From contig JANQOZ010000106.1 of assembly GCA_028285525.1 (NCBI GenBank), positions 18,822 to 82,821 of the forward strand: a DNA stretch of 64,000 nt, read 5' to 3'. A model generated the notes under the pieces. The model made no database searches. It was not told where the DNA came from and was given only the letters and a program-made list of their open reading frames with translations. The stretch is from Lysobacterales bacterium (lineage in GTDB: Bacteria; Pseudomonadota; Gammaproteobacteria; Xanthomonadales; SZUA-38). Of the stretch, positions 1-64,000 are shown one piece after another (position 1 is the stretch's first letter; the number at the start of each line of letters is the position of its first letter). The position numbers were made by a program, and so were the translations under genes.

Positions 1-1647
1 GCCGATGCCATCAACCTGACGACGGAGGGCGACGGCGCAGCCTCCGAAGGCGACTTTGATATCAGCTCCAGCATCACCATTGAAGGCGCCGGCATCGGCC
101 GGAGTATCATCACTGAGGGACCGGCCGCTTCCCTGCTCCGGGCTTTCGACGTGCATGAGGGCGGCAGCCTGACGCTGCAGGACCTGACCGTGACTGGCTT
201 CGGCACAAATAGTTTCATTTTTGGCGGCGGCGCTGTCCGGATGGATGCCGACGCCACGGCCTCTCTGACCCTTCGCCGGGTTCATCTGCTGGACAACCAG
301 GCGGCGTTCGGCGCCGCAATCTTCGCCGACGCGAACGACGACCCGGCCCCCTCGCCCCTGGTGCAGATTTTCGACTCGGTGATCGGAGCCAACGTCTCCA
401 GCACCACCTCGCCGAGTACCTGCACGGGCGGCGGCCTGTTTCTGCGGGCACCCGCGATAATCGAAACCACCGATATCATCGACAACAGCGGGACACGCGG
501 TGGGGGCATCTGCGTTCGGGATACCCGTGTTGAGCTGCGAACCGTGACCCTGTCCGGCAACACCTATGACGCCAGCCAGTCCGGCGGCGCACTTTATGCC
601 TCCGAAGCGGATGTCGAGATCAGCGGTTCCAGAATCATCAACAATGGGGCCACCACCGGGGTCGGCGGCGCAATCAGGGCAGCCGGGGGGACGCTGACGG
701 TCTCCAACACCCGGATCAGCAACAACGAATCGCGCGGCGCGGCGCTGTTCCTGGAAGAAGGGATCACCGGCGATTTTTCCGGCTGCACGATCGCAGACAA
801 CGCCTCTTTCCCCTTGGCCGCTTTCGGTGCGCTGCTCAATTTTGATCGTACCGACGTCACGGCAAACATCGGCCCGGGATTTGAACTTTTCGATACCTTT
901 GTAACCGGTGTTGGGCTCACCATGAGCGGGTTCACGCGCCGCCTCGGCGGCGCCATCTTCGGCGACAACAGCACGCTGGATCTCGAGCAGTGCGTGTTCC
1001 GGGACAATCGGGCCCAGAACGTCGACGGTGAGTTTTCCGGCGTGGGCGGCGCGATCTACCTGCAGGACGGCACCCTGCAATTTCGGGCGTGCACCCTGGC
1101 AGATAACCAGGCCGACGCTGAGGGCGGCGCCATCGCCCTCTCCGGGGGACTCCTGCTGGCGCTGGAGAACACCACGTTCAGCGACAATGCGGCTGTCGGC
1201 GTCAGCGCCATCCAGGCGGCAAACGTCATGACGGTGGTCGACTTCGACCACGTCACGATTACCTCAACCGATCCTGGCCCAAGCGTCCAGACGCTGAATG
1301 CTGATTCGCGCTTTCACAACAGCGCCATCGACGGCGGCTGCGAGCTCTTTTTCGGCGGGGGTTTGCCCATCTCGCTGGGTGGTAACGTGGTCACCGACGC
1401 GTCCTGCCAGGTGGATCCGATGAGTGATACGCTGGTGCTGGACCTTGGGCTGCAGCCGTTAGGTGACTTCGGCGGGCCGACGCCGGTGCATCTCCCCGCA
1501 CCCATCAGCCCCGTGCTTGGGGTAGCTTCGGACTGTCCGCTGTCGGTCGACCAGCGGGGTGAACCCCGCACTAGCCCGTGTGACGCCGGTGCAGTGGAAG
1601 TGCAGCCGACGGACGACGCCGTGTTTGCCGATGGTTTTGAGCTGTAG
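1..1647 (+). CDS. Secreted right-handed beta-helix repeat protein (Pmp / choice-of-anchor-Q-like); 5' end lies outside the window
   Basis: Frame 1 is open from base 1 (ADAINLTTEGDGAASEGDFDISSSITIEGAG...); the ORF track only starts it at 151. Repeated beta-helix rungs are present: GGGAVRM, GGGLFL, GGGICV, GGALYA, GGAIRA, GGAIFG, GGAIYL, GGAIAL. The protein ends ...VFADGFEL-stop. Confidence 0.75.
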   Translation, partial: ADAINLTTEGDGAASEGDFDISSSITIEGAGIGRSIITEGPAASLLRAFDVHEGGSLTLQDLTVTGFGTNSFIFGGGAVRMDADATASLTLRRVHLLDNQAAFGAAIFADANDDPAPSPLVQIFDSVIGANVSSTTSPSTCTGGGLFLRAPAIIETTDIIDNSGTRGGGICVRDTRVELRTVTLSGNTYDASQSGGALYASEADVEISGSRIINNGATTGVGGAIRAAGGTLTVSNTRISNNESRGAALFLEEGITGDFSGCTIADNASFPLAAFGALLNFDRTDVTANIGPGFELFDTFVTGVGLTMSGFTRRLGGAIFGDNSTLDLEQCVFRDNRAQNVDGEFSGVGGAIYLQDGTLQFRACTLADNQADAEGGAIALSGGLLLALENTTFSDNAAVGVSAIQAANVMTVVDFDHVTITSTDPGPSVQTLNADSRFHNSAIDGGCELFFGGGLPISLGGNVVTDASCQVDPMSDTLVLDLGLQPLGDFGGPTPVHLPAPISPVLGVASDCPLSVDQRGEPRTSPCDAGAVEVQPTDDAVFADGFEL

Positions 1648-1689
1648 TCTGCGGAGGAATTTTTTTGGAGTCGCCTCCGCCGCGGGTTT

Positions 1690-2928
1690 TCATGCCGACT
1701 TGGCTGCGGACTCCGGGCTCGAGTCGGCGCTGGAGATCAGGCCCGCGATGATGTCGTCGGCCCACACCATGCTGTTGAGATAGGCGCTGCGGATGGTCTC
1801 AAACGCCACCCCCTTCATCTGGGCCTGACCCACCTCGGCCCGCTCGTAGGCCCGGCAGCAGCCCAGGGCTTCGCCGCAGGGCCCAACGCCGTCCTGCAGC
1901 GCGGCGCGAAAATCGGCGGTGAGCGGCAGCGACTCCAGCACCTCGTCCATCGGCACCTGCAGCATGACGTCCAGATGGGAAAAGAGGCCCACCGTAAAAA
2001 AGCGCGCGCCGTCGGTGTCGCCGATGGCTTCCCCGATCAGCTCGCACATCCGCGCTCGCTGCAGGGCAACTCGCAGGAGCTCAGGCGGATGGGAACGCAC
2101 GCCGGCGAGGGTCAGCAGGGACGCCCAGCGGCGCACCTCGACCAGGCCCATCATCACCAGCGCCTGGCGGATGGAGCCGATTTTATTGGCCCGCGCAAAG
2201 AAGCTGGAGTTGATGTAGCGCAGCAGCCGATAGGACAGACCGACATCCCGCTGAATGAGCTTTTCGATTTCGTCGAGTTCAGCGTCCGGGTCGCTCAGCT
2301 CGTTGAGCAGCTGCAGACCGGTGGCCAGACCGGCCGGAACGCTTCGGCCGGACATCATCTGGGGTCGTGAAAGAAAGTACCCCTGGAAGTAGTCGAACCC
2401 CATTGTCTGGCACATCTCAAAATGCGCCACGGTCTCCACCTTTTCAGCGAGAAGCGCTTTCCCCAATCCGCGCAGATGATCGACGTGCTCTTCGAGCCGC
2501 TCGGCTGACAGGCTCATAACGTCGAGCTTGACGGTCTGAGCGTAGGGCAGCAGCCGCTCGGTGGACAATCCGAGCTCAAAATCGTCCAGCGCAATGTGGA
2601 AACCCTGGCTCGCGAGGCGCTTAACGCCGTCGATGACCGCCTCGTCAACCTCAACGGTCTCCAGCACCTCCAGGATCACCTGATCCTTGTTCAGCGGCAG
2701 GGTGTATTCGCCGGTGAGGAAGGGCCGGGTCATGTTGATCAGCACCGGCCGGCCGGCGCTGACCGCCTCAAAATCCAGGTCCACCAAAGCACTCATCATG
2801 ACCCGGGCGGTGGCCCGGTCTTCCTCAAACTGATCGTCTTCGTCCATGGGCCGAAACAGAAGCTCGGAGGCGACGACCAGGCGGTTGGTGTCGTAGATGG
2901 GCTGACGGGCGACAAAAATATTGCTCAC
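1690..2928 (-). CDS. EAL + HDOD domain signalling protein (c-di-GMP phosphodiesterase-like)
   Basis: 412-aa ORF. The N-terminus FVARQPIYDTNRLVVASELLFRP and later DDFELG, KLD and DYFQGYF match EAL-domain signatures. The C-terminal half (LIQRDVGLSYRLLRYINSSFF...IRQALVMMG) matches HDOD. Confidence 0.85.
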   Translation of the reverse strand: MSNIFVARQPIYDTNRLVVASELLFRPMDEDDQFEEDRATARVMMSALVDLDFEAVSAGRPVLINMTRPFLTGEYTLPLNKDQVILEVLETVEVDEAVIDGVKRLASQGFHIALDDFELGLSTERLLPYAQTVKLDVMSLSAERLEEHVDHLRGLGKALLAEKVETVAHFEMCQTMGFDYFQGYFLSRPQMMSGRSVPAGLATGLQLLNELSDPDAELDEIEKLIQRDVGLSYRLLRYINSSFFARANKIGSIRQALVMMGLVEVRRWASLLTLAGVRSHPPELLRVALQRARMCELIGEAIGDTDGARFFTVGLFSHLDVMLQVPMDEVLESLPLTADFRAALQDGVGPCGEALGCCRAYERAEVGQAQMKGVAFETIRSAYLNSMVWADDIIAGLISSADSSPESAAKSA

Positions 2929-3087
2929 GGTTGGGTCTCGGCTGGCGTTCGAATCGTCAGGAATAGATCGGCAGCTGAGGCCAACTCTTTAGCGCTTAGG
3001 CCAGGATCGGACAGCGCCGGTGCGTTGCCGGTGGCCCCGCCTGATCCGGTTCAGCGTATGCCTTTATGAGCCAGGAGGAAATGGCCC

Positions 3088-5379
3088 ATGAATGGACACA
3101 CGCAATCGCCGCCTTGGATCCCCGCGGTCGTCATGCTTTACGCGCTCGCGATCCCCTTGCTGCCGCTCGATCCAGCCGCAGCCCAGGGGCTGATCGACCT
3201 CACCGGCGCAAGCGGGGCCAACCGCGTACAGTTCAGCAATACCAGCACCAGCGCCGACCGTCTGGGACAGTCCGTTAGCGGCACCGGCGACATCAACGGC
3301 GACGGTTTTGATGACGTTATCTTCGGAGCTCCGCAGGCTGACGGCGGGTTGGGTGAGGTTTACGTCCTCTTCGGCAGCGCGACGCCTGTCGCTGCGCTCG
3401 CCACGGCGGATCTCGACGGCAGCAACGGCTTTCGAATTTCCAACGGAACCCTGGAGTTCAGTCTGGAGCTGGGCCTTGCGGTGACCGGTGGCGCCGACCT
3501 GACCGGCGACGGTCGCGACGATCTGGCCTTCTCGACCGACAACAACACCAACGGCAGTGTCTACGTGCTGCCCGGCCAGGTGGGCGCCTTTCCGGCGAGC
3601 GTTACGCTCGGGCCGACGCTGCCGACCGGGATTCGACAGCTGATCACACCTTTTACGAACGAGAACATCAGCGCCCTCGCCATTGCCGGAGACGTCAATA
3701 ACAACAACGTCGGTGATCTCCTGATCGGCAGCCAGGACGCTAGCGGTGGGAACAATACAGGCCAGGGCTATCTCGCTTTTGGCCCGGTGGCCAATGGTCT
3801 CAATCTCGGTTCGCTGAACGGGCTCAACGGCTTTGAAATTCCCGGGTTCCGGTTCGGTGATCGCTTAGGGAGCACCGTTGCTGCCGCCGGCAACTTCAAC
3901 AACGACAATTTCGACGATCTGATCCTCGGTGCACCCGGCGACGCCACTACCTCCGAGGACGCCGCTTATCTCCTCTATGGGTTCAGTGACAGCACCGTGA
4001 GCTCCCGCGGCCTGAACTTCTCGTTTGGCGACGAGGGCGGCTTTGCGATGCGGGCCAACGCCGCTGACGAGGCGAATGCCGGCGTCGTGGGCACGGCCGG
4101 TGACCTGAACGGCGATGGCTTTGACGATCTATTTATCGGTTCACCGGGCCCCACAAACGCCGGGGTCTACGTTGTTTTTGGGCAGGCGGCCGACTACCCG
4201 CCGGCTCTGGACCTGGCCAGCCTCGACGGCGGCAATGGTTTTCGCATCAACGATGTCGCCATCCTGGGGCAGCTGGGAGAAGCTATCAGCGCCATCGGGG
4301 ACATCAATGGTGATGGGTTCGACGATCTCGCGATCGGAGATCCGAGTCGCGGCCCCGGTGACCTGACTGTCCCGGGGGTTGTTTATGTAGTCTTCGGCGC
4401 CGCCACGTTCCCTGCGGTTCTCGAATTGACAGACCTTGCCGGGAGCAACGGATTTGTCCTCGAGGGGCCCGCCGGGAACCAGCGACTCGGCGCCGCGCTG
4501 GCTGGCGCTGGAGATTTCAACGACGACGGGCTGGATGATCTGGTGATCGGCGCGCCGCAGGACGGCGGCGGCCGGGGCTTTGTGCTGCTAGGCAATTCAG
4601 CACCGCAAAGCCTCGAGCCCGCCCTGGCCCTGGCGCCCACGCTCGAGGATTCCACGTCGGACGAGATCTTGGTTGGTGATCTGCTGGGCCCGGTCTATGT
4701 CGACACAGAGCCGCTGGCCGGCGTTGCGGTGATCGACAATCCGTTCAGTCCGTTCCAGGGCAGCTGGCAGTTCAACACCGGCGGCCCGTGGTTTCCGTTG
4801 GCCACCGGCCAAAGCGAAGGCAGCGCAACGGTTGTCCTGGCAGCATCTCGCATTCGCTACGTTCCGGCACCGAATTTTGCCGGCGGCCCGGTCCGCCTGC
4901 AGGTGCGGTTGTGGGACGGCAACTGGGGCATAGGTGGTGATAATCGGGACATCCGCGATGCGATCAATGCACTGGGCGGCTTCGGCGATGTTGTATCGCT
5001 CGAGATCAGCGTGACGCCCGTTAACGACCGCCCCATGCTGCTGATCTCCGATCCGCCGCCAGTGGTTGCCGGCGAAGCCCCTCAGGTCCTGCCGGGCTTC
5101 GCGTCGTTTAACCCGGGCGGCGGCGAGACGGACCAGACGGCAACCTACCGCTTTGTGTCGTTGACCAATCCGCAGCTTTTTCTCGATCTACCCAGCCTCA
5201 ACAGCAACGGTGACCTGACCTATACCCCCAATGCAGGCAGCGGCGGCACGTCCGAGGTGCAGTTTGTGGTGGAAGACTCCGGCGGCACGGCCAACGGCGG
5301 CCAAAACACCTCACAACCGGTCACCGTTACGTTCACCATTTTGGATACGCAGCTGTTTGCCGACGGATTCGAGGACTGA
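3088..5379 (+). CDS. Secreted FG-GAP (integrin-alpha-like) seven-repeat propeller protein with a C-terminal cadherin/VCBS-like region
   Basis: AGGAGG lies upstream of the ATG, followed by a signal-peptide-like N-terminus. There are seven copies of the GD[IFV]N.DG.DD[LV].[IF]G.P calcium-binding FG-GAP motif. VTPVNDRPML is typical of cadherin-like Ig domains. The protein ends LFADGFED-stop. Confidence 0.85.
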   Translation: MNGHTQSPPWIPAVVMLYALAIPLLPLDPAAAQGLIDLTGASGANRVQFSNTSTSADRLGQSVSGTGDINGDGFDDVIFGAPQADGGLGEVYVLFGSATPVAALATADLDGSNGFRISNGTLEFSLELGLAVTGGADLTGDGRDDLAFSTDNNTNGSVYVLPGQVGAFPASVTLGPTLPTGIRQLITPFTNENISALAIAGDVNNNNVGDLLIGSQDASGGNNTGQGYLAFGPVANGLNLGSLNGLNGFEIPGFRFGDRLGSTVAAAGNFNNDNFDDLILGAPGDATTSEDAAYLLYGFSDSTVSSRGLNFSFGDEGGFAMRANAADEANAGVVGTAGDLNGDGFDDLFIGSPGPTNAGVYVVFGQAADYPPALDLASLDGGNGFRINDVAILGQLGEAISAIGDINGDGFDDLAIGDPSRGPGDLTVPGVVYVVFGAATFPAVLELTDLAGSNGFVLEGPAGNQRLGAALAGAGDFNDDGLDDLVIGAPQDGGGRGFVLLGNSAPQSLEPALALAPTLEDSTSDEILVGDLLGPVYVDTEPLAGVAVIDNPFSPFQGSWQFNTGGPWFPLATGQSEGSATVVLAASRIRYVPAPNFAGGPVRLQVRLWDGNWGIGGDNRDIRDAINALGGFGDVVSLEISVTPVNDRPMLLISDPPPVVAGEAPQVLPGFASFNPGGGETDQTATYRFVSLTNPQLFLDLPSLNSNGDLTYTPNAGSGGTSEVQFVVEDSGGTANGGQNTSQPVTVTFTILDTQLFADGFED

Positions 5380-5433
5380 TCGTCGAAGTAGCAAAACACT
5401 CGCGTACACGCTCATTCAACGGGAGGAAATGAC

Positions 5434-6381
5434 ATGACGCATCTCAAACAGTTTTTGGCATTGATCTGCCTGTCGGCCGGGGCTGTTCACGCAGCGGAGC
5501 TGCGCGATCAGCATTTCAATCCCCGGCCGATGAGCACCTCACCCTTGAGTGAGGGTTATAACGTTGCCCAGACATTCACCGTGGGATTGAGCGGGGACCT
5601 GGTCCAGATCGACCTCGCCCTGGACTGCAAATCTGGCGGCGACGTGTTTCTGTCTCTTTATTCCCAGAATCCACCGGGAAGCAGCGATCAGTGGCAACTG
5701 GTCCACGCTGTGACGCGGCGGGCTGCAAGCTTTCCGGAAAACGGTGGTGCCTGGCCGGACTATCAGGGCGTCCGCGTACCGGCAACGCCGGTGCTGGCCG
5801 GAGATCACCTGATGTGGGTGCTAGAGCATTCCGGCGACGGCTGCCGGTATGGTTTTGCGCCTGTGGGACGCTATCCAGACGGGAAAATGGGGACCTTTGT
5901 TGGCGGTAACCTGCTCGAATTTGCCGACACCGGCTACGACATGGCGTTTGCGACCTATGTTTCGGTCCCGGACGACAATACGCTCTGCCGCTTCGATCTC
6001 TACGGCCGGCCGAGCGGCAGAATTCCCGCGTGGGTACCGGTCTGCGGTTGTCTGAGCGACATCGACGCCAACGCGTTGCAGTGCCGCTTCGACCTGCCAG
6101 AGCTGGTGCTGTTTCGCGAGATTCCGCTCTTTGAGAACGTTGGCGAGATCGAGTTCTCGGTTGTGCCGCTGATTGAGCTGGAATCCCTGAAACTCGATCA
6201 GTGGGCCGCCGACGGCCTGTTCGAAGCGCCGACGGACGCACGCTTTGAGCTGCCGCGCATGGAGGCCGAGTCATGGCAAACGCCGTTCAGCTCGGAATCG
6301 GTGGGCCCGATCCATTTCCGGATCGACACGGGCGAAGCTAGCTACCAGTTTCAGATTCCGTCAAATTTTCCGGACGAGTGA
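5434..6381 (+). CDS. Hypothetical secreted protein
   Basis: 315-aa ORF with a classical signal peptide (MTHLKQFLALICLSAGAVHAAE), co-directional with the FG-GAP gene 55 nt upstream. No recognisable catalytic motif. Confidence 0.6.
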   Translation: MTHLKQFLALICLSAGAVHAAELRDQHFNPRPMSTSPLSEGYNVAQTFTVGLSGDLVQIDLALDCKSGGDVFLSLYSQNPPGSSDQWQLVHAVTRRAASFPENGGAWPDYQGVRVPATPVLAGDHLMWVLEHSGDGCRYGFAPVGRYPDGKMGTFVGGNLLEFADTGYDMAFATYVSVPDDNTLCRFDLYGRPSGRIPAWVPVCGCLSDIDANALQCRFDLPELVLFREIPLFENVGEIEFSVVPLIELESLKLDQWAADGLFEAPTDARFELPRMEAESWQTPFSSESVGPIHFRIDTGEASYQFQIPSNFPDE

Positions 6382-6398
6382 GCACGAAACTGACGTGG

Positions 6399-7367
6399 CT
6401 ATTGACCAGCGCCAGTGGCGTTGAAGGCAACCTGTTTTGCCAGTTCCGGAACGTCGTCTACGTCGATGGCCCAGACCTGCAGTATGCCTTGAGCTTGACC
6501 ACGGAGGGGCCGGTCCGAGGTAAAGACCAGCGTGCGACCGTCTGGCGTCAGCCGCGCCGAAAAATCTTCGTAGCCGGAGTTCACCGTTTCTCCGAGGTTG
6601 GCGGGCTTACTCCACTGGTCGCCGGTACGCGTTGAGGCAAAGATATCGGTGCCCCCTGAGCCACCCCGATCGCTGTAGTTCACCAGCATGAGCTGGCCGT
6701 CAGGGCTGACCCAGGCGCCGGCGTCGTTCCCAGGCGAATTGATCGGCGCCGGTAATGGCTCTGGCTTGAGAAAGCCGCCGGCCCCGTCTGCTCGGGCCAC
6801 GTAGACATCTCGATCGCCGACGCCGTCGAGCCTCTCGGTCCAGAAATAGAGGTCGCCGTCCTCCGTGAGTGACGGCGCGGTCTCGTTATTCACATACCGT
6901 AGCGTCCGGACCTTGCCGCCGCGGATTCGATTGATGTCAGGTTCATCCAGCGGCACTGGCTTCGCGCCGGGGTCGTTCAGCTCAAGCGTGTAGAGGTCAA
7001 AGTCTGTGTCGACGTCTTTGCCGCGATGGCGTTCGCGGGGGACCGCACAGGAGAACAGCAGCAGCGAGCCGTCCGGAGAAACTGAAGGCCAGTCAGCCCG
7101 GCCAAGCCGAGGTAGCTTGACCGGTTCGGGAGTGGACCAGCCGGCAGGCCCAAAGGTGGACGTCTTGAGCGTTTGCGGACATTCCCAAATTGGGCTGCAC
7201 TCGGACTGGGCGAAGTAGATCGTTCTCCCGTCGGGCGTAAAGGCGGGCGTCAGCGTGATGCGGCCATCTTGACCCAGCGCTTTTGGCGCGAACCGCTGGG
7301 GTTGCTGAGCGAGAACGGCCGGCGCGAGCAGCAGCACCAGGAGTCCGGCTGAAGAGTTCTTTTTCAT
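6399..7367 (-). CDS. Periplasmic TolB-like PD40 (WD40-like) beta-propeller repeat protein
   Basis: Signal peptide MKKNSSAGLLVLLLAPAVLAQ. Repeated PD40 signatures: TPDGRTIYFA, SPDGSLLLFS, TEDGDLYFW, SPDGQLMLV, TPDGRTLVFTSDR. Confidence 0.75.
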   Translation of the reverse strand: MKKNSSAGLLVLLLAPAVLAQQPQRFAPKALGQDGRITLTPAFTPDGRTIYFAQSECSPIWECPQTLKTSTFGPAGWSTPEPVKLPRLGRADWPSVSPDGSLLLFSCAVPRERHRGKDVDTDFDLYTLELNDPGAKPVPLDEPDINRIRGGKVRTLRYVNNETAPSLTEDGDLYFWTERLDGVGDRDVYVARADGAGGFLKPEPLPAPINSPGNDAGAWVSPDGQLMLVNYSDRGGSGGTDIFASTRTGDQWSKPANLGETVNSGYEDFSARLTPDGRTLVFTSDRPLRGQAQGILQVWAIDVDDVPELAKQVAFNATGAGQ

Positions 7368-7430
7368 GTCGACGCGTTTCCAGTATTTGAGCAGCGCTGT
7401 AGTTTAGATAGGCCCACTACGCCATAAGCG

Positions 7431-7462
7431 TCGTTTTTCGATGTACAACCGCCGAAAAACGA
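7431..7462. promoter_or_regulatory. 10-bp perfect inverted repeat in the divergent promoter region upstream of the Lrp/AsnC gene (candidate operator)
   Basis: tcgtttttcg (7431-7440) and cgaaaaacga (7453-7462) are exact reverse complements separated by 12 nt. They lie in the 129-nt gap between divergent genes 6399-7367(-) and 7497-7955(+). Confidence 0.35.
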
Positions 7463-7496
7463 TCTAGTTTGGCGATCCGATGACGGAAAAGTAACT

Positions 7497-7955
7497 ATGG
7501 ACCTCGATCGCCACGATCAGCGACTGCTGGCGCTGCTGCAACGCAATAACCAGCAGACCTACCAGAAGCTCGGAGAGCAGCTCGGACTTTCCGACACGGC
7601 GGTTCGACGCCGGGTACAGCGGCTCCGACAATCCGGCGTCATTACGGCGGACGTGTCGCTGCTGGATCCGGACCGGCTGGGCGTCACCGTGATCGTGTCG
7701 GTTCGCTTTGAGAAGGAAAGCCACGATACATACGCGGCCTTCAAAAAGCAGATGGGTGCCTCAAGTCCGGTCAGCCAGTGCTATACCGTTTCTGGTGAGG
7801 TGGACTTCATGCTGATCGCTCACTTCCCCGACCTGGCGGCATACGACCTCTGGGTTGGCGACCATATTCTCAACAACCCGGCGATCGCCCGCTCGACCAC
7901 CAACGTGGTGTACACGCGGGTCAAATTCGAGACGGCAATTCCCTTGGGAGAATGA
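7497..7955 (+). CDS. Lrp/AsnC family transcriptional regulator
   Basis: 152 aa. The N-terminal HTH (LDRHDQRLLALLQRNNQQTYQKLGEQLGLSDTAVRRRVQRL) and the C-terminal RAM/AsnC_trans_reg region (VSVRFEKES...VSGEVDFMLI) are family-typical. Confidence 0.9.
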   Translation: MDLDRHDQRLLALLQRNNQQTYQKLGEQLGLSDTAVRRRVQRLRQSGVITADVSLLDPDRLGVTVIVSVRFEKESHDTYAAFKKQMGASSPVSQCYTVSGEVDFMLIAHFPDLAAYDLWVGDHILNNPAIARSTTNVVYTRVKFETAIPLGE

Positions 7956-7970
7956 TCCGGCGCAAGGCGA

Positions 7971-9182
7971 TCAGGGCAACTCGAAGCCGTCGCTGAACAC
8001 CGGATCTGGCAGCGGCGCCTGACAGCTGCTCGCACTCTCAAACCGGAGCACGCTGCTGCCCTGCAGGAGATACAGCTCGCCGTCTTCGTCTTCGCCGAAG
8101 CCGTAGATGCTGCCCGGTAGATTGTCGAACTCGCTGGCGCTCCAATTGCCCGGGCTGTCCTCGGTGCCGAAAAATACCCGCGCGGTGCAGAAGTCGCCGT
8201 ACACGTACGTGCCCTGTAGTCCCTCGATGCAGCCCCGGTAGCGGTAGCCGCCGGTGATTGAGCAGTTGCCGGCGACGTGGGGATACGTGAGGATCGGTTC
8301 GACGAAGCTGCCCGAGCAGCCGCCCGGCCCCGGGATGTCGCCCTCGCGGCAGTTCCAGCCATAGTTGGCGCCGCCTGGGTCACCGGCTGACTGAAAGGAG
8401 ACCTCTTCGCGGGAGCCGGCGCCGACGTCCGCCAGAAACAGGTCACCGGTGTCGCGGTCGAAGCTGAAGCGGTAAGGGTTGCGCAGACCGCTGGCCCAGA
8501 TTTCGTCTGGCTCTGACGTGCCGACGTTCGGATTGCCCGGTGGAATGGTGTAGGGCTCGGTGCAGCTGCCGGTGTCGCACGGATCGATCCGTAGCACCTT
8601 TCCCTGCAGATCCTGTTCGTCCTGGGACGTCGACGAGGTGGCGCCACCGTCGCCGAACGCAATGTAGAGGAATCCATCCGGACCGAAGTGCAGGTCACCA
8701 CCGTTGTGGTTGCCGGCGGCCTGCGCCTGCGTGAGGATCACAACCCGGCTCGAGAGATCGGCAGCATCCGGGTCGGAGGGTGACACGCTGAACCGCTCGA
8801 TCACCGATTCAAGCGGGTTCGGGCCGGAGCCGTCCCGGGTGTAATTGACGTAGAAGAAGCCATTGCTGGCGAAGTTCGGGTGAAACGCCAGCCCAAGCAG
8901 GCCGCCCTCAAAAAACGTGTCGACGTCGCTGGTGATATCGAGGAATGGGGAGCTGGCAAGCCCGGCGTCTTCCCGATAAATCCGGATAAGCCCATTGCGC
9001 TCGACGATGAACAGGCGCCCGGACCCGTCGCCGGCATGGCGCAGCGCGAGCGGTGTGGAAACGCTGATGTTGAGTGAGTTGAGCGTGAGATCCGCCGGTG
9101 GTGTACCCGCGTATCCCGCAGCGTGCACCAGGATCATTAACAGGCCTAAGAACGCAGTCCCGAACGTCAAAGAAAAGCGCAT
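7971..9182 (-). CDS. Secreted PQQ-dependent sugar (glucose/sorbosone) dehydrogenase-like beta-propeller
   Basis: Signal peptide is present. Family motifs: GLLGLAFHPNF, FFYVNYT, HNGGDLHFGPDGFLYIAFGDGG, GKVLRIDP, IWASGLRNPYRFSFDRDTGDLFLADVG. The protein ends VFSDGFELP-stop. Confidence 0.85.
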   Translation of the reverse strand: MRFSLTFGTAFLGLLMILVHAAGYAGTPPADLTLNSLNISVSTPLALRHAGDGSGRLFIVERNGLIRIYREDAGLASSPFLDITSDVDTFFEGGLLGLAFHPNFASNGFFYVNYTRDGSGPNPLESVIERFSVSPSDPDAADLSSRVVILTQAQAAGNHNGGDLHFGPDGFLYIAFGDGGATSSTSQDEQDLQGKVLRIDPCDTGSCTEPYTIPPGNPNVGTSEPDEIWASGLRNPYRFSFDRDTGDLFLADVGAGSREEVSFQSAGDPGGANYGWNCREGDIPGPGGCSGSFVEPILTYPHVAGNCSITGGYRYRGCIEGLQGTYVYGDFCTARVFFGTEDSPGNWSASEFDNLPGSIYGFGEDEDGELYLLQGSSVLRFESASSCQAPLPDPVFSDGFELP

Positions 9183-9660
9183 AAGGTGTCTCCCACATCA
9201 CCTGCAAGCACTATAGCAATCCGGGCATACATAAACGTGAACTGGGTCAGCGACACGCGGAATCAGCGCAGCCGTCATTCAGAAGGTTGGCATCAATGGC
9301 TGAACCGATCTCCGTAGTTTGCGGGCCTAACGCGGAGGGATGGACGTGGTCTGGCGCGGAAGGGATGAAACGAGGCCTGGGTTAAGTCAAGAATGACCCA
9401 CGAGGTACAACTGGAGTTGACCTCCTCAAAAGATTGCCGAAGACGGCTCATAGATGAGCTCAGCTCAACTGAGTGTGGTGATTGATACGCCTCGACGCGG
9501 TTGTTTAAGCTCCTGAAAACCCGCACTTTTTATTTGGAGCAGAAACCGGGCGTTGACGGTGGTAAGCGCAAAAACGCCATGTTATGATTGCGCGCCTTTG
9601 AGCGCGGCCGCGAGGCAAGCTTGCGGACAGCGCCCGGAGTCAGAGGCTGGTTATGAGCCG

Positions 9661-11005
<1,345 letters not shown>

Positions 11006-11016
11006 GGAATCAATAA

Positions 11017-11367
<351 letters not shown>

Positions 11368-11430
11368 GCAGTTTTGCGGTTCCGGGGTTACTAACGCCCC
11401 GGAAGTACCCAAGGTGACAGGAGAAATCCG

Positions 11431-11901
11431 ATGAACATGAACCTCACGCTAATCGGTCAGAGCATTGCGATGATCGTGTTCGTGCTGTTCTGCATGAAGT
11501 ACATCTGGCCGCCGATTGTGAATGCGCTGGAAACCCGGCGTAAGAACATTGCGGACGGACTGGCAGCAGCCAGCGAGTCGGGGCTCAAGCTGGAGCAGGC
11601 GGAGAAAGAAGCCGCTGAGATGGTGGGCAGCGCCCGCCAGCAGGCCAGCGAAATTGTTGAGCAGGCCAACCGTCGCGCCGTCCAGATTGTGGAAGAAGCA
11701 CGCAACGACGCCATCGGTGAGCGAGAGCGGCAGGTGGCTGCGGCGGCGAGCGACATCGAGCAGGAGGTCAACCGGGCGCGCGAAGAGCTGTCCGGTAAGG
11801 TGGCCGCCCTGGCGGTGGCTGGCGCTGAGCAGCTCCTCGGTCGGGAGATCAACGCCGACGCGCACACCGACCTGCTGGACAAGCTGGCGGCGGAGCTTTA
11901 A
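11431..11901 (+). CDS. atpF: F0F1 ATP synthase subunit b
   Basis: 156 aa with one N-terminal TM helix followed by a long charged helix (EAE/ARQQA-rich), in operon order. Confidence 0.95.
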   Translation: MNMNLTLIGQSIAMIVFVLFCMKYIWPPIVNALETRRKNIADGLAAASESGLKLEQAEKEAAEMVGSARQQASEIVEQANRRAVQIVEEARNDAIGERERQVAAAASDIEQEVNRAREELSGKVAALAVAGAEQLLGREINADAHTDLLDKLAAEL

Positions 11902-11904
11902 GTC

Positions 11905-12435
11905 ATGGCCGACGCCACCACGCTTGCCCGCCCTTACGCCAAAGCTGTTTTCGAGGTAGCACGCAGCGCTGACGCGCTGGGCGCCTGGGCGGATGCGCTG
12001 GCGGTGGCGAGCGCCGGCGCCAGCAGCGAAGCCGTGCTGCAGATGATCGCTGATCCCAACGTGGACAACGACACGCTGCTGCCGATCTTTGCCGCTGCCG
12101 GCGACGCGCCGGAAGGTTACGACAACTTTTTAAGCCTGCTGAACCACAACGACCGGCTGCCGGTTCTGCCGGAGATCGCGAGGCTGTTCGAACAGCTTCG
12201 CGCTGAGGCGGAGCGCACGCTGAACGTCACGGTGCGTTCGGCCACAGAGCTGAGCGAAGAGTATCGCCGGCGCCTGAGCGACAGCCTGGCGAAGAAGTAC
12301 GACAAAAAAATTGCGCTGGAAGCGGTGGTGGACCCGAACATGATCGGTGGTGCCATCATCCAGGCCGGCGACATGGTGATCGACGGGTCGCTCAGACGAA
12401 AGCTGAATCTGCTGTCTGAGTCGCTGAAGCCGTAA
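11905..12435 (+). CDS. atpH: F0F1 ATP synthase subunit delta (OSCP)
   Basis: 176 aa. N-terminal LARPYAKAVFEVA and C-terminal IGGAIIQAGDMVIDGSLRRKL are OSCP signatures. Confidence 0.93.
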   Translation: MADATTLARPYAKAVFEVARSADALGAWADALAVASAGASSEAVLQMIADPNVDNDTLLPIFAAAGDAPEGYDNFLSLLNHNDRLPVLPEIARLFEQLRAEAERTLNVTVRSATELSEEYRRRLSDSLAKKYDKKIALEAVVDPNMIGGAIIQAGDMVIDGSLRRKLNLLSESLKP

Positions 12436-12513
12436 GAGATCACCAACGAGATCAAGCCAGATCATACGTTTTAGCCGCCGGCGGAGAAAAGGCCGGCAAA
12501 GAGGATTGGACCC

Positions 12514-14061
12514 ATGCAAAGCCAACTGAATCCGTCTGAAATCAGCGAGCTGATCAAGCAGCGCATCGACAAGTTCGAAGTTGCTTCGGAAGCCCGCAAC
12601 GAAGGCACCGTGGTCAGCCTGACCGACGGCATCGCCCGCATCCACGGCCTCGCCGACTGTATGCAGGGTGAGATGATCGAGTTCCCGGAAAACACCTTCG
12701 GCCTCGCGCTGAACCTCGAACGCGACTCGGTGGGTGTGGTGGTCCTGGGTGACTACGAGCACATTTCAGAAGGCGACAAGGTGCGTACCACCGGCCGGAT
12801 TCTGGAAGTTCCGGTGGGACCGGGCCTGCTGGGCCGGGTGGTCAACGCTCTGGGCGCGCCCATCGACGGCGGCGCCCCGATCGAGAACGACGGCTTCTCG
12901 CCGATCGAGCAGATTGCGCCGGGCGTGATTGAGCGTCAGTCGGTCGACCAGCCGGTGCAGACCGGGCTGAAGGCCATCGACGCGATGGTCCCGGTTGGAC
13001 GCGGCCAGCGCGAGCTGATCATCGGTGACCGCCAGACGGGTAAGACCGCGGTGGCTGTCGACACCATCATCAACCAGGCCGCCTCCGGCATTAAGTGCAT
13101 CTACGTGGCCATCGGCCAGAAGCGGTCTTCCGTTGCGGCGGTGGCAGCCAAGCTCGCCGAAGCCGGCGCGCTGGAGCACACGATTATCGTCGCCGCCACG
13201 GCGTCCGACTCAGCGGCCATGCAGTACGTTGCTGCTTACTCCGGCTGCGCCATGGGTGAGTACTTCCGCGATCGCGGCGAAGACGCCCTGATCATTTATG
13301 ACGACCTGACCAAGCAGGCCTGGGCTTATCGCCAGGTGTCGCTGCTGCTGCGTCGTCCGCCGGGTCGTGAAGCGTATCCCGGTGACGTGTTTTACCTGCA
13401 CTCGCGCCTGCTGGAGCGGGCCGCGCGGGTCAACACCGACTACGTCGAGAAGTTCACCAACGGCAAGGTCAAAGGCCGCACCGGTTCATTGACCGCACTA
13501 CCGATCATTGAGACGCAGGCCGGTGACGTGTCCGCGTTTGTTCCGACCAACGTGATCTCGATTACGGACGGACAGATCTTCCTCGAGACCGACCTGTTCA
13601 ACGCCGGTATTCGCCCGGCAATTAACGCCGGTCTGTCGGTATCGCGGGTGGGTGGTTCAGCCCAGACCAAGATCATCAAGAAGCTCGGCGGCGGTGTCCG
13701 CCTCGCACTCGCTCAGTATCGCGAGCTGGCGGCGTTTGCTCAGTTTGCTTCCGACCTCGACGAGGCAACCCGGAAGCAGCTCGAGCGAGGCCAGCGCGTG
13801 ACCGAGCTGATGAAGCAGAAGCAGTACTCACCGTTGTCGGTGTCCGAGATGGCGATCTCGCTGTACTCGGCCAACGAAGGCTACCTGGATGACCTCGAGC
13901 TGAGCCAGATTCTGACGTTCGAAGCCGGTCTGCACGATCACCTGCGCAGCAACTACGGTGAGCTCGCTAAGAAGATCGACGAGTCGGGCCCCTGGAACGA
14001 CGAGATCGAGGCGGAGTTCAAGGCCTGCGTGGAAGGCTTCCGCGAAACCGGAAGCTGGTAA
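12514..14061 (+). CDS. atpA: F0F1 ATP synthase subunit alpha
   Basis: 515 aa with Walker A GDRQTGKT and high-identity alpha-subunit motifs throughout. Confidence 0.99.
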
Positions 14062-14103
14062 GCAGACGAGCGACTGACGTAAGGCATTAGATAGGAACAG
14101 CTT

Positions 14104-14970
14104 ATGGCCGGTGCCCGCGAAATTCGGACCAAGATCAAGAGCGTCAACAACACCAAGAAGGTGACGAAGGCGCTGGAGATGGTGTCCGCGTCCAAGATCC
14201 GCAAAGCGCAGGATCAGATGGCCCGCACGCGTCCGTACACCCAGATGATGAAGCAGGTGGCCGGGCACATCGCCAAGGCCAATCCCGAGTACACGCACCC
14301 GTTTATGGTCGAGCGTGACGAGGTGAAAAACGTCGGCTTTGTCATCGTCTCTACCGACCGCGGCCTCTGCGGCGGCCTGAACACCAACCTGTTCAAGAAG
14401 GTGCTGGCTCCCATGCGGGAGTACGAAATGGAGAAGGGCGCCAAGGTGTCGATCGTGACCATCGGCCAGAAGGCGAATCAGTTCTTTCAGCGTCTGGGCG
14501 GCAACATCGTTGCGCACAAGTCGCACCTGGGCGAGACGCCGCAGCTGGCCGACGTGATCGGCGTGGTCAAAACGATGCTCGACGCGTACCGCGAAGGGCA
14601 GATGGATCGGGTGTATCTGGTGTACAACGATTTTGTGAACACCATGACTCAGACGCCGCAGGTGGAGCAGCTGCTGCCGCTGCCGCCCGACCACGACGAG
14701 CAGGTGCACCGCGGCTGGGACTACATCTACGAGCCGGACGCCAACGTGGTGCTGGACGACGTGCTGGTGCGCTACATCGAGGTGCTTGTGTACCAGGCCA
14801 CGGTGGAAAACCTGGCCAGCGAGCACGCGGCGCGCATGATCGCCATGAAGGCGGCAAGCGATAACGCCAATGAGCTGATCGACGATCTGACGCTCGCCTA
14901 CAACAAGGCGCGCCAGGCGGCGATCACGCAGGAACTTTCAGAGATTGTGGGTGGCGCCGCGGCGGTCTAA
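14104..14970 (+). CDS. atpG: F0F1 ATP synthase subunit gamma
   Basis: 288 aa. N-terminal [27 protein letters not shown] and C-terminal [14 protein letters not shown] are gamma-subunit signatures. Confidence 0.98.
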
Positions 14971-14980
14971 GCCGGCATAG

Positions 14981-16414
<1,434 letters not shown>

Positions 16415-16511
16415 GGCTTCGCCTTAAGCGGAGCGGGCGTAGTCGCAAAGCGACGAAGCCCCTCGGGTCAGAAAACCCCAGAAGTTGGAATAGGAAGAAC
16501 CGGAGAAAACC

Positions 16512-16940
16512 ATGGCCACCCTAACCTGCAATATCGTGAGCGCCCAGGAAGAGCTTTACTCGGGCGTGGCCAAAATGGTGGTGGCCTCCGGTGAAATGGG
16601 TGAGCTGGGCATCATGCCCCGGCACACCCCGCTGATCACCCGCCTCAAGCCGGGGCAGGTCCGCGTCGTGCAGGAAGACGACGAGGAAGAGTTCCTCTAT
16701 ATCTCCGGCGGCCTGATGGAAGTTCAGCCGCACGTCGTGACCATCCTGGCCGACACGGCGATCCGCGCCGGCGACCTCGACGAAGCCGCGGCCCTTGCCG
16801 CCAAAGAGGAAGCCGAGCGGACGCTGGCTGACAAAGAAGTCGGCATGGACTACGCCAAGGCGCAGGCTGAGCTGGCCGAAGCTGTTGCCCAGCTTGCAGC
16901 GCTCGAGCGTCTTCGCAAGGCGGTCAAGCGCTCCCGCTAA
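16512..16940 (+). CDS. atpC: F0F1 ATP synthase subunit epsilon
   Basis: 142 aa with the N-terminal beta-sandwich ([11 protein letters not shown]...[14 protein letters not shown]) and a C-terminal helical hairpin. It is the last gene of the operon. Confidence 0.97.
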
Positions 16941-16944
16941 ACGT

Positions 16945-16997
16945 GGGGTCAGAGTAAAGGGACAGAGTAAAATACTCTGTCCCTTTACTCTGACCCC
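16945..16997. terminator. 25-bp perfect stem / 3-nt loop hairpin between convergent atpC and the SDR-like gene (probable bidirectional transcription stop or REP-like element)
   Basis: ggggtcagagtaaagggacagagta (16945-16969), loop aaa, then tactctgtccctttactctgacccc (16973-16997), an exact reverse complement. Each arm contains cagagtaaa twice. There is no U-tract on either strand. Confidence 0.55.
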
Positions 16998-16998
16998 G

Positions 16999-17826
16999 TC
17001 AATCTTGATCACGTCTGTTTTCCCAAGCATCGCTGAATTGTTTGATGGCTGACGTCGGAAGTCGCGTTCCGTGGCTGGTGGCGTCGCGTCGGGCGCTAAT
17101 CTCCAGCATGGCCTGACCAATCTGCCTTGCTTTGATCGCCACGCCCACGGGTGCAAACACGCCATATAAGATCTGCTGCCCCAAGTGAGCTTCCGCCTCC
17201 GTTGGACCGATATAGTCTGGGCGATAAAACACGGCGGTGATCGCGGTGCCCTCCGTCAGTCCTTCAATCGTTTTCTCCGCGCGAATCTTTTCCCGCACCC
17301 ACATGGTGTCCGAATTCTCGGAGATATCGCTGGAGCTGATGTAGTGGAAACTGACGCGCGGCCTCTCGGTAACCTCAAGCCAGTGGCGAACAAACTGCGC
17401 CGGAAAATCCACGTGAATCTTGCCGTACGTCTCCTCATCGACACCCAGCGAACTGGTGCCGAGCGCCCAGAACACGGCTTCGACGTCCGCCAGCTGGTTG
17501 ATGACAGTGCTGTAGTCGAGATAGTCCAGGTGCTGGGTCATAACAACCTTGCCAGCAGCAACGCCCGCTTCGATGCGAGGGGACGGCCGACGCGTAACGA
17601 CATGGATCTGCCTAACGCCAGGATCCGCCAGAGCCGCTTCCAGGATGCCGTCTCCGGCCGTGCCCGTTGCCCCAAAGATCGCGATGGTTTCGTGGCCCGC
17701 CGGTGGGCCGTCAAATGCCGGAGCTTCGCGAGTATCGGTGGCCACCAGATACACCCCGGTCAGGTAGAACAACACCAGCCCACCAATAAGCACCAGAAAT
17801 ATTGATCGCAAACGAGGTCGTTTCAT
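16999..17826 (-). CDS. Membrane-anchored NAD(P)H-binding atypical SDR / NmrA-like protein
   Basis: The ATG at 17826 gives MKRPRLRSIFLVLIGGLVLFY (TM anchor), followed by the Rossmann motif IAIFGATGTAGDGILEAAL. The track ORF starts 38 codons further upstream. Confidence 0.75.
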   Translation of the reverse strand: MKRPRLRSIFLVLIGGLVLFYLTGVYLVATDTREAPAFDGPPAGHETIAIFGATGTAGDGILEAALADPGVRQIHVVTRRPSPRIEAGVAAGKVVMTQHLDYLDYSTVINQLADVEAVFWALGTSSLGVDEETYGKIHVDFPAQFVRHWLEVTERPRVSFHYISSSDISENSDTMWVREKIRAEKTIEGLTEGTAITAVFYRPDYIGPTEAEAHLGQQILYGVFAPVGVAIKARQIGQAMLEISARRDATSHGTRLPTSAIKQFSDAWENRRDQD

Positions 17827-18011
17827 CAATTTGCCTATAGTATTCCCGCCAGGTCCCGCGAGACGCTCTGGGTTAACCACTATGGCTAAAAAGAAACGCC
17901 AAGAAACGTGGCCAAAGTAGTAGTCGGTGCTCCTAAACACCTGGGGCCTGCACCGTGAAATTTGCGCCAGCGACTTCTAAACTGAGCGTTTTCCAGGCAA
18001 GTAGCGTCGCC

Positions 18012-19277
18012 ATGGCTTTCAGGCAAACCCCAGAACTTCGGAAGCTAAGTCATGCTGTTGCCGCACTATTCCTTGCGATCTTGCTTATACCTATGACATC
18101 CAACGCTCAACCCGCCTCGGGCAGACTAGCAAATGCGGACCAAATCGATCGCTACCTGGCTAAGCAGGTCCGTTCCACAAAGATCCCTGGCTTAGTAGCG
18201 CTCGTCATCGACAAGAACGGTGAGCTTTACTCGGCGGCTTTCGGTCAACGAGACGTTGCGAACCAAACGCCGATGACTATGGACACGATCTTCCGCATTG
18301 CCTCAATGACCAAGCCCATTGCGGCAACGGCGGTCATGATGCTGGTAGAGGATGGGCAGCTCGCCCTTGATGACCCAATTGCCGACTATATTCCGGCGTA
18401 CGCGGAGCCAAGAGTACTCGTCGAATTTGACCCTGAAACCACCGAATACACCACCCGTCCCGCGGCCACCCCAATGACCATCCGACACCTGCTGTCGCAT
18501 TCGTCGGGCATGGCGTACGGATTCTCTAACCAGATCAATGGGGCGATCAGACAGGCCAATCCCGAGCTGGACCAGCAAACGTTGCCGTTGCTCCACGATC
18601 CGGGGACCAGCTGGTCTTACGGGCAAGGCATCAGCCAGGCGGGAATTGCACTCGAGCACCTCACCGGAATGGGCCTGGAACGCATCCTACAAGAAAGATT
18701 GTTTCAGCCGTTGGGAATGACTGAGACGTCCTACATCGTTTCTAGAACCAACCAGCACCGGGTCGCCACGCTGCATCGGTTGGACGACTCGGGACTTATA
18801 GAAATTCCCAACCCGATTGATATTCGATCGACGGCGAATGGCGATCGCGGTCTACACAGCACTGCACGCGACTACGCCAGGTTTATTCAGCTGATGCTCA
18901 ATGACGGCGTCGCGCCAAATGGAAAGCGCCTGCTCAGCAGCAGGACGATCGGGGAGATGAGTCGCAATCAGCTTGGATCAGTGCGTATTTCCTTACAGCA
19001 GGGCAATCAGCCAGATTGGTCGAAACCCTTTCCGCTCGGTGTAGACCGCGACACCTTCGGCTTGGGCTTCCAGATCACCGGTTCTCATGCGAACGAAGAC
19101 CAACGACCACCGCGCAGCTTGAGCTGGGCAGGCCTCCTCAACACGCAGTTCTGGATTGACAGAACCAACGGGATCGGCGGAATCCTCCTGATGCAATACC
19201 TACCGTTCTACGACGAAGACGCCATAGAAACACTGAAAGGGTTTGAAACGCTGGTTTACCGTGGTCTTGAGCCTTAA
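18012..19277 (+). CDS. Serine hydrolase, class C beta-lactamase / penicillin-binding-protein family
   Basis: Signal peptide present after the ATG at 18012. The SxxK active-site motif is in context (FRIASMTKPIAA), and LLSHSSGM is typical of the family. Confidence 0.85.
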   Translation: MAFRQTPELRKLSHAVAALFLAILLIPMTSNAQPASGRLANADQIDRYLAKQVRSTKIPGLVALVIDKNGELYSAAFGQRDVANQTPMTMDTIFRIASMTKPIAATAVMMLVEDGQLALDDPIADYIPAYAEPRVLVEFDPETTEYTTRPAATPMTIRHLLSHSSGMAYGFSNQINGAIRQANPELDQQTLPLLHDPGTSWSYGQGISQAGIALEHLTGMGLERILQERLFQPLGMTETSYIVSRTNQHRVATLHRLDDSGLIEIPNPIDIRSTANGDRGLHSTARDYARFIQLMLNDGVAPNGKRLLSSRTIGEMSRNQLGSVRISLQQGNQPDWSKPFPLGVDRDTFGLGFQITGSHANEDQRPPRSLSWAGLLNTQFWIDRTNGIGGILLMQYLPFYDEDAIETLKGFETLVYRGLEP

Positions 19278-19298
19278 GCGCCATTACCAGAGCAACGC

Positions 19299-20189
19299 AT
19301 GATGTTTTCTTTCAAACGCAGAAAGAAGCACCTTGAGCCAGCGCGATCGTCTTTCGATCTGTCTGCGTTTGTCTCTCCCACATCAAACTATGCTCAACCG
19401 GACTGGGCAAAAATATCTGCGTACCAGCAGCAAACTGATGAGGATCCAGTCCAGTTCTGGAATGCGGTAGCCCATGCCTGGACCCAGCGTGTCGCGTCTG
19501 ACACTCACAAGACATTGCAGTCTGAGAACTTTCTTCTGGTCTATCCAAAAACCGTCAGCAAACCCGGCATGCTCTTGGACTATTCCGAAGCAACGCGCCA
19601 AAGGATTCTGAGGCGACTGCCGGGAATCGCTCTGGACGAAGGCCACGGGATCTGGGTGATCTTCGTATTCGACAATGCGGACCTCTACGACCAGTACCAG
19701 GAAGCCGCCTACGGCAGGGCATCTGCCATCCCCAGCTCCGGGCTGTTCGTCAATGATGGCTATGGGCACTTCCTGTTTCCTTACCTCGACCAGGGATTCA
19801 GTGAGGGCGTGGTCGCGCATGAACTCACACACGCCCTGATGAGCCACCTTCCCCAGGCACCGTTATGGGTACACGAGGGAGTAGCGGTAAACATGGAGCA
19901 CGACCTTGCCGGATCAGCCCCCCTGGAATATGACAAATTTCGACAGTCGCAGTGGACCAAGGCCACAATCAAGAAGCTTTTCAACGGCAAAGCATTCCAA
20001 GACGTAAAGTTGTCCGAACATGCTTACCTAACGGCGCGACTGCTCGTCATGAGCCTGGTCAAATTAGACTACAACCGCTTCACGGGATTTGTTCAGGAGG
20101 CGCGGCAGGAGGACGGCGGGTTTGCCGCAGCACGAAAATGGTTTGATGTCGATCTCAGCGAGATGGCTGACCATCTCGCCCATTCTTGA
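19299..20189 (+). CDS. Putative zinc metallopeptidase, peptidase-MA-like (HExxH...EG)
   Basis: 296 aa. VVAHELTHALMSHLPQAPLWVHEGVAVNME matches the HExxH plus downstream WxxEG pattern of MA-clan peptidase-like domains. No signal peptide. Confidence 0.55.
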   Translation: MMFSFKRRKKHLEPARSSFDLSAFVSPTSNYAQPDWAKISAYQQQTDEDPVQFWNAVAHAWTQRVASDTHKTLQSENFLLVYPKTVSKPGMLLDYSEATRQRILRRLPGIALDEGHGIWVIFVFDNADLYDQYQEAAYGRASAIPSSGLFVNDGYGHFLFPYLDQGFSEGVVAHELTHALMSHLPQAPLWVHEGVAVNMEHDLAGSAPLEYDKFRQSQWTKATIKKLFNGKAFQDVKLSEHAYLTARLLVMSLVKLDYNRFTGFVQEARQEDGGFAAARKWFDVDLSEMADHLAHS

Positions 20190-20586
20190 GTGCTCCCCGA
20201 CCATGCCGCTTACGAGTTTCGATGAATCCCACAGATCTTGTGCCCTAACTGCGAATTTTTGCGTAGTGGGTGACATCAGATCAGGGAACAGCAAGGCCGG
20301 CTTTCCAGTTATGCACTGATGTGTGCGGTAAGCGGTGATGGAACAAATACAGTGGCTTCTGCATCACGAATCGCGACAAGAATCTGTTCATCGGTAAATC
20401 AGCGTTTCGTCATTCGGTTTTCCTTGTTCAGTGGAGAGCCAAAATTGGTATTAGTCCACTCAGCTGAGAGCACTCCACGATCATTCAGATCATAGGAGCG
20501 GGGACGCTGAGAGATTCTTGTCCAGAACTGCACTTGTGAGATAGAGCCTGGGCAAACGTCACAAGTACTAACCTCTCGGCGAGGCG

Positions 20587-20613
20587 ACAACGGGCCCAGC
20601 GGACAATACGTTA
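20587..20613 (+). promoter_or_regulatory. Candidate ECF-type promoter (ACAAC-N17-CGTTA) upstream of the M6 protease gene
   Basis: ACAAC at 20587-20591 and CGTTA at 20609-20613, about 20 nt upstream of the ATG at 20634. This is a pattern match only. Confidence 0.25.
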
Positions 20614-20633
20614 CGTGGCTGAATGGTAGACCA

Positions 20634-22097
20634 ATGACTAGTATCTTTAATGAGACTTTGGAATTCACCCAGGAACATGGTGCAAACATAGAATTGCTGG
20701 TTAATGGTGACGAGTTCTATGCTCGATATGAAAATTTAGACGGATACACCGTCGTTTATGACCGCGAGATGGGCCAGTTTTGTTTTGCTGAGCTATTCAA
20801 TGGCACTCTAATCTCGAGCCGCATCCCCGTTAGGCGAAGGCCTCCAAAACGAATTCGGAAACACTTAAGGGACTCTTCGCGGAGGCGAAACGCGATATTT
20901 GAGCGCCGATTTGATTTGCTCCAACCACCAGCCCGACCTGTCTCCCCCGCCCATACGCTGCAGACATTTGGTCCCGACAACGGTCTTTTGAACGGTCGGC
21001 GAGTGAGCCAAGGTCCAGTCCGAGGCTTAGTCGTCTTGGTGGAGTTTTCAGACTTCCACGTCAACGTCAGTAACCAGCAAGTCTCCGACATTCTTAATGC
21101 CCATGGATACGACTCCTACGGCAACTACTGTTCGGTGAGAGACTATTTCTCTGAAATGTCCGGTGGATTGCTCGACTATACCAACGAAGTCGTTGGGCCG
21201 ATTCGGCTGCCAAAGCCTCGTCAGTATTACGCAACAAATCCCATGTTTAAGACGGTACTAGACGAAGTTGCGGCTACTGGTATCGATCTCAGCAACTTTG
21301 ACTCCCGCGATGAAAACATTATTGATGCCATTTCTTTCATCTACGCTGGACGTACTCTTTATCAGGACTGGCTGTGGCCGCACAATCACATCCTGAACTG
21401 GGGCCACGGAGGCTACCGCGCGAACTTTTATCAGGTAAGTAGCCTGGGCGACGACGTTTCCACGATGAGTATTGGAACTTTTGCTCATGAAACCGGGCAC
21501 ATGCTTTGTCGATTTCCAGATCTCTATGACTACGGAAGCCGCGATGGCGATTTTGAGAAAAGCGCTGGCATGGGGCGATTTTGCTTAATGAGTTCGGGAA
21601 ATCACTTGGATGCTGGAAAAACGCCGGCTCCGATCTGCGCTTACCTTCGTGATCTGGCGGGGTGGTGCCGACGAAAAAAAATCAACCGTCGCGGTCAGTA
21701 CCATGCTGAGCATGGCAAATATAACGAAGTGCACTTTTTCGAGACCGATCGACTGAACGAGTATTTTTTGATTGAAAATCGCTCACAGCTAGGCCTGGAT
21801 ACCCACCTACCATCATCTGGTTTGGCTGTTTATCACTGCGATACGCTTGGTTCGAACGAATGGCAAGGCGGCACTGCCGAAAAACATTATCAATGCGGTC
21901 TACTTCAGGCTGACGGGCATCTCGATTTGGAACATAACGCAAACGTTGGCGACAGCGGTGATCTTTTCAGTGAGCGAACGGGAAGCTTTCTTGCCCGCAA
22001 CACCGCTCCGTCGTCCTTACTCTGGGATGGGTCAGATTCGGGATTGACTCTAAGAAACTGTTCGGCGCCAGGGCATTTGATGACCTTTGAAACATGA
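20634..22097 (+). CDS. M6-family (immune inhibitor A-like) metalloprotease domain protein, no signal peptide
   Basis: 487 aa. The zinc motif is in typical context (IGTFAHETGHMLCRFPDLYDY). Upstream VVLVEFSD and downstream YFLIENR / GLAVYHCD resemble the M6 domain core. Confidence 0.8.
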   Translation: MTSIFNETLEFTQEHGANIELLVNGDEFYARYENLDGYTVVYDREMGQFCFAELFNGTLISSRIPVRRRPPKRIRKHLRDSSRRRNAIFERRFDLLQPPARPVSPAHTLQTFGPDNGLLNGRRVSQGPVRGLVVLVEFSDFHVNVSNQQVSDILNAHGYDSYGNYCSVRDYFSEMSGGLLDYTNEVVGPIRLPKPRQYYATNPMFKTVLDEVAATGIDLSNFDSRDENIIDAISFIYAGRTLYQDWLWPHNHILNWGHGGYRANFYQVSSLGDDVSTMSIGTFAHETGHMLCRFPDLYDYGSRDGDFEKSAGMGRFCLMSSGNHLDAGKTPAPICAYLRDLAGWCRRKKINRRGQYHAEHGKYNEVHFFETDRLNEYFLIENRSQLGLDTHLPSSGLAVYHCDTLGSNEWQGGTAEKHYQCGLLQADGHLDLEHNANVGDSGDLFSERTGSFLARNTAPSSLLWDGSDSGLTLRNCSAPGHLMTFET

Positions 22098-22302
22098 TGT
22101 TTTCCTCTGATTCAATTCTCCAAGGTGTATTTGCGATGAACTGTGCGAAGAATTGGCTTCGAGATTGTATGAGAGGAATAGAGACGCGGTCGCACTTGAT
22201 TTGAAAATCAATAACGAAACCTGGTTGTCGCACCGGTAAAGTTCTTCAAGAACCGACCGTATCGAATCCGGTTTCGGTTCGGGAACAAAGGGGTTAAGTC
22301 AA

Positions 22303-23685
22303 ATGTCATTTTTGCTTCAAATGCCACCACTTGCAGATGATGGCCTGCCACAGCTATGTGGGTCACCTACTGACATAGACCCCCTGTTTCCCAACCTAAA
22401 TCCAGCCCCAACCCTCGACCATATTCTCTATCAAGATATTCGAGGCCATATGCTGAGCAGTCGCCATATCCCTCCTTCGGGCGATGAGACGTCCGCTATT
22501 GCCACATATCTGGGACAAATGATTGCTCACGAAATTGTTCCGAGTTCCACGCTGTTCCCTGATCTTGAGGTCGAGCGGACCATGAACCTGGGCAGCCTTT
22601 ACGGGCACTCGGGACCCCACAACCCTCGCCCACCTTTCGACGCTGCGGGGCGTTTCATCATCGGCAAGCTGCCTGGAGACCAGTTTTTGGGGTCAGATCT
22701 ACCACGTGATTGCTATACGGGGAGGGCCCTCATAGCGGATCCACGCAATGACGAGAACCACCTCGTATCTCAAATGCACACCACCTGGCTTCGTTTTCAT
22801 AACTGCCTGGTAGATCACGCAACGAACAATTCGAAGGCAAAGCCTTTTGAATACGCTAAAGAGATCACGATCAAGGCATTTCAATTTGTAGCAATAACGG
22901 ATTTTCTGTTTCAAGTCGTCGATCCAGCCGTGTACCGACGTTGCACAAGTACAGGGCCTCACATCCTAAACGGAGACAGCTTCGACCGTATCCCAGATTC
23001 GTTTGCCTTCGCTGGTTTCCGTTTTGGCCACAGCATGGTGCGAGACTCATACACTCTCAACCGTAGATATGGTCGACGACGTATTCACAAAATGCCGGAT
23101 CTTTTCGCTGCATTTCGGGATGAGCCTTTCACGGTCGAAGAAATCGTTGATTGGCACACTCTTGATCAACAACCGGCACATAAAATTGATTGCGGCATTG
23201 TCAACGCGATGAATAAACCCCCATTTGATGGATCGCAGGCTTCAATCGTTGAAATCAACTTAGCTCAAGGTCGACATCTTCCTGCGGGCTACGATTGTGC
23301 TTCGTTCATTGCAAACGACTACCCAGACCTTGCCTCAGATGCAGGGTTAACTCCGCTCAACCAAGACTCATTACGAACGGGTCGGCTGCATTCACTAAGG
23401 CTACATATAGAGACACTTCCTCTGTGGCTCTATGTGCTCCAGGAGGCGCGAGTCTCCAGATATGCGGGCGATCGACTTGGACCTTTGGGGGGAATCATCG
23501 TCGCCGAGGTTTTGTCTTCCTCGGTGAAAATGAGCCCTCACTCAATATCTCAACTGTTGCCCCAGTCTTTTGATAGCTGGCTCAACAGCCTGGGCTTGTT
23601 TGGAGAGTTTCTTGGGCGGAGCGCCCGGCCCCGAAGGTATGGGATCAAGTTTCTCGACGTTGTCGAATTCATACAGTCGCGTTAA
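22303..23685 (+). CDS. Animal-type haem peroxidase family protein (peroxidase-cyclooxygenase superfamily)
   Basis: Distal-His motif LGQMIAHEI, catalytic Arg/Asn block RNDENHLVSQMHTTWLRFHN, and proximal-His motif FAGFRFGHSMV. No signal peptide. Confidence 0.8.
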   Translation: MSFLLQMPPLADDGLPQLCGSPTDIDPLFPNLNPAPTLDHILYQDIRGHMLSSRHIPPSGDETSAIATYLGQMIAHEIVPSSTLFPDLEVERTMNLGSLYGHSGPHNPRPPFDAAGRFIIGKLPGDQFLGSDLPRDCYTGRALIADPRNDENHLVSQMHTTWLRFHNCLVDHATNNSKAKPFEYAKEITIKAFQFVAITDFLFQVVDPAVYRRCTSTGPHILNGDSFDRIPDSFAFAGFRFGHSMVRDSYTLNRRYGRRRIHKMPDLFAAFRDEPFTVEEIVDWHTLDQQPAHKIDCGIVNAMNKPPFDGSQASIVEINLAQGRHLPAGYDCASFIANDYPDLASDAGLTPLNQDSLRTGRLHSLRLHIETLPLWLYVLQEARVSRYAGDRLGPLGGIIVAEVLSSSVKMSPHSISQLLPQSFDSWLNSLGLFGEFLGRSARPRRYGIKFLDVVEFIQSR

Positions 23686-23704
23686 TCAAAAAAGGGAAAA
23701 TGAA

Positions 23705-24130
23705 ATGACCGATCCAGTCGATTTTCACAAATTCATATTGATTGGAACCGCCGGTGAGCCAACATTCGATGAAGTCGCGCTTGCGAGCTATCATCCACCA
23801 ACAAATGCTGCTGATCGAGTTGGATACACTACAGAATCACTGCTCGGCTCTGATGGAAACCATTGGTACGTGAAGCTTTTGCTCACGGGAAGTTGGCATC
23901 GTGAAGCAAAACGACTAACTTCAGACCTAAAATTTTTCATCGAAACTGAGGATCAGTTGCTCGCTACCAACGTCGATAACGAGGAAATTTTCGCTGATGG
24001 GTGGGAACTGACGGCGTATCGACTTCGTCTGCCGAGAACTGGCGATCCCGCGGGCACCGTCATGGTCGGAGAACTCACCTGGGAAAAGGGAACTCTTGTC
24101 AAAGTTACGAGTTGGTATTGGAAAGAATGA
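23705..24130 (+). CDS. Hypothetical 141-aa protein, operon partner of the CHAT protein
   Basis: The ATG at 23705 is preceded by aaggga. It starts 19 nt after the peroxidase stop and ends 4 nt before the CHAT ATG. No recognisable domain. Confidence 0.5.
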   Translation: MTDPVDFHKFILIGTAGEPTFDEVALASYHPPTNAADRVGYTTESLLGSDGNHWYVKLLLTGSWHREAKRLTSDLKFFIETEDQLLATNVDNEEIFADGWELTAYRLRLPRTGDPAGTVMVGELTWEKGTLVKVTSWYWKE

Positions 24131-24134
24131 AGCT

Positions 24135-27100
24135 ATGACGAGATCGCGTAACCCATTTGATCTCGCTAGAAATCGGCTAGGCCTGATAGGAGCTTTGGCG
24201 TTTCTTTTCGCCACGCCGTCGATTTTAGCTACTACGGTCTCTTCAGAAAGCTCAGGGATTTTCGTTGGACCTGGGGAAACGGATTCTGAGGAAACGATGG
24301 TGTTTGTATTACGCCCATCTCAACTCGCCGCAGAGGTACGCCTAGAGTTCCCCTCAGGGGGGTCGTTAGCTTTCCTACCTGCGATGATGCCCGGTGTGGC
24401 CGTGGCGGGTCCGGTCGCTGCAAGAAAAGCTTCAGATTGGCTGCTTGCGCCTGTCGGGAACCATGCCTCGATCCCGCACGATGTGGAGGTCGAAGTCTAT
24501 CGCAATAGTCAAGATGAACAGTTTGGTTCTTACAGCACTCTAAGCGAGGCTCTGAATCGATTGTACGAGGGTACCAGCTCGGGCGAGAGAGCCGCCCTGG
24601 AGCTTCTGCAGAATCGGCTCGATCACGGTGGGATTAAAACTGATAGTGATCGACATTTAGCCTATGCATTGGCGAAAGCATATGGAGATGCGGGTAAGCC
24701 AGAATTGGCAGCAGATTTGCTCAACTCTATCGAAGCGCGTTGGCCCGATTCAAATTTAACATTCATCCATTTGGCTGGCGTCGCACGCGCCCGGCAAGCT
24801 GCAGAGGAATATGCTGCCGTAATTGAGCTTCTATCGCCTACGGTGGCTAGATACTGCGCGGATCAGCAATTTGTGTCCGAGTATGAATTGGATTGCGCGA
24901 AGATCATGCTGATGCTTGCTGGCGCCAATCTGATGCATGCTTCCCGTGGTCAGCAAAAGGAGCTCGTGCACTTAGCCAATGAAAGCCTCGAAAAACTGCT
25001 TAAGACGACAACCCTTCGAAAATCGCGCACTTTGACTGCGGACACGTATTCTTTGTTGGCATTGGCGGCGCTAATTTCGGGTTCATTCTCGGAGGCCAAC
25101 ACCTATTACCAACTCGCAATGGTGGAGTTTAAAAGTAATCTGACAACGCACCTGGATCAAATCAGGTCGAATCGAGTAAATCGAGCTTCCGTCTTAAATC
25201 GGTTAGGAAAGGTGAGCGAGGCGCAAAGAATACTGAGGGAAGTGCTTGCTGACTCAAGCGAGCAAATGACTGCCGAGTCCCAACTCGGAATACTCTTTAA
25301 TCTTGCTCTCACATATGAAGAGACAGGCGACTGGATACAATCGTATCGATACTTCAAGCAATCTCACGATCTTGCTGAAAGGATCGGAGATCGGTTTTCA
25401 ACACATCTCTCGGGCTTTCGCGCTGCCAGTTCTCTCCGAGAGAGTGGCGATGCCACAGGTGCGCTAGCAATTCATACGAGTGCCCTGAAATTCTTTGAGA
25501 CTGAGTCACCCGAGCTTGCTAACCGTCTTCGCGTGGAAATCGCGCGAGACTATCTAGATCTAGGAGATCTACTTTCAGCGCAGAGAATGATTTCCGAGGC
25601 AATGAGCGTTTCAGATAAGATCGTTAGCACCAGATACCGGCTTGACGCGCTTGCGACTGCTACTGAAGTTGCCTGGCTTAGCGCGGATTTCGAAAAAATG
25701 GCTAGGTACGAACAAAAGTTTGACAGCGAGTTCCGGGAAGCAGATCTTTTACCCGGCGTGAAGATAGACCTCTATCTTCTGTTCCTGCGCCATTCGAAAG
25801 CCTTGGGCGATAAAGCGAAGGCATCAGAGTACGCTAAAGAAGCTCTGGACCTCATGGAATCGGTCCGTCGGCAATTTACGGCTCCAGCAATTCCAAAATC
25901 ATGGGCACACCGAACTCATGACCTTGTTTCGGAGAACCTACGTCGACTCTTCCATGTAACGTGTTCACATACAACCAGATGTCGTGAGGAAGCATTTGAA
26001 ATGCTTGAGCGACACGAAAATTATTGGGTTCGTGCTGGGCGTAGAACACGTCTCAATGAATCGCTCAGTGACGCCAACTCAGTCGAACCGGCGTTGCGGG
26101 CCTATAGAACGGCAGAGGCGAACCTCGTTGATGCTGCGAGAAAGCCTGAGCAACTCGCGGTTGCGATGGAACAATTAGATCTCGCCCGAGAGCGCTATTT
26201 GGATTCGCGCTCAAACTTAGCTTTGCCTGAAGAAATAACGACTCTGACCTTCGACGAAATCCAGGCTTCGCTCCAGCCAGATACACTGGTCATTCGATTT
26301 CATTACGATGATTCGACGGAAACAATTACTGCATTTGCCGTGGGCGCAACGCAATTTCAGTCTCATGAGCTTTCGGCGCCAGATCTCCCCAGGCTATTGA
26401 ATCAATTCGCCCTGGACCGAGGTGCAGATTCCCATGTTGCTGGACAACTCTACACTACTCTATTTGGCAATCTTGGCAGCGTTAATTGGGTTGAGATTGA
26501 CAGGCTGGTGTTTGTGCTACCCGCGCTGATGGCCTCAACGCCCCTGGCTGCGTTGCCAATCCCTGGTTCACAGGAACATCTTGCGACAAGGTTTCAGATC
26601 ATTCAGACCCCATCGGTCTCTGATTTCCTTAACGAAAGGGTTCAACCTACCCCTAGTGCCAACGTCGCGGATATCGCGATATTCGCTGATCCTATTTTTG
26701 GCGAGATGATAGCAGCACAAACCGAAACCGAAGCATTCCGTAGCTGGAGTCAGAACCTCAAACGTTTGCCGTTTACTGCTCGTGAGGCTGAGTCAATTCA
26801 GAGGCGTTTCACCAATCGAAACGTAGTTTTAGCGGCCCGACGTGCCGCGACCGCAAATAATCTGCTATCTGAACCCTTTCGAAACGCGAGTGTCCTTCAC
26901 ATTGCGACCCACGGCTATTTTTCGGAAAAGACACCGGATGTAGTCGGATTAGCGGTGAGCCCTTCAAACGAAGTTGGCGACCGCGGTTTTGTGTCGCTAT
27001 CGCAATTTCTGGCAAAAGATATTAAGTCTCGCCTCGTTATTATCAGCGGATGTGAAACTGCACTGGGCAAACAGTACAACGGCGCTGGTCTGGAGAGTCT

Positions 27101-27347
27101 TACCAGCGGGTTGCTTTCCCGAGGTGCTGGATCTGTGATCGGAACTCTTTGGCCGGTAGATGATCGGGGAACGGCAACCTTTATGTCCCACTTCTACGCG
27201 GGTCTAGATCTCCATGACGGTAATGGAGCAATGGCTCTGCGGTCAGCTCAACGAGCCATGGTCGATTCTCGGAGATATCGCCACCCGAAGTATTGGTCGG
27301 GTTTCGTCATGGTGGCTTCGAACCAAAGCTATACCAGAGTACTCTAA
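24135..27347 (+). CDS. Exported or membrane-anchored TPR-repeat CHAT-domain (caspase-like) protease
   Basis: The ATG at 24135 gives MTRSRNPFDLARNRLGLIGALAFLFATPSILA (signal/anchor). About 700 aa of TPR-like helical repeats follow. The C-terminal CHAT core has the His/Cys dyad (VLHIATHGYF ... RLVIISGCETALG ... GAGSVIGTLWPVDD). Confidence 0.9.
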   Translation: MTRSRNPFDLARNRLGLIGALAFLFATPSILATTVSSESSGIFVGPGETDSEETMVFVLRPSQLAAEVRLEFPSGGSLAFLPAMMPGVAVAGPVAARKASDWLLAPVGNHASIPHDVEVEVYRNSQDEQFGSYSTLSEALNRLYEGTSSGERAALELLQNRLDHGGIKTDSDRHLAYALAKAYGDAGKPELAADLLNSIEARWPDSNLTFIHLAGVARARQAAEEYAAVIELLSPTVARYCADQQFVSEYELDCAKIMLMLAGANLMHASRGQQKELVHLANESLEKLLKTTTLRKSRTLTADTYSLLALAALISGSFSEANTYYQLAMVEFKSNLTTHLDQIRSNRVNRASVLNRLGKVSEAQRILREVLADSSEQMTAESQLGILFNLALTYEETGDWIQSYRYFKQSHDLAERIGDRFSTHLSGFRAASSLRESGDATGALAIHTSALKFFETESPELANRLRVEIARDYLDLGDLLSAQRMISEAMSVSDKIVSTRYRLDALATATEVAWLSADFEKMARYEQKFDSEFREADLLPGVKIDLYLLFLRHSKALGDKAKASEYAKEALDLMESVRRQFTAPAIPKSWAHRTHDLVSENLRRLFHVTCSHTTRCREEAFEMLERHENYWVRAGRRTRLNESLSDANSVEPALRAYRTAEANLVDAARKPEQLAVAMEQLDLARERYLDSRSNLALPEEITTLTFDEIQASLQPDTLVIRFHYDDSTETITAFAVGATQFQSHELSAPDLPRLLNQFALDRGADSHVAGQLYTTLFGNLGSVNWVEIDRLVFVLPALMASTPLAALPIPGSQEHLATRFQIIQTPSVSDFLNERVQPTPSANVADIAIFADPIFGEMIAAQTETEAFRSWSQNLKRLPFTAREAESIQRRFTNRNVVLAARRAATANNLLSEPFRNASVLHIATHGYFSEKTPDVVGLAVSPSNEVGDRGFVSLSQFLAKDIKSRLVIISGCETALGKQYNGAGLESLTSGLLSRGAGSVIGTLWPVDDRGTATFMSHFYAGLDLHDGNGAMALRSAQRAMVDSRRYRHPKYWSGFVMVASNQSYTRVL

Positions 27348-27362
27348 GGCCTGAAGTGTCAC

Positions 27363-28058
27363 CTATTCTGCCACGACCGAGTAAGAAACAGTCGGCGTTG
27401 ATTCCTCAGCAGTGAATACCTCGATCACTAAATCGCCCGTCGGAAGGAAACCAGAGGGGATATAGATTTTCACCTCACCATTGTCGGATTTCAGTCCCGA
27501 AAGTTCTCCTACTGCTTCGCCGTCCGGTTGAGTTATGACTAGGCGATATGAGTCGTTTGCGTTCACAGGTACGCTGGCGTAAACGAGCGAATGTTCACTA
27601 GCAGAAACCCGAGTGGGTTGGATTTCTCCCGAACGCATAGTCTCTAGGTATACCAGGTCTACTTTGTCAGAGATTGCACGCGAGGCTTCGAGCATTGCTT
27701 GGAGCTGTTGATTCTCCCGGCTAGCTGAAACCAATAGAGTTCCCAATCCTACAATGGCCGCTGCCGCGGCAGCCGCAGCAAGTAACGAGCCTGTTAGCCA
27801 CTTGCTCGGATCCGTCTTTCTTGGTGATGGCCCAGGAGCGAAACCCGTCTCGGCGGCTAAGTAATGATCAAGGGCTAGATCTGCGCTCAGATCAAACAAC
27901 AAATCGGGGTGCTCTGCCAGCCAAAGCTCAAACTCTTCCACTTCACGAGTGCTCAGTTGGTTGGCTTGGTATTTCCTAGCGAGACTTTCATCCAGGCCGT
28001 CAAGCGCGAGACGTTCCTGGATTTCTGAGTAAGCCTCGGTTTGGGTTTTCGCCGTCAT
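27363..28058 (-). CDS. Single-pass anti-sigma factor (no zinc-finger cysteines)
   Basis: There is a 4-nt ATGA overlap with the upstream ECF sigma gene. The N-terminal cytoplasmic helix region is LARKYQANQLSTREVEEFELWLAEHPDL, with one TM helix (LLAAAAAAAAIVGLGTLLV) and a ~130-aa extracytoplasmic domain. Confidence 0.65.
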   Translation of the reverse strand: MTAKTQTEAYSEIQERLALDGLDESLARKYQANQLSTREVEEFELWLAEHPDLLFDLSADLALDHYLAAETGFAPGPSPRKTDPSKWLTGSLLAAAAAAAAIVGLGTLLVSASRENQQLQAMLEASRAISDKVDLVYLETMRSGEIQPTRVSASEHSLVYASVPVNANDSYRLVITQPDGEAVGELSGLKSDNGEVKIYIPSGFLPTGDLVIEVFTAEESTPTVSYSVVAE

Positions 28059-28648
28059 TCTCTTCGGCCGTCTAAGTGTTTCTTCGTAAACAACTCGCGA
28101 AGCCTACCTTTTGCCCGGAATAGCACCCGATCAAAAAGACCAGAGTCTAGGTTGAGGTCCCGGCAAATTTCGCCTTTCTCCGCACCTAGAACAAAGTACC
28201 GCCGCAGAATATCTCGGTCTCTCGGTACTGTTAGATCGTCTATGCATTGTTTTGCACACTCGATTAGATCTATCCACTCCGTTTTGGCAGCTACATTTTC
28301 AGGCGAAGCCTCTAGTTCTGCTAACACCTGCGGATCGGATAGGAGTTGCTTGTTTTCACGAGTCATAAACCTTGCGGCCATTCGAAGACCCGTCCGCCGA
28401 AGGTAACCAAGAACTCTATCTGGGTTCTCGACCTTTGCGTCTTGAAGGCTCGTGATTGTCACAACTAGCGCCTCCTGTGCAATGTCTTCAACCCATGACG
28501 ACTCGACGTATCGCTTTCGTATGATGAAAACCAGCCAGCGATAGTACTTCTCATAAAATTGACTCTCCGCATCCTTGTCTCCCTCCATGATTCTCCGGGC
28601 CAATTCTCCGGCCGCGGAGCCTCGGGATGGCTCCGACTCGTCCCCCAC
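28055..28648 (-). CDS. ECF (sigma-70 family, group 4) RNA polymerase sigma factor
   Basis: 197 aa with a GTG start. Region 2 (FYEKYYRWLVFIIRKRY...EDIAQEALV) and region 4 (ILRRYFVLGAEKGEICRDLNL...RAKGRL) are both recognisable. Confidence 0.85.
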   Translation of the reverse strand: MGDESEPSRGSAAGELARRIMEGDKDAESQFYEKYYRWLVFIIRKRYVESSWVEDIAQEALVVTITSLQDAKVENPDRVLGYLRRTGLRMAARFMTRENKQLLSDPQVLAELEASPENVAAKTEWIDLIECAKQCIDDLTVPRDRDILRRYFVLGAEKGEICRDLNLDSGLFDRVLFRAKGRLRELFTKKHLDGRRE

Positions 28649-28796
28649 GTCGACTCCTGATTGCTGAACTCATGCGCTACGATCGATTGGTGTCCAGTTA
28701 TACCACTCGCGCGGCTATGGTTCTAAGCGGCGCTGAATTTCCGTTTTTTGGCGCCGATCAGGATTTATTCCTAGTAGATAAGTGCCTTGAGAATTC

Positions 28797-28820
28797 GAAA
28801 CCTATCACCGGCATGTCGTA
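28797..28820 (+). promoter_or_regulatory. Candidate ECF-type promoter (GAAAC-N15-CGTA) upstream of the second ECF sigma gene
   Basis: GAAAC at 28797-28801 and CGTA at 28817-28820, in the divergent region between the two ECF sigma genes. This is a pattern match only. Confidence 0.25.
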
Positions 28821-29029
28821 AAACTTGCCTATGCTTTCTTAATTGGATGCGAGCTTTCCCAAGTCCTGTTCACTACTAACGTATGTCAAGGCTACTGATC
28901 CATAGGGTCTGTCGGCAATTTCTGCGCTTTGCCGTAGGAATCTTCAGAAATTCATCAGATTTCTTGCCGCGACAAAAAAGTCCCTACGGTTCACTGTGCT
29001 TTTCCCACACGACGCCCCGGAAAAGCACC

Positions 29030-29653
29030 ATGGAATGCGTAGCAGAGGTCCCTGCGATCCACCGACGAAAAGAGCCGATCCGCAGTAATCTGGCCGAACA
29101 TTTTCTACGTGCCCGGCACGGCGACCAGCAGGCAGAGTCTGCTTTGGTTAATCACCTCTACCCACGGGTGACACGATTCGTCCGGGCTCAGACCCGAAAC
29201 ACGGAGCTTGTTGAGGGGGTGGTTCAGGACACCTTCCTGGTATTCCTAAAAAAAATTCGTGCCGGCGCGCCGGCAGACCCGGCCAAGATCGAAAGCTATG
29301 CGTTCGGGATCGCCCGATTCACCCTAATCGCCCGCTGTCGACTGCTGGCCCGCCTTTCAGAAACGGAGATCTCCGAAGAAATCTCCTGTGACAACGAAGG
29401 AGATTCACCCCTGGATATCGTCCTAGCCGAAGAGGTGTACGCCTGGGTTGAAAAAGCGATCGATCGGCTATCCAAAGAAAGAGACCGACAGTTGATGAGG
29501 CACTACATCGCCGAAGAGTTGGGCACCTCAGATTTGTGTGATTTGATAAAGGTAAGCCGAGACCATCTATACCGCGTGCTGTGGCGTGCAAAGAAGCGCC
29601 TGGGTGAAATCCTCAAGGAAAGCGCCAGGACGCACGAACTGCTTGAATCGTAA
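29030..29653 (+). CDS. ECF sigma factor (second, divergent copy)
   Basis: Region 2 (LVNHLYPRVTRFVRAQT...EGVVQDTFLVFLKK) and region 4 (RQLMRHYIAEELGTSDLCDLIKVSRDHLYRVLWRAKKRL) are present. The ATG at 29030 gives a typical 207 aa. The track ORF starts at ATG 28883, which remains an alternative. Confidence 0.8.
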   Translation: MECVAEVPAIHRRKEPIRSNLAEHFLRARHGDQQAESALVNHLYPRVTRFVRAQTRNTELVEGVVQDTFLVFLKKIRAGAPADPAKIESYAFGIARFTLIARCRLLARLSETEISEEISCDNEGDSPLDIVLAEEVYAWVEKAIDRLSKERDRQLMRHYIAEELGTSDLCDLIKVSRDHLYRVLWRAKKRLGEILKESARTHELLES

Positions 29654-29682
29654 CCCAATGACCCAGGGGCAAGTGAGAGGAA

Positions 29683-31905
29683 ATGGCCAAACGCAAAAAG
29701 ATCGCCATCGTCGGAGGTGGTCCTGCCGGGCTTAGCGCCGCGTTTCATTTGACGCAGGTTAAGGACTGGGATGCGCAATATGACATTACGGTCTATCAGC
29801 CGGGTTGGCGGCTGGGCGGTAAAGGCGCTACCGGCCGGGGTGAGGATACCCATTGGCGCGTTGAAGAACACGGGGTGCATGGCTTTTGCCGTTTTTACTT
29901 CAACACCTGGGGCATGATCAAGGAGGTGTATGAAAAGCTGGACCCGTCACACTACCCTAAGTTGATGTCCACTGAATTGCCGGATGCGTTTCTTCCAACC
30001 TCCTTCAGTTACCCTATCTCCAACGCCGATGAGCTTTATAAGCCGGAGCCGTCGGCGCTGCCGCGACATACCGGGAAGCCATGGTGCACGCCGCTGGCTC
30101 CGCTTCCTGAGCCGATTACGCTGCTCGAGAAACTGCTCCGATCGATAACTCATCGTCAAAATCTCAACGACGCCCTCGCATCCTTCAACCGGGATCTGCA
30201 AGAAATTTACACGTCCAGCTTTCAGCGAATCCTTAATACGCCGAATCGAGTCAAGCTGATGATCGCCATTCATCGTGCCAAAGCCGCGGTGGAGCGCCTA
30301 AGCGAGCGTGAGCATGTCACGGATGCAATCCGCGATACGCTGATCAAGCGATTCAAATCCGTTCAGAAGTACACCCATCAGGAAATCAAGAACCATGAGA
30401 ACGACCAACGGGGCTTCAGCTACCGGCTGACTATCCTGGATATCTTCACTGCGACCATCATTGGGGTTCTTAAAGAGGGGTATCTGACCGAACCGGAGGC
30501 TGAACTCGATCATATTGACGACTTGCGCGCGGACGTGTGGCTGCGGATGCATGGCGCCCATGCCTCGTCGATGAACTCACCGGCTTTTGTTGCAGTGCCG
30601 AATATTCTTTTCTCCTCGCCCAGCGGCAACGACAACCGTTATCCTGAGTTATCCGCTGCGTCGTGGCTGGGTTGGCTGCTTCGCGCGCTGACAGGCGACG
30701 GCGACTATTACTACTTTTTCCAGGCCGGAACTGGCGAATCGGTGATGCTGCCCCTCTATCTTCATCTGGTGGATCAAGGGGTGAAGTTCGAGTTTTTCCA
30801 TAAGCTTCGATCAGTCACTACGGCAACCAACGGCCGCGGTGACCGCAGAATCCATACCCTGCTATTCGATCAACAAGCGCAGCCAACGGACGGCGAGTAC
30901 TACCCTCTGATCAACATGGACTGGGAGAAAGAACCTGGTGCGCCAACCACAAAAGAGGTCTGGCCTAACGAACCGCGCTGGGATCAACTTGTAGACGGCA
31001 CTCAGTTGAAAGACAGCGGGGTCGACTTCGAAGCCTGGGAAAGCCCCTCATCGCCGAAGCCGGGTAAGGTGACATTAACCGAAGGGTCGGAGTTCGATTT
31101 TGTCGTGATGGCGATCCCGCCGTCCGTATTTCCTCTGGTGGGACTGGATTTCGGCGCGTGGCAAATCGCGAACGAACGTCTCTCGACGACCGCAACCCAC
31201 GCCGCCCAGGTCTGGTTTACGAAGAGCACTGCAGAGATGGGCTGGTCATTTGATCCGGACCTGGAACTCCCGCACACCAGCCGGTACGCATCACCCACGT
31301 TTCCGGCGCCGCTCAGTGCCATGGTGGCTTTCGATGATCTGATCCAGTACGAAGGCTGGCCCAAAGATGATCCGCCGGAAGGGCTCCTTTACGCCTGTGG
31401 GCCAATCCAAACCGACAAGAAGGCCACTGAGCCGGAGAAACTCATCCGCACCCAAACCCACGCTGAAAGCATCGTGCGAGTGCTGGGCAATTTTCTTAAG
31501 GACGGTCGACTGGATATCGAAGCGCGCCATGACGCCATGACGCTGGATTTTGAACTAATCTACGATCGGGAAGGTCGCGAAGGCCCGCAACGGATGGGAT
31601 ACCAGTTCTACAAAGTGAACGACGACCCGATGGAGGCCTATGTGCAAGCGCCCCCGCGCAGTGCTTCCGGTCGAATGCACGCTTGGGAAACCGGGTTAAC
31701 CAATACGGTCGCCGCCGGGGACTGGATCTATACCGGCATCAATGTCGGCGCCTTTGAGAGCGCGGTGACTGGCGGAAAGCTCGCCGCTTTCGCGCTAACC
31801 GGTGAGCCACATATCGACGAGATCAAGGGTTTCGACTTTCTCCACGCCGGCGCCCGCCGCAAGGCGAACAAGGCACAAGCTGACGGCCTCATTCCGCTCA
31901 TCTAG
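29683..31905 (+). CDS. Large FAD/NAD(P)-binding oxidoreductase (amine-oxidase / COG3349-like)
   Basis: 740 aa. N-terminal dinucleotide fold KKIAIVGGGPAGLSAAFHL...VYQPGWRLGGKG and C-terminal flavin motif AAGDWIYTGINVGAFESAVTGG. It starts 29 nt after the ECF sigma stop. Confidence 0.8.
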   Translation: MAKRKKIAIVGGGPAGLSAAFHLTQVKDWDAQYDITVYQPGWRLGGKGATGRGEDTHWRVEEHGVHGFCRFYFNTWGMIKEVYEKLDPSHYPKLMSTELPDAFLPTSFSYPISNADELYKPEPSALPRHTGKPWCTPLAPLPEPITLLEKLLRSITHRQNLNDALASFNRDLQEIYTSSFQRILNTPNRVKLMIAIHRAKAAVERLSEREHVTDAIRDTLIKRFKSVQKYTHQEIKNHENDQRGFSYRLTILDIFTATIIGVLKEGYLTEPEAELDHIDDLRADVWLRMHGAHASSMNSPAFVAVPNILFSSPSGNDNRYPELSAASWLGWLLRALTGDGDYYYFFQAGTGESVMLPLYLHLVDQGVKFEFFHKLRSVTTATNGRGDRRIHTLLFDQQAQPTDGEYYPLINMDWEKEPGAPTTKEVWPNEPRWDQLVDGTQLKDSGVDFEAWESPSSPKPGKVTLTEGSEFDFVVMAIPPSVFPLVGLDFGAWQIANERLSTTATHAAQVWFTKSTAEMGWSFDPDLELPHTSRYASPTFPAPLSAMVAFDDLIQYEGWPKDDPPEGLLYACGPIQTDKKATEPEKLIRTQTHAESIVRVLGNFLKDGRLDIEARHDAMTLDFELIYDREGREGPQRMGYQFYKVNDDPMEAYVQAPPRSASGRMHAWETGLTNTVAAGDWIYTGINVGAFESAVTGGKLAAFALTGEPHIDEIKGFDFLHAGARRKANKAQADGLIPLI

Positions 31906-31917
31906 GTTCGGCGGTCG

Positions 31918-34900
31918 ATGACTCAAGAATCCCTCCTAGCCTGCGTGATGTCAGTTCGTCTTCAGGGGTCCGGGGGGGCGCCGAATGAGTTGGAGAGCCT
32001 CGAACGCGTGGTTGCTGGCCGCGGTGGGCGAGTCATCCAAATCGACAGCCAGAGCTTCTTCGGCATCTTGCGAAGCGCAAGTGTCACGATCCAGGTCAGC
32101 GTAGCGCTGGCCCGATTTGCGGCCCAGATGGATCAAACCCAAATCCAAATCGGCATCTGTGCCGGCTCTATCTTCCTGGCCGGTAAGCAGTGCACGGGTC
32201 AGGCCACTGTGGAGGCCTCGCTGCTCAGAGACGCTGCCTCACAGGAGACACCGATCTTGTTGTCGCGCGAGGTCCGCCGGTTTTTGCTCTCCGAAGAATC
32301 GGTTCCTGAACTAAGAAAGCAGGAAAGCGGCCACTATGCCGTGAACTGGAAGGAAACCGCGACAGAATTCAGCTTACCGTTGTTCCTGGTCCCTGGTGAT
32401 CAGCCCATGGTGGGTCGCACCGCAGAACTTCGAGCTCTCAAGCTTTGCGTTTCGCCGCCCCAGGACCAGCCCATGCTGGTCACCGTTGTCGGCGAAGCGG
32501 GGATTGGTAAAACTCGTCTTCTGTCGGAGTTTGCGTTGTTTGCAGCCAACCAGGGTGCCCGAGTATTAGGAGGGCAGGAACACGAAGGGCTTGGTCAACC
32601 GTACGCGAGTTTTCACGATTGTCTCTCACTTTGGCTAAACCAAGTCGACCATGTGGCCCTGCAGTCTCTCGCTTCGGTCGCGCAGCTTGAAAAGATTGTC
32701 CCGGAGATCTCGGAGAGGCTCTACGGCTTAAAAAGCACCGAGGTCGAAAGCGCAGAAACAGAGAAACAGCGTTTGTTTGATGCGTTGGTTGAGTGGCTAG
32801 GGCACCTGGCCGCCGCTCAGCCCACCGTACTGATCTTGGACTCGCTTCATTGGGCCAGCGACAGCACGCTAAAACTCATCGAAGGTGTCATTGCGAACCT
32901 TGATCAAGCGCCGGTCACCATCGTGCTGGCCTCCCGAGAGGAAGATCCGCGAATCAAGCCGCTCACATCACTCGCCGCCGATCAATGGGGCTTGTCCCAG
33001 GTTAAGGAGATTTCTCTGGGAACGCTCACTCGCGACGACATCCGCGTCTTTTATGGCAATACTCTGTCGGACGAGCTCGCTGACTTTATACATGTCACAA
33101 CTCAGGGACGGCCGCTGCATCTGGTCAACCTGATGGATTTTGTTTCCAAAGGAATCGATCTGCCAGAGTCTTTGGAAACAGCCCTGCAGGCGCGTTTCGA
33201 GGAGTTGCCGGCTGCTGCTACGTCCGTTCTGCAAGCGTGTGCGGTATGCGGCCCCCGCTTTACGGCCCGCGTGATCGCTGATGTAAACCGGGATCCTTTG
33301 GATGTGTTTGAGGCGCTGGATCGCGCGACTGAGCTCGGGCTGATCAAGCTGGTCGATTCCGTCAAGCTCAAGTATCAGTTCGCCCACTCTCTGATACGAG
33401 CACATCTCCTGAAGGGTGTCGGTGCAGCCAGACTGGCTCATTTACACGCGCGAGCCGCCGAGGCTTTTCAGCTGCCTCAGAATCGCGAGCTGGCTTCTCC
33501 TGCAGACTTGGCGAGGCTTTATGCCGGTGCTATCTCCCTGGGCTACGTTGCTGAGGCTGCAATGTGGGCAGCGCTGGCTGCCGACGCTGCGCTGAACCAA
33601 CATGCGAACGAAGAAGCGCGCGACATGTATGAGTCTGCCTTAGGTCTTCAGCCCGACCAAAACACCTCCGCGGCTTGCCGCCTCAAGTTGGGTTTAGGCA
33701 TCGCGCTCGCAAGAATCGGAGATACTCGCAGCGACGAAGTTCTGTGGCAAACGGCTGATTTGGCGGAATCGCTTGGCGATGGTGTATTGATGGCGCGCGC
33801 GATGCTGTCGACCTATCGCTTGACGTTCTCCCGCGGTCGAGACGTTGAATTGGAGGCCGTAGAACGCCTGAAAAGGGCTTTGGCCATGCTGCCGGCTGAA
33901 GAAACTGCCTTGGCTACAAGGGTAACGGCGCTGCTAGCCGTTGAGCTCACTTGGTTGGATGACCGCAATCAGGCGGTGGAGACCTCCCAAAGAGCGCTGG
34001 AACTGGCTCGATCAGAATCTTCCGAAATTCTCGCCGAAGTCCAGTCCCGTCGGCTCTGGGTGTTTTTCCACCCCATCGAGCAGCGTCTGAAAGAAAATGT
34101 AGATCTGCTGAAGCTTGTGGCCAAGGCCAAAGACCCGGTGCTTCAGTTTGAGGCTGCCGGCCATGGCGTGTTCACCGCGGTGCGGATCGGTCAACGCGCC
34201 ATGCTCGACCAGAACATGGAATCGATGCGCGCGTCCGCCCGGGTGGTCAACGATCCAAGCGTAAGGAGCATGTGGTATCTGCGCGAATCGGCCGTCGCAT
34301 TGCTTGAAGCACGCTACACCGACAGCTTGACTTACGCTCAACGGCGATTGGAGCTCACCAAACGGACTGGTCAACGTGAGGGAAAGAACGCTTTTCGTAT
34401 TCAAACCTTCTGGGTTGCCTACGAAACGGTCGATAAGGCCGATATGTTGTTTGCCTTGGAGAAGCTGCTGGCCATATTGCCTGGCAGTCCGCTAGAGGAA
34501 TACGCCATCGCTGCGCATGTTGCCGCAGATTGCCAGGAATCGGCGTTGGTCCAGCCGCTGCTTGAACGGTTTGCCAGCTTTGAGTTTGCTCACGACCAGA
34601 CCTTCCTGTGGTTGAACTGCCTGCTGGTGGAGCCGGCAATTGCTGTATGCGACCAGGGCCTGATTGATCGACTCACCTTCAACCTGTCTGATCACCACAG
34701 CGAACATGCCAACACGGTGTTTACTTACCTTGGGCCAGTTGCCCGTTACCTGGGTTTGCTGGAACAGCATCGCGGGAACAATAGCTCAGCGGAGACCTTG
34801 TTCCGTCAATCCGCCCGGTCGGCCCAGGACCTTAAGTCGAAATTTTGGGCCAGCAAGAGCAAACTCAATCTGGCGGCGGTATCCGAGAAAGACTGTGAGT

Positions 34901-34989
34901 CGCTAACGACTGAAGTGGCTGCTCAATCCTCGCAATATGGATGGAAACGATTGCTAAGCCAGTCTCACCAGTTGGCGGCGAAAGTCTAA
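31918..34989 (+). CDS. Degenerate cyclase-homology domain - AAA_16/STAND P-loop NTPase - TPR-like superhelix protein
   Basis: 1023 aa. The N-terminal ~140 aa follow the class III cyclase layout (…GGRVIQIDSQSFFGIL…QIGICAGSIFLAG…GQATVEASLLRDAASQETPILLS) but lack the first metal-binding Asp. Walker A is VVGEAGIGKTRLLSEF and Walker B is VLILDSLHWA. A long helical-repeat C-terminus follows. Confidence 0.8.
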   Translation: MTQESLLACVMSVRLQGSGGAPNELESLERVVAGRGGRVIQIDSQSFFGILRSASVTIQVSVALARFAAQMDQTQIQIGICAGSIFLAGKQCTGQATVEASLLRDAASQETPILLSREVRRFLLSEESVPELRKQESGHYAVNWKETATEFSLPLFLVPGDQPMVGRTAELRALKLCVSPPQDQPMLVTVVGEAGIGKTRLLSEFALFAANQGARVLGGQEHEGLGQPYASFHDCLSLWLNQVDHVALQSLASVAQLEKIVPEISERLYGLKSTEVESAETEKQRLFDALVEWLGHLAAAQPTVLILDSLHWASDSTLKLIEGVIANLDQAPVTIVLASREEDPRIKPLTSLAADQWGLSQVKEISLGTLTRDDIRVFYGNTLSDELADFIHVTTQGRPLHLVNLMDFVSKGIDLPESLETALQARFEELPAAATSVLQACAVCGPRFTARVIADVNRDPLDVFEALDRATELGLIKLVDSVKLKYQFAHSLIRAHLLKGVGAARLAHLHARAAEAFQLPQNRELASPADLARLYAGAISLGYVAEAAMWAALAADAALNQHANEEARDMYESALGLQPDQNTSAACRLKLGLGIALARIGDTRSDEVLWQTADLAESLGDGVLMARAMLSTYRLTFSRGRDVELEAVERLKRALAMLPAEETALATRVTALLAVELTWLDDRNQAVETSQRALELARSESSEILAEVQSRRLWVFFHPIEQRLKENVDLLKLVAKAKDPVLQFEAAGHGVFTAVRIGQRAMLDQNMESMRASARVVNDPSVRSMWYLRESAVALLEARYTDSLTYAQRRLELTKRTGQREGKNAFRIQTFWVAYETVDKADMLFALEKLLAILPGSPLEEYAIAAHVAADCQESALVQPLLERFASFEFAHDQTFLWLNCLLVEPAIAVCDQGLIDRLTFNLSDHHSEHANTVFTYLGPVARYLGLLEQHRGNNSSAETLFRQSARSAQDLKSKFWASKSKLNLAAVSEKDCESLTTEVAAQSSQYGWKRLLSQSHQLAAKV

Positions 34990-35753
34990 GCGAGTGTTCC
35001 TACCCCCTGCGGTAAATCATCGGGGCCAATAAGGTCGATCGCCTCTCCGCTAATTCGAAGCTCTCGTTCAGAAGCTGACTTGAATAACGAAGTCGCTCGC
35101 TGAATCGCTCCGCCCGAAGGGGTTGAGCCCCCCATCAGCACATCGCCGGCACAGATACTCCCTCGAACCGTCGGTCCGCAGAACTCGATGATCGACACCA
35201 TTTTGGCGACGCTATTGGTCACCACCATCATCGTGCTTCCGGCCCGGTGAATTTCCAAAGTACATCCGGGCGATGGGTCGAGCTCAACGAATGGTCCCTG
35301 CGTCGGATCAATTTCGAAAATGCCTACGAGTGCGCACAGAATCTGATCAGAAACGGATTGTTCGTTTCCAATCTCATTGTCTAATCCAGCGGGCATGGGT
35401 GCCTGGTCGATTGCCGGCGAAATTACCTCGATTTCGCCCATCAAGCAGTAGCCAACTTTATGAACCGTTTTGACAAACCTGGGCGGCTTGTCGTCCAGCG
35501 CGCGGCGGAGTTCCGAGATACACCGGGTCAGGGAATCTTCTGTAACGATAGATTTGCCCCAGACCGAGTCGAAAATTTGGTTACGCGTAACCACTTCTCC
35601 CGGCCTGTCTGCGAGGCACATGAGCACGGACATCACCCGGGGCTGAACATTGGTACAGCCTTGAGGTCCTTCAATTCGCCCTTCTAGCGGAAAGACTTGG
35701 TTATCACCCAGCCGAAACGCGGCTGATTCTGGAATGCCCACACCGTCGCCCAA
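34986..35753 (-). CDS. Winged-helix (OmpR/CadC-type trans_reg_C) DNA-binding protein with a C-terminal cyclase-homology-like domain
   Basis: The wHTH is VQPRVMSVLMCLADRPGEVVTRNQIFDSVWGKSIVTEDSLTRCISELRRALDD...VHKVGYCL. The C-terminal ~120 aa (…VRGSICAGDVLMGG…GGAIQRATSLFKSASERELRIS) resemble a degenerate cyclase core. The start is TTG 35753 or GTG 35741. Confidence 0.75.
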   Translation of the reverse strand: MGDGVGIPESAAFRLGDNQVFPLEGRIEGPQGCTNVQPRVMSVLMCLADRPGEVVTRNQIFDSVWGKSIVTEDSLTRCISELRRALDDKPPRFVKTVHKVGYCLMGEIEVISPAIDQAPMPAGLDNEIGNEQSVSDQILCALVGIFEIDPTQGPFVELDPSPGCTLEIHRAGSTMMVVTNSVAKMVSIIEFCGPTVRGSICAGDVLMGGSTPSGGAIQRATSLFKSASERELRISGEAIDLIGPDDLPQGVGTLA

Positions 35754-36145
35754 TCAGAAGGTCAAGTATCTGAGGCGCACAAGCACAGACATTCCGATCA
35801 TGATTTTCACGATCTGGCCCCTGTTCTTTGCATTCTTCTTTCGAAAGCCAACCCATGGCTTTTGCGTCATGGCTTGCTGGACATTTAACAAATGACGCGC
35901 TACCCAACGCGCCATCGCCACCCCTCAAAACAAGAGGTTTTACTTATCACGTCGGAAATTTTTCTTCAAGGCTGAGCCAGCTGAATCATGGGCATTCACT
36001 ATGTGCCATTGGATCTCTCAATCTCTCACCTGACGCATGGGCGCAGCCATTGCTCTTCGGCTCTTAGAAATTATTTGTCGATACAGGTGATAGGAAACCC
36101 GTTGGTATGCCACCTATTTGAACAAAACGAACAATCAGGAGCGGC

Positions 36146-36820
36146 ATGACTATGGCAATCGAAATCTCCCTGGCGGAATCCGCTGAGGAAATCTCAGCAG
36201 CTCGTAGATTCTGGTACGAGGTTTACGTTGTCGAGATGGAGCGTCATCAAAGCGACGAGCGGACCAGTCACGAGGCTCGCGAGTTGTCCGACCCGTTCGA
36301 TGAAATTGGTGCGCTTTTTGTGGCAAGAGACCATGGTCGAGTCGTTGGGACAGTGCTGGGTACCCAGGGCAGAGATACCCATTTTGGGTACTACGATTCG
36401 CTATATCAGCTTCATGAGCTGCCCCCGAACAAGCGCTTGAACGCTTCGCTAACGAACAAGCTGATCGTGGCGCCAGAAAAGCGTCGATCCACGCTCGCAC
36501 TGAAACTGGCGAGCGAGATTTATCGGCTTGGCCTGAGCGACGGTGTTACGCAGAACTACATTGACTGCAATGCCCATCTGGTTGGTTTTTTCAAACGCAT
36601 GGGCTTTCGACGTCACCGAGGGTGGGTCATCCACAAAGATTACGGGCTTGTCTACTCCCTCGTACTGCATCTGGAAGATATCGATCATCTGCGAACCAAG
36701 CGTTCGCCTTTGATCTCGCACTATGAATCTTTCCGAGCCACCACAACCCAACCCAACCCTCAACAAACCAACGGAGCCAACAACAGTGAATGCCCTCCCC
36801 GCTATCCAGCAGCAATTTGA
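36146..36820 (+). CDS. GNAT-superfamily N-acyltransferase with LuxI/FeeM-like (N-acyl amino acid / acyl-HSL synthase) fold
   Basis: 224 aa. AARRFWYEVYVVEMERHQ...ELSDPFDEIGALFVARDHGRVVGTV follows the R..VF..E.GW...E.D.FD....L.V pattern of autoinducer-synthase/FeeM families. The low-complexity C-terminal tail overlaps the next gene. Confidence 0.55.
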   Translation: MTMAIEISLAESAEEISAARRFWYEVYVVEMERHQSDERTSHEARELSDPFDEIGALFVARDHGRVVGTVLGTQGRDTHFGYYDSLYQLHELPPNKRLNASLTNKLIVAPEKRRSTLALKLASEIYRLGLSDGVTQNYIDCNAHLVGFFKRMGFRRHRGWVIHKDYGLVYSLVLHLEDIDHLRTKRSPLISHYESFRATTTQPNPQQTNGANNSECPPRYPAAI

Positions 36821-37529
36821 ATCCGCCCTGACGGAGTTTTCCAAGTGTCGCACCATTCAGCTGCTTCGCGGCGGCGACATCACGGTGGACGACTACAAAT
36901 GGGTGATGCGACAGATCTTTCATCACGCTCGGGAAAATCCGCAGATTCAGGCCCTCGCCACGGTGTACTTTCGCGGCGAGCAGCGCGAAGCGGTACGAGG
37001 TTTTCTGACGCACGCCGTTTCCGAGATTGGCCACGACAAGCTGGCGCTCAATGATCTGGCTCGTTTGGGGGAAGACGTGTCAAGCATCCCCACCGAGAAC
37101 GCCCTGCCGGCGACAACCGCATTGATCGGTTTCCCGTTCTATCAGATCTATAACCTCAACCCGGTCGGCTACCTCGGTTATCTGTATTTTCTAGAGTTCA
37201 CGCCCACCTCTGTCGGCGGTGCCTATATGGCGGCGCTGACCGCCAAAGGTGTGCCGGCCGAAGCTATGACCTTCCTAAAAGACCACGTCACGATCGATGT
37301 GGGGCACAACAAGTTGATGGAAGGCTATGTCGAAAAACTGGTGAATACCGAGGCGGACCTGGAAGCAGTGGGTTACGCCATGCAGGTTACTGCCCGGCTG
37401 TACGCCAACATGCTGGATGGGGCCATCGAGCAGGCGCGCAGCGGTGTGGACTTCGGGCGCAACCTCGAGGAAACCCATCGCTTTGTTGTTCCCCAAGGAG
37501 GGCGGGGAGCGTCGGAGGCAGTAGCCTGA
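36723..37529 (+). CDS. Haem-oxygenase-like iron-containing redox enzyme family protein (HDO-type di-iron oxidase candidate)
   Basis: 268 aa, all-helical. Metal-ligand-like ExxH (HAVSEIGHDK) and DxxH (VTIDVGHNK) are present, with RQIFHHARENP near the N-terminus. The ATG at 36723 overlaps the acyltransferase by 98 nt; GTG at 36786 is an alternative start. Confidence 0.65.
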   Translation: MNLSEPPQPNPTLNKPTEPTTVNALPAIQQQFESALTEFSKCRTIQLLRGGDITVDDYKWVMRQIFHHARENPQIQALATVYFRGEQREAVRGFLTHAVSEIGHDKLALNDLARLGEDVSSIPTENALPATTALIGFPFYQIYNLNPVGYLGYLYFLEFTPTSVGGAYMAALTAKGVPAEAMTFLKDHVTIDVGHNKLMEGYVEKLVNTEADLEAVGYAMQVTARLYANMLDGAIEQARSGVDFGRNLEETHRFVVPQGGRGASEAVA

Positions 37530-37567
37530 ACATCGGGGTCAGTCCTCAGGCTCTGCCTCTATCGCGG

Positions 37568-37599
37568 GGCGGCGCGACCCAGGGGTCGCGCCGCCTTTT
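37568..37599 (+). terminator. Rho-independent terminator after the acyltransferase/HDO pair
   Basis: ggcggcgcgacc (37568-37579), a 4-nt loop, then ggtcgcgccgcc (37584-37595), followed by tttt. Confidence 0.7.
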
Positions 37600-37708
37600 A
37601 ACGCTCACCATGTGCATTAGCTTGGTCAAAGCACTTATTCCTAAAGACCAAAATTCACCGCCGGTTCTCGAGACCGGTGGGTCACCCAATCACCCTTGAG
37701 GCAAGAAA

Positions 37709-39544
37709 ATGGCAAGAGATCGCGCGCAACAAACCTTTGATTTTCGTGTTGAGGCCGCCGAGAAAGCCCGTCAACGTCAGCACCCGGATCACGAAGCCAA
37801 CCCGGATGAGGTCCGCTATGGGTCGGCCAACTACCCGATGAGCTTCACGAAAGGTCTGGCGCACGATCCGACCACTGGGCTGGTAGCCGAAGCGGCTCAT
37901 TTTGAGGCGTTCCGCGCGGCCATCGACGACGGCTATATCGAGCCTTTCACCACCCGAGTACCGGTACCGCAGGATCCCAATTTTGGTCGAAGACTATGGG
38001 AGGCGCCAACGGCGGGCCTCGTCCATGAGTTGCAGGGTCCCGACCCTCAGGCTGTAACGATGCCGCCGGCACCTGCGCTGGGTTCTGAGGAATTGAACTA
38101 TGAGATGGCGGAGGTCTACGAACTTGCTCTGGTTCGCGATTTGCCGTTTGACCAGTGGAACGCTGTTGGCGGGCCAGGCAATCCGACCCTCACCGCCTCG
38201 ATCGATCGGCTCAACAACATGCCCTTCGCGTTGGATGGTTCCGATGGACGTCCGCGAACGCATGAAAACGGCGTGCTCACTTTCCAGAACGCATTCCGAG
38301 GCTCTTCCCACGGCGTAGACCATGGTCCCTATGTCTCACAGCTGATGTTGATCGGCACGATAGATGATCCTTGTGATGGATTGGTTGGCTACGGCGCACA
38401 GCAATTTGATCAACGGGTTCCGCAAGCCGCTGACGGTGACGACTACATGATCACCTGGGATGAATGGCTGGCGGTACAAAACGGTTTTGAGGTGCGTGGA
38501 TCATCCGATGAATGCACGCCCACCGGACCTGGTCAGAACTTCTGCGGAAATCATCGAAGGTTCATCTACACGCCGCGTGATCTCGCTACCTATGTCCATA
38601 TTGATGCGCTGTATCAGGCTTATCTCACGGGCTGCCTGATTCTCCTCAACAAGGGCACGCCGTTCGACCCGGCATTCGAAAGGTTGTCGGCCAGCACCTC
38701 AGGCGAAAAATCTGCCCCGGCATTTTTTGACGCCATCAGCGGGGCTCAAGCACCCGCCAACGCCGGTGGTTTTGCGCTCTTTGGTGGGCCTCATATCTTG
38801 AGCTTGGTGACAGAAGTTGCTACCCGAGCTCTGAAGGCCGTGCGCTACCAGAAGTTCAATGTCCACCTTCGGCTCCGTCCAGAAACGCTCTCCGGGCGGC
38901 TGGAACGAGCGGCGGAGATCGAGCAGGCGCATCCGGTGATTTGCGAAGCGTTTTCCAGCATGGCCAGCGCGCTGGCGCCAACCATCGACGCAATTCGGAA
39001 ACACAATGATGGAACCGGAGGAGCGCCAACCGCGCTGCTGCCCATGGCGTTTGCGGAAGGTTCGCCCATGCATCCGACTTACGGTGCGGGACACGCCACC
39101 GTCGCTGGAGCTTGCGTCACCATTCTTAAGGCATTTTTTGATACCTCTGCGATATTTGCGCGGGTCACCAAGGGTAAAGGCAAAAATCGCGACGTGCAGG
39201 CCGGGTTTTTTGGTGCCGGGCAAATTGCTCGGTTCCGGAACTGCGGGTACACCGTTTCGTTTGGTGCCTACCAAGCCGTAGACGGTGGCCAGAGGCTGGA
39301 TTTCGCCAAGACCGATTGTCCCCTGACGCTGGAAGGAGAGCTCAACAAGCTTGCGGCCAACATCTCGATTGGCCGCAACATGGCCGGCGTTCACTACTAT
39401 TCCGATTACTACGACAGCGTAAGAATGGGGGAGGAGATCGCGATCGGAATCCTGGAAGAGCAGGCGCTCGGCTACGTTAAGGACGATTTTGTTCTATCGC
39501 TGAACACGTTTGACGGAGACGCGGTGAGAATCGGCAGGCCGTGA
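37709..39544 (+). CDS. Vanadium-dependent haloperoxidase (bromoperoxidase-like, PAP2 superfamily)
   Basis: 611 aa. All three vanadate-site motifs are present: K-x7-RP (KFNVHLRLRP), PMHPTYGAGHATVAGACVTILKAFFD, and SIGRNMAGVHYYSDY (the histidine that ligates vanadate). Confidence 0.85.
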   Translation: MARDRAQQTFDFRVEAAEKARQRQHPDHEANPDEVRYGSANYPMSFTKGLAHDPTTGLVAEAAHFEAFRAAIDDGYIEPFTTRVPVPQDPNFGRRLWEAPTAGLVHELQGPDPQAVTMPPAPALGSEELNYEMAEVYELALVRDLPFDQWNAVGGPGNPTLTASIDRLNNMPFALDGSDGRPRTHENGVLTFQNAFRGSSHGVDHGPYVSQLMLIGTIDDPCDGLVGYGAQQFDQRVPQAADGDDYMITWDEWLAVQNGFEVRGSSDECTPTGPGQNFCGNHRRFIYTPRDLATYVHIDALYQAYLTGCLILLNKGTPFDPAFERLSASTSGEKSAPAFFDAISGAQAPANAGGFALFGGPHILSLVTEVATRALKAVRYQKFNVHLRLRPETLSGRLERAAEIEQAHPVICEAFSSMASALAPTIDAIRKHNDGTGGAPTALLPMAFAEGSPMHPTYGAGHATVAGACVTILKAFFDTSAIFARVTKGKGKNRDVQAGFFGAGQIARFRNCGYTVSFGAYQAVDGGQRLDFAKTDCPLTLEGELNKLAANISIGRNMAGVHYYSDYYDSVRMGEEIAIGILEEQALGYVKDDFVLSLNTFDGDAVRIGRP

Positions 39545-39588
39545 TTAGGTCGCCTTGATGGCTGTTGCTGGAGTCGAGCACGGACAAG

Positions 39589-41685
39589 CTACCAAACCAA
39601 TTCTCGGACAATAAAGTACGCCTCTAAAACGGCATTCTGCTGCCGCTGACGTTCCGGCAAAATGGCCGCCCGGATTTCATCATTGAGCCATTGACGCCAC
39701 GCGGCACGTTCATCGAGAGGCTTGGTTTTTTCTTCGTTAAGCAGCTCAACAATTCGCTCAAGCACGGCATACCCGCCGGATTCCTCCGGCCAGGATGCGC
39801 CCTCGGGCACAACATATGATTCGGGCAGGGTCACAGAATTGCCGGAAAGATACCGCTGCCAGTAATTTGCGAGGAAGTGGTCAAATTTCTCGTTGATGCA
39901 TGGCAGATGAACCACGCGTCCTGCCCGAATAATCTCATCCGGCAGCTGGTAGACGCCTCCATCCTCTGTAAAGAGCTCGGGGTATTCGTACTGCTGGTGA
40001 TAGGCTTCTGAGTAGGTCAAGCAGCCGTAACGTTGTTTATTGCCGGTGATCCGGGCACGCAGGAAATCACTGCAGGGTATGTTGGATTTTTGTAATCGTC
40101 CCATCCGGGTCACGTTCATGCCGGCTGTCGGCGTATAGAAATGGAAGCCCGGCGTTCCCGGAAGGGCCTGTGGATTGTTCATGATGCTCTTGCATTGATA
40201 AATGACCTCAATGAACCGCTTGATTTGTTCGTCTTCCGGTGGTTCATAGTCCGCCATCAAGGCGCGGTAATCAGACAGCGTCAAAGGTCGTGATTCCAGC
40301 CACTTCAGAAGAACTTGCGGCTCTCTTCGAACGGGAGTCTCCGGTTGGTCGCGAGGTGTCGTTTGGTCATCGAAGGGAGAGCGCCATCCGCTTTTTTCAA
40401 ATAACGGGTATCTGTTTTTGCTGCTCCGCCAGGGATCTTTCGGCACAGCCAGCTCGTCCCAGGCTAATTCACGACCTTCAGTGATTTGGCTGGGCGACAT
40501 GCGCTTTTCGAGCTTCTGTCGAGCTTTAAGGGCCTTCCGATCGCCCCGTAGGTATCCAAGTGTGCACCATGCATACGCGGCGCTGAGGTTCTTGACGACT
40601 CCGGTACCGGTCGCCAGGTTTTGAGCAAGTTGTCGTTCGTGGCCTTTGAATTGAGCTTTTCGGGCAATGACCAGATGATAGTGCGCCTTTGCAAGATCCT
40701 GCGGCACCCCCAGTCCGCGGGCATAGAGATTCGCCCATGCCTCGTGAGCGTGAGAAGCGCCAGCCGGAGGCATTGAGCCCTTGAGGAGATTGAAAGCTTC
40801 GACGTGATGATCGGGATTGTCAGACAGGGTCAGCAACCTGGCGGCGTTCTCCGCCATGCCGACTGCCTGATAGATCTCTACGGCCCTTTCCGGATTGTGT
40901 TCGACTCCGTCGCCTTTTTCGAGGAGTTTGGCCAGCTCCCTCCCACACCAGGGGTCTCCTTCTTCGTACCCTTTTTCGAAACAGCGTGCGGCGTTCACGT
41001 AATCACTCGTCGAAAACCGCATACCGCAGTACAGCATGCCGAGGTGATACCAAGCCTTGCCGATTCTCGCTGCAGCGGCAACCCAGGCCTTGTGCCGCCA
41101 GTATTCACTTTTCTGTGGATCGAAATAGGGGCAGTCCGCCTGGCTGTAGGCTTCGGCAAGAAACAGGGCAGCCCCAGCAGCCGCTGCGTCTTCGGTATCG
41201 GAGGCTTCGCCCAGCTCCATTAATGCCCGGTTCACATCTTTTGCTGTGCCGGTGCCGTTGAGCATCATCACGCTTGTATTGAAGGCCGCATTGAGGCGCC
41301 GTTCGCGAGCCAATCGATACCAATTGAAAGCAGCCTCTGGGTCTTGGTCTTCAAAGGCCCGGTTCGCCAGGTCGAACGCGATGAACTCGGCACCCTTGTG
41401 GTGCGCCTCGCGGCCGAACTTCCTGGCCAGCTTTCGGTTTTGACGCACGCCAAAGTTGCCGCTGAAGAAACAGTGGCTGATCCACGCCAGCTGCTCAGAG
41501 CTTGCCGTCTTTGCGTGCTTAATGAGCCATTTGTCAGCCCGACCTGGGCCCAAGATCGCCTGCCAGTAGGCTTCTGTGAGCGAACTTTTTGGTTGAGCCT
41601 TTTGTTCCGGCACAGAGTTCCTCAGCCAATGCTGGGCGAAGATAAGAGCCAGAGTGATCAGGCCGGGGAAATACCAGGAGTCCAC
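39589..41685 (-). CDS. Membrane-anchored Sel1-like repeat (SLR) protein with an uncharacterised ~270-aa C-terminal domain
   Basis: 698 aa with a GTG start and an N-terminal TM helix (FPGLITLALIFAQHWL). Multiple Sel1-type repeats are present (e.g. AWANLYARGLGVPQDLAKAHYHL, GKAWYHLGMLYCGMRF, ELAKLLEKGDGVEHNPERAVEIY). The C-terminal region has no motif I recognise. Confidence 0.8.
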   Translation of the reverse strand: MDSWYFPGLITLALIFAQHWLRNSVPEQKAQPKSSLTEAYWQAILGPGRADKWLIKHAKTASSEQLAWISHCFFSGNFGVRQNRKLARKFGREAHHKGAEFIAFDLANRAFEDQDPEAAFNWYRLARERRLNAAFNTSVMMLNGTGTAKDVNRALMELGEASDTEDAAAAGAALFLAEAYSQADCPYFDPQKSEYWRHKAWVAAAARIGKAWYHLGMLYCGMRFSTSDYVNAARCFEKGYEEGDPWCGRELAKLLEKGDGVEHNPERAVEIYQAVGMAENAARLLTLSDNPDHHVEAFNLLKGSMPPAGASHAHEAWANLYARGLGVPQDLAKAHYHLVIARKAQFKGHERQLAQNLATGTGVVKNLSAAYAWCTLGYLRGDRKALKARQKLEKRMSPSQITEGRELAWDELAVPKDPWRSSKNRYPLFEKSGWRSPFDDQTTPRDQPETPVRREPQVLLKWLESRPLTLSDYRALMADYEPPEDEQIKRFIEVIYQCKSIMNNPQALPGTPGFHFYTPTAGMNVTRMGRLQKSNIPCSDFLRARITGNKQRYGCLTYSEAYHQQYEYPELFTEDGGVYQLPDEIIRAGRVVHLPCINEKFDHFLANYWQRYLSGNSVTLPESYVVPEGASWPEESGGYAVLERIVELLNEEKTKPLDERAAWRQWLNDEIRAAILPERQRQQNAVLEAYFIVRELVW

Positions 41686-41847
41686 CTTGTTTTCTCATAA
41701 GTCTTGGCTTGGATGAGAAGTGCGGTTTCCGACTCCAATCTCTCAGGCTCGAATGAACCGTCTGCAAGCCAAGTGACGAAACTGGCAGGGGTTCTCCGAT
41801 CGGGTCAATCGGTCCTCTTTTTCCGCTGACCGTCTGGTGCTTCTAGC

Positions 41848-42240
41848 TCAGCCCACTCGATAAATACCACAGATCTTGTGCCCGTCCGGATCCCGGAAAT
41901 AGCACAGGTGCATGGCCCCCGCTGAGTTGTCGCGGAGGCCCGGTGGATCTTCGATGCTGGTGGCGCCGTTGGCGACCGCCACGTCGTGGAACTCTTGGAC
42001 CTGTTCGGGTGAGGCGCAGTTGAAGCCGATGGTCGATCCATTGCTAATACTGGCGTCTTCGCCATCGATGGGTTCGGTCAGGCAGAACACCGATCCATCG
42101 TGTACATAGAAGATCCTGGTGTGGCCGGTGTCGTTGACGTTGGTCATTCCCTCGCGCGCTCCGATGACGCCAAGGACGGTGTCATAAAACTTTCGGGCGT
42201 TTTCAATATCGCTGGTTCCGATCATCACGTGGTGGATCAT
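41848..42240 (-). CDS. VOC family (glyoxalase/bleomycin-resistance/dioxygenase fold) protein
   Basis: 130 aa. MIHHVMIGTSDIENARKFYDTVLGV ... YFRDPDGHKI are the paired beta-alpha-beta-beta-beta module signatures. Confidence 0.85.
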   Translation of the reverse strand: MIHHVMIGTSDIENARKFYDTVLGVIGAREGMTNVNDTGHTRIFYVHDGSVFCLTEPIDGEDASISNGSTIGFNCASPEQVQEFHDVAVANGATSIEDPPGLRDNSAGAMHLCYFRDPDGHKICGIYRVG

Positions 42241-42428
42241 GGGTGGGTCTCCAAATGGCTTTCCCGATTCTACTTCTCCTGGCGCTCTCCTCGAAAGGGT
42301 TCAGGGCCATCCGGATGGGGAATTCCTGTCGTTGATTAGCAGCCGGAAACTGTGGCGGGATTCTGGAGTCGTATTGAAAGGGTCATGCGTTCGATATTTC
42401 GCAGACCCGTTAAACGAGAGGGGAGTTC

Positions 42429-43040
42429 ATGAGTATCGAGTTCATTCTAACGTCGCTGGTTGTTGTTCTGCTGCCGGGCACTGGGGTTTTGTACACGCTG
42501 GCTGTCGGGCTGGGGCGCGGCTTTTTGGCGAGTGTCGCCGCCGCTTTTGGCTGTACTCTCGGCATCGTTCCAGCGGCAGCGGCGAGCCTGGTGGGCCTGG
42601 CCGCCGTGTTTCACACCAGCGCGCTGGCGTTTCAGGTCGTGAAGTATCTTGGCGTCGCCTACCTACTTTATATGGCGTACAGCATCCTTCGCAGCGGCGG
42701 CACGCTGGACGTTGACGAAAATCGCGCGGCGGAGCCGCATTGGCGAACCGCGCTCAACGGAACGCTGATCAACGTCCTGAACCCGAAGCTTTCGCTGTTT
42801 TTTCTGGCGTTTCTCCCACAGTTTGTTGACCCGCAGCGCAGTGGCGCAACGCTGGAAATGGTGCTGTTGGCAGCGGTATTTATGCTGCTGACCTTCGCCG
42901 TCTTTATCGCCTACGGCGCGTGCGCGTCGCTCGCCCGCGACTACGTGATCTCTCGACCGGAGGTTATGAACTGGCTGAAGCGGGGTTTTGCCGCCACCTT
43001 TGGTTTTCTCGGCGTGAAGCTGGCGCTGAGCGAACGCTAG
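42429..43040 (+). CDS. LysE/RhtB family amino-acid exporter
   Basis: 203 aa with six predicted TM segments. N-terminal LLPGTGVLYTLAVGLGRG and NPKLSLFFLAFLPQFV are family motifs. Confidence 0.9.
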   Translation: MSIEFILTSLVVVLLPGTGVLYTLAVGLGRGFLASVAAAFGCTLGIVPAAAASLVGLAAVFHTSALAFQVVKYLGVAYLLYMAYSILRSGGTLDVDENRAAEPHWRTALNGTLINVLNPKLSLFFLAFLPQFVDPQRSGATLEMVLLAAVFMLLTFAVFIAYGACASLARDYVISRPEVMNWLKRGFAATFGFLGVKLALSER

Positions 43041-43088
43041 GACAGCGTTTCCGCCCATCATTCCCGACAGCAGGGTGCCCGACCCGGT

Positions 43089-44015
43089 TCAAGGCGTTTC
43101 GAGTGAATCAGAAAATATGCGCGGGTGCTCGATCATCGTTCCAAAAAAAACGTCGAACTGGTTCTGCACCTCGCAGCTGGAAAATCTGAGTCCCTGGGTG
43201 AGTCGAGCGGCAGCCTGATAGCCGCCACCGGCTCGCGAAGCCGCCGCGCAGGTGCTGGAAATCGCCAGCGGGTCGCTGGGGAGCCTCAAACCGCCCGGGC
43301 GTGCTCCGGAAGTGTTGACGCCGACCAAGGCGTGCAGCATGTAGCGGCGCTCAGTCGCGGTGCCAAACTGCTCAGGCGAAAGGGCGAGCAATACCGCATC
43401 AAAATCGGCGCCTGCGGCCTCGGCAGCAGTGGTTGAGGTGACCGGTGAATCGGATAGGACACCCATACGAAAGGTGCACTCGATTCGATCGTCGGTCAGG
43501 ATGATGATCTGTTTGAAGGCATTCGGACGAAGCCATGCGGACCAACCCGCTGGCTGCTGAAAGAACTCGTCAACGATGGCGCCGTCGAACGTCTTGAACA
43601 TATTGCACCAGGTATCGAAACTCAGATTTCTCACGCTGTAGTGCTTGAAGTTTGGCGTGTTGGCTGGCTCCGGAGGATTGAAGGCGCAGGCGCCAAAGGG
43701 GATGGCGCCAAGCGGATTCTCGAAACACAGCTCTGCCGTATTGGTCCCAAAGTCACCGATCACAATCACCTGCGGATCCATGCCGGCGTCCTCGAGAGGC
43801 TGAACCAGACTCGGGTACAGGTTCTGCTCCAGCGCCGCGTTTTCTGTGCCCATGCTGACGGAATTGTCGACCGCAATGATGATGTCCCAGGGTGCGCTCA
43901 GGACGTCGGGGGAGACGTCACCGGCGGATGGCGAGCTGAAATATGTAAGAAAACTCATTACCCAAAGGCTCCGCAAGAATCCGCTGTGCATAACTGACTT
44001 CCCGTTTAACTTCAC
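43089..44015 (-). CDS. Hypothetical exported protein, possibly vWA-like
   Basis: 308 aa. IIAVDNSVSMG resembles a vWA MIDAS DxSxS motif. The protein ends IFSDSLETP-stop. The signal peptide is weak. Confidence 0.5.
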   Translation of the reverse strand: MKLNGKSVMHSGFLRSLWVMSFLTYFSSPSAGDVSPDVLSAPWDIIIAVDNSVSMGTENAALEQNLYPSLVQPLEDAGMDPQVIVIGDFGTNTAELCFENPLGAIPFGACAFNPPEPANTPNFKHYSVRNLSFDTWCNMFKTFDGAIVDEFFQQPAGWSAWLRPNAFKQIIILTDDRIECTFRMGVLSDSPVTSTTAAEAAGADFDAVLLALSPEQFGTATERRYMLHALVGVNTSGARPGGLRLPSDPLAISSTCAAASRAGGGYQAAARLTQGLRFSSCEVQNQFDVFFGTMIEHPRIFSDSLETP

Positions 44016-44192
44016 TCCTTTAACGTTGTCGTTTCAAAAAACTGCACACAAAGCGCCACCGCCAACCGCAATCCACCGGCTGTCCTGGCAGTAAAGCTCC
44101 TGACGGCTGTCCGTCAGGAGCCGGTCAACCTTTCGTCAAGTTTCTTCCTGGATGACGGCTTAGCCTGACGCTGTACTCAAGGAGAAGAAGCC

Positions 44193-45983
44193 ATGCGAAG
44201 TGTTACGGGGTTGTTAGCGGGACTGATTCTGGCCACTGTCCAGGCGGCGTCAATCGAAACCACGATTACCTATCAGGGCCAGTTGTCTCAGGCAGGAGAG
44301 CCGGCCAGCGGCAACTTCGACCTGGAGATGCGCCTATTCGATGTCGCTGATGGTGGTCTGGAGATTGTCCCGGTGATCAATCTTCAAGACGTTTCCGTGG
44401 CGGACGGCCTGTTTACGGTTGAGCTGGACTTCGGTCCGACCCCCTACGCCGGAGATCAGCTCTGGCTCCAGGTCAGCGTCCGCGAAGGTGGAAGCAGCGG
44501 CGGCTTTACACAGCTTCTGCCAAGACAAAAAGTCACGCCCGCGCCGTACGCGCTACACGCGGAAATGGTGGCGGTTGGCGCGGTCGCGGGTGCCGAGATC
44601 GCTGACGGGACCATCGGCGTGGCGGATATCAACATCAGCCAGGTGCAGCAGCGGATCGGGGCCGACTGCCCGTCCGGAAGCGCCATCAGGCAGATTGACG
44701 CCATCGGTGCGGTGGTCTGCGAAACTGATGACGATACAACCTACACTGCGGGTGACGGCCTGGCGTTGGCCTCAAACGCGTTCAGCGTCGACTTTACAGG
44801 CGACGGCGTGGCATCGACGGCGGCGCGTAGCGACCATCTCCACGAGGATCGCTATGGTGCCGGGGACCTTGCAGTGCGCGTTGTGGCCGGCGGTTCACCC
44901 GCTGAAAACGGTGCCGCGCTACTTGCTGCTGTCGCCGGCATAACCGACGCCTCTGCCGCCCGGCCCTACACCATCCTGCTATCGGGCGGCGTGTTTGATC
45001 TACCGGCCGCGGGGGTCGTGCTGAAACCGTTTGTCAGCCTTAAGGGGGTTTCAACTGAGAGCACCGTACTGACTGCGCCCGGCAGCGACAGTTTCGGCGC
45101 GGCACAGGCGACAGTGACGCTGAGTGACGGCGTCAGAGTTGAGCGCCTGACCGTTATCAACACAGCTGGGGACACCAACAGCGCGATCGCCATTCTGGCC
45201 ACCGGCGAGGGGTTTCGCCTGAGCGACCTGAATATTCGCGTTGAGCCCACGACATCCTTCCTGGTGAGCGGGCTGACGTCGATCAACAGCAGCAACGCCA
45301 TCAGTGGTCGCCTGTCGCGCGTGAACATCGAGGTTGATGACGGCAATGGCCTGGGAGCCAACGACCCAACTGGCGACATTGTCGAGCTTGTAATCGAAGA
45401 CAGCGTGATCCGGGTCAACGGAGCCGGAACTGGCATCAGCGACCCGGGCCTCGATTCGAGCGGAACGATGCAGGTGAAAAACAGCCTGGTCGAAGTCCTT
45501 GGCGGGGGCACTGGATTCGCCGTCAGCGCGAGCAACCTGAGTGACAACCTGACGTTGGACGGCGTTGAGGTTCGGGTCAGCGGTGGTGTCGGCGCTAACC
45601 GCGGCTTGTTTCGTGCCGGTAGCGGGTTTCGGGTATTGGTCCGATCGAGCGTCATTGATGTGTCCGGAGCCAGCGGTAGTGCTGCGGTACGCTTCAACAA
45701 CGGTCGTGTGACGATACAAAACTCCCGCATCCGGGCGCCGATTGGTCTGCTCGCGAGCAGCAACGGATCGTTTGCTGGCGGCTTCTTCTTAGACAGCAGT
45801 GTGCTTGACGTCGGAACAGCTATTCAGATCGAAGGTTCCAGCACTGGCACCCACCAGGTAAGAGTCGGTGCCAGCAAAATCGACGCCTCCAATATCGTCA
45901 ATGTGGTCTCAGGCCTCGCCAACCTGGTGTGCGTGAACGCCTACGATGAGAATTACCAGGCTTTGGGTAGCGACTGCCTGTAA
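44193..45983 (+). CDS. Secreted protein with a tail-fibre-like N-terminal module and a beta-helix C-terminal half
   Basis: Signal peptide MRSVTGLLAGLILATVQAAS. ITYQGQLSQAGEPASGNFDLEMRLFD...DGLFTVELDFG and TYTAGDGLALASNAFSVDF...ARSDHLH resemble motifs common in tail-fibre-like exported proteins. Repetitive V/I-x-x-S/G rungs follow. Confidence 0.6.
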   Translation: MRSVTGLLAGLILATVQAASIETTITYQGQLSQAGEPASGNFDLEMRLFDVADGGLEIVPVINLQDVSVADGLFTVELDFGPTPYAGDQLWLQVSVREGGSSGGFTQLLPRQKVTPAPYALHAEMVAVGAVAGAEIADGTIGVADINISQVQQRIGADCPSGSAIRQIDAIGAVVCETDDDTTYTAGDGLALASNAFSVDFTGDGVASTAARSDHLHEDRYGAGDLAVRVVAGGSPAENGAALLAAVAGITDASAARPYTILLSGGVFDLPAAGVVLKPFVSLKGVSTESTVLTAPGSDSFGAAQATVTLSDGVRVERLTVINTAGDTNSAIAILATGEGFRLSDLNIRVEPTTSFLVSGLTSINSSNAISGRLSRVNIEVDDGNGLGANDPTGDIVELVIEDSVIRVNGAGTGISDPGLDSSGTMQVKNSLVEVLGGGTGFAVSASNLSDNLTLDGVEVRVSGGVGANRGLFRAGSGFRVLVRSSVIDVSGASGSAAVRFNNGRVTIQNSRIRAPIGLLASSNGSFAGGFFLDSSVLDVGTAIQIEGSSTGTHQVRVGASKIDASNIVNVVSGLANLVCVNAYDENYQALGSDCL

Positions 45984-46004
45984 CGGCTTGTCTTCTTAGG
46001 CGTA

Positions 46005-46847
46005 CTAGAAAGGCGCACTGCGCCCCGGCGCCTGCGCCAGTTTTTGGTATTCGCCCGGGGTGACGCCGAACGCTTTACGAAACACCCGGGTGAAATGGCT
46101 TTGGTCTGCGAAGCCCGTGATCTGCGAGACCAGCGACAGGTCGTTGCCTTCGTTGATCAGCTCTCGCGCCCTGGCCAGCCGTAGTTGTCGGAAGTAATTG
46201 CCCGGCGTGACGCCATGACACGCGTGAAAGTCTCGGATGACCTGATTGCGACTGACCTCGGTCTCATTGGCCAGCCTTTGAAGGTCAATCGGCTGATCCA
46301 GGTGTTTTCGCATCAGCGCTTCGTACGCTGGCGTTCTTTGCTGCGACCGATCGGTCTCCAGATCGTCCTTCGGCGGCGTCGCTGATACCGCGAAGCGGTC
46401 CACGAGCTTTGCGAGCGCCTCAATGGCGCTGGACTGACGATCCAACAGCTCGCCCTGCTGACTGGCCCGATGCGCCGAGAGGAGCGTTTGCGCCATGTCT
46501 TTGTCGGCAATTTTTGGCGCCGCAAGCTTTACGCCAGCAGCCAGGCCGGCCGCAGCGCCGAGTTCTTCCATCAGCTCCCCCGAAAGGTACCAGGTCTTGT
46601 GCGACCAGTGGCCGTCTTCGATGGGACCGCAGCCGTGCAGCTCTCCAGGGTTGGCAACGGCAATCTCTTCGGCTTGAACTGTGATCGTGTCTCCCTGGTG
46701 ATGAAAAGCTTTCCGGCCTGAGTCCAGGACGATGATCGAGTAAGCGTCATGGGCGTGCACCGCGTGCTCGTGGGGCCCGGGTTCCGCGCTGAACAGCGTC
46801 AAGCCATCAATTTCGGGGTGAAGCGCAAGCGTTGTAGCGGTGCCCAT
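46005..46847 (-). CDS. AraC family transcriptional regulator (cupin sensor + HTH)
   Basis: The C-terminal AraC HTH is RNQVIRDFHACHGVTPGNYFRQLRLARARELI...ITGFADQSHFTRVFRKAFGVTPGEY. The ATG at 46847 (MGTATTLALHPE) is preferred to the track start at 46928. Confidence 0.85.
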   Translation of the reverse strand: MGTATTLALHPEIDGLTLFSAEPGPHEHAVHAHDAYSIIVLDSGRKAFHHQGDTITVQAEEIAVANPGELHGCGPIEDGHWSHKTWYLSGELMEELGAAAGLAAGVKLAAPKIADKDMAQTLLSAHRASQQGELLDRQSSAIEALAKLVDRFAVSATPPKDDLETDRSQQRTPAYEALMRKHLDQPIDLQRLANETEVSRNQVIRDFHACHGVTPGNYFRQLRLARARELINEGNDLSLVSQITGFADQSHFTRVFRKAFGVTPGEYQKLAQAPGRSAPF

Positions 46848-46946
46848 AGCTGCTCCGATGGTGACAGGTGAGTCGAAGCATGAGATGACGTGGGACAAGC
46901 TGTTGTGACGCCAATCACAGTGCAGCAACCCTGCCTGTCTTCCACG

Positions 46947-48914
46947 TCAATTTGGCGTCTCAAACGAATCTCGGAAGAGGTCGTTCGACGTTGCCCTGAC
47001 CGACATGTAGGCGTTGTACTCCGCCATGAACGTGGCGTCCGTGGCGATGTTGCGACCGCCGATGTAGGTCAGCTGGCCGGTGCCGCTGACGGTACCGTCC
47101 ACGTCGATCATCAGGCTGTCTTCCAGGTCAACGCCTTCGCGACCCATGTACCAGAATCCGGGGGTGTCGATGAGCGTGATATTGGACGCCCGGAGATAGG
47201 GAGAGGTGTCCAGAACATCCTTCCACATCGTAAACGCGCCGGGTGCAAAGCCGACAAAGGTCACGTTATCCACCCGCGGGTTGTCCCCGCCGCGTCGTCC
47301 GCCCTGAAAATGCATGCCGCCGCCGAGGTGTCGACGATTCCCGATAATTTGATTCTCGCCGCCGATGAGATTGTCGGTCTGCTGAATGGCGACGATATTC
47401 TCAATGTTGGATTGGTGGTTGAAAATCGCCATGGAGCTGTCGGCGATGATTGAGTCTCGAAAGGTGTGGTTGCGATTTTCCAGCCACGCGCCGGCCAGGG
47501 AATTCTTGTAGGCGGTGAACTGCTCGAAGACCACGTTCTTACCGAGACCCGCGTAGTGGGTCACCATCAGCCCGCTGGTGCGGGTCTTCGGACCATAGGT
47601 GGGAATGCCGCCACCGGGCAGCACGCGATAGTGGGAGTGAGCGACGTTGCCGCGAAAAATGTTCGGCGTCTCGTTGTACACAATAAACTGCTGATCCCGA
47701 TGGCCGATAACCTGCGAATCGAAGAAAAACCCGATGCCCTGGGCCCCGCCCGCTGCGTGGTTGTCCTCGATGATGTTGTGATAGCTACGCATCCAGAACC
47801 CTGACGGGCGATGCTCCGCCTGGTCCGACTCAGTGTGGTCATCGCGCGGAAACGAGAAGTCTTCGTTGGGTCGCCGCTTGTACAACACCGCCAGGTTTCT
47901 GAGATAGGCGTTGCCCACCTCGGTGCCTGTCTCGGACGGCACGTAGGCATGACCCCACACGTCGTAAACAACGTTGTCGCTCACCAGCACGTTGTTCACC
48001 TCGTGGGTGACCACACCGCGCTGAAAACTGTTGTGGATGCTGGTGTCGCGGATGTAGCTGCCGCTCGCATCCAGCCCGGGATCTGAGGGGCCATGCCAGT
48101 GGGCTGGATAGCGGCCCTGTTTACGGAGCTGGCCGCCGCGCGTCATCTCGACTCCCGAGATCTGTACCTGGCTGTGAGGCATAAACATGGCGTGGAAGCC
48201 AAAGTGATCTGCCTCGGAGGACTCGGGCGCCTGGATCCGAACGTTCCGGGTCAACAGGCCGACCTCAGCTCGCACGTCGAGGTCGCGACCGACAATCGTT
48301 TTGACATGGCCGAGGTGCGGATAGGCGAGCGCCGGCGTAACCGACACGGTATTCCCATCGATCGCCGTAATCGACAGCTTCTCAGATTCTTCAGCATGGA
48401 AACCGCTGGCGGCAATCACGATTTCTTCCCCGATCGACCAGCCTGGCGCAGTTGCCAGCGTCAGCTCAGTGTCACCCGGATTCACGTCGGCCGCGAGCTG
48501 CGTCCAGCTCGTTTTGGCCGCGCTGGCGCCGTGCAGGGATAGCGAGCCGCCGCCCATGACCCCAAGCACCCGGTTGCCCATGGCCCCGCTACCCAGGTCG
48601 GGTTCGGTCAGCTCGATCACCGCGTTGGCGGTGAAGGGTTGAGTGGCGGTGCCCACCTCCAGAGTGCCGCCTGTGTGAATCATGATGCGCGCCACCTCCA
48701 GGCGTAAGTCCTGATCCGCAAAGGTCAGCGTCCCCATGACGTCGAGTGAACCCAGCGGTGGCGGCGAGACGTCGAGCGTGATGACCTGGCCAGCTGGAAT
48801 CGTGACGTTCTCACCAATCCCCGGAACGCCACCCGGCCAGCTGGCCGGGTCCGACCAGTTTCCGGCGTTAGCAGCCACCGCAAGAAAAAGCAGGGAAAGC
48901 GCTAGAAGCTTCAT
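46947..48914 (-). CDS. Secreted G8-domain / right-handed beta-helix protein
   Basis: The ATG at 48914 gives the signal peptide MKLLALSLLFLAVAANAG. The G8 domain signature is NWSDPASWPGGVPGIGENVTIPAGQVITLDV...LGSLDVMGTLTF...IHTGGTLEVGT. Beta-helix repeats follow. The protein ends LFRDSFETPN-stop. Confidence 0.8.
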   Translation of the reverse strand: MKLLALSLLFLAVAANAGNWSDPASWPGGVPGIGENVTIPAGQVITLDVSPPPLGSLDVMGTLTFADQDLRLEVARIMIHTGGTLEVGTATQPFTANAVIELTEPDLGSGAMGNRVLGVMGGGSLSLHGASAAKTSWTQLAADVNPGDTELTLATAPGWSIGEEIVIAASGFHAEESEKLSITAIDGNTVSVTPALAYPHLGHVKTIVGRDLDVRAEVGLLTRNVRIQAPESSEADHFGFHAMFMPHSQVQISGVEMTRGGQLRKQGRYPAHWHGPSDPGLDASGSYIRDTSIHNSFQRGVVTHEVNNVLVSDNVVYDVWGHAYVPSETGTEVGNAYLRNLAVLYKRRPNEDFSFPRDDHTESDQAEHRPSGFWMRSYHNIIEDNHAAGGAQGIGFFFDSQVIGHRDQQFIVYNETPNIFRGNVAHSHYRVLPGGGIPTYGPKTRTSGLMVTHYAGLGKNVVFEQFTAYKNSLAGAWLENRNHTFRDSIIADSSMAIFNHQSNIENIVAIQQTDNLIGGENQIIGNRRHLGGGMHFQGGRRGGDNPRVDNVTFVGFAPGAFTMWKDVLDTSPYLRASNITLIDTPGFWYMGREGVDLEDSLMIDVDGTVSGTGQLTYIGGRNIATDATFMAEYNAYMSVRATSNDLFRDSFETPN

Positions 48915-49195
48915 AGACCATTCCTTTCTCGATCGGCAGCGGGAAGCGGTGCCGGACTGGGATTCACTATCGAAGCAACGTTTGACAGTCGTATAGAACA
49001 GAATCAACGTGCGCCGCGCAGACGCGCAGTGAATTGTCCAATCTGTGACCCACTTCCGAAGAAAAGCGGTTTGGGAGAATTGGAAATGCATCGACAGGCC
49101 GGTCATCCGGCGTGCCTCTCGGAGCCACCCCTTTAGTTGCCGAAAAATCGGCCGTTACTTTAGGTGTCGTCTAACGGGAGTGGGCAAAGGAACGC

Positions 49196-50392
49196 ATGCG
49201 TGCTTCGTTTCTGATTGTCATTGCGCTGGCTTTAAGCTCGGCTGTGCTCTGCGCCATCTTCGCGATGGCGTATCTCCAGCTGGGCCGGCGCCCGCACGCA
49301 AAAAGCTGGGCGCTCTCTTTTGGGGTTGCTGCGGCGATGTTCGCTGTCTCGCTGATCCGAGATCTTTTTCCCTCCGTGACCAGCTACTGGATTCTCTCAG
49401 CGGCCATGTCGTTCACGGCGGTTGCGCTTGGGATACGCGGACACCTCCAGCGCGTAGGAAAACAACTCGCTGCCAGCCACCTTTTGATTACCTTTGGCGG
49501 GTTCGCGCTGCTGGTCTGGTCGACCCTTATCAACCCTCACTTCGGGCTGCAGATTTCGCTCTTGCCGCTCCACGCGGCCATCTTTAACGGCTGGGCGGCA
49601 AGGCTCATCGTGACCTTCCGCGAGTCGCCTTCGGCGGTCGAGTGGGGAGCGGCCACGTCCTGCTCGGCGTTTGCGCTATGTCAGCTACTGGCGGGACTCA
49701 TCGCGCTTTCTCAAGGCGCAACGATGAACCCCGAAACTATGGCGCTCTACTCAACGGTGAATTTTGTTGCGATGCCCGCCTGCTTCCTCGGGATGGGGAT
49801 GTTTGCAGTTTTCATTCTTGCCAGTGATCTGGCGGAAGAGATGCGCCGGCTGGCGGGGGTCGACCCTCTTACCGGGCTCGCCAATCGCCGCGGCATGAAA
49901 GACGCCATGGTTCGAGCCTGGTCGTCAGCGCAAAGAGCGGATCAACCGGTGTCGCTGTTGCTGGCGGATTTGGATAGCTTCAAGAAGATTAACGACAGGT
50001 ATGGGCACGACGCAGGTGACTCGGTGTTGAAGGAGGTCGCTGAGCGGCTCACCGCTCATCGTCGCGCTGATGACCTGGTCGCCCGCTGGGGCGGGGAAGA
50101 GTTTGTGGTGATGCTGACCGGGCCGTCAAACGATGAAGCGCTCGCCATCGCGAGGCAGATTGACGCCCGAATTCAGGCGTCTGCTGTTCACACCCTGGCA
50201 GGCCCGGTTGAGGCGTCGGCCAGCATCGGCGTTGCCACCGCAACAACCGACTCCGGCAGTATCGAGGAACTGCTGCGCCAGGCAGATGCCGACATGTACG
50301 AACGAAAAGTCGCCAGGAAAGCCGAACGAAAGCGCAGCCTCCATTCGGAGGCTGTGCCGTCACTCTCAACGGTACCAGGGCTGTCTGGCTGA
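49196..50392 (+). CDS. Membrane-bound diguanylate cyclase (GGDEF domain, GGEEF active site)
   Basis: The N-terminal half is polytopic. The C-terminal GGDEF domain has DPLTGLANRRG, FKKINDRYGHDAGD and RWGGEEFVVML. Confidence 0.9.
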   Translation: MRASFLIVIALALSSAVLCAIFAMAYLQLGRRPHAKSWALSFGVAAAMFAVSLIRDLFPSVTSYWILSAAMSFTAVALGIRGHLQRVGKQLAASHLLITFGGFALLVWSTLINPHFGLQISLLPLHAAIFNGWAARLIVTFRESPSAVEWGAATSCSAFALCQLLAGLIALSQGATMNPETMALYSTVNFVAMPACFLGMGMFAVFILASDLAEEMRRLAGVDPLTGLANRRGMKDAMVRAWSSAQRADQPVSLLLADLDSFKKINDRYGHDAGDSVLKEVAERLTAHRRADDLVARWGGEEFVVMLTGPSNDEALAIARQIDARIQASAVHTLAGPVEASASIGVATATTDSGSIEELLRQADADMYERKVARKAERKRSLHSEAVPSLSTVPGLSG

Positions 50393-50400
50393 CTCCCTAG

Positions 50401-51180
50401 CTACTCCATGTCGACGACGATCGTGACGCCTTCGGGTACCGCAAAGAGCTCTGAGGGCAGAGGCTCATCGAAGGTATAGGTCGCCTCGAGCGTCATTCCG
50501 TCGCCAATGTTAGCCTCGAGCCTTACGGGCTGGTTGGTATCCACGTCAGCCCACAGGGTGACACGCGTCGCGTCAATCTCCAGGCGGTAGCCGCGGCAGG
50601 GCAGGCCGTCGATGGTTCGAGTCTCCTCGAGCGGCTCGGCCATTCCTTGAAAGTCTCTTAGTTCGGCAAACCAAGCCAGCGACTCGTTACCCACCGCGGC
50701 CGCATCAACTGCCGAGTCCCAGCCCGTGTTGGCCGGAATGGCGATGCGCATCGCTTGATTACCCGGCAGCAGCGTGGTCATCGTGGCCGATTCCGGGTCG
50801 ACGATGTGGGTCACCGGGCCCGTTTCGATGCGGGCAAAACCGCTCGCTTCCGCCATGACGTCGATTTCCGTAACGATGGCGCCTCCGGTCTCGAATGTCA
50901 TATGCATGTGGACGGTTTCGAAGTTTCGAAACCACTCCTGGACCGACGCAAACGCCACGCCGTTGCCTGGTACCAGGAGCGGAAACAGCCCAACGCAAGC
51001 GACGAGCACGAGGGCGGCGCTAGCCCAACGCAGGGGGCCTGCGAAACGGGAGGCCGGGCGGGGTGAGGGCAGTTGCTCCTGAAATCGTCGCGCCGCCTGC
51101 TCAACGGCGGCCTGCGGCGTGTCAGATCGCGCAGCTTCGACGCAGGTGTCCAGCAGGTTGTTGGTCATTTCCGTAGTCAT
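50401..51180 (-). CDS. Anti-sigma factor-like single-pass protein with a LolA-like/DUF4367-like periplasmic domain
   Basis: There is an ATGA overlap with the upstream ECF sigma gene. The layout is a ~50-aa cytoplasmic N-terminus, one TM helix (ALVLVACVGLFPLLV) and a ~190-aa beta-rich periplasmic domain. Confidence 0.6.
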   Translation of the reverse strand: MTTEMTNNLLDTCVEAARSDTPQAAVEQAARRFQEQLPSPRPASRFAGPLRWASAALVLVACVGLFPLLVPGNGVAFASVQEWFRNFETVHMHMTFETGGAIVTEIDVMAEASGFARIETGPVTHIVDPESATMTTLLPGNQAMRIAIPANTGWDSAVDAAAVGNESLAWFAELRDFQGMAEPLEETRTIDGLPCRGYRLEIDATRVTLWADVDTNQPVRLEANIGDGMTLEATYTFDEPLPSELFAVPEGVTIVVDME

Positions 51181-51737
51181 TGTGTTTCTCCAGTGATTTG
51201 AGGCGCGGCATCCAGGAGACGGTTCAGGTCCTCAGACAGGCGTTTGCGGAGCCGGTGCAGGGCAACACCGACGGCGTTTGCGCTCATTCCTAGCTCACGA
51301 CCGATTTCTGCTTGATCAAGGTCCGCAAAACACTGCAGCGAAAACAGCTTGGCGTCGCGTTCAGAAAGCGCCGCGACGGCGTTACGAAGCGCCTCGGCAC
51401 GCTGGCGTTGGACCAGCTGTTCGTCGGGTTCTTCGGGCTGCGTTAGATCGACCGGAAGCTGCGACGGATCCCGGCGCCTGCGCAGCCGATCAATCGCCCG
51501 ATTCACCGCCATCTTCTTGAGCAATGCCGGCCAGCTTCGAACTTCCGCTGGACGTTTCCTTAAGAGCTTCTCTGCGATGTCCTGGGCAACATCTTCGGCT
51601 TCGGCCACGTCGCCAAGCACCCTGGCCGCTGCGCTGATCATCAGGCCCGCATGGGCACGAAGCGCCTCGATGAGTTCCTCCTCATCGACGCGGCTGGGAA
51701 AGAAGCGCGCCATCAGGTCCCGCGTTCGGGTGGTCAT
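51177..51737 (-). CDS. ECF sigma factor (third in the window)
   Basis: The ATG at 51737 has GAGGA 7 nt upstream; the track's TTG at 51767 was rejected. Region 2 is EDVAQDIAEKLL...AVNRAIDRLRRR and region 4 is DLDQAEIGRELGMSANAVGVALHRLRKRL. Confidence 0.9.
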   Translation of the reverse strand: MTTRTRDLMARFFPSRVDEEELIEALRAHAGLMISAAARVLGDVAEAEDVAQDIAEKLLRKRPAEVRSWPALLKKMAVNRAIDRLRRRRDPSQLPVDLTQPEEPDEQLVQRQRAEALRNAVAALSERDAKLFSLQCFADLDQAEIGRELGMSANAVGVALHRLRKRLSEDLNRLLDAAPQITGETQ

Positions 51738-51806
51738 TTCATCGTCCTCTCGGCTGCCGTTCGACAAGGAGACGTGGGTCTGCGGACTTTCTTACACACG
51801 CAAGAC

Positions 51807-51845
51807 AAAAAAAGGGGTCAGGTTCGGACATTGAACCTGACCCCC
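51807..51845 (-). terminator. Rho-independent terminator downstream of the beta-helix/PPC gene
   Basis: 12-bp stem ggggtcaggttc (51814-51825) / gaacctgacccc (51833-51844) with a 7-nt loop. On the minus strand it is followed by a run of seven U (A-run 51807-51813). It lies 22 nt after the stop at 51867. Confidence 0.8.
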
Positions 51846-51866
51846 GTTTTGGCAGCACCCGTGCCG

Positions 51867-53978
51867 TCAGGCGGAATCGATCTCTAGCAGGTAGCGGTTT
51901 TGGATGTCGCCGACGCCAAACACGCGCAGCGTGTATTCGCCGCCCTCGCCAGGGGGAACCAGATAATTGACCGATTCGTTATTGGTTGTGGAGTCGCCTC
52001 GAGCGACCACAGTGCCAGAGGGGTCGAGCAGCTCAAAGTCAATGTTGCCGTCGGCATGATCAAAAGTTGCCGTGAGAAACACGACCTCATTTTCCTCCGC
52101 CGTAAACCGAAAGAAATCGTCATTGCCACCGCAGCTTACAAAGCTGTCGCGCTCGAACGGCGGTAGGATGACTGTCGGCGCCGCCATGGAGTCGTTGGGT
52201 TCCCAGCCGTCGTCAAGCGGGCAGAGCTCTTCGAGGCCGTCGGAGAATAGTTTGCTGGTTGCGCCCACCTGGCTGAAAAATACCCGGCCGAAGAATTCGT
52301 TCTCGTTGGCGTTGGGTGATTCCAGGATCCGCAGCGTGTCGAAGACAATTGGCGTCCATATTCCGACGAAGTTGTCTACGGACGGGTTCGGCGTTCGAAA
52401 CGAGAGCGTCCCGACTTCCCGGCCGAGTAGAAACATCACGGCGTCAAAGGTGGAAGGGCTGGATCCGCCGGATGCGTCGTCAAACTCAATACCCAGCCCT
52501 CGAACCGATTGGCCAATTGCCTGGATATTCAGGTTCTCGGCGTCGTTGATCGCCAATTCGATGTTGTTGTCGCCGGGAAAGTCCGCCGGCCAATTGCTGA
52601 AATTGAGCGACGAGGGTGCCACCGCCGAGAGCGTGACACCGCCGCTGACAAAAGGCTCGCCCGGGCTGCTGTTGTTGGGATAGGGGTCTGATACAACAAA
52701 CCCCGCCGGTGCGCCTTCAAACACCTCCCGACGGGTGATCAGCAGCGGCGCCTCGGCGTCAAACTCATAGGCCCCGATGTCCGGGCCGCCGCCAATTCGT
52801 CGGGTCGCGCCGTCCGCGTCCAGCCGGAAGGAGCCATCACCGCTGGCACCCCTATCGATCAGGAATGACTCTTTGCGCAGCCGGAAATCGGCACCGGCAA
52901 TGTCAACAAACTGAGGATCAAGCGCCATCACGCCGTCAGCCGCCGAGCCGTCCAGCCCCACATCCGGCTGACCGTTGTTGAAGCTGTTGTTGTTCAATAC
53001 CAGCAGGCTCGAGGCAGCACCGCCAAGGTTGAGCCGATACCCCGACTGGCGCGCTTCGGAAACCGTGTTGTTGATGATCCTGAGCGAGATGACGGCGCCA
53101 GCGTCCACCACAAAAACGTCAATGCCGTCACCCATGCGTTGGATGTCGTGCAGCGTGTTGTGTTGAAAGTCAGCGTTGACCTCCGCCGCCTCTTCGACGC
53201 GAAGCTGAATCCCACTGGCGTTGCCGCAGGAACATCCGGCGACCGAGTAAACCACGTTGCCGTAGGCCCGCAGGTCGTGTGTCCCGGTGCCGATAATTCG
53301 GTAGCTCAGACCGGAGTTGCTCTCTTCCGGCAGGCTGGTGGTGACAATGTTGTCGAGAAAGTCGACAGTCGTTGCAGCGCCCTCGCTCTGCACCCGGATG
53401 CCTTGCCCGGTGCTCGCAATATGATTGCGTTCGATGACCGTCGTGGTCGGAACCTCCACCCGCAAATCGATGGCGCCGGAATTATTGTTGTCCAGCTGGA
53501 ACGTCATCCGGTTGTTTCTGAGCAGCAGCTCATGGCCCGTGCCAAACCGCACCACGCCGGTCAGCCGAGCGTTGTCGAACGTCAGATCTTCGACGATGAC
53601 CCGCTGGTTGTCACCGCTTATGCCCGTTTGCCCCAGACCACCAAAATCGATACCGCGAGTGTTTTCGCTGCCGCCGATCACGGGCGTAAAGCCGGGAGCG
53701 GGACGCAGCCTCAGGGTGCGTCCGATGAACAGCTGTTCGTCGATCGGCGTGTTGGTCGCAATGTCGATGGTGTCACCCTCGGCGGCTGCGGAGATGCAGC
53801 CCTGGAGCGTCGTGTCGCAGGGGGCCGGGCCTGGGTAAATGAGCTGGGCTGCCCGCACCGATCCGGCGATTGACAGGACCGCAAGCGCAAACAGCGCTGG
53901 AAGGAGGGAGGTGGTGGCCTGCACAAGGAGATTCGTTCTTCTGCCCCAAATCAAGGGCGCGATAGTCGGCTTGGTCAT
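51867..53978 (-). CDS. Secreted right-handed beta-helix protein with a C-terminal bacterial pre-peptidase (PPC) domain
   Basis: The ATG at 53978 has GAGGA upstream, followed by a signal peptide (...LLPALFALAVLSIAGSVRAAQ). Beta-helix repeats follow. The last ~115 aa (WEPNDSMAAP...GGNDDFFRFTAEENEVVFLTATFDHADGNIDFELLDPSG...GEYTLRVFG) match the PPC-domain pattern. LFSDGLEE sits immediately before it. Confidence 0.8.
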   Translation of the reverse strand: MTKPTIAPLIWGRRTNLLVQATTSLLPALFALAVLSIAGSVRAAQLIYPGPAPCDTTLQGCISAAAEGDTIDIATNTPIDEQLFIGRTLRLRPAPGFTPVIGGSENTRGIDFGGLGQTGISGDNQRVIVEDLTFDNARLTGVVRFGTGHELLLRNNRMTFQLDNNNSGAIDLRVEVPTTTVIERNHIASTGQGIRVQSEGAATTVDFLDNIVTTSLPEESNSGLSYRIIGTGTHDLRAYGNVVYSVAGCSCGNASGIQLRVEEAAEVNADFQHNTLHDIQRMGDGIDVFVVDAGAVISLRIINNTVSEARQSGYRLNLGGAASSLLVLNNNSFNNGQPDVGLDGSAADGVMALDPQFVDIAGADFRLRKESFLIDRGASGDGSFRLDADGATRRIGGGPDIGAYEFDAEAPLLITRREVFEGAPAGFVVSDPYPNNSSPGEPFVSGGVTLSAVAPSSLNFSNWPADFPGDNNIELAINDAENLNIQAIGQSVRGLGIEFDDASGGSSPSTFDAVMFLLGREVGTLSFRTPNPSVDNFVGIWTPIVFDTLRILESPNANENEFFGRVFFSQVGATSKLFSDGLEELCPLDDGWEPNDSMAAPTVILPPFERDSFVSCGGNDDFFRFTAEENEVVFLTATFDHADGNIDFELLDPSGTVVARGDSTTNNESVNYLVPPGEGGEYTLRVFGVGDIQNRYLLEIDSA

Positions 53979-54061
53979 ACGGTTCCTCGTTGATCCACCA
54001 AGTCTCACCCTAGCGGCGATTAGCCTTTTTGACTACAGGGTGCATGAAGCTGGTGTGGCCA

Positions 54062-57000
54062 CTAACCTCGCTCCGGGACCGCCTCGGGCGCCACATGCTC
54101 CTCGATGCCTAACAGCCGGTGGAAGAAGACCTCGATGCCTCGCACGTAGGAGAACACGACGGGTACCACCAGCAGGCTGAGCGCGGTCGACGAGATCAGG
54201 CCGCCGATCACCGCAACCGCCATCGGCTGGCGGAAAGTGCCGCTGCCGCCGAGGCTCAGCGCCAGCGGCGTCATGCCGGCGACCATCGCTACCGTGGTCA
54301 TCAGAATCGGGCGCGCGCGTTTGCGACAGGCGTCGATCAGGGCCTCGATGCGGTGTTTGCCCTCCTCCTGCATGCTCACCACGGCAAAGTCCACCAGCAG
54401 GATCGAGTTCTTGGTGACGATACCCAGCAGCATCACCAGGCCGATCAGCGACGGCAGGCCCAGCTCGCTGCCGGAGATCAGCAAGGCGATCATGGCGCCG
54501 CCCACCGACAGCGGCACCGCGGACAAAATCGTGATGGGCTGGAACCAGTCTTTAAACAGCAGCACCAGCACGCAGTAGACGCACAGCACGCCCGTCGCGA
54601 GCGCCAGCAGAAAGCCTGAGAACAAGGCCTGCTGATTCTCAGCATCTCCCGACTCCAGCAGGGCGACCGAATTGGGTCGGCCAGCTATGGATGGCAGCGC
54701 CTTGGCGGTAGCCAGGGCTTCACCCAGCGGATAACCCCCCAGATCTGCGGTGATGCTGACCTGGCGCTGCCGGTCGTAGCGATTGATCTGGGTGGGGCCA
54801 CTGGAAACCGAAATATCGGCGACGCTCGCCAGCGGCACCAATCCGTTCCTACCCGGCACCCGCAGGGCGGAGATCGCGTCGAGATCAGCCCGTACGCTCT
54901 CCGACATCATCACCCGGATATCGATCTGACGCTGGTCCAGGTTGAGCTTCGCCAGCGATGAGTCAAAGTCGCCGCTGAGCGCAACCCGCAGCGTCGCGCC
55001 GATGGCCTGGGTGGTGACGCCCCGCTCGGCGGCGCGCTGCGGGTTCGGGCGGATCACAATCTCCGGCCGTTCCAGGCTGGCGGTTGAGGTAACCCCGGTC
55101 AGGTACGGTACGTTCCGAAGCTCCCGCTCCGCGGCCTTGGCGGTGGCGTTGAGCGCCCGCGCGTCGCTGCTGGCCAGGATCAGCTCCAGCCGGCGGCCCG
55201 GGCCGCCACCGGTGACGGAGAAGCGGCCTCCCGGGACCTCTTTCAGCCGGTTCCGAATATCCCACTCGATATCCTGCTGGTGCCGTCGCTGGCTGCGTTC
55301 GGCCAACACCACCGACAGCGTGGCCTGCCGCACCTCGCCGGCGTTGCTTTTGTCCGGGTCGCCCACCGTGGTGAAGATGGTGACCACGCCCGGCGTCTGC
55401 CTGATCGCGCGTCGTGCTGACTCGGCGATCTCCTGTGTCGACTCCAGGCTCGAACCCGGCGGTGACTCGATCGTGACGGTGGTGGTGCCGGTGTCGGTGG
55501 CCGGGATAAAGCCGGTCGGAATCAGCGGAACCAGCAGCACGGCCATCGCAAAGAAACCGATTCCCGCGGCCAGCGTCGTTTTACGGTGATGCAGGCACCA
55601 GGCAACAAGCCGCAGGTAACCGGCCAGCAGCGGCCCGTCGCGCTGGTCATGTTCCTTGGTGGGCTTGCGCACCATCCAGATCGCCATCACCGGCGTGATC
55701 ACCCGGGCCACCAGCAGCGATACGACTACCGCAAACACCACCGTCCAGCCAAACTGCTTGAATACCAGGCCGGGTACGCCGTCCATAAACGCCGTCGGCA
55801 GGAACACCACTACCAGCGTCGCGGTGGTCGCTACCACCGCCAGCGCAATCTCTTTTACCGCATCAACGGTGGCCTGCCGCACCGACTTACCCTGACGCAG
55901 GTGTCGGGCGATGTTTTCCACCTCGACGATGGCATCGTCGACTAATATGCCGACCACCACCGACAAAGCCAGCAGCGTGATGAAGTTGAGCGTGTAGCCA
56001 ACCCAGGACATGAAGGCAAAAGCCGGAATGATCGACAGCGGCAGCGCCACGGCCCCGATCAGCGTCGCCCGCCAGTCGCGCAGGAACAGCCAGATCACCA
56101 GCACCGCCAGCAGCGCGCCTTCGTACAGCACGCGCATCGATCCGTCGAAATCGCGTTTGGTGGTGGTCACCGTGGTGGCCACGAGCTGATACTTAACGTC
56201 CGGATAGGTCTCGCCGACCTTTTCCAGTACCTCGGCCACCCGTTGTGCCGTCGTGATCTCGTCGAAGCCTTTGGTGCGCAGCACCTGGAACCCCAGCGCC
56301 GGCTGGCCGTCCAGCAGCGCCGCCTGCGTTCGGTCGGCGTGGGTGTCCGACACCGTGGCCACCTGGTCCAGGCGGATGAAACGTCCGTCGCTGAGCGCAA
56401 TCGGCAGCGCCGCCAGCTCGTCTGCGGTTCGCACCGTGGCGATGGTCCGCACGCCCTGCTCGCGTCCACCGACCGTACCCCGGCCGCCGGAGGCTTCCGC
56501 CTGCACCGTGCGCAGGGCGCGGGAGATATCCAGCGCGGTGACGTTGAGCGACGCCAGCCGCGTCGGGTCCACCACCACGTGCACCTCCCGCTGTACGCCA
56601 CCCAGCCGCTGGAACTCGCCAACTCCGGGAATTCCCAGGATCGGTTTGGCCAGGGTGTCGTCGACGAACCACGACAGCGCCTCCTCGTCGCGCTGGTCGC
56701 TGTAAACGCCGTAGCTCAACAGCGCGCCGCCGGGCCCAACCTGCACCTTGCTGATCTGCGGCTCTTCCAGGTCCGCAGGCAGGTCCGTACGGATCCGGTC
56801 TACCGCGTCCTTGACGTCGGCCAGCGCCTGCGTGAGCTCTGTATCCAGCTCAAAGTCCACCCGCATCGTGACGTTCCCATCGGTGATGGTCGTCTGGATA
56901 TGCTTGAGTCCGGTTAGGGTTGCCATGGAGTCTTCCACAGGGCGCGCCACCTCGGTCTCGAGCTGGGCCGGGGCCGCACCCGGCAGCTGCAGCTTCAGGT

Positions 57001-57136
57001 TGATTCGCGGCAGATCCAGGTCGGGAAAGCTCTGGACGGACAACGTGTTGAATCCCACTAACCCCGCCAGCGTCGCCAGCGCAAACAGCAGGATCGACGG
57101 GATCGGGTTGCGGATGGACCAGGTGGCAAGATCCAT
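54062..57136 (-). CDS. RND-family efflux transporter, inner-membrane permease (AcrB/HAE1-like)
   Basis: 1024 aa with 12-TM RND architecture and two large periplasmic loops. Typical motifs: IRNPIPSILLF, VGILVDDAIVEVENI, LMTTVAMVAGMTPLAL. Confidence 0.97.
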   Translation of the reverse strand: MDLATWSIRNPIPSILLFALATLAGLVGFNTLSVQSFPDLDLPRINLKLQLPGAAPAQLETEVARPVEDSMATLTGLKHIQTTITDGNVTMRVDFELDTELTQALADVKDAVDRIRTDLPADLEEPQISKVQVGPGGALLSYGVYSDQRDEEALSWFVDDTLAKPILGIPGVGEFQRLGGVQREVHVVVDPTRLASLNVTALDISRALRTVQAEASGGRGTVGGREQGVRTIATVRTADELAALPIALSDGRFIRLDQVATVSDTHADRTQAALLDGQPALGFQVLRTKGFDEITTAQRVAEVLEKVGETYPDVKYQLVATTVTTTKRDFDGSMRVLYEGALLAVLVIWLFLRDWRATLIGAVALPLSIIPAFAFMSWVGYTLNFITLLALSVVVGILVDDAIVEVENIARHLRQGKSVRQATVDAVKEIALAVVATTATLVVVFLPTAFMDGVPGLVFKQFGWTVVFAVVVSLLVARVITPVMAIWMVRKPTKEHDQRDGPLLAGYLRLVAWCLHHRKTTLAAGIGFFAMAVLLVPLIPTGFIPATDTGTTTVTIESPPGSSLESTQEIAESARRAIRQTPGVVTIFTTVGDPDKSNAGEVRQATLSVVLAERSQRRHQQDIEWDIRNRLKEVPGGRFSVTGGGPGRRLELILASSDARALNATAKAAERELRNVPYLTGVTSTASLERPEIVIRPNPQRAAERGVTTQAIGATLRVALSGDFDSSLAKLNLDQRQIDIRVMMSESVRADLDAISALRVPGRNGLVPLASVADISVSSGPTQINRYDRQRQVSITADLGGYPLGEALATAKALPSIAGRPNSVALLESGDAENQQALFSGFLLALATGVLCVYCVLVLLFKDWFQPITILSAVPLSVGGAMIALLISGSELGLPSLIGLVMLLGIVTKNSILLVDFAVVSMQEEGKHRIEALIDACRKRARPILMTTVAMVAGMTPLALSLGGSGTFRQPMAVAVIGGLISSTALSLLVVPVVFSYVRGIEVFFHRLLGIEEHVAPEAVPERG

Positions 57137-57138
57137 CG

Positions 57139-58260
57139 TCAGGAGTCGCCGCTCTCGCCGGCAGCGTCAGGGTCGTCGACGACTTTCACGAGGTCACCGT
57201 TGTTGAGGAAACCCGCACCTTTGAGCACCAGCTTGTCGCCGGGCGAGATGCCGGACAGAATCTCGATCAGGTCGCCTTCGCGCCGGCCGGTATCGACCAC
57301 CAGCTCGTCCACGACGCTGCCCCTCAAGCGAAACAGCAGCGACCGGCCGTCCCGGATCACGATGCTTGCCGCCGGCACGACCACCGCTGGGGCGTTCCCC
57401 AGCTCCAGCCGGCCGCTGGCGAACATGCCGGCGCGCGCGTTGCTGTTCGGCTCGATGTCGACATAGGCGAGACCGAGCCGCGTCTGGTTATCCAGCGAAG
57501 CCGCCCGCTGACGTACGGTGCCTGTCGTGGTGGTGCCGTCGGGCAGCGTCAGCTTTGCGGTCATGCCCGGGCGAACGGCAGCGAACTGTGAGGGGTTCAG
57601 CTCGGCTCGCCATTCGAGGCGGCCCTGCCGGATCATGCGAAAGAGTTCACTGCCCGGCTGCGGCACCTGGCCGAGTGTCGCCGAGCGTGCGGTAATGACC
57701 CCGTCATCCGGCGCGATCACCTGGGTATCTTCCAGCCGAATCTGGAGTGACTTCAGTGAGGCCTCGGCCGCCGCAACCTGGGCGACGGTCGTGTCGGCCG
57801 TGGTAACCGCCTGCAGAATATCCTGCTCGCTGATCGCGCTGGATTTGCCCAGCGCCAGCACCCGATCTTTGTTGACCTCGGCCTGTTTGCGCATTGCTTT
57901 GGCCTCCGCGAGGTTAGCCTCGGCCTGGCTGATGTCGGCCTCCACGGCGCGAGCGTCAAAGCGGGCCAGCATCTGGCCTTGGGTCACCGTATCGCCGACG
58001 TCTGCGCTGATCTCCACCAGCGTGAGCCCCGAGACGCGCGCACCAACGACCGCCTCCTGCCAGGGCGCAATGGCGCCCTGCGCCACGACTACCTGCGGCC
58101 AGATCTCGCTGCTGGCGCTGACGGCCGATACCACGGCCACCGGAATCGGCTCCTGTGATGGCTTCTCGACGTCGTCGGCATCCTTCGGCGCTCGCACGAA
58201 GAAGGTAAGCCCCGCCAGCACGGCAACGGCCAGCAGGGGATAGAGCACTTTCTTCATCAA
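57139..58260 (-). CDS. RND efflux periplasmic adaptor (membrane fusion protein)
   Basis: 373 aa with an N-terminal anchor, a coiled-coil hairpin (ADISQAEANLAEAKAMRKQAEVN...) and beta-barrel/MP domains. It ends 2 nt before the permease start. Confidence 0.93.
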   Translation of the reverse strand: MMKKVLYPLLAVAVLAGLTFFVRAPKDADDVEKPSQEPIPVAVVSAVSASSEIWPQVVVAQGAIAPWQEAVVGARVSGLTLVEISADVGDTVTQGQMLARFDARAVEADISQAEANLAEAKAMRKQAEVNKDRVLALGKSSAISEQDILQAVTTADTTVAQVAAAEASLKSLQIRLEDTQVIAPDDGVITARSATLGQVPQPGSELFRMIRQGRLEWRAELNPSQFAAVRPGMTAKLTLPDGTTTTGTVRQRAASLDNQTRLGLAYVDIEPNSNARAGMFASGRLELGNAPAVVVPAASIVIRDGRSLLFRLRGSVVDELVVDTGRREGDLIEILSGISPGDKLVLKGAGFLNNGDLVKVVDDPDAAGESGDS

Positions 58261-58558
58261 TTCCTCAGCAGACGTTCAGTCCGCTTCTCCCGGGTGGCGG
58301 TTGGCGAGCTTCATTTGACCAAAGTGAGCATGCACATTGAAACTGCACGATTCTGTGAACAACTTAATTATCGCCCACTTTGCCCGTAAGTTTTGGTTAT
58401 GGTACGCGCTTTGAGGAAGGTCGAACCGCAAAGTAAGCGGCAAGCTGGAGATACGGTTCGCCGTAAGCCGGATCAGCTCTGACAAAATGTCGACGGATGG
58501 CACGATAGCGTGCTCTTATTGATTCAGACCTGCACGAATATTCGGGCATGATCAGACC

Positions 58559-58843
58559 ATGGCAGAGCCAACAATCACCTTCGGAAGCCGATCCATTGCC
58601 ATCCACCTCATCAGAGGCGCCGGGGCCGCGGCTGTCCTGTGGGCAGGTTTTTTGGCCAGCCAAATCAGCCCCTGGCTGACGCTTCTGAGCGTCTTTTTTG
58701 CGCTGTGGCTGATGCGGGGCTGCCCGCTTTGCTGGACGATCGGGTTGTTTGAGACGCTTTCTTTTCGGCGCAAGAATCACGACATCGACGCGAACCGGTC
58801 CTCGGCCGCGGAGCCGTCGAGTGTTCGCGCGCCGCTGCAATAG
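58559..58843 (+). CDS. Small two-TM membrane protein, DUF2892/YgaP-TM-like (CPLC motif)
   Basis: 94 aa with two hydrophobic helices and RGCPLCWTIGLFET, which resembles the G-x-CP-x-Y/W-x-x-G end of DUF2892 proteins. Coding status is uncertain. Confidence 0.45.
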   Translation: MAEPTITFGSRSIAIHLIRGAGAAAVLWAGFLASQISPWLTLLSVFFALWLMRGCPLCWTIGLFETLSFRRKNHDIDANRSSAAEPSSVRAPLQ

Positions 58844-58925
58844 CCGCCGTTTGCCGGTCAGCTATCCGCCGATTGACCCCTGAGGCAAATTCGCAGTCGA
58901 GCATGGTAATTGCGACGGTTGCGTT

Positions 58926-61784
58926 CTAGCCTTCAAACCCATTCCTGAACAGGAGCCGGCCTGCCGGGCGTGGCAGTGGGCGCAGCGACCCGGCGGGTGC
59001 GGAGGCGGGAACGTTGGGGTCACGCATGCCGGACCGGTTGCCGTCAAACGAAAAGAGCTCCCAGCCGGTTGACTGATCCTCTGGTGGTGGCAGCCCCTCC
59101 AAAACAGCGGGCGGCAGGACGGACAGGTCCTCAGCTTCCTGCGTACCTGCAAAATATAGCCGCGTGCCCGCAGCAATGGTGAGCTGTTGGACAGATCCGT
59201 CAGTAAATAGTGGCGGCGCCGTCGCGAGTTCGTTGCGAAAGATCGAAAAATGATTGTCTTCCTCCGCCATCAGCCACAGCTCGCTCTGGTAGCTTTGGGA
59301 TGAGGGAAACCGCTGCCTCACATAGGCAAAGAAGCCGTTGAAGCTCTGAAACTCGCCGAAGAGGTTATCGGAGATGTCGTCAGACCAGGGAACCATGACG
59401 GCCTGAGTGCCCGCCGGCGTTCCGTCCGTACGCCAGAAGGTGGCGCTGCGGTTACTGGTGTTGTTGACGGCGAAGTAGACAAAACCGTTGTGCAGCGCCG
59501 AGCGATTGAGGCTGTCGTTGCCGATGCTGTGCGGCAGCATAAACAGCCGGTGAGTACCGGCAGGCGTGCCGTCGCTGACGTAGACCCCACCCGCGTCGTT
59601 GTCATACATCAGCGCCAGGCCGCCCAGGCCGCGGTTGTTGAGCAGTCGCAGCCCATTGGGCGGCGCATCGCTGCCCAGCCAGCTGCTTACGGGTGTGGCC
59701 AGGGTTTCATCGTTGGCAACAAAGTAAACGTCTCGCGCGGCCGGCGCGTTGGCGTCGATGAACAGCCCGTTTCGCATCGGTGCGGAACCCCACACCACGC
59801 CGGAAGCGGGAAGCTCGATGTTCTGGGTGCCGCCTGGGTAGCCATCGCTACGCCAGACAAAACCATTGGGGGCACCGCCAACATCCGGCAGGGCAACAAA
59901 ATACAGCTGCTCGTCGACGCTGTTGAGTATTTGATAACCCGCAGCCGGGATACCGTTATAGGTCGCTCTGGCGAAAACGCGGGTTTGCGCCGGCGTGCCG
60001 TCGCTTTGCCACAGCGCCAGGTCGGTCAGGCCATCACCATCGGGTGGCCGGGCCCGGAAGATCTGCAGGTCACCCAGCTGAAACGGGTCACTTTGCATGA
60101 GCGGCTCAAGATTGGTCTCCGTCAGCGCCCCGGTTTTGGCATCCAGACGATACCACTGGGTTTCGATGCCCTTGGCGTGCGCCGATTTATTGCCGACAAA
60201 AAGGATCAGAAACGCGTCGTCGACCGCAAAAGCAGCGTTGACGCTGCGGTCATTGCGGCAGAGAAAGGGGGTCTCGCCGTTGATGTTGACAGGTGATGGC
60301 GGGCCAACAGGGCGGTGGAGAAAATACGTTGTCAGGCGCTGGCTTCCATTGACCAGCCCGTTGTAGGCGCAGCTCAAGGCCACGTCTCCCGAGGTTGCCA
60401 CAATCCGGCTACCGCTGTCTTCAGGCCCCTCGACAGCCTCACCCACCGACTCAGCCTCCACCTCGCTGAGCGGAACCAGCAGCTCAAAAAGCTCGCTGCC
60501 TTCTACCAGGGACAAGGATGACTGGCGCAGGCGAAAGTAGTTGAGCACGTCCAGCCGACCCGCGCTGTCTGTTCCCATCCGGGCATACGTTCGGGAATAG
60601 AGATTGACAAAAAAACTGGTTCCAAACTCGGTCGTCATCGGGACATCGATGACCACACTCTCCGGAAAGGCCTCCAGGGGCTGCGGCTGACCGCCGGAAA
60701 TCTGCACCACTCTCTCGGTTCGCTGCAGTTCGATGAAATCGGATTCAGTGGGGTCTCGGAATCCCCGGTAGTAGTGGTCGTCATCAGGGGCTGGTGTTTC
60801 CAGGCGCAGAAGGTCCAGCGAGCGATAAAAGGTGGCCGGCGATGCTCCGGCCCACTCGGCGCCAAACAGGTCGTCTTCCAGCGTCGGCACCCCGTCACTG
60901 GTGAACAGCAGGGATTCGGCCTGGCCCCAGCTGCAGTCCAGGACGTTTGGATCAAAAGCGCAGCTAAAAGAGCTCAGCGAATCCGGCGGGTGGGCCCAGG
61001 AGACATAGTTGGCGTATTTTAGACTGAACAGAACCGGGACCGAGGTAGGAACCTCTGCGCCGTCAGGAAGATCACCGCGAAGCACCAGCTGGTATGGCAG
61101 CGTGACCAGCCCTTCGTGCTCCAGGCTGTCGACGTTGACGTAGTCAGCCGGCGCATTGCGATCCGGCAGCGTCCCGATCGGGTCGAGCACGCTGTTGCGT
61201 CCGACGCTCACCCTCACGCTGTTCAGTAAACCCGTGCCCGACCCACCTCGATTTCTGAACTTGTCCGCAAAACTGTACCCCTCGGTGTGCCAGCCTCGAG
61301 GCGTCAAATCAGGTGCCCAGAAGTTGTTCTCGGCGGTAGCCGGGAACGGCTCATAGGGTGAAAAAAAGCCTGGACCCGTGAAGTCGTCATCGAACCGGGT
61401 TCCAATGCATTGGAGGCCGAAATATCCCGGCGACAGATTAAAAAACGCGCCCTGACACCACTCTTCGGGCGTGATATCAAAAGAAAGCAGGGGTTCCTGG
61501 GTAGGCAGGGTTGTGTTGTAGATCTCCGGTCCGCCGGGATTGTAGAACACGCCGGGGTTCAGATCGCCTTCTTCAATTCGCTGTACGTATAGCCCCTCGT
61601 CACCAAAAGAGGGGTAGAAATCCAGCGCTTCAAAGTCAGACCGCAGTTCATATTTAGCGCCGCGCAGAAAGGCCGTGCTCGGCCAGGTCCCCAGGATCTG
61701 CGCAGGAGCACCACCTTGCGCCCAGGCGCCTGAAACCATGAGCAGCCCCAGGGCTGCCAAAGAGTGAATAGTCCGAACAGCCAT
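58926..61784 (-). CDS. Secreted ELWxxDGT-repeat beta-propeller-like protein
   Basis: Signal peptide MAVRTIHSLAALGLLMVSGAWAQG. Repeats: LALWQSDGTPAQT, FVWRSDGYPGGT, VYVSDGTPAGT, TFWRTDGTPAGT and ELWLMAE. The protein ends LFRNGFEG-stop. Confidence 0.8.
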   Translation of the reverse strand: MAVRTIHSLAALGLLMVSGAWAQGGAPAQILGTWPSTAFLRGAKYELRSDFEALDFYPSFGDEGLYVQRIEEGDLNPGVFYNPGGPEIYNTTLPTQEPLLSFDITPEEWCQGAFFNLSPGYFGLQCIGTRFDDDFTGPGFFSPYEPFPATAENNFWAPDLTPRGWHTEGYSFADKFRNRGGSGTGLLNSVRVSVGRNSVLDPIGTLPDRNAPADYVNVDSLEHEGLVTLPYQLVLRGDLPDGAEVPTSVPVLFSLKYANYVSWAHPPDSLSSFSCAFDPNVLDCSWGQAESLLFTSDGVPTLEDDLFGAEWAGASPATFYRSLDLLRLETPAPDDDHYYRGFRDPTESDFIELQRTERVVQISGGQPQPLEAFPESVVIDVPMTTEFGTSFFVNLYSRTYARMGTDSAGRLDVLNYFRLRQSSLSLVEGSELFELLVPLSEVEAESVGEAVEGPEDSGSRIVATSGDVALSCAYNGLVNGSQRLTTYFLHRPVGPPSPVNINGETPFLCRNDRSVNAAFAVDDAFLILFVGNKSAHAKGIETQWYRLDAKTGALTETNLEPLMQSDPFQLGDLQIFRARPPDGDGLTDLALWQSDGTPAQTRVFARATYNGIPAAGYQILNSVDEQLYFVALPDVGGAPNGFVWRSDGYPGGTQNIELPASGVVWGSAPMRNGLFIDANAPAARDVYFVANDETLATPVSSWLGSDAPPNGLRLLNNRGLGGLALMYDNDAGGVYVSDGTPAGTHRLFMLPHSIGNDSLNRSALHNGFVYFAVNNTSNRSATFWRTDGTPAGTQAVMVPWSDDISDNLFGEFQSFNGFFAYVRQRFPSSQSYQSELWLMAEEDNHFSIFRNELATAPPLFTDGSVQQLTIAAGTRLYFAGTQEAEDLSVLPPAVLEGLPPPEDQSTGWELFSFDGNRSGMRDPNVPASAPAGSLRPLPRPAGRLLFRNGFEG

Positions 61785-62087
61785 ATCCCTATGTCACTTT
61801 TTCTGTCCTCACTGACTATCTGGACGAAGCGAAGGCAACAAGCGTCTCAGTAGCGCCGGAAACCGAAAGGGGCACGCGGCGGATTGTCCACGCCGTTGAG
61901 GCTTTGGTCACAGCAAAGGCCCATGGATAGAGTGATCAGCCTGAGCAATACGCTTTGGTGGATCATCGAGCTGTCCGAATTTCTTCGATTGCCGCGCAAA
62001 GCACGCTTCCGACGCGGTATTGTCTGCGGCCGACGAGTAATCGAGTTCACTCGCTATCTTGGTCAAGGCCGCTTAATCTTTCCCGCT

Positions 62088-62873
62088 ATGACGCTAAAGC
62101 AATTTCAGGTGGATGCCTTCGCTTCTCGACCTTTTGAGGGAAACCCGGCGGCGGTTTGCCCGCTCGCGCGCTGGTTGAGCGACGAGCGGCTCCAGGCGAT
62201 CGCTGCAGAAAACAACCTATCAGAAACGGCCTTTCTTGTTCCGGATGGCGACAGCTTTCAGCTGCGTTGGTTTACGCCGCGCAGCGAGGTGGATCTCTGT
62301 GGTCACGCGACGCTGGCCACGGCGCACGTGCTGTTCGAAGAGCTGGGCTACGGTGAGCCAAGCATCAACTTCAATACTCGCAGCGGTCGGCTGACGGTCG
62401 AACGGCTCGATGGTGCGCTTGTCATGGACTTTCCTGCCCAGCCGCCTGAACCCTGTGACGCGCCAGAGGTGCTGATCGAAGGCCTCGGCGTAAAGCCGGT
62501 TGCGGTCCTGGCAGCGGACGACTATATCGTGGTGGTCGAGAGTGAGGCGGCGGTCCGGTCGGTGCAACCCAATCACGCGCTGCTCAGCGAAATCGACCTG
62601 CGAGGTGCCATCGTGACTGCGGCGGGAAACGACGTCGATTTTGTCAGCCGGTTTTTTGCGCCAGCGCTCGGTGTCCCCGAGGATCCGGTCACCGGTTCAG
62701 CCCACTGCGAGCTGGCGCCCTACTGGGCGGATCAGCTCGGCAAAAACCGCATGACAGCCCGACAACTGTCGGCCAGGAGCGGCGAGGTGATCTGCGAGCT
62801 ACGCGGAGACCGGGTTGTGCTGACCGGCCAGGCCGTCACCGTGATGCGAACGGAATGGCTGATCGACCTCTAG
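62088..62873 (+). CDS. PhzF-family isomerase-like protein
   Basis: The ATG at 62088 gives MTLKQFQVDAFASRPFEGNPAAV...NLSETAFLV...FTPRSEVDLCGHATLA...DPVTGSAHC, which are PhzF/YddE signatures. The track ORF is extended by 68 codons at the N-terminus. Confidence 0.9.
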   Translation: MTLKQFQVDAFASRPFEGNPAAVCPLARWLSDERLQAIAAENNLSETAFLVPDGDSFQLRWFTPRSEVDLCGHATLATAHVLFEELGYGEPSINFNTRSGRLTVERLDGALVMDFPAQPPEPCDAPEVLIEGLGVKPVAVLAADDYIVVVESEAAVRSVQPNHALLSEIDLRGAIVTAAGNDVDFVSRFFAPALGVPEDPVTGSAHCELAPYWADQLGKNRMTARQLSARSGEVICELRGDRVVLTGQAVTVMRTEWLIDL

Positions 62874-62948
62874 CCGATCTCTTTTGCGGTCCGCCGTTAT
62901 GTCCAAGCCCTTCAAACACCCAGCTGTCCGCCCTCAAGGAGTCCATCA

Positions 62949-63623
62949 ATGATCACCGTTCATCATCTGGAAAACTCTCGCTCGCAGCGAATCCTTTGGC
63001 TGCTCGAAGAGCTCGGCGTCGACTACGAAATTCAGCACTACGAAAGAGACAAAAAGACGAGCCTGGCTCCCCAGGCATTGTTCAACGTCCACCCGCTGGG
63101 TAAGTCGCCGGTGATCACCGACGGTGACGTGACGGTGGCTGAAACGGGCGCCATCTTTGAATACGTGATGGATCAATACGCTGATGGGCGGCTTCGCCCG
63201 GGAGACGACGCTGCCGCAAAGCGCGCCTACACCTACTGGCTGCACTACGCAGAAGGCACCATCATGCCGCTGATGGTGATGTCCCTGATCTTCAACAAAA
63301 TCGAAACCGCTCCGATGCCGTTCTTCGTCAAGCCGATCGCGAAGGGCATTGTCCGGGAGGTGAACAAGAGCTATCTCGGACCCAACATGGAGCGAAACCT
63401 CGAATTCATCGAGGCATCGCTGTCGCAGTCCACGTGGTTTACCGGCCAGGAGATGACGGCGGTCGATATTCTCATGAGCTTTCCCATCGAGGCGGCGGCT
63501 GCACGGGGCGGGCTGCTGGACGGTCGTCCGAAGATGAAGGCCTTTCTGACGCGTATCGGCACGCTGCCGGCCTATCGGCGCGCGCTGGAGCGGGGCGGCG
63601 ACTACGCCTACGCGGCCATTTGA
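62949..63623 (+). CDS. Glutathione S-transferase
   Basis: 224 aa. The N-terminal thioredoxin-like domain (MITVHHLENSRSQRILWLLEELGVDYEI...HPLGKSPVITDGD) and the helical C-terminal domain are both present. Confidence 0.92.
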   Translation: MITVHHLENSRSQRILWLLEELGVDYEIQHYERDKKTSLAPQALFNVHPLGKSPVITDGDVTVAETGAIFEYVMDQYADGRLRPGDDAAAKRAYTYWLHYAEGTIMPLMVMSLIFNKIETAPMPFFVKPIAKGIVREVNKSYLGPNMERNLEFIEASLSQSTWFTGQEMTAVDILMSFPIEAAAARGGLLDGRPKMKAFLTRIGTLPAYRRALERGGDYAYAAI

Positions 63624-63688
63624 GACCGTGATCTGCGTCCTGTAGTTGAGCTCAATTCGAACCCGACGACCGCCGCCGTGCGGTCCGT

Positions 63689-64000
63689 CTAGCCGGCTTC
63701 GTCCTGCAGACGGACCGGCCCCGGACCCTGTGCGGCTAATTCGTCTTCCGGGTTGTAGATCGGACAGCTTTCCAGCGACAGGCAGCCGCAGCCGATGCAA
63801 CTCGTCAGACTGTCTCGGAGCGTCTCCAGCCGCGCGATGCGATCATTCAGCTTATTGCGCCATCGCATGGACATCTGCGACCAGGCCTTCTTACCCGGCG
63901 CCCGGTAACGCGGCAGCGGCGCAAACACCTCAGCGATTTCCTCAAGCGATATACCCAGCTTTTGCGCCGCTTTGATCACCGACACACGACGGATTACGTC
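63689..64000 (-). CDS. soxR: SoxR-type MerR-family redox-sensitive regulator (N-terminus beyond window end)
   Basis: The C-terminal [2Fe-2S] motif CIGCGCLSLESCPIYNP is diagnostic. The reading frame stays open to base 64000 (…VIRRVSVIKAAQKLGISLEEI), so the HTH is only partly inside the window. Confidence 0.9.
   Translation of the reverse strand, partial: DVIRRVSVIKAAQKLGISLEEIAEVFAPLPRYRAPGKKAWSQMSMRWRNKLNDRIARLETLRDSLTSCIGCGCLSLESCPIYNPEDELAAQGPGPVRLQDEAG

Follow-up and report, generated by a model that had tools for sequence, protein, structure and literature searches.

Six proteins with unrelated Pfam architectures, all encoded in one stretch of 64,000 nt from a Lysobacterales bacterium (GCA_028285525.1, JANQOZ010000106.1, positions 18,822-82,821 of the forward strand; hereafter the window), ended in the same heptad, [LIVM]F.[DN][GS][FL]E. 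This element was real, modular and under selection, and was restricted to proteins with signal peptides. Recognition in trans, a role in sorting or retention, and binding by strand addition are inferred; a terminal peptide recognized in trans, which sorts or retains proteins after Sec export, is the explanation that we favor, held at slightly less than even confidence.

When the whole window was scanned in six reading frames with a slightly relaxed regular expression for the heptad, seven matches were found: six were located 1-3 residues ahead of a stop codon, and the seventh was internal (Table 1). The translations agreed with all six C-terminal strings of the sequence-only reading, at the coordinates given there, and this count, together with the unrelated architectures, confirmed the claim of the sequence-only reading that a conserved terminal heptad is present on unrelated secreted proteins. 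The composition of the 44 ORFs in the window predicted 0.027 matches anywhere and 0.00025 at the C-terminus, and the corresponding means after shuffling of residues were 0.02 and 0.001 (observed: 7 and 6). Only four occurrences were detected in 1.29 Mb from 80 unrelated genome loci, and in viral contigs, scanned at the DNA level as a control, motif positions were evenly spread relative to stops.

Table 1. Sites of the heptad in the window and the proteins that carry them.
Site	Sequence	Position	Strand	Carrier	Coding region
Tag 1	VFADGFEL then stop	1621..1644	+	5'-truncated beta-helix / choice-of-anchor-Q protein	CDS 1-1647
Tag 2	LFADGFED then stop	5353..5376	+	FG-GAP/Big_9 protein	CDS 3088-5379
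Tag 3	VFSDGFELP then stop	7974..8000	-	GSDH-family PQQ sugar dehydrogenase (propeller)	CDS 7971-9182
Tag 4 (degenerate copy)	IFSDSLETP then stop	43092..43118	-	P4, 289-aa alpha/beta protein	CDS about 43089-43958
Tag 5	LFRDSFETPN then stop	46950..46979	-	G8 + CEMIP beta-helix protein	ORF 46947-49106
Tag 6	LFRNGFEG then stop	58929..58952	-	ELWxxDGT-repeat protein	CDS 58926-61784
Internal copy	LFSDGLE(E)	52230..52250	-	P7, beta-helix / choice-of-anchor-Q protein	CDS 51867-54008

That the pattern is artefactual, through chance, a repeat or terminator in the DNA at gene ends, mis-called stops or read-through into a domain downstream, is a negligible possibility in light of these numbers. The six tags used differing synonymous codons and had no flanking DNA in common, indicating that conservation is at the protein level; furthermore, the sequences downstream were unrelated in all frames, and the tag was conserved across genomes and metagenomes that had been assembled independently. 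A DNA repeat or terminator was rejected on the basis of the codons and flanks, with an unremarkable terminator scan. Read-through, a frameshift or a pseudogenised longer form was similarly rejected, since nothing was conserved past the stops either in the window or at metagenome loci.

Signal-peptide-like N-termini, which were judged by eye in the window, were found in the five complete carriers, while the truncated first carrier had a 613-aa full-length orthologue with a signal peptide (N-terminus, MFCRSFFVAFALLLSLAAQAATVEV) and the same tag, in line with the earlier statement that each carrier has a signal peptide or is 5'-truncated. The first carrier matched Beta_helix, Chlam_PMP and choice_anch_Q (the last at residues 431-485 of 498), and the orthologue of the second in a related MAG ended in LFADSFED. 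The true start of the fifth was likely near 48914 (MKLLALSLLFLAVAANAG). The sequence-only reading had also described the folds as unrelated; this held for six distinct architectures, but the label "vWA-like" for P4 was weakly backed (Pfam VWA, E=0.055). P4 belonged to no Pfam family, and Foldseek gave weak alpha/beta matches alone (legumain-like and vWA/integrin betaI), such that the label is tentative. Roughly 10 proteins of the window were signal-peptide-like; approximately 5-6 of these were tagged, versus none of the approximately 33 others.

The heptad is the short, minimal form of a 19-residue module, ΦFxDGFESG[DN]TSAWSxTVP-COOH, which is widespread and apparently undescribed, and which the sequence-only reading did not recognize. 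The long form was common in Acidobacteriota MAGs, and short forms occurred in Xanthomonadales/Lysobacterales-like Gammaproteobacteria, including the source of the window. The core was followed by 0-3 residues in the short form, while the long form ended exactly 12 residues past the core Glu (tails ending in E, EL, ED, ELP, ETP, ETPN, EG or ...TVP). In a protein search with the tag only, which did not select for the position of the motif, 98 of the best 120 matches ended exactly 18 residues after the first Phe; all proteins matched by a concatenated 57-aa tag query were of 100 aa or less. A DNA scan of metagenomes, in which the pattern represented only the GC-rich codon version and also matched ProA, PurH and other unrelated proteins, gave spikes at 0-2 and exactly 12 residues before stops. 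Metagenomic carriers included LVIVD, FG-GAP, proprotein-convertase P-domain, RCC1-like and GSDH proteins.

Short and long forms interchanged at one site in two unrelated families, GSDH and P4. Among 120 GSDH homologues with 52-73% identity, a tag-like motif in either form was kept at the same position in 116 (by a loose regular expression), and F396, D398, G399, F400 and E401 were at least 90% conserved. Homologues of P4 ended in RLFSDQFEDR, RIFADRLE and ILFANGLEDSPVVR, and one carried the long form PLFVDGFESAGTSGWSSTVP. In L024 (Thermoanaerobaculia), GSDH was followed by IFADGFESGDLSSW and then by 189 further residues ending in ...LVIDQVSLTR. Since a full domain still follows the motif in such relatives, and a PPC (pre-peptidase C-terminal) domain does so in P7 of the window, the tag might be an evolutionary stub, now functionless, left behind when a C-terminal domain of the jelly-roll, CBM or PPC type was lost; the short form indeed resembles a more truncated version of the long one, with the intermediates FETP, FETVVP and FESVSS. 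Nevertheless, decay would not hold the five core residues at such conservation, and neither termination at exactly the same point (VP-COOH) across about 100 proteins that are unrelated nor recurrence on six unrelated proteins in 64 kb is expected from it. No remnant of the long form was detected downstream of the window tags in any frame, and nothing was conserved after the stops elsewhere. We therefore regard a stub as very improbable.

Not all copies were C-terminal. The long module was located right after the signal peptide in P0124, P0128 and P0132, and formed the first strand of the following jelly-roll domain in L024, L158, L320, P0142 and P0217. These N-terminal and internal copies indicate that the module can be an ordinary structural strand and that recognition is not strictly dependent on a free C-terminus. 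The module resembled the strand with which CBM4/9-type jelly rolls begin, and F-x-D-G-F-E-x-G-x-x-x-x-W was shared with the first strand of CBM4/9 and LamG domains. However, whereas these domains start with (N/D)GxFExG...W and continue into a complete beta-sandwich of about 130-200 residues, the tag comprised the first 7-19 residues only, followed by the end of the protein with a fixed ...TVP-COOH, and tag tails gave no match with CBM_4_9.

This resemblance raises the question of a structural element acting in cis with no external partner: an edge-strand cap, a folding or solubility aid for beta-rich domains, or the strand that opens a jelly roll of the CBM4/9 or LamG kind (beta1/beta2 hairpin), reused as a short tail with a stabilizing effect. 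The likeness of the long form to a jelly-roll N-terminal strand was also seen in a phage protein starting with MGRIFVDGFEHGNLSFW, which matched CBM_4_9 weakly (residues 5-46, E=0.044). In addition, the sequence beyond GSDH and the tag in L024 ended as a jelly roll would, several tagged fragments had a jelly-roll-like last strand (ΦΦDDΦ) just ahead of the tag, and every carrier was beta-rich. On the other hand, one peptide followed folds as unrelated as propellers, beta-helices, Ig-like domains and an alpha/beta domain, the short form of seven residues is too short for specific capping, and Chloroflexota relatives of GSDH fold without a tail. AlphaFold2 furthermore left the tag unpacked on the carrier in the models of both GSDH and P4: pLDDT in the tag was about 36-52, versus 81-92 overall (GSDH: 45-52 in the tag, with 52 at residues 391-400 and <50 at 401-403, 92 overall; P4: <50 at residues 280-289, 81 overall). 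A role in cis is therefore considered unlikely, although less so than the other alternatives. Low pLDDT values are expected for any short appended peptide and are no proof of recognition in trans.

The position of the tag in GSDH and choice-of-anchor-Q proteins was compared with that of known anchors, in part with a genome-contig search by GSDH profile that retrieved mainly distant relatives without the tag. In Bacteroidota relatives of GSDH, the same slot was occupied by a T9SS type A domain (TIGR04183, 49-52 bits; 34-52 bits for TIGR04183 or related T9SS models on Bacteroidota tails), and in a Phycisphaerae relative by a GC-type dockerin (NF041540, 51 bits); dockerins were also found there in Zixibacteria. 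Chloroflexota relatives had no tail at all, and those of Acidobacteriota and Xanthomonadales/Lysobacterales had the tag. Similarly, relatives of the choice-of-anchor-Q proteins ended in the tag, PEP-CTERM-like tails (TM and Arg), T9SS-like tails or dockerin-like repeats. The tag thus occupies a slot held by known surface-sorting and anchoring domains in other bacteria.

No match over the tag was found in Pfam and NCBIfam, with tails and with full carriers, even at E<=10, in agreement with the sequence-only reading, in which it was not recognized as a named sorting signal. A PDB sequence search with the tag gave matches at the level of chance only, and literature searches by tag strings and by concept returned nothing relevant on the tag. 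The sequence-only reading had further set the tag apart from PEP-CTERM/LPXTG-type, T9SS, RTX/T1SS and OMP beta-signals, and the features of each bore this out. One close analogy was with tripartite sorting signals, i.e., LPXTG/sortase, PEP-CTERM/exosortase, GlyGly-CTERM/rhombosortase, MYXO-CTERM/myxosortase and IPTL-CTERM: these are likewise short homology domains at the extreme C-terminus with invariant residues and many copies per genome region, and are found on unrelated signal-peptide proteins, after choice-of-anchor domains. At least three nearly invariant residues were present in the tag (F, D/N, G/S, F/L and E), as were multiple unrelated signal-peptide carriers (six in 64 kb, with peptides judged by eye). 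By contrast, the stop followed after 0-3 or 12 polar residues in place of a hydrophobic segment of TM length, there was no terminal basic (Arg/Lys) cluster in the tag tails, and the tag, unlike tripartite signals, was occasionally N-terminal or internal. The lack of a TM helix and basic tail indicates that the tag is not a tripartite sortase-type signal; without these two elements, no transpeptidase within or bound to the membrane could find it held at the inner membrane. Every characterized sortase-like mechanism is thereby excluded, and that of the tag would be unprecedented. Several of the attributes listed for small sorting signals (doi 10.1101/2023.06.07.544157) were shared by the tag: it was located close to the C-terminus, was present in many copies per genome region, had at least three residues that were invariant, and was carried by proteins with a signal peptide. 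Its carriers were also unrelated.

The T9SS type A domain (TIGR04183, Por_Secre_tail) resembles the tag in lacking a TM helix and in being attached to Sec-exported proteins of many folds, but folds into a beta-sandwich and spans about 70-100 residues, compared with 7-20 residues for the tag; neither tails nor full carriers matched TIGR04183 or related models. To our knowledge, Xanthomonadales-like and Acidobacteriota hosts are not T9SS users. Dockerins anchor proteins non-covalently via a partner protein and may be located at either terminus, which agrees with the occasional N-terminal position of the tag. They are, however, about 60-70 residues long and consist of a duplicated Ca-binding EF-hand, whereas the tag is far shorter and has no such repeat; tag tails had no match with NF041540 or PF00404, and we know of no cohesin-like partner. 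OMP beta-signals and T1SS signals are, like the tag, at the extreme C-terminus. The former end in an aromatic residue (usually F) on a beta-barrel, whereas the tag ends in E, P or a variable residue (L, D, P, P, N and G in the window) on soluble folds such as propellers and beta-helices. T1SS substrates have no Sec signal peptide and usually contain RTX repeats; the tag carriers were the opposite, with signal-peptide-like N-termini and no RTX or HemolysinCabind matches.

The internal copy in P7 was located at a domain boundary, directly ahead of the C-terminal PPC domain. PPC domains (Pfam PF04151) are typically cut off after secretion, C-terminal peptides are classic ligands of proteases and PDZ domains, and succinimides form readily at [DN][GS] dipeptides. 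The tag might accordingly be a proteolysis signal, either a site recognized by a protease in the periplasm or outside the cell, which would serve as a degron in the quality control of cargo that was not secreted, or the boundary at which a C-terminal pro-domain is cut; the exact placement in P7 points in this direction, and the general properties of C-terminal peptides and of [DN][GS] may do so by inference. Nevertheless, with 0-3 (short form) or 12 (long form) residues past the core, little is left to remove in most carriers, what follows the core in the short form is variable, in contrast to C-terminal PDZ/Tsp ligands, and it would be costly to equip so many abundant exported proteins with a degron. 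Proteolysis is thus a rather improbable role for the tag.

Sorting or retention by recognition in trans therefore remains our preferred reading, and the original proposal is partly supported: the tag is real, modular and confined to signal-peptide carriers, and its location in an anchor slot is a new argument in favor, while a mechanism that depends purely on the C-terminus is weakened by the N-terminal and internal copies. In this scheme, the heptad ΦFx[DN][GS][FL]E with 0-3 further residues is the minimal form of a terminal peptide on extracytoplasmic proteins that are exported by Sec and mostly beta-rich. Once the protein had been exported and its catalytic or adhesive domains had folded, the tag would remain exposed and flexible, and a partner encoded away from the cargo would then recognize it in trans, perhaps by addition of a beta-strand or hairpin, as the alternating aromatic/acidic pattern and the D/N-G turn may indicate. 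Recognition would determine where the protein finally resides, by passage across the outer membrane, by retention in the matrix or on the surface of the cell, or by a combination of passage and retention. Such a role would be comparable to that of the T9SS C-terminal domain, dockerins and PEP-CTERM elsewhere, without an inner-membrane-anchored intermediate. No candidate for the recognition machinery was found in the window or encoded near cargo genes, the neighbors of which were EAL/HDOD, AsnC, AraC, GGDEF and ECF sigma genes, an RND pump and the atp operon. A dedicated machine beside the cargo was rejected on the basis of these regulators, the pump and the operon.

A dedicated sorting machine was discovered by way of each of the signals LPXTG, PEP-CTERM, GlyGly-CTERM, MYXO-CTERM and T9SS C-terminal domain, and short terminal sorting signals allow surface proteomes to be predicted. 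It is conceivable, although more doubtful than sorting as such, that FxDGFE / FxDGFESGDTSAWSxTVP represents a new class of TM-less sorting or docking signal of 7-19 residues in diderms, a counterpart of T9SS domains, dockerins and PEP-CTERM that would be read by a dedicated receptor or translocon common to Acidobacteriota and Xanthomonadales-like Gammaproteobacteria, possibly by beta-strand complementation. The tag marks many adhesin- and enzyme-like exported proteins in MAGs of Acidobacteriota and of Xanthomonadales/Lysobacterales-like bacteria, groups that are environmentally dominant and poorly studied. Should it serve in sorting or docking, the tag would define the surface or secreted proteome of both lineages, point to a new receptor or translocon, and provide a portable tag of 7-19 residues for display and secretion engineering. 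Even if its role is structural, an HMM of the tag would improve the annotation of thousands of "hypothetical" metagenomic proteins. A point against the preferred reading is that the density of the tag varied among genomes: two further tag-bearing genomes had only one tag in 21 kb.

Translation recovered all six shared C-termini exactly as the sequence-only reading had reported them. The relaxed heptad ([LIVM]F.[DN][GS][FL]E) gave seven matches in the six frames of the window, six of which were these tails, while composition (44 window ORFs) predicted 0.027 anywhere and 0.00025 at 0-3 residues from a stop; shuffles agreed with this expectation, and the C-terminal position of the motif was non-random. 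Unrelated genome loci totalling 1.29 Mb contained just four occurrences of the motif, and in viral contigs scanned as a control its positions were evenly distributed relative to stops; an artefact was considered extremely improbable. Since synonymous codons differed among the six copies, their flanking DNA was without similarity, and no remnant of the long form (see below) was found downstream of the window tags in any frame, the tag was conserved at the protein level; we regard a domain stub without function as very unlikely. The observation of the tag is solid, and broader than first reported.

The carriers (P1-P6) were unrelated, with distinct architectures, as had been claimed. Signal-peptide-like N-termini were found in all five complete carriers and in P7, a seventh protein with an internal copy, and for P1, which is truncated, MAG GCA_039033415.1 encodes an orthologue of 613 aa that begins MFCRSFFVAFALLLSLAAQAATVEV and ends VFADGFEL. 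The tag was present on about half of the signal-peptide-like proteins of the window and on none of the ~33 cytoplasmic or membrane proteins. The motif in P7 marks the boundary ahead of a PPC domain, and if this domain were removed post-secretion, the tag would become C-terminal; a proteolysis-related signal was nevertheless judged improbable overall.

Tag copies (tails read by translation, each ending at a stop), carriers (families from Pfam and NCBIfam) and other loci; positions are in the window unless a contig is named
Feature	Position	Strand	Description
Tail VFADGFEL	1621-1644	+	P1: Beta_helix / Chlam_PMP and choice-of-anchor Q (residues 431-485 of 498, directly ahead of tag)
Tail LFADGFED	5353-5376	+	P2: six FG-GAP, Big_9
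Tail VFSDGFELP	7974-8000	-	P3: GSDH, soluble PQQ sugar dehydrogenase propeller
Tail IFSDSLETP	43092-43118	-	P4: no family assigned
Tail LFRDSFETPN	46950-46979	-	P5: G8, CEMIP beta-helix
Tail LFRNGFEG	58929-58952	-	P6: ELWxxDGT repeat
P4 start	near 43958		probably MSFLTYF..., matching database gene call P0409
P5 mechanical ORF	46947-49106	-	64-residue 5' extension without signal peptide
P5 true start	near 48914		likely internal MKLLALSLLFLAVAANAG
P7	51867-54008	-	beta-helix, choice-of-anchor Q, DUF5123-like, C-terminal PPC domain
Internal copy LFSDGLEE	52230-52250	-	in P7, just ahead of PPC domain
ECF sigma factor, probable anti-sigma gene	51177-51767, 50401-51180	-	directly downstream of P7
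Block of unusual genes	20634-41685		amid tagged genes; also holds two ECF-sigma-like genes, a Trans_reg_C regulator and a Sel1 protein
Haem peroxidase	22303-23685		animal-type
CHAT/TPR protein	24096-27347		1083 aa
Flavoprotein	29683-31905		NAD_binding_8
ATPase	31918-34989		AAA_16
Gene pair	36146-37529		FeeM-like acyltransferase, haem-oxygenase-like
Vanadium-chloroperoxidase-like protein	37709-39544
Long module, viral contig L120 (IMG/VR)	1496-1855		C-terminal tail PIFSDGFEDGTTSEWSRTTP
Long module, viral contig L158 (IMG/VR)	4940-5938		N-terminal strand of jelly-roll-like protein, ~330 aa
Long module, viral contig L121 (IMG/VR)	1906-2280		directly after signal-peptide-like segment
L325 (4.0-Mb gammaproteobacterial-type contig with short-form GSDH)	16656-18225, 18300-21185	-	three tandem phage-tail 'Collar' domain genes adjoining cadherin/Big_9 giant protein (>2000 aa) and DUF6916 genes

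Of the 120 top-ranking GSDH homologues (52-73% identity), 116 had a tag-like motif near the C-terminus (loose regex). The short form (FxDGFE plus 0-3 residues) was found in ~20 of these and a long form, ...IFADGFESGDTSAWSxTVP followed by the stop, in most, with FETP, FETVVP and FESVSS as intermediates; F396, D398, G399, F400 and E401 were at least 90% conserved. Three window tails (FELP, LETP and FETPN) retained the Pro-containing terminus. In the small P4 family the same short/long pattern was seen, with tails RLFSDQFEDR, RIFADRLE, ALFIDRLEMPSVK and ILFANGLEDSPVVR and one long-form member (PLFVDGFESAGTSGWSSTVP), which validated the most degenerate of the window tags. A search of 5.8 billion proteins with a synthetic query of three long-form tags, position being no search criterion, listed 120 short proteins or protein fragments belonging to many families (LVIVD, FG-GAP, P-domain and choice-of-anchor-Q-like), the named sources being Acidobacteriota, Thermoanaerobaculia and Vicinamibacterales MAGs; the module ended the protein exactly 18 residues past the first F in 98 of the listed matches. 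A metagenome-contig scan for TTCNNNGACGGCTTCGAG, which also matches many unrelated proteins (ProA and PurH), gave clear spikes at 0-2 and exactly 12 residues ahead of the stop. Judged by sequence comparison, the heptad represents the short form of a far more widespread module. The tail of one metagenome protein (L220, ORF ending near 4950) was partly duplicated (...PIFVDGFESGDTSAWSSTTQVSPLSGRSPRGSAAALGRREGGDTSAWSATVQ), with the second module half (GDTSAWSxTV) repeated.

The description as an extreme C-terminal tag held for the six window tails, but the module elsewhere was also N-terminal or internal, and the P7 copy was internal. A minority of long-form copies stood directly after a signal peptide (P0124, P0128 and P0132), others opened a jelly-roll-like domain (P0142, P0217, L320 and phage L158), and 189 further residues followed the motif in a Thermoanaerobaculia GSDH (L024). 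Because the module opens such domains and the phage protein N-terminus gave a weak CBM_4_9 match spanning the motif (E=0.044), it resembles, and may have originated from, the opening strand of CBM4/9- or LamG-type jelly rolls. That the tag acts as a structural cap in cis or as a jelly-roll strand was considered unlikely. In the AlphaFold2 model of P3 (120-sequence alignment), mean pLDDT was 92 for the propeller, 52 for residues 391-400 and <50 for 401-403; the P4 model (mean pLDDT 81, pTM 0.84) had pLDDT <50 at residues 280-289, and the strongly conserved tag is predicted to be unpacked on its own carrier in both families. The module was not found in PDB chains.

C-termini were compared among 80 GSDH relatives that come from named genomes. 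The propeller was followed by a T9SS type A sorting domain in Bacteroidota (TIGR04183; 34-52 bits, above cutoff), a GC-type dockerin in Phycisphaerae (NF041540; 51 bits), dockerin-like repeats in Zixibacteria, nothing in Chloroflexota, and the tag in Acidobacteriota and Lysobacterales/Xanthomonadales (IFEDGFEG, IIFVAGFETPDDR and RLFGAGFESRDCR in the latter, whose MAGs hold the nearest relatives of the window GSDH). An exhaustive HMMER search with the choice-of-anchor-Q and tag region of P1 gave a matching picture: relatives of ~600 aa ended in the tag (VFADSFEL, VFSDGFE, IFNNGFEF, LFLDGFEW and LFSDGFESI) or the long form, and others in PEP-CTERM-like TM+Arg tails, T9SS-like tails or dockerin-like repeats. 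The tag therefore occupies the site at which lineage-specific sorting/anchoring modules are joined. Many giant choice-of-anchor-Q proteins (e.g. P0246, P0247, P0256, P0262 and P0274) shared a recurrent C-terminal domain of ~50 aa ending ...(Q/R)RFYRV(R/S)SP, which appears to be one more lineage-specific module at the C-terminus.

Neither the tails nor the tag regions of full carriers were matched by any Pfam or NCBIfam model, in agreement with the earlier failure to recognize a named sorting signal. The tag shares with small sorting domains, whose attributes are listed in doi 10.1101/2023.06.07.544157, a C-terminal location, multiplicity, invariant residues and carrier signal peptides, and is also borne by mutually unrelated proteins; unlike them, it has neither a transmembrane segment nor a basic cluster. 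Furthermore, it is far shorter than the T9SS C-terminal domain or a dockerin and has no terminal aromatic residue, and its carriers are exported by Sec and have no RTX repeats, so that the exclusion of PEP-CTERM-type, RTX/T1SS, T9SS and OMP signals stood. A literature search on the tag sequence or concept found nothing, and the tag appears new to searchable model libraries and literature. The best-supported reading, to which we give slightly less than an even chance, is a modular terminal peptide that would be bound in trans following Sec export, this recognition setting passage across the outer membrane or retention at the surface or in the matrix; it would be analogous to a dockerin or T9SS tag of very small size and might, speculatively, bind its partner by strand addition. 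No partner gene was encoded near the cargo genes. The recognition role first proposed was a reasonable reading that gained indirect support but stays putative. The block of unusual genes amid the tagged genes may represent an island for specialised metabolism of an oxidative or halogenating kind, or for signalling.

Follow-up and report, generated by a model that had tools for sequence, protein, structure and literature searches.

A conserved ECF sigma factor cassette that unites a single-pass anti-sigma factor, an exported TPR-CHAT protein and a haem peroxidase

By comparing the window (the whole 64,000-nucleotide stretch of DNA analysed here) with approximately 160 related loci we have defined a five-gene cassette that comprises genes for an ECF sigma factor, a single-pass anti-sigma factor, a haem peroxidase, a small ORF product and a Sec-exported TPR-CHAT protein. 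We found it in 25 or more genomes or contigs; its genes come in three different orders while the set stays the same, and because the CHAT, peroxidase and small ORF genes and the ECF pair are strictly co-conserved through all three orders, a functional link between them is supported at the sequence level. We tentatively regard the cassette as a rare but deeply conserved, self-contained ECF signalling unit, and it is quite possible, if short of probable, that the unit is switched by the exported CHAT protein cutting the anti-sigma factor. The five genes, and the M6 protease gene that precedes them in the window, are as follows.

20634..22097, forward strand: M6-family (immune inhibitor A) metalloprotease, 487 aa, HETGH, no signal peptide (TIGR03296, 158.9 bits against a threshold of 110.8; Pfam M6, PF05547, 21.7 against 22, just below threshold)
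22303..23685, forward strand: animal-type haem peroxidase, 460 aa, without signal peptide (PF03098, 49.1 bits against 25)
23705..24130, forward strand: small ORF of a rare family, 141 aa, no family match, predicted calycin-like beta-barrel
24135..27347, forward strand: TPR-CHAT caspase-like protease, 1070 aa (PF12770, 182.4 bits against 24; TPR_12)
27363..28058, reverse strand: anti-sigma factor, 231 aa, Cys-free, single-pass, its gene ending 15 nt past the CHAT stop
28055..28648, reverse strand: ECF sigma factor, 197 aa, GTG start (TIGR02937, 52.1 bits against 42.9; Sigma70_r2)

An earlier reading of this DNA from its letters alone (the sequence-only reading) had described these six genes, and all of its coordinates and sequence features were reproduced. 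These include the HETGH motif of the M6 protease and its lack of a signal peptide, the intact distal-His, Arg and proximal-His motifs of the peroxidase (H76, R148 and H243), the 4 nt that separate the stop codon of the unmatched 141-aa ORF from the CHAT ATG, the signal or anchor helix, TPR repeats and His/Cys dyad of the 1070-aa protein, and the ATGA overlap of the sigma and anti-sigma genes, the latter free of cysteine, spanning the membrane once and ending 15 nt from the CHAT stop.

Gene content and distribution

For five of the six genes, M6 being the exception, the grouping far exceeds what chance would give. Conservation of the neighbourhood, as envisaged in the sequence-only reading, held in 25 or more loci for the ECF pair and the genes for CHAT, peroxidase and small ORF; it failed for M6, which stands beside no other cassette. 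The sigma and anti-sigma genes form part of the conserved unit, as they are retained in every gene order, including the fully co-directional ones. In a genome scan anchored on the peroxidase (n=80) the cassette was found only beside the eight closest peroxidases, the other 72 family members having no such neighbours. In a metagenome scan anchored on CHAT, all 17 informative contigs at 37% identity or above carried cassette genes, compared with one of 61 below it (L112, a rearranged fragment). Members of the CHAT clade at 37% identity or more always adjoin peroxidase or sigma genes and CHATs of lower identity, L112 excepted, do not; judged by these identities, the CHAT of this locus belongs to a cassette-specific clade.

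All five cassette proteins of the window are pairwise homologous to those of Neptunicella (24-35% identity; 28%, E 4e-29 for the sigma factor). Cultured hosts of the cassette are Neptunicella, Paraglaciecola, Aliiglaciecola and Steroidobacter. About a third of cassette lineages carry a small ORF with no recognisable homology to the family of the window; hhalign detected no relation to this family for the type-B small ORFs of L090, L091, L092, L098 and L102 (probability 0.5%). Clustering of flanking ORFs across 24 cassettes revealed no sixth conserved gene. The cassette was not found in phage-like or plasmid records, and plasmid searches returned only non-cassette peroxidases at approximately 30% identity and no anti-sigma factor.

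Predicted properties of the cassette proteins

The CHAT protein consists of a signal peptide or anchor, an N-terminal beta-rich region, a TPR array and a C-terminal CHAT domain that matches positions 3-287 of the 289 in the PF12770 profile. Its catalytic dyad, H926 (LHIATHGYF) and C973 (ISGCET), is invariant in nine cassette CHATs, and is therefore not degenerate in relatives. Sec signal peptides, judged by inspection, are present in all of the members of the CHAT clade, at least 25 in number, and in no cassette peroxidase or small protein. The TPR-CHAT protein is thereby predicted to be exported to the periplasm, and the peroxidase and the 141-aa protein are predicted to be cytoplasmic. Sequence and profile searches of the PDB with the CHAT protein returned TPR proteins and, weakly, craspase CHATs.

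The anti-sigma factor has an ASD-like N-terminus, a transmembrane helix at approximately residues 87-110 and an ectodomain, rich in beta structure, of about 120 aa. Its homologues adjoin the sigma gene in 22 cassettes, and the ATGA overlap, together with retention of the pair in these 22 loci, leads us to presume that the two genes are co-transcribed. All 22 proteins retain Y30, L35 and E44, and 21 retain E39 and F43. In the ectodomain, across 22 sequences that share approximately 20% identity, the sole invariant residue is R142, which is followed by S or G. We infer that R142-S/G, some 30 residues past the membrane helix, is a candidate cleavage site; Arg142 also stands where an apparently folded beta domain begins, and its role may be structural. 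The HxxxCxxC zinc-ligand motif (ZAS) is absent from this cysteine-free protein, the aligned position reading LAEHPDLL. Its match to NF052375 is under the cutoff at 23 bits, a PDB search gave only two matches, both non-significant (E 0.24 and 0.58), and hhalign detected no similarity between the ectodomain and the N-terminal region of CHAT. Like other ECF (group 4) factors, the sigma factor has sigma-2 and sigma-4 regions only; its TIGR02937 match spans residues 26-185 of 197, PF04542 scores 24 against 24, and a PDB search returned no matches.

The peroxidase is related to the bacterial members of the peroxidase-cyclooxygenase superfamily (PF03098) by fold family, distal Gln/His, catalytic Arg and proximal His, with Q72, H76, R148 and H243 invariant in 17 of 17 cassette peroxidases. 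In mammalian haem peroxidases an Asp/Glu pair ester-links the haem. The position of the haem-linking Asp is occupied by A, S or T in all 17 cassette enzymes and that of the Glu by E in 11. One tree bipartition sets the 17 apart from 72 others, which places the peroxidase, on the strength of this phylogeny, in a cassette-specific clade. Unlike other PF03098 members, the enzymes of this clade always lack the Asp of GQxxDHD, are short (approximately 420-490 aa) and appear cytoplasmic, and they alone are tied to an ECF/CHAT cassette.

Only nine or ten relatives of the 141-aa protein were found among 5.8 and 1.84 billion proteins. An AF2 model from nine sequences was unusable (pLDDT 53), and a 15-sequence alignment was used instead; this gave a model of high confidence (pLDDT 92.4, pTM 0.86) with a barrel that is putatively calycin-like. 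The best PDB matches to the model were siderocalin and FABP at TM 0.4-0.5, and none reached E <= 1e-3. W64, W126 and W139 are invariant in the family.

A promoter-like motif in a low-GC island

The region belongs to an island of low GC (0.50 against 0.62), overlooked in the sequence-only reading, that continues with a second ECF sigma gene (28883-29653), an FAD oxidoreductase, a STAND/AAA_16 ATPase and further genes. A bipartite promoter-like motif of fixed spacing, TGAGAG-N15-GCAC, stands before both the peroxidase operon and the sigma gene, and related sites precede other genes of the island. Ranks are those of a PWM built solely from sites outside the window.

20508..20533, forward strand: TGAGAGA-N15-GCAC, 100 nt upstream of the M6 ATG; rank 3rd
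22170..22195, forward strand: TGAGAGG-N15-GCAC, 107 nt upstream of the peroxidase ATG; rank 4th
28782..28807, reverse strand: TGATAGG-N15-GCAC, upstream of the sigma/anti-sigma operon
36003..36028, reverse strand: promoter-like motif upstream of a Trans_reg_C gene (34986-35753, reverse strand); rank 2nd
36088..36113, forward strand: promoter-like motif 32 nt upstream of a GNAT/FeeM-like gene at 36146; strict-pattern match
41720..41745, reverse strand: promoter-like motif 34 nt upstream of a Sel1-repeat gene (39589-41685, reverse strand); rank 1st

The strict pattern has three matches in the window against 0.18 expected. The top four PWM matches are all intergenic, correctly oriented and within the island, their individual scores falling inside the range of shuffled maxima. 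The motif precedes the sigma or the peroxidase gene in five lineages, the window and four others; in L001 an equivalent site stands before the sigma gene, and an S8 protease is apparently under the same motif. In the 11 Alteromonadales-type loci neither this motif nor any shared bipartite motif was found. We regard the site at 22170..22195 as the putative ECF-dependent promoter of the peroxidase-small ORF-CHAT operon and that at 28782..28807 as a putative autoregulatory site of the sigma factor, and the copies before M6 and three other island genes suggest a single sigma regulon. We infer that the motif is used by the ECF sigma factor of the cassette, and the second ECF sigma factor of the island could in principle use it instead. 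GAAC-N15-GGTA(A/T)A had also been considered as a promoter common to the peroxidase and sigma genes; an exact search matched it upstream of the sigma gene only, and it was therefore replaced by TGAGAG-N15-GCAC. Ungapped k-mer enrichment in upstream regions was not above that of shuffles, and scans for sigma-70 promoter and terminator consensus sequences were uninformative.

A possible switch and its relation to known systems

A model for how the cassette may operate can be assembled from these features. According to the model, the single-pass anti-sigma factor would hold the sigma factor at the inner membrane, while the TPR-CHAT protein, exported to the periplasm, would sense a protein or peptide cue through its TPR array. 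Its His/Cys site would then cut the anti-sigma ectodomain in trans, predictably after the invariant Arg142 (R-S/G), and this cut, some 30 residues outside the membrane, would constitute the site-1 step of regulated intramembrane proteolysis. The freed sigma factor would transcribe from TGAGAG-N15-GCAC promoters, its targets being its own operon (positive feedback), the peroxidase-small ORF-CHAT operon and, in this genome, the M6 protease, the GNAT operon, a ToxR-like regulator and the Sel1 protein. The conserved output would consist of two cytoplasmic proteins, the haem peroxidase and the calycin-like barrel as its partner, most plausibly a peroxide- or oxidant-handling enzyme with a ligand-binding or carrier subunit. 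The sequence-only reading had offered CHAT as a site-1 protease as one of two possibilities, and it is the better supported of the two, given the export signals, the invariant R142 and the existence of triads of sigma factor, anti-sigma factor and TPR-CHAT that have no peroxidase (L131, L122). Counting against CHAT signalling is that the model offers no explanation for a periplasmic sensor with a cytoplasmic peroxidase output.

It is rather unlikely, yet has to be taken seriously, that the cassette is instead a conventional ECF stress regulon, in which the cue would be sensed either directly by the anti-sigma ectodomain or through a housekeeping site-1 protease. The exported CHAT would then be an output, as are the peroxidase and barrel protein, and as a periplasmic protease it would act on damaged or foreign proteins instead of the anti-sigma factor. 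In one of the gene orders CHAT is the last gene of the sigma factor's own operon, and it could therefore equally be an output; the motif before the peroxidase-small ORF-CHAT operon of the window, the conserved ectodomain of about 120 aa that the anti-sigma factor possesses, and the proteases apparently under the same motif (M6 here, S8 in L001) fit such a regulon as well. However, this CHAT clade was accompanied by the anti-sigma family wherever the contig permitted, an anti-sigma factor is physically fused to TPR-CHAT in DdvA (discussed below), and the independent triads without other shared cargo are expected if CHAT is part of the signalling apparatus.

The second possibility raised in the sequence-only reading, a conflict, defence or programmed-death module, gained no positive support and we consider it improbable. 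Here periplasmic TPR-CHAT would detect an invader-derived protein and trigger the sigma factor, and the induced peroxidase would make toxic oxidants that arrest or kill the cell, the barrel protein serving it as partner, inhibitor or substrate carrier. The DdvA/DdvS analogue does control CBASS and CRISPR defence and Craspase is an immune system; moreover, the cassette is patchy and rare in distribution, lies here in a low-GC island beside a STAND/AAA_16 ATPase and in L001 is near a transposase. Nevertheless, PADLOC-DB v2 detected no defence system and gave only weak matches to single models, all at E >= 2e-4 (BovA, E 2.5e-4, on CHAT; PDC-S27 and mad8 on the STAND protein nearby). Across 24 loci no defence gene recurs next to the cassette, phage-like and plasmid records lack it, toxicity of the peroxidase has no support, and feedback through the sigma factor is a design commonly seen in stress responses. 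A specific form of this idea, which we regard as quite improbable, is an envelope-triggered immune or suicide system where CHAT would sense an invader protein and cleave the anti-sigma factor in trans, the sigma factor then inducing a haem (halo)peroxidase and its calycin-like partner as an oxidative killer; if true, it would be a bacterial analogue of the caspase-triggered oxidative burst.

Hardly tenable, and largely refuted by the comparative data, is a reading that keeps the four-gene unit of the sequence-only reading, with M6, peroxidase, small ORF and CHAT as one proteolytic and oxidative operon, and has the ECF pair converge on it by chance. The four genes are indeed co-directional and M6 has the same promoter-like motif, but no M6 homologue was found beside any other of approximately 25 cassettes, a 205-bp gap with a separate copy of the motif precedes the peroxidase gene, and the ECF pair accompanies the cassette in every order; M6 is probably a lineage-specific member of the regulon outside the conserved cassette.

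Cleavage of the anti-sigma factor by CHAT, as envisaged in our preferred model, would have several parallels. As in the RseA/DegS/RseP system, a single-pass anti-sigma factor is co-transcribed with a sigma factor that is autoregulated (putatively so here), and the candidate site-1 position lies approximately 30 residues outside the membrane; DegS cuts RseA at a similar distance. In contrast to that system, the site-1 protease would be the cassette's own clan-CD cysteine protease rather than a housekeeping serine protease, and the cassette has no RseB-like partner. In type III-E Craspase the ECF-like CASP-sigma is inhibited by Csx30, which the TPR-CHAT protein Csx29 cleaves (PMC10028731), so that in both cases TPR-CHAT inactivates, here by predicted cleavage, an inhibitor of an ECF-type sigma factor that drives locus-linked promoters. 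Craspase, however, is cytoplasmic and RNA-guided (Cas7-11), and Csx30 is soluble and unrelated to the cassette anti-sigma factor; no Cas7-11, Csx30 or Csx31 genes neighbour this locus, and the Csx29 model NF041237 scores 15.7 bits on CHAT against a cutoff of 300.

Craspase and DdvA/DdvS of M. xanthus are the nearest known counterparts of the cassette. In the latter, DdvA is an anti-sigma factor fused to a periplasmic TPR-CHAT region for which S1P-like self-cleavage has been proposed, and the system controls CBASS and CRISPR defence (PMC11506125). DdvA/DdvS and the cassette share an ECF sigma factor under a single-pass anti-sigma factor, a periplasmic TPR-CHAT with an intact His/Cys dyad (predicted here), and a proposed logic in which CHAT acts as site-1 protease, followed by RseP. 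Regulated proteolysis by CHAT is thus not the new route that the sequence-only reading had suggested; as DdvA/DdvS and Csx29-Csx30-CASP-sigma already couple TPR-CHAT to ECF sigma inhibitors, it would be a variant of a known theme, split over two genes. In all of the cassettes, at least 25, the anti-sigma factor and TPR-CHAT are encoded separately (here on opposite strands), so any cleavage would have to take place in trans between polypeptides. The cassette anti-sigma factor further differs from DdvA in being Cys-free, without the zinc-binding CHCC motif, and in having a small beta ectodomain of its own; PDB searches detected no sequence similarity, DdvA not being returned with CHAT. The hosts are Gammaproteobacteria rather than Myxococcota, and the conserved cargo is the peroxidase and barrel protein rather than CBASS or CRISPR.

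This cargo is without precedent, and the main text of the ECF classification paper mentions no CHAT- or peroxidase-linked group. The cassette adds a clade of its own to the animal-type haem peroxidases of bacteria, and a new protein family with a predicted calycin-like fold. Both come with a regulatory context, from which the function of the short cytoplasmic haem peroxidases of bacteria can begin to be approached, the two proteins being the putative output. Finally, TPR-CHAT as site-1 protease for a transmembrane anti-sigma factor was proposed for DdvA (PMC11506125), which could not itself put the idea to the test because a single polypeptide holds both protease and substrate. By dividing protease and substrate between two genes the cassette makes caspase-like control of an anti-sigma factor testable in trans, and directly so, since a scissile site (R142-S/G) and a reporter promoter can both be predicted for it and some of its hosts are in culture.

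A five-gene cassette within a low-GC island

An ORF map of the window returned gene positions identical to those of the sequence-only reading, and extended them across the neighbouring island genes:

20634-22097 (+), M6-type protease with HETGH; TIGR03296, 158.9 bits against a cutoff of 110.8; Pfam M6, 21.7 against 22
22303-23685 (+), animal haem peroxidase; PF03098, 49 bits
23705-24130 (+), small ORF of 141 aa, 4 nt ahead of the TPR-CHAT start
24135-27347 (+), TPR-CHAT protein of 1070 aa; PF12770, 182 bits; TPR_12 also found
27363-28058 (-), single-pass, Cys-free protein (anti-sigma), with 15 nt between its end and the CHAT stop
28055-28648 (-), ECF sigma; TIGR02937, 52 bits against 42.9; ATGA overlap with the anti-sigma gene
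28883-29653, second ECF sigma of 256 aa, of which ~70 form an N-terminal extension, adjoining the cassette
within 28883-35753, FAD/NAD-binding oxidoreductase of 740 aa, beside the second ECF sigma
within 28883-35753, AAA_16/STAND ATPase of 1023 aa; best NCBIfam match, TOMM kinase/cyclase region
within 28883-35753, Trans_reg_C (ToxR/CadC-like) regulator, converging on the STAND ATPase
within 36146-41685, island operon: GNAT/FeeM-like N-acyl amino acid synthase, Haem_oxygenas_2-family iron-containing redox enzyme and a 611-aa protein
within 36146-41685, Sel1-repeat protein of 698 aa

A 296-aa ORF at 19299-20189, just upstream of the M6 gene, has no Pfam match; the HExxH flagellinolysin model matches it weakly and below threshold (E 5.8e-3).

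The sigma, anti-sigma, peroxidase, small-ORF and TPR-CHAT genes form a cassette that recurs in other genomes, and its existence is near-certain. In Neptunicella sp. (locus L003), whose peroxidase is 35% identical to that of the window, the five genes run in one direction with little space between them, in the order sigma, anti-sigma, peroxidase, small ORF, TPR-CHAT, and each of the five proteins is homologous to its counterpart in pairwise comparison (sigma, 28% identity, E 4e-29; anti-sigma, 24%, E 9e-10; small ORF, 24%, E 2e-06; CHAT, 30%, E 6e-77). A genome scan anchored on the peroxidase profile and limited to a single genome for each species gave 80 loci, and sigma, anti-sigma and CHAT genes were found only beside the eight peroxidases closest to that of the window (Neptunicella, Aliiglaciecola, Aestuariibacter, Paraglaciecola, Kangiella, a gammaproteobacterial MAG, Steroidobacter and Peristeroidobacter); the other ~70 loci carried no cassette genes, save an unrelated CHAT upstream in two (L010, L064). 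A metagenome contig scan anchored on the CHAT-domain profile likewise returned 80 loci. Cassette genes were adjacent in all 17 informative loci among the 19 matches of at least 37% identity, and no peroxidase was adjacent to the 61 matches of at most 32% identity, save in L112, a rearranged fragment. The linkage of CHAT, peroxidase, small ORF and ECF pair proposed from the sequence alone is thus borne out by co-conservation across both sets of loci.

Three gene orders were found:

sigma, anti-sigma, peroxidase, small, CHAT
peroxidase, small, CHAT, sigma, anti-sigma
peroxidase, small, CHAT converging on anti-sigma, sigma (the window)

No sixth conserved gene emerged when the ORFs that flank 24 cassettes were clustered, and plasmid searches gave no plasmid-borne copy. 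Apparent frameshifts break the peroxidase gene in L065 (9923-11277, Paraglaciecola aquimarina) and L086 (2073-3446) and the CHAT gene in L101 (6377-9604); these are either errors of sequencing or signs that the cassette is decaying in some lineages.

The M6 protease, which the sequence-only reading had counted as a member of the operon, has to be removed from it, as it is not co-conserved with the cassette in other loci; the same is true of the FAD oxidoreductase, second sigma, STAND and Trans_reg_C genes. The closest relative, L001 (a Pseudomonadota MAG), carries the nearest peroxidase homologue (59% identity) and the gene layout of the window save for M6, in whose place stand an S8 peptidase and a 738-aa protein. 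The second sigma, STAND protein and Trans_reg_C regulator are common to the window and L001 only, and the FAD/NAD oxidoreductase is confined to the window. M6-like proteins (E about 1e-12 to that of the window) are also encoded on two sediment metagenome contigs (L117, 535-2610; L118, 3391-5571), 2.5-5.4 kb from TPR-CHAT genes of another CHAT subfamily, a proximity that may be due to chance or may mark a second M6-CHAT association.

The cassette and its putative regulon lie entirely within a low-GC island (19000-42000; GC 0.49-0.57, about 0.50, against 0.60-0.66, about 0.62, in the flanks), bounded on one side by the ATP synthase operon and a beta-lactamase-family gene and on the other by downstream core genes, a setting that suggests it was acquired horizontally. 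The L001 locus has a transposase (rve) gene at its edge, ~9 kb upstream of the cassette.

Predicted location and fold of the cassette proteins

The His/Cys dyad that the sequence-only reading noted in the TPR-CHAT protein (H926/C973) is invariant among the cassette CHATs compared, and so is not degenerate. Every member of this CHAT clade has a classical Sec signal peptide at its N-terminus, called by inspection (for example MRRSFSALLLCISLLSGVAGA/ADC), which places the protease, by prediction, outside the cytoplasm; the mature part of the window protein would span about residues 33-1070. Its nearest solved sequences, matched weakly (E 3e-3), are the craspase TPR-CHATs. By the same inspection no signal peptide is present in the cassette peroxidases. 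These enzymes retain Q72, H76, R148 and H243 without exception, and at the Asp position of GQxxDHD carry A, S or T in 17 of 17 cases, whereas 58 of 71 others have D there. A single bipartition of a neighbour-joining tree sets all 17 full-length cassette peroxidases apart from 72 others. In the literature searched there is no precedent for such a dedicated clade, made up of short animal-type haem peroxidases that are cytoplasmic by prediction.

The 141-aa protein matched none of the Pfam, NCBIfam and PADLOC models. An exhaustive profile search of 1.84 billion proteins found only ~10 cluster representatives, all stand-alone. The protein has no viral relatives. An AlphaFold model from a 15-sequence alignment (pLDDT 92.4, pTM 0.86) predicts an antiparallel barrel with short helices, and its best PDB matches, siderocalin/lipocalin-2 and FABPs, reach TM 0.4-0.5, with none at E <= 1e-3; the model thus describes a predicted calycin-like fold that lacks a close solved relative, and the literature searched contains no precedent for this new family. 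About a third of lineages (L090, L091, L092, L093, L098, L102) carry another type of small ORF between peroxidase and CHAT, of ~130-175 aa and with the pattern YYPP...ARF.V.GD...W-I-C. Its homology to the calycin-like family is undetectable (hhalign probability 0.5%), and it represents either extreme divergence or non-orthologous replacement.

The anti-sigma begins with a class-I anti-sigma domain pattern in which the zinc ligands are replaced (RYL..LT.EE.E.FE.Y...PELL), followed by one TM helix and a beta-rich ectodomain of ~120 residues, at about 112-231. Across 22 anti-sigmas at ~20% identity, Arg142 is the sole invariant residue of the ectodomain; it lies ~30 residues past the membrane, and the next residue is always Ser or Gly.

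A promoter-like motif and a putative regulon

Spaced-dyad enumeration found TGAGA-N16/17-ACAG in 8 of 24 upstream regions, against at most 5 in shuffles, and the sites align with a fixed architecture, TGA(G/A/T)A(G/C)(G/A)-N15-(A/G/C)CA(G/C). The motif precedes the sigma gene in L090, L091 and L097, the peroxidase in L017, L021, L094 and L098, and both in the window and L001; it was not found in Alteromonadales-type loci. The strict form, TGADAGG-N15-SCAC, occurs three times in the window against 0.18 expected, a count that none of 100 shuffles reached:

22170, upstream of the peroxidase
28807 (-), upstream of sigma
36088, upstream of GNAT

A relaxed form gave 7 matches against 2.1 expected and brought in further sites that precede M6 by 100 nt and Sel1 by 34 nt, and one that precedes Trans_reg_C, with their GCAC elements at 20533, 41720 and 36003, respectively; the GNAT and Sel1 genes are each preceded by TGA(G/T)AG-N15-(G/C)CAC. 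With a PWM built from the non-window sites, the top four positions in the window are those of Sel1, Trans_reg_C, M6 and peroxidase, with the sigma site seventh, and all five are intergenic and correctly oriented. The motif is probably a promoter, and from these sites we infer an autoregulated ECF regulon. It would drive the peroxidase-small-CHAT operon, joined in this lineage by several genes of the island, M6 among them. The second ECF sigma (28883-29653) is an alternative candidate for use of the motif.

In L001 the motif (5175-5200, +) lies upstream of the S8 peptidase and 738-aa protein, which stand where M6 does in the window. A different peptidase family has thus been recruited beside the cassette there. 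The assignment of the putative motif is uncertain because it falls within a called 146-aa lipoprotein-like ORF.

A proposed mechanism and its relation to known systems

According to the model that we favour, the exported TPR-CHAT would serve as sensor and as trans-acting site-1 protease of the anti-sigma, with the peroxidase and barrel protein as the conserved cytoplasmic output, the chemistry of this pair being a guess. Pointing in this direction are the predicted periplasmic location of CHAT, the predicted cytoplasmic location of peroxidase and barrel, the invariant juxtamembrane Arg-Ser/Gly, the precedents described below, and the apparently strict co-occurrence of this CHAT clade and this anti-sigma family, which holds for loci anchored on peroxidase or CHAT, the sigma/anti-sigma pair possibly occurring independently as well. 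Clan-CD relatives such as separase and metacaspases cleave after Arg. The specificity of separase is also cited in PMC11506125. Judged from sequence and by analogy, the full chain, from sensing through cleavage in trans to output, comes close to an even chance; cutting of the anti-sigma by CHAT, taken as a step, we propose only tentatively. We regard as less likely the main rival, an ECF regulon that is otherwise ordinary and has the CHAT protease among its outputs. A defence or death module, the second of the two readings offered from the sequence alone, is improbable; neither the PADLOC scan nor the gene neighbourhood across 24 cassettes lends it positive support.

Two known systems are relevant here. 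[quoted passage not shown] In type III-E CRISPR systems, Csx30 binds and inhibits the ECF-like CASP-sigma, and the TPR-CHAT protein Csx29 cleaves Csx30 (PMC10028731). Identity of the cassette with Craspase was rejected. By analogy, the cassette may work in the same way as DdvA/DdvS; however, the single fused polypeptide that defines DdvA is absent from it, and, in contrast to ZAS anti-sigmas, its anti-sigma lacks the ZAS motif. Two independent sigma/anti-sigma/TPR-CHAT triads without peroxidase were found among the lower-identity CHAT contigs (L131, 876-4751; L122, 213-4487), and coupling of ECF sigmas to TPR-CHAT may be a broader theme. In L131 the anti-sigma is a TM protein whose ectodomain is TPR-like, and the CHAT is exported and carries a C-terminal TM; in L122 the anti-sigma is of ZAS type (HxxxCxxC), and the CHAT lacks a signal peptide. 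We would class the cassette as a variant on a known theme, that of TPR-CHAT-controlled ECF sigmas, and its value is practical: protease and putative substrate sit in separate genes, predictions are at hand for a scissile site (R142/S143) and for a reporter promoter, and several hosts, among them Neptunicella sp. SCSIO 80796, Paraglaciecola aquimarina and Steroidobacter flavus, are in culture, so that the unproven DdvA-type mechanism becomes testable.

What the first reader, a model, noticed from the sequence alone, without database searches (positions are those of the whole stretch)
31918..35753. Pseudo-cyclase/STAND/TPR NTPase and a wHTH regulator carrying a second pseudo-cyclase domain, converging with overlapping stop codons
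The 1023-aa protein has a class III cyclase-homology layout at its N-terminus. The position of the first metal-binding Asp reads ...VMSVRLQGS..., so the domain is probably catalytically dead. An AAA_16/STAND P-loop (GEAGIGKTRL; LILDSLHW) and a long helical-repeat sensor arm follow.

The convergent 255-aa gene fuses an OmpR/CadC-type winged helix to a ~120-aa region with the same degenerate cyclase pattern (…RGSICAGDVLMGG…GGAIQRATSLFKSASERELRIS). The two genes end in the shared tetranucleotide CTAA at 34986-34989 (TAA on the plus strand, TAG on the minus strand). This leaves no room for terminators and forces transcriptional overlap.

Cyclase domains dimerise. The shared pseudo-cyclase modules therefore suggest heterodimerisation between a STAND sensor and a DNA-binding output. 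That would be an unusual two-protein signalling switch, or an Avs-like sensor with a transcriptional read-out.
Basis: partly seen in the sequence, partly recalled or inferred. Interest (0 to 1): 0.62.

Follow-up and report, generated by a model that had tools for sequence, protein, structure and literature searches.

The report
Dead-cyclase STAND sensor paired with regulator
Two tail-to-tail regulatory genes, a large ATP-driven sensor and a small DNA-binding protein, each carry a catalytically dead copy of a cyclase domain that normally works as a dimer; the pair recurs in three bacterial lineages, which suggests (untested) that the dead domains couple sensor to regulator.

Summary
The 1023-aa protein has an N-terminal class III cyclase-homology domain (CHD), then an AAA_16 STAND NTPase and a helical arm. 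A profile of cyclase-bearing relatives scores the CHD at 28.6 bits against 12.1 for the best of 2000 shuffles. Its AF2 model has pLDDT 89, and all top PDB fold matches are cyclases. Both metal-binding Asp, the Asn and the Arg are replaced.

The convergent ~251-aa protein is a CadC-type winged helix plus a ~115-aa domain that Pfam misses. An AF2 model built without cyclase sequences has pLDDT 77, and its top 28 PDB matches are all cyclase domains. A distant family member scores 19.6 bits on the cyclase profile. This domain is also dead.

The stop codons share CTAA. The convergent pair, together with an orthologous ECF sigma factor, recurs in three lineages. Relatives fuse wHTH, CHD and STAND in one polypeptide. 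No defence-system signature was found.

CHD–CHD coupling of sensor to regulator is plausible but untested. The family is very rare. I rate it a new variant of STAND transcription regulators such as AfsR, MalT and Rv0386.

The parts
31918..34989 (+). STAND NTPase gene (1023 aa): pseudo-cyclase domain, AAA_16 NTPase, helical arm
   Evidence: ORF. AAA_16 E 2e-21. Full-length orthologs P0010 at 59% and the L004 protein at 41% identity.
31918..32355 (+). Degenerate class III cyclase-homology domain of the STAND protein (residues 1-146). Arg14 replaces the first metal Asp, Gln45 the second, Val the catalytic Asn and Leu the transition-state Arg. Helix alpha1 and part of the C-terminal hairpin are deleted.
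   Evidence: 28.6 bits on the profile of cyclase-bearing relatives, against 12.1 for the best shuffle. Alignment A3. AF2 pLDDT 88.7. All top Foldseek hits are CHDs. Residue table.
32407..32925 (+). AAA_16 NTPase module (residues 164-336). Walker A GEAGIGKT lies at 32491-32514 and Walker B LILDSLHW at 32830-32853, with Ser in place of the usual second Asp.
   Evidence: Pfam. The Walker B second position is S in this family and D in 71 of 74 relatives.
32926..34986 (+). C-terminal helical arm or sensor region (residues 337-1023). It is TPR-like only by weak signal and by alignment to TPR-bearing relatives.
   Evidence: TPR_12 E 0.019, sub-threshold. BLAST coverage of 65-95% with TPR-annotated relatives.
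34986..35753 (-). wHTH-pseudo-cyclase regulator gene (255 aa from TTG; probable GTG start at 35741, 251 aa)
   Evidence: ORF. Relatives P0002 at 83% and P0003 at 55% identity.
35442..35651 (-). CadC/ToxR/OmpR-type winged-helix DNA-binding domain (residues 35-104)
   Evidence: Trans_reg_C E 3e-17. CadC 5ju7 E 2e-13 and ToxR E 2e-11.
35019..35354 (-). Minimal degenerate cyclase-homology domain (residues about 134-245). The GD metal motif is GS. At the Asn and Arg positions it has Gln and Ser. The helices between beta1 and beta2 are absent.
   Evidence: AF2 pLDDT 77 from a 3-sequence alignment. Top 28 Foldseek PDB hits are all CHDs. Relative P0130 scores 19.6 bits on the CHD profile. Alignments.
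34986..34989 (.). Shared CTAA: overlapping stop codons of the convergent genes
   Evidence: Sequence. The same junction is an 11-nt overlap in L001/L003 and a 2-nt gap in L004. No terminator-like site at the junction.
28883..29653 (+). ECF sigma factor, orthologous in all three lineages that carry the pair
   Evidence: Sigma70_r2 and TIGR02937. 68% identity to the L003 copy and 35% to the L004 copy.
29683..31905 (+). 740-aa FAD/NAD-binding oxidoreductase directly upstream of the STAND gene (12-nt gap). It is also present upstream of the STAND ortholog in L004.
   Evidence: NAD_binding_8 and Amino_oxidase. 46% identity to the L004 776-aa protein. Gene order.
35754..36145 (.). Divergent intergenic region between the wHTH gene and the FeeM-like/haem-oxygenase-like operon. 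It is a candidate regulatory target and contains an imperfect 16-nt direct repeat at 35978-35993 and 36027-36042.
   Evidence: Sequence and repeats. No sigma-70 consensus found. Function untested.
36146..37529 (+). FeeM-like N-acyltransferase and haem-oxygenase-like diiron protein. They are adjacent to the pair in two of three lineages and are possible regulated genes.
   Evidence: Pfam FeeM and Haem_oxygenas_2. MboA-like in the PDB. Orthologs in L003 at 67% and 87% identity.

Best explanation
I read this as a split STAND-type transcription-control module. The 1023-aa protein is the sensor and switch. Its helical arm receives a signal, and its AAA_16 NTPase binds ATP and changes oligomeric state. 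Its Walker B carries Ser instead of the second Asp, so hydrolysis is probably slow. The ~251-aa protein is the DNA-binding output, through a CadC-type winged helix.

Both proteins carry a cyclase-homology domain that has lost the metal-binding and transition-state residues, so neither makes cyclic nucleotides. Cyclase-homology domains are obligate head-to-tail dimers. The dead domains are therefore most likely kept as protein-protein interaction modules.

The mechanism I favour is that the STAND protein's N-terminal CHD pairs with the regulator's C-terminal CHD. The nucleotide and oligomeric state of the sensor would then control whether the winged helices are released, or assembled in the right number and geometry, to bind DNA. 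This would rebuild in trans what relatives achieve in one chain (wHTH-BTAD-CHD-AAA_16-TPR, or wHTH-AAA_16-TPR). Likely targets are the neighbouring ECF sigma operon and the divergent FeeM-like/diiron-oxidase operon.

Shown: domain identities, dead catalytic sites, conserved pairing, and fused relatives. Inferred: CHD-CHD contact, the direction of control, and the target genes.
For: - CHD homology of the STAND N-terminus.
- CHD fold of the regulator's C-domain, from a model built without cyclase sequences. Sequence support via P0130.
- Catalytic residues are lost in both domains, while every other CHD in this STAND clade keeps both metal Asp/Glu and both Arg.
- The convergent abutting pair is conserved in three lineages, including one (L004) whose far flank is entirely different. 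An orthologous ECF sigma is present each time.
- Single-chain relatives combine the same domains. P0011 and P0031 are wHTH-BTAD-CHD-AAA_16. P0068 is CHD-wHTH-BTAD-AAA_16. P0028 and P0052 are CadC-type wHTH-AAA_16-TPR.
- STAND regulators with an OmpR-type DNA-binding domain are regulated by their NOD/TPR domains and ATP, as shown for AfsR (PMC10936776).
- CHD dimerisation is established knowledge for class III cyclases.
Against: - No direct evidence exists for a heteromeric contact, and complex modelling could not be run.
- The two CHD families are no closer to each other than to generic CHDs.
- The genes are convergent, not co-transcribed.
- Only four regulator sequences in three lineages are known, so co-occurrence statistics are thin and partly reflect shared ancestry.
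- The regulator's AF2 model is of moderate confidence. Two of five models reached about 77 pLDDT and the other three 49-56.
- A CHD on a winged-helix protein could simply homodimerise it.
Confidence: 0.4

Rival explanations
1. The two are linked but not physically coupled. The wHTH-CHD protein would be an autonomous one-component regulator whose dead CHD only homodimerises it for DNA binding. The STAND protein's dead CHD would be a homo-oligomerisation or vestigial module. The genes would stay together because they act in the same regulatory circuit with the ECF sigma factor, for example one controlling the other's expression or both controlling the same operons.
For: CHDs commonly homodimerise (established knowledge). 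[quoted passage not shown] There is no specific similarity between the two CHD families. The genes are convergent rather than in one operon.
Against: It does not explain why both partners, and only this family within the STAND clade, carry degenerate CHDs. It does not explain the tight abutting arrangement kept in three lineages. It does not explain why relatives fuse these domains in one chain.
Confidence: 0.33
2. The degenerate CHDs are ligand-binding pseudoenzymes. The dimer-interface pocket would bind a nucleotide or another small molecule without turnover, and that ligand would be the signal. This is comparable to degenerate sites in heterodimeric cyclases. It can coexist with either dimerisation model.
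For: Some pocket positions are conserved within each family: Gln at the substrate-specifying Lys position in all three STAND orthologs, and the conserved RGS(I/V)(C/S)(A/C)GDV motif in the regulator. One ortholog keeps the VNEASR motif and another keeps the second Asp.
Against: The phosphate- and metal-binding residues are mostly gone. No two partners together restore a complete site. No ligand evidence exists.
Confidence: 0.12
3. An ordinary adenylate/guanylate cyclase-AAA-TPR signalling protein with residual activity, next to an unrelated regulator.
For: The closest non-orthologous relatives are PF00211-AAA_16-TPR proteins. TIGR03903 aligns to residues 69-568.
Against: Both metal Asp, the Asn and the Arg are replaced in the window protein, and the metal Asp residues are also lost in P0010. 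There is no Pfam Guanylate_cyc hit. The neighbour is not unrelated: it carries a CHD fold and is co-conserved.
Confidence: 0.04
4. An Avs-like or other STAND anti-phage defence sensor with a transcriptional read-out.
For: STAND architecture with a large C-terminal sensor arm. STAND clades switch between defence and non-defence roles (PMC13581612).
Against: PADLOC gives only weak P-loop-level matches (E 0.002-0.004). There is no nuclease, protease or other killing effector. The neighbours are sigma factors, oxidoreductases and small biosynthetic genes, conserved by synteny rather than in a variable defence island. No mobile-element signature was seen.
Confidence: 0.03

Closest known systems
Cyclase-ATPase-TPR(-HTH) STAND proteins: PF00211-AAA_16-TPR relatives found here; M. 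tuberculosis Rv0386/Rv1358/Rv2488c recalled from memory
   Same: Same order of N-terminal CHD, AAA_16-type STAND NTPase and helical or TPR arm. These are the best non-orthologous hits, at 25-30% identity over 65-95% of the protein. P0107 has CHD-AAA_16-TPR-LuxR.
   Different: Those CHDs keep both metal Asp/Glu and both Arg, and Rv0386 is an active cyclase (my recollection). Here the CHD is dead and trimmed, Walker B reads DS, and the DNA-binding domain sits on a separate protein that has its own dead CHD.
AfsR and other large SARP or wHTH-STAND activators (OmpR-type wHTH-BTAD-NOD-TPR)
   Same: An OmpR-family winged helix whose activity is governed by a STAND NTPase and helical sensor (PMC10936776). 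Relatives in the same STAND clade carry Trans_reg_C with or without BTAD at the N-terminus.
   Different: AfsR is a single chain with a BTAD domain and no CHD. Here the winged helix is CadC-type without BTAD, is encoded separately and convergently, and carries a CHD-like domain.
SARP-CHD-STAND fusions (P0011, P0031, P0062, P0112, P0068)
   Same: They contain all the domain types of the pair in one polypeptide: wHTH, CHD, AAA_16 and TPR.
   Different: They have one CHD per chain with intact metal ligands, and a BTAD domain is present. They are not split.
CadC/ToxR-type one-component regulators and CadC-wHTH-TolB_N-like-TPR proteins
   Same: The winged helix is most similar to these (CadC 5ju7 E 2e-13; P0004-P0008 at 50-75 bits). 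The L004 family member P0130 retains a TolB_N-like middle domain.
   Different: There is no transmembrane segment or periplasmic sensor. The C-terminal domain is a minimal dead CHD.
Heterodimeric cyclases with one degenerate site (mammalian AC C1/C2, soluble guanylate cyclase alpha/beta)
   Same: Precedent that CHDs pair heterotypically and that one of the two interface sites can be non-catalytic. The PDB fold hits include sGC and sAC.
   Different: Those heterodimers keep one complete active site. Here no combination of partner residues rebuilds a site in any lineage.

Membership tests
Class III nucleotidyl cyclase (catalytically competent) | Cyclase-homology domain fold (beta-alpha-beta-beta-alpha-beta core) | tested here: met
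   STAND N-terminus: AF2 pLDDT 88.7; Foldseek top hits are all CHDs, E 3e-8, TM 0.7-0.8. Regulator C-domain: pLDDT 77; top 28 hits are CHDs, E down to 1.9e-4.
Class III nucleotidyl cyclase (catalytically competent) | Two metal-binding Asp (beta1 'FxDIxGFT' and the beta2-beta3 'GD') | tested here: not met
   STAND protein: Arg14 and Gln45. P0010: Gln and Leu. Only the L004 ortholog keeps the second Asp. Regulator: GD is GS, GN or GR. An invariant Glu at the end of beta1 is the only candidate first ligand.
Class III nucleotidyl cyclase (catalytically competent) | Transition-state Asn and Arg ('VNxAxR') | tested here: not met
   STAND protein: VEASLL (Asn to Val, Arg to Leu). P0010 keeps VNEASR. 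L004 has VSEAYR. Regulator: IQRATS (Gln, Ser). P0130: VLRARA.
Class III nucleotidyl cyclase (catalytically competent) | Match to Pfam Guanylate_cyc (PF00211) at gathering score | tested here: not met
   No hit at E<=1 for either protein. Homology is seen only with a clade-specific profile and by fold.
Class III nucleotidyl cyclase (catalytically competent) | cNMP synthesis in vitro | not testable with these tools
   Needs an enzyme assay.
STAND NTPase (AAA_16 / MalT-AfsR-like) | P-loop NTPase domain with Walker A GxxGxGK[ST] and Walker B hhhhD | tested here: met
   AAA_16 E 2e-21. GEAGIGKT and LILDSLHW are present. The second Walker B acidic residue is Ser, against Asp in 71 of 74 relatives.
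STAND NTPase (AAA_16 / MalT-AfsR-like) | C-terminal repeat sensor (TPR or similar) | tested here: inconclusive
   Only sub-threshold TPR_12 (15.6 bits, E 0.019). Long alignments to TPR-bearing relatives exist. No structure was predicted for this region.
STAND NTPase (AAA_16 / MalT-AfsR-like) | Signal- and ATP-dependent oligomerisation | not testable with these tools
   Needs biochemistry.
OmpR/CadC-type winged-helix transcription regulator | Trans_reg_C winged-helix domain | tested here: met
   PF00486 E 3e-17, 62.7 bits against a cutoff of 26.2. CadC and ToxR DNA-binding domains are the top PDB sequence hits.
OmpR/CadC-type winged-helix transcription regulator | Sequence-specific DNA binding and promoter activation | not testable with these tools
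   Only an untested imperfect direct repeat in the divergent intergenic region.
SARP (Streptomyces antibiotic regulatory protein) | BTAD domain following the winged helix | tested here: not met
   No BTAD hit in the small protein, whereas fused relatives have it.
Avs / bacterial NLR-like anti-phage defence | Match to a known defence STAND family, plus an effector domain that kills or arrests the cell | tested here: not met
   PADLOC gives only weak P-loop hits, PDC-S27 E 0.0023 and mad8 E 0.0043. No nuclease, protease or TIR-type effector is present.

The most novel reading that the evidence does not exclude
The dead cyclase domains are homotypic adaptor modules. A bacterial STAND sensor would recruit, or release, a separately encoded transcription factor through CHD-CHD pairing, much as CARD-CARD or PYD-PYD contacts recruit effectors to eukaryotic STAND/NLR platforms. 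This would be the first use of a pseudo-cyclase as a signalling adaptor, and the first two-protein STAND-to-wHTH relay.
Probability: 0.3. Interest if true: 0.7.

Novelty: new variant of a known kind. Interest (0 to 1): 0.52.

Why it matters
Cyclase-homology domains are studied almost only as enzymes. A conserved gene pair in which both partners keep the fold but have lost the chemistry points to a non-catalytic role for it, as a dimerisation or adaptor module that links a STAND ATP switch to a winged-helix output.

If the two dead domains do pair, this would be a bacterial case of effector recruitment by homotypic domains in STAND signalling. It would also explain why CHD, wHTH and AAA_16 are so often fused in this clade.

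The work also defines a small wHTH-miniCHD family that Pfam does not recognise, and corrects a truncated public gene call.

The limits are real. The family is known from only three lineages of uncultured Pseudomonadota, and no experiment or complex model supports the contact yet.

Tried and rejected
- Pfam and NCBIfam direct scans gave no cyclase hit for either protein. The only lead was a far-sub-threshold TIGR03903 alignment.
- Single-sequence phmmer of the STAND N-terminus against the collected relatives found only the ortholog.
- My first custom profile was contaminated by six kinase segments. I rebuilt it from 16 clean CHDs.
- A test for a specific relationship or recent duplication between the two CHDs was rejected. 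hhalign gave local P 0.004 and global P 0.11. On the STAND-CHD profile only the window's own small protein stands out (13.1 bits); the L003 and L004 partners do not.
- A composite active site across partners was rejected. No lineage pair supplies a full residue set.
- Searches for more family members found nothing: GTDB genome representatives, JGI metagenome contigs and a profile word-search. The 1.84-billion representative scan gave one true new member, P0130, plus two repeat-protein artefacts, P0129 and P0131.
- The defence reading was rejected by PADLOC.
- Rfam found no RNA family in the window.
- No promoter or terminator consensus was found at the junction or in the intergenic region.
- The main text of the 2004 actinobacterial cyclase survey (PMC2447327) is not held, so statements about Rv0386/Rv1358/Rv1359 rest on my memory.

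Full report
**The observation**

The two ORFs are as described. The large one runs 31918-34989 on the plus strand (1023 aa). The small one runs 34986-35753 on the minus strand (255 aa from a TTG). The sequence at 34986-34989 is CTAA. It gives TAA for the plus-strand gene and TAG for the minus-strand gene. Relatives of the small protein begin at the position of its fifth codon, so the real start is probably the GTG at 35741, giving 251 aa. The public gene call (P0001, 215 aa) starts at Met41 and removes part of the winged helix.

**Standard domain searches**

Pfam finds only AAA_16 (residues 164-336, E 2e-21) in the large protein and only Trans_reg_C (residues 35-104, E 3e-17) in the small one. 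There is no Guanylate_cyc hit at E<=1. NCBIfam aligns residues 69-568 of the large protein to the cyclase-plus-ATPase part of the TOMM kinase/cyclase model, far below its cutoff. The winged helix is of the CadC/ToxR type.

**The STAND N-terminus is a cyclase-homology domain**

Beyond two orthologs, the closest relatives of the large protein are mostly PF00211-AAA_16-TPR proteins, SARP/wHTH-AAA_16 proteins and kinase-AAA_16-cyclase proteins, at 25-30% identity. I built a profile from the cyclase regions of 16 such relatives.
- It scores residues 26-128 of the window protein at 28.6 bits.
- It scores the orthologs P0010 and the L004 protein at 39.6 and 44.5 bits.
- The best of 2000 shuffled controls scores 12.1 bits.

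An AF2 model of residues 1-152 has pLDDT 88.7 and pTM 0.85. Its alignment included those cyclase relatives, so it is not independent of them. Its best PDB matches are all class III cyclases, with E 3e-8 and TM 0.7-0.8.

**That domain is catalytically dead**

The second is Gln45. The catalytic Asn is Val, the transition-state Arg is Leu, and the substrate Lys is Gln. Helix alpha1 and part of the C-terminal hairpin are deleted.

The orthologs are degenerate in different ways. P0010 keeps VNEASR but has lost both Asp. The L004 protein keeps the second Asp and the Arg. Every other CHD I could align from this STAND clade keeps both metal Asp/Glu and both Arg. The loss is therefore specific to this family.

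**The regulator's C-terminal domain is also a cyclase-homology domain**

Sequence evidence from the window protein alone is weak. It scores 8.1 bits on the cyclase profile and its relatives score 8.2 and 10.3 bits, in the same register. Two further results make the case.
- An AF2 model of residues 112-255 used only the three family sequences and no cyclases. It reached pLDDT 77.4 and pTM 0.71, although only two of the five models were confident. Its top 28 PDB matches are all cyclase catalytic domains (Rv1264, rhodopsin-guanylyl cyclase, Ma1120, a Silicibacter cyclase), with best E 1.9e-4 and TMq 0.45-0.51. The first unrelated hit has E 0.24.
- A profile scan of 1.84 billion representative proteins found one further true relative, P0130 (E 1.2e-5). 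Its C-domain scores 19.6 bits on the cyclase profile, against 12.1 for the best of 3000 shuffles.

The domain is a minimal CHD with no helices between beta1 and beta2. The GD metal motif is GS, GN or GR. The Asn and Arg positions are Gln and Ser, or Leu and Ala in P0130. It cannot be a cyclase.

**Relationship between the two domains**

The shared ICAG stretch gives a local hhalign P of 0.004. On a profile of the three STAND CHDs, only the window's own small protein stands out (13.1 bits), and the partners from the other two lineages do not. I therefore see two independently degenerate CHDs, not a recent duplication. No pair of partners restores a complete active site across a putative heterodimer.

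**Co-conservation**

The regulator family is extremely rare. It has four sequences in three lineages among the databases searched and none in GTDB representative genomes. In every case where flanks are available, its gene converges on an ortholog of the STAND gene.
- Window and L002: 4-nt overlap.
- L001 and L003 (a Pseudomonadota MAG; STAND 59% identical): 11-nt overlap.
- L004 (STAND 41% identical over 1028 aa; regulator 45% in the wHTH and 26% in the CHD): 2-nt gap.

In L004 the outer flank is unrelated housekeeping DNA. An orthologous ECF sigma factor is present in all three lineages. The 740-aa FAD oxidoreductase directly upstream of the STAND gene is present in two, and the FeeM-like plus haem-oxygenase-like operon in two. 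No terminator-like site lies at the junction, so some convergent read-through is likely. Whether that matters is unknown.

**Fused relatives**

In the same STAND clade, P0011 and P0031 are wHTH-BTAD-CHD-AAA_16(-TPR). P0068 is CHD-wHTH-BTAD-AAA_16. P0028 and P0052 are CadC-type wHTH-AAA_16-TPR. P0107 is CHD-AAA_16-TPR-LuxR. The three domain types of the window pair are thus recurrent fusion partners. This supports a functional link between the two genes.

**Mechanism**

STAND regulators with an OmpR-type DNA-binding domain are held in check by their NOD and TPR domains and released by ATP binding, as shown for AfsR (PMC10936776). By analogy, I propose the following.
- The 1023-aa protein is the sensor and ATP switch. 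Its Walker B reads DS, where 71 of 74 relatives read DD, which suggests slow hydrolysis. This point is inferred.
- The small protein is the DNA-binding output.
- The two dead CHDs serve as interaction modules, because CHDs are obligate dimers (established knowledge).

I favour heterotypic CHD-CHD coupling, with confidence about 0.4. The main rival, at about 0.33, is that each CHD only homodimerises its own protein and the genes are linked through a shared circuit with the ECF sigma. A ligand-binding pseudo-site is possible and compatible with either model. Residual cyclase activity and a defence role are unlikely. I could not model the complex.

**Comparison and novelty**

The large protein works like, and is related to, cyclase-ATPase-TPR STAND proteins. 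From memory, the mycobacterial Rv0386/Rv1358/Rv2488c group belongs here. It fails the tests for an active class III cyclase. The pair as a whole resembles AfsR-type wHTH-STAND activators split into two proteins, but it lacks BTAD and adds a CHD to each half. I found no description of a wHTH-miniCHD family or of paired dead CHDs in the literature searched, but that search was limited. I rate it a new variant of a known kind. It is moderately interesting: the domain calls are solid, the coupling mechanism is attractive but untested, and the family is very rare.

Noticed in passing
window 35631-35753 (minus strand): The public gene call for the regulator (P0001, 215 aa) starts at Met41 and truncates the winged helix. 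Relatives P0002 and P0003 support a GTG start at 35741 (251 aa). The TTG at 35753 is immediately preceded by an in-frame TGA.
   Followed up: partly
window 32830-32853: Walker B of the STAND protein is LILDSLHW. The Ser replaces the second acidic residue in all four family members seen (window, P0010, L001, L004), whereas 71 of 74 relatives have Asp. This suggests ATP binding with impaired hydrolysis.
   Followed up: partly
L004 about 6950-7070: The L004 regulator gene (P0130) appears frameshifted near its 5' end. The first part of the winged helix (FRIGDLTIFPMQGIIEGPSGPTHIQPK) is in a different frame from the called ORF. This is either an assembly error or a pseudogene.
   Followed up: no
L004 7064-8125 (P0130 residues about 75-215): The distant family member carries an extra TolB_N-like domain between the winged helix and the mini-CHD. 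This links the family to the common CadC-wHTH-TolB_N-like-TPR proteins. I identified the domain by eye, not with a profile search.
   Followed up: no
window 22303-28648: A block is conserved between the window and L003 at 46-70% identity: an animal-haem-peroxidase-like protein, a small ORF, a 1083-aa TPR-CHAT protein, and on the minus strand an anti-sigma-like 231-aa protein plus a second sigma-like 197-aa protein.
   Followed up: partly
window 36146-39544: A small putative biosynthetic cassette: a FeeM-like N-acyltransferase, a haem-oxygenase-like diiron protein (PDB MboA, mangotoxin biosynthesis, E 1e-6) whose ORF overlaps the FeeM ORF, and a 611-aa protein with a weak vanadium-chloroperoxidase-like hit in precomputed Pfam only.
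   Followed up: partly
window 29683-31905: The 740-aa FAD/NAD-binding oxidoreductase ends 12 nt before the STAND start. It has no sequence-detectable PDB relative, and only its N-terminal Rossmann motif matches known families. It is conserved upstream of the STAND ortholog in L004 (46% identity) but absent in L003.
   Followed up: partly
window 35978-35993 and 36027-36042: An imperfect 16-nt direct repeat (CAGCTGAATCATGGGC / CACCTGACGCATGGGC, 49 nt apart) lies in the divergent intergenic region. It is a possible winged-helix binding site but could be chance.
   Followed up: no
window 28883-29653: The ECF sigma ORF is 256 aa from its first ATG, but public calls and orthologs are 167-220 aa. The first ~50-90 residues are probably not translated.
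   Followed up: no

Follow-up and report, generated by a model that had tools for sequence, protein, structure and literature searches.

A conserved gene pair for a FeeM-type acyltransferase and a predicted di-iron oxidase, adjoined by an apparently independent vanadium bromoperoxidase gene, in a Lysobacterales bacterium

In this study, three adjacent genes were investigated in the window, that is, the whole 64,000-nucleotide stretch of Lysobacterales DNA that was analysed. We consider that they probably constitute two independent units, namely an operon of a GNAT-superfamily acyltransferase (GNAT) and a haem-oxygenase-like dimetal oxidase (HDO), which would make an oxidised N-acyl lipid-like metabolite, and a separate vanadium-dependent bromoperoxidase (VBPO), a member of the vanadium haloperoxidases (VHPOs). 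On the sequence comparisons presented here, the GNAT-HDO pair is best read as a conserved, widespread and undescribed two-enzyme module, and the VBPO appears to be a common stand-alone marine enzyme that adjoins the pair in this genome only. A preliminary description of this DNA had joined the three genes into one biosynthetic cluster. The components that it named were all recovered by ORFs, Pfam, fold energy and PDB matches, as follows:

36146..36820, plus strand: FeeM-type GNAT N-acyltransferase, first gene of the conserved pair, an ORF of 224 aa
36786..37529, plus strand: HDO, second gene of the conserved pair, 247 aa from GTG 36786
36786..36820, plus strand: 35-nt overlap of the GNAT end and the HDO start (translational coupling)
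37566..37599, plus strand: intrinsic-terminator-like hairpin closing the GNAT-HDO unit, with a 13-bp GC-rich stem, a CAGG loop and TTTT
37709..39544, plus strand: vanadium-dependent bromoperoxidase of the Acaryochloris/Corallina type, 611 aa, assigned from PDB phmmer matches and motifs

The acyltransferase and the predicted di-iron oxidase

Public gene callers start the GNAT at its second ATG, 36152, giving 222 aa. The protein matches the Pfam model PF21926 (FeeM) with 30.9 bits, above the curated cut-off of 27, and among 29 relatives FeeM is the top Pfam family for 26, with 3.9e-13 as the best E; at E<=1e-10 the relatives amount to 931 cluster representatives. At the level of sequence, these matches support a place in the FeeM / N-acyl-amino-acid-synthase branch and not among ordinary acetyltransferases, which agrees with the enzyme type first proposed. 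A LuxI-type acyl-homoserine-lactone synthase was also considered and rejected on the family model and the N-terminal residues: neither the window GNAT nor any of the 29 relatives matched Autoind_synth in Pfam at E<=0.01, and the family consensus YVEEMxR has no tryptophan at the position of the G-W that LuxI enzymes conserve in their N-terminal region. Profile matches to BjaI/MesI were weak (E 0.012-0.2). The AF2 model of the GNAT is itself weak (pLDDT 64, pTM 0.65); a Foldseek search with it places the LuxI-family BjaI on top (1.9e-7, TM 0.57) and FeeM at rank 22, with generic acetyltransferases nearly matching both scores, and also returns the resistance-type acetyltransferases ArsN (phosphinothricin/AST) and tabtoxin resistance protein.

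With FeeM and the long-chain N-acyl amino acid synthases (PF21926; PDB 2G0B), its best-matching protein family, the window GNAT family shares the GNAT core and a LuxI-like N-terminal region (YRFRY..YVEEM, DPxD motif). It differs in its low identity to the solved LuxI/FeeM structures (about 13-16% for the window protein in fold alignment), in motifs of its own (IDCNxHLVxFFxRLGY, HxxYGxV and RSPF) and in its obligatory pairing with an HDO, a pairing for which our literature searches found no description in any FeeM-type enzyme. The CoA P-loop of the window GNAT is degenerate (R113-R-S-T-L-A against Q/R-x-x-G-x-G/A), which by the criterion of PMC11685415 may be a sign of acyl-carrier-protein-dependent donor use, but some relatives keep the canonical R-x-x-G-x-A. 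FeeM itself depends on a carrier protein and takes C12 acyl-CP (PMC11685415). The fusions seen among distant GNAT relatives, one with an acyl-AMP ligase and a carrier domain (AMP-binding + PP-binding + FeeM-GNAT, P0370) and one with a carrier domain only (PP-binding + GNAT, P0344), agree with this dependence.

The HDO frame is open from ATG 36723 (36723-37529, plus strand). Its start is likely GTG 36786, which is used by gene callers, has GGAG 9 nt upstream and lines up with the N-terminal ends of homologous proteins; the two genes therefore overlap by 35 nt, not 98, and the translational entanglement noticed earlier is confirmed at that length. Gene-call overlaps are 35 nt in both the window and its nearest relative, the sister genome (L001), and 14 nt in a further locus (L003). 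In loci with the GNAT first, the two ORFs commonly overlap or nearly abut, and there ORF-based gaps exaggerate the overlap.

The HDO matches PF14518 at 6e-17. Its ExxH and DxxH motifs, already noticed, are real and belong to a set of six ligands, E80-x2-H83, E137 and H167-x3-D171-x2-H174 (247-aa numbering), that is invariant in 25 sequences of 50-87% identity. As judged from the alignment, the 3-His/3-carboxylate primary ligand set is complete, in keeping with the 3H/3C definition of HDOs (PMC13108848), which supports a complete predicted dimetal site in an enzyme translationally coupled to the GNAT. The AF2 model gives a confident haem-oxygenase-like fold (pLDDT 90), and Foldseek returns 3DDE (1.7e-8), CADD, UndA, BesC and HrmI, with E of 1e-8 to 1e-4 and TM of 0.6-0.8. 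Like UndA, BesC, CADD, HrmI and MboA, the modelled protein has the predicted seven-helix haem-oxygenase-like fold, and it carries their 3His/3carboxylate set in the spacing ExxH...E...HxxxDxxH; unlike them, it has additional residues invariant in the 25 sequences (H46, H47, R49, E50, R67 and H76), and it is only 13-18% identical to each. The closest solved structure, 3DDE (25% identity), is functionally orphan.

Distribution and neighbours of the pair

Among 82 non-redundant loci, 79 have GNAT and HDO side by side; many of the 82 come from a single family, Parvularculaceae/Marinicaulis. The 79 comprise 39 loci with GNAT before HDO, 26 with HDO before GNAT, 12 convergent and 2 fused, and they range over Alpha-, Beta- and Gammaproteobacteria, Polyangiales, Bdellovibrio-like bacteria, Acidobacteriota, Planctomycetota and one cyanobacterium. 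Beyond the two fused loci, five more GNAT-HDO fusion proteins were found among the 50%-identity representatives, giving at least seven single-ORF cases; in one of them (L069), FeeM lies at 21-167 and the HDO at 242-407. The distance matrices of the two proteins correlate, with a Mantel r of 0.59 that was reached by 0 of 999 permutations, in keeping with co-inheritance.

Several kinds of genes recur beside the pair. In 11 loci the gene immediately downstream codes for a fatty-acid desaturase, MATE and MlaA genes share an operon with the pair in 4, an ECF sigma factor adjoins the module in 8, and ACP or acyl-AMP-ligase genes accompany the pair in one locus only (L086). In 36 loci a 5-6-TM histidine-kinase-like protein, with a divergent DHp helix and a degenerate ATPase domain, stands beside the module, sometimes together with an OmpR-type response regulator. 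None of the desaturase, MATE, MlaA and histidine-kinase-like partners is present in the window itself, which holds the following regulators upstream of the pair:

34986..35753, minus strand: winged-helix regulator of the CadC/OmpR type that lacks a receiver domain and lies divergent to the GNAT (Trans_reg_C 3e-17)
31918..34989, plus strand: STAND-type AAA_16 ATPase regulator, 1023 aa (AAA_16 2e-21)
28883..29653, plus strand: ECF-type sigma factor (ECF neighbour-cluster HMM 4.6e-54; Sigma70_r2)

The winged-helix regulator has a 54% identical orthologue at the same position relative to the pair in the sister genome, and the STAND gene belongs to a block syntenic with that genome, its orthologue being 59% identical. 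The sigma factor belongs to the same family as those found repeatedly next to GNAT-HDO modules of other Gammaproteobacteria; the same neighbour-cluster HMM also matches 28055-28648 on the minus strand at 1.8e-34.

The predicted vanadium bromoperoxidase

In phmmer searches against the PDB, the third protein matches 5LPC (Acaryochloris) at 1.8e-115 and the Corallina enzymes 1QHB and 1UP8 at 1.4e-102 and 2.6e-99, over residues 3-608. Its vanadate-site motifs were found intact, as had been reported: K382-x7-R390-P, P456-x-Y-x2-G-H462-A and R556-x3-G-x-H562. The vanadate-binding/catalytic residues K382, R390, H455, G461-H462, R556 and H562 lie in blocks identical or near-identical to those of AmVHPO. 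R379 and K382, three residues apart, align with R425 and K428 of AmVHPO, and an arginine at this second-shell halide-specificity position marks a bromoperoxidase rather than a chloroperoxidase (PMC11871015). The sequence thus supports an intact enzyme of bromoperoxidase type. It shares with AmVHPO (5LPC) and the Corallina VBPOs (1QHB, 1UP8) its full-length homology, the identical active-site blocks SPMHPxYGAGHATVAGACVT and ANISIGRxxAGVHY, the arginine at the halide-specificity position and the lack of a signal peptide; it differs in coming from a Pseudomonadota MAG instead of a cyanobacterium or alga.

The assertion that VHPOs are rarely reported in gammaproteobacteria proved outdated, since the database holds more than 6,000 relatives of the window enzyme and stand-alone VHPOs are reported mainly from gammaproteobacteria, though in a subfamily other than this one (PMC11312541). 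No conserved neighbours of the VBPO family were detected in 84 loci, and VHPOs without synteny have a precedent (PMC11312541). In this respect the enzyme resembles the stand-alone, alkyl-quinolone-brominating AQ-VHPOs, which are bacterial, often proteobacterial, and have varying genomic surroundings in which they are not co-localised with BGCs; their substrates are exogenous molecules, and the same lifestyle is plausible for the window VHPO (PMC11312541). The AQ-VHPOs are related to Streptomyces meroterpenoid (NapH-type) enzymes (PMC11312541), whereas the window protein is placed in another subfamily because its PDB matches at E<=1 are only algal and cyanobacterial VBPOs.

Proposed function and alternative readings

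In the reading that we favour, the GNAT would take an acyl group, fatty or otherwise, from acyl-ACP or acyl-CoA and attach it to an amine that is most likely an amino acid, a step proposed from its family membership and the fusions in its relatives. The di-iron HDO, with O2, would then tailor the N-acyl product; the candidate reactions are desaturation, oxidative decarboxylation, hydroxylation and N-oxygenation, and both the HDO chemistry and the sequence of the two steps are guesses in this family. The product would be lipid-like, exported or inserted in the envelope, and may be a signal, with expression of the pair probably under the neighbouring CadC-like, STAND and ECF regulators. The VBPO would separately convert H2O2 and bromide or iodide to hypohalous acid and act non-selectively on whatever substrates are available, its position by the pair being a lineage-specific accident of gene order.

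It is very unlikely that GNAT, HDO and VHPO form one compact pathway in which the VHPO brominates the product of the pair to a halogenated or oxidised N-acyl signal or lipid. The three genes do lie adjacent on the same strand, with a gap of 179 nt between HDO and VHPO, and the chemistry has parallels, since the HDOs AetD, SktA and BesC act on halogenated amino acids (PMC13108848) and wild-type enzymes of the AmVHPO type can brominate a large number of electron-rich substrates (PMC11871015). The hairpin after the HDO, where a terminator had been predicted, has a fold energy of about -32 kcal/mol and four U's only, so that transcription may in part run on into the VHPO gene; a consensus terminator scan missed it because at least five T are needed. 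Against the single pathway stands the same hairpin, for an analogous hairpin with a T-tract occupies the same position in the sister genome, which argues against one transcription unit; a promoter scan of the region found nothing, and the VHPO gene has a ribosome-binding site of its own, GAGG. Colinearity with the sister genome ends at 37541, 12 nt past the HDO stop and thus exactly between HDO and VHPO. Moreover, 80 HDO-anchored reference-genome loci, taken with flanks of up to 10 kb, contained no VHPO, and neither GNAT nor HDO turned up in 80 VHPO-anchored metagenome loci or next to the three nearest VHPO relatives (75, 73 and 63% identity). The VBPO family is also devoid of conserved neighbours. 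With no co-location of the three families in these other genomes, the proposed cluster fails the refutation test set for it beforehand and is not supported. Adjacency is all that speaks for a functional link particular to this lineage, although the VHPO may still act on the product of the pair in this organism despite the lack of conserved synteny.

Within the pair, a reversed or protective order, in which the HDO turns a free amino or fatty acid into something reactive or toxic and the GNAT then N-acylates or N-acetylates it as a final step or for self-resistance, seems rather unlikely. Most characterised HDOs do take free amino or fatty acids directly (PMC13108848), and the fold matches of the GNAT include the resistance-type acetyltransferases named above; but its family is FeeM and not an acetyltransferase family in most members, the FAAL-ACP-GNAT relatives indicate long acyl donors, and the desaturase, MlaA and MATE partners suit a lipid product. 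The covalent fusions suit consecutive biosynthetic steps without fixing their order, and since both gene orders occur, gene order gives no reaction direction. That the adjacency is merely inherited, the enzymes being functionally unrelated, is extremely improbable and strongly disfavoured: shared ancestry alone could keep neighbours together in the many Parvularculaceae/Marinicaulis loci, but the pair is kept in six or more phyla or classes with changing flanks, it stands in three different orientations, and at least seven independent fusions join the two enzymes in one polypeptide. We regard it as quite unlikely that the pair is the synthase of a new oxidised N-acyl lipid signal class, sensed by the histidine-kinase-like protein or relayed via the ECF and winged-helix regulators, with the VBPO here perhaps modifying or quenching the signal. 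Lipid-autoinducer synthase genes lie next to those of their membrane sensors in CqsA/CqsS and LuxM/LuxN, and the modules adjoining a histidine-kinase-like protein may resemble them by analogy only, given that the GNAT-HDO proteins have no sequence relationship to CqsA or LuxM and that the kinase-like protein is divergent and missing from the window. If true, that reading would mean an unrecognised cell-cell or envelope signalling system in marine and soil Proteobacteria and beyond.

On the favoured reading of two units, a FeeM-type acyltransferase with an HDO as its obligatory and repeatedly fused partner offers a tractable orphan clade of two small genes. A 2026 review gives a known reaction for only about a dozen HDOs, each new one so far showing unusual oxidative chemistry, and it describes a GNAT partner for none of these validated enzymes; the characterised substrates are fatty- or amino-acid-derived (PMC13108848). 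An N-acylated amine, as the likely kind of substrate, would be new for HDOs, and a signal or envelope lipid as product would mean a new small-molecule system for many marine Alpha- and Gammaproteobacteria. The VBPO should not be annotated as a biosynthetic cluster member, and it is further evidence that VHPOs of bacteria usually stand alone and use ambient substrates. Cultured carriers of the pair include Amphiplicatus metriothermophilus and Bacteriovorax sp. BSW11_IV.

The GNAT-HDO gene pair and its boundaries

The three ORFs of the preliminary description were confirmed on the forward strand, at 36146-36820, 36723-37529 and 37709-39544, and the features around them are as follows.

36146-36820 (+): GNAT, an acyltransferase that among the Pfam families matches FeeM best (N-acyl amino acid synthases; score 30.9 bits, curated cut-off 27)
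36723-37529 (+): ORF of the HDO, a haem-oxygenase-like dimetal oxidase, matched as "iron-containing redox enzyme" (PF14518, 6e-17)
37566-37595, followed by TTTT: terminator-like hairpin, 13-bp and GC-rich, about -32 kcal/mol, lying after the HDO stop codon (37529) and ahead of the VHPO gene
37709-39544 (+): VHPO, a vanadium haloperoxidase with full-length homology to vanadium bromoperoxidases of solved structure

The real start of the HDO is, as judged from the sequence, most likely GTG 36786 rather than ATG 36723, because public gene calls use this GTG, a GGAG lies 9 nt upstream of it while the ATG is without such a site, and the N-termini of the homologues align there. With this start, GNAT and HDO would overlap by 35 nt; the overlap is likewise 35 nt in the sister genome locus L001, and 14 nt in L003, a locus of a Lysobacterales relative.

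L001 belongs to a Pseudomonadota MAG and its GNAT and HDO share 67% and 87% identity with those of the window; the closest relatives of the source organism are Pseudomonadota and Lysobacterales MAGs. The MAG series with the closest relatives is that of GCA_039033415.1, GCA_039027435.1, GCA_039183235.1 and GCA_045106555.1. L001 and the window are colinear over window positions 25185-37541, and the homology stops 12 nt past the HDO stop codon. The common block consists of a CHAT-TPR protein, two ECF sigma factors, a STAND ATPase, a CadC-like regulator, GNAT and HDO. Beyond the HDO, L001 carries RDD, DUF998 and patatin genes, none of which was found in the window, and L001 is without counterparts of the window VHPO, Sel1, glyoxalase and LysE genes. 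A separate strong hairpin with a T-tract lies directly 3' of the HDO in L001 too, and the terminator-like hairpin is therefore probably a conserved end of a two-gene operon. A consensus scan for terminators and promoters overlooked the hairpin at 37566-37595 and returned zero promoters, and is uninformative here.

Conservation and likely chemistry of the pair

An HMM search over 82 non-redundant loci, started from the window GNAT and iterated, placed a GNAT homologue next to the HDO in 79 of them.

Arrangement of GNAT and HDO in the 82 loci
GNAT upstream of HDO: 39 loci
GNAT downstream of HDO: 26 loci
Convergent: 12 loci
Single fused ORF: 2 loci
GNAT not found: 3 loci, one being a 1.7-kb contig

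In the fused locus L069, one ORF of 445 aa comprises FeeM (residues 21-167) and HDO (242-407), and L055 is similar. An exhaustive HMMER search yielded 931 cluster representatives of the GNAT family at E<=1e-10, and among the best 150 of these five more GNAT-HDO fusions were recognized (P0250, P0253, P0271, P0303 and P0326). The adjacency kept in three orientations, together with the repeated fusion, is strong evidence that GNAT and HDO work together. Additionally, the GNAT and HDO distances are correlated (Mantel r=0.59, 0/999 permutations). A tiny GNAT family, as given by a word-indexed homologue search that saw only four proteins because GNAT evolves faster than HDO, was ruled out by the hundreds obtained with the HMM and HMMER searches.

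The pair is carried by Parvularculaceae/Marinicaulis and the cultured Amphiplicatus metriothermophilus, by Pseudomonadales, Lysobacterales, Nevskia and Burkholderiales, by Polyangiales and the cultured Bacteriovorax sp. BSW11_IV, and by Acidobacteriota, Planctomycetota and one cyanobacterium, and its flanking genes vary from one carrier group to another. Five MAGs hold two copies on different contigs (L019/L034, L037/L064, L036/L045, L043/L084 and L067/L075), which suggests paralogous GNAT-HDO modules, perhaps with different products.

The assignments of GNAT and HDO and their coupling, as first proposed from the window, are supported and are extended here to a widespread module. GNAT, HDO and the bromoperoxidase each belong to known families. 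The GNAT-HDO module itself appears undescribed: as far as open-access full texts show, no GNAT-HDO system has been described in the literature, and a 2026 review of HDOs, with about a dozen validated members, makes no mention of GNAT or acyltransferase. The real finding of this study is an orphan HDO clade defined by its obligatory FeeM-type acyltransferase partner. The conserved pair is a genuine orphan system, open to experimental test.

An alignment of 25 homologues gave the invariant HDO ligand set E80-x2-H83 / E137 / H167-x3-D171-x2-H174, the same 3His/3carboxylate arrangement that defines most HDOs (PMC13108848). The HDO structure model is confident (pLDDT 90), and its nearest solved structures are the orphan 3DDE at 25% identity, then CADD, UndA, BesC and HrmI at 13-18%, with MboA giving a weak sequence match (6e-7). 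FeeM was the best Pfam match for 26 of the 29 GNAT-family members, and no LuxI (Autoind_synth) match was seen in the Pfam scan of these 29. Searching the PDB with a profile of aligned GNAT sequences yielded weak and mixed matches only, and the GNAT structure model, predicted from a 4-sequence alignment, is of low confidence.

FeeM is a carrier-protein-dependent GNAT that accepts C12 acyl-CP (PMC11685415), and two relatives of the window GNAT unite such parts in one protein, P0370 as acyl-AMP ligase, carrier domain and GNAT, and P0344 as carrier and GNAT. Both lines suggest that the GNAT family most likely transfers an acyl chain; in the proposed step, the chain would be moved from ACP or CoA onto an amine. 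Dedicated ACP or acyl-AMP-ligase genes were found near the pair in L086 only, making general acyl-ACP or acyl-CoA pools the likely donors. Other members of the GNAT family (P0382, P0306 and P0360) carry a fused cyclic-nucleotide-binding domain, or a Ser/Thr kinase together with WD40 repeats, which hints at regulated or signalling-linked acyltransferases.

Moreover, a fatty-acid desaturase lies directly downstream of the pair in 11 loci, and four Pseudomonadales loci have an ABM monooxygenase, a MATE exporter and an MlaA lipoprotein in the GNAT-HDO operon. These partners point to a lipid-like product, which would be exported or inserted into the envelope.

The adjacent vanadium bromoperoxidase

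The VHPO ORF had zero Pfam or NCBIfam matches in the scans run, and its affiliation comes from the sequences of solved structures, namely those of Acaryochloris marina (AmVHPO, 1.8e-115), Corallina officinalis (1.4e-102) and Corallina pilulifera (2.6e-99). As stated in the preliminary description, the vanadate-site residues are intact, with K382, R390, H455, G461-H462, R556 and H562 all kept. Arg379, three residues ahead of the active-site Lys, occupies the AmVHPO R425 position, at which Arg marks bromoperoxidases and Trp chlorinating enzymes (PMC11871015). The protein is without a signal peptide, and its gene has a GAGG ribosome-binding site of its own. It is best read, on these sequence features, as a stand-alone, cytoplasmic, predicted vanadium bromoperoxidase of the AmVHPO/Corallina type using H2O2 and Br-/I-. 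Membership in the alkyl-quinolone-brominating subfamily was rejected, as the PDB search matched algal/cyanobacterial-type bromoperoxidases only.

The family is very large, with >6,000 matches at E<1e-20. Its best listed matches, at 56-63% identity, are from marine Pseudomonadota, Planctomycetota, Myxococcota and Acidimicrobiales. The bromoperoxidase is an unremarkable addition to a large known family, and the supposed rarity of VHPOs in gammaproteobacteria is outdated for the enzyme family as a whole (>6,000 relatives; PMC11312541).

It had also been proposed that GNAT, HDO and VHPO form one compact cluster for a halogenated or oxidised N-acyl signal or lipid, a reading that was to fall if the three genes were never co-located in other genomes. 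The cblaster-type co-location check named there was run both ways. For the HDO-anchored set, the alignment of 25 HDO homologues led to 80 loci of species-representative genomes, with <=10 kb on each side, and phmmer with the window VHPO detected a homologue in 0/80; its matches were confined to the window, its Logan duplicate and three VHPO-anchored loci. The three closest VHPO relatives (75, 73 and 63% identity) stand in unrelated contexts, their neighbours being a 2-oxoacid dehydrogenase E1, a TIR protein and an upstream glnA. No GNAT- or HDO-family member was found in 80 further VHPO-anchored metagenome loci (720 kb in total), and the most recurrent neighbour family of the VHPO reached <=9 of 84 VHPO loci. 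The 208-aa genes beside the two closest VHPO relatives were rejected as a conserved partner, being mutually unrelated.

The three genes were thus co-located in none of the other loci compared, the three-gene cluster is not supported by the condition set for it in the preliminary description, and the compact arrangement most probably reflects chance gene order. Recruitment of the VHPO to the pair in this lineage only is quite improbable; its sole link to the pair is adjacency, and HDOs acting on halogenated amino acids do exist, such as AetD, SktA and BesC (PMC13108848).

Regulators and remaining genes

Among the regulators that recur near the pair, an ECF sigma factor is present in 8 loci and a histidine-kinase-like (HK-like) protein in 36, and a response regulator of the OmpR type recurs as well. 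The HK-like protein, from both Alpha- and Gammaproteobacteria (L013-L089), has ~450 aa and 5-6 N-terminal TM segments; its HisKA-like helix is divergent and its HATPase domain degenerate, as exemplified by L021 1879-3237 (-). HK-like, desaturase, MATE, MlaA, ABM and Coq4 partners were searched for in the window and none was found, the ECF sigma family alone being common, with members at 28883-29653 (4.6e-54) and 28055-28648 (1.8e-34). In place of a two-component system, the window has the CadC-like winged-helix regulator and the STAND ATPase.

The ~12-kb block colinear with L001 and ending in the GNAT-HDO pair (24096-35753) includes a 231-aa protein, two divergent ECF sigma factors and a STAND ATPase of the AAA_16 type, and with its CHAT-TPR and CadC-like genes it has the appearance of a regulatory island joined to the GNAT-HDO module. 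Between the ECF sigma and STAND ATPase genes lies a 740-aa FAD/NAD(P)-binding oxidoreductase (29683-31905; NAD_binding_8, amine-oxidase-like), which has no counterpart in L001 and is a window-specific addition, as is the VHPO. L001 in turn has a 277-aa gene between regulator and GNAT (8984-9817 (-)), with no Pfam match on record and no homologue in the window, where the interval 35754-36145 is ~390 nt long and has small ORFs. In the Lysobacterales relative, a protein of 363/409 aa abuts the HDO stop codon (L003 11489-12580; L004 11351-12580); it has no Pfam match and may be a lineage-specific third operon gene.

The window holds no tRNA genes. Downstream, it contains two large G8/beta-helix proteins at 46947-49106 (-) and 51867-54008 (-), a GGDEF diguanylate cyclase at 49196-50392, a third ECF sigma factor at 51177-51767 (-) adjoining an unannotated 259-aa ORF at 50401-51180 (-), and an RND efflux pump at 54062-57136 (-).
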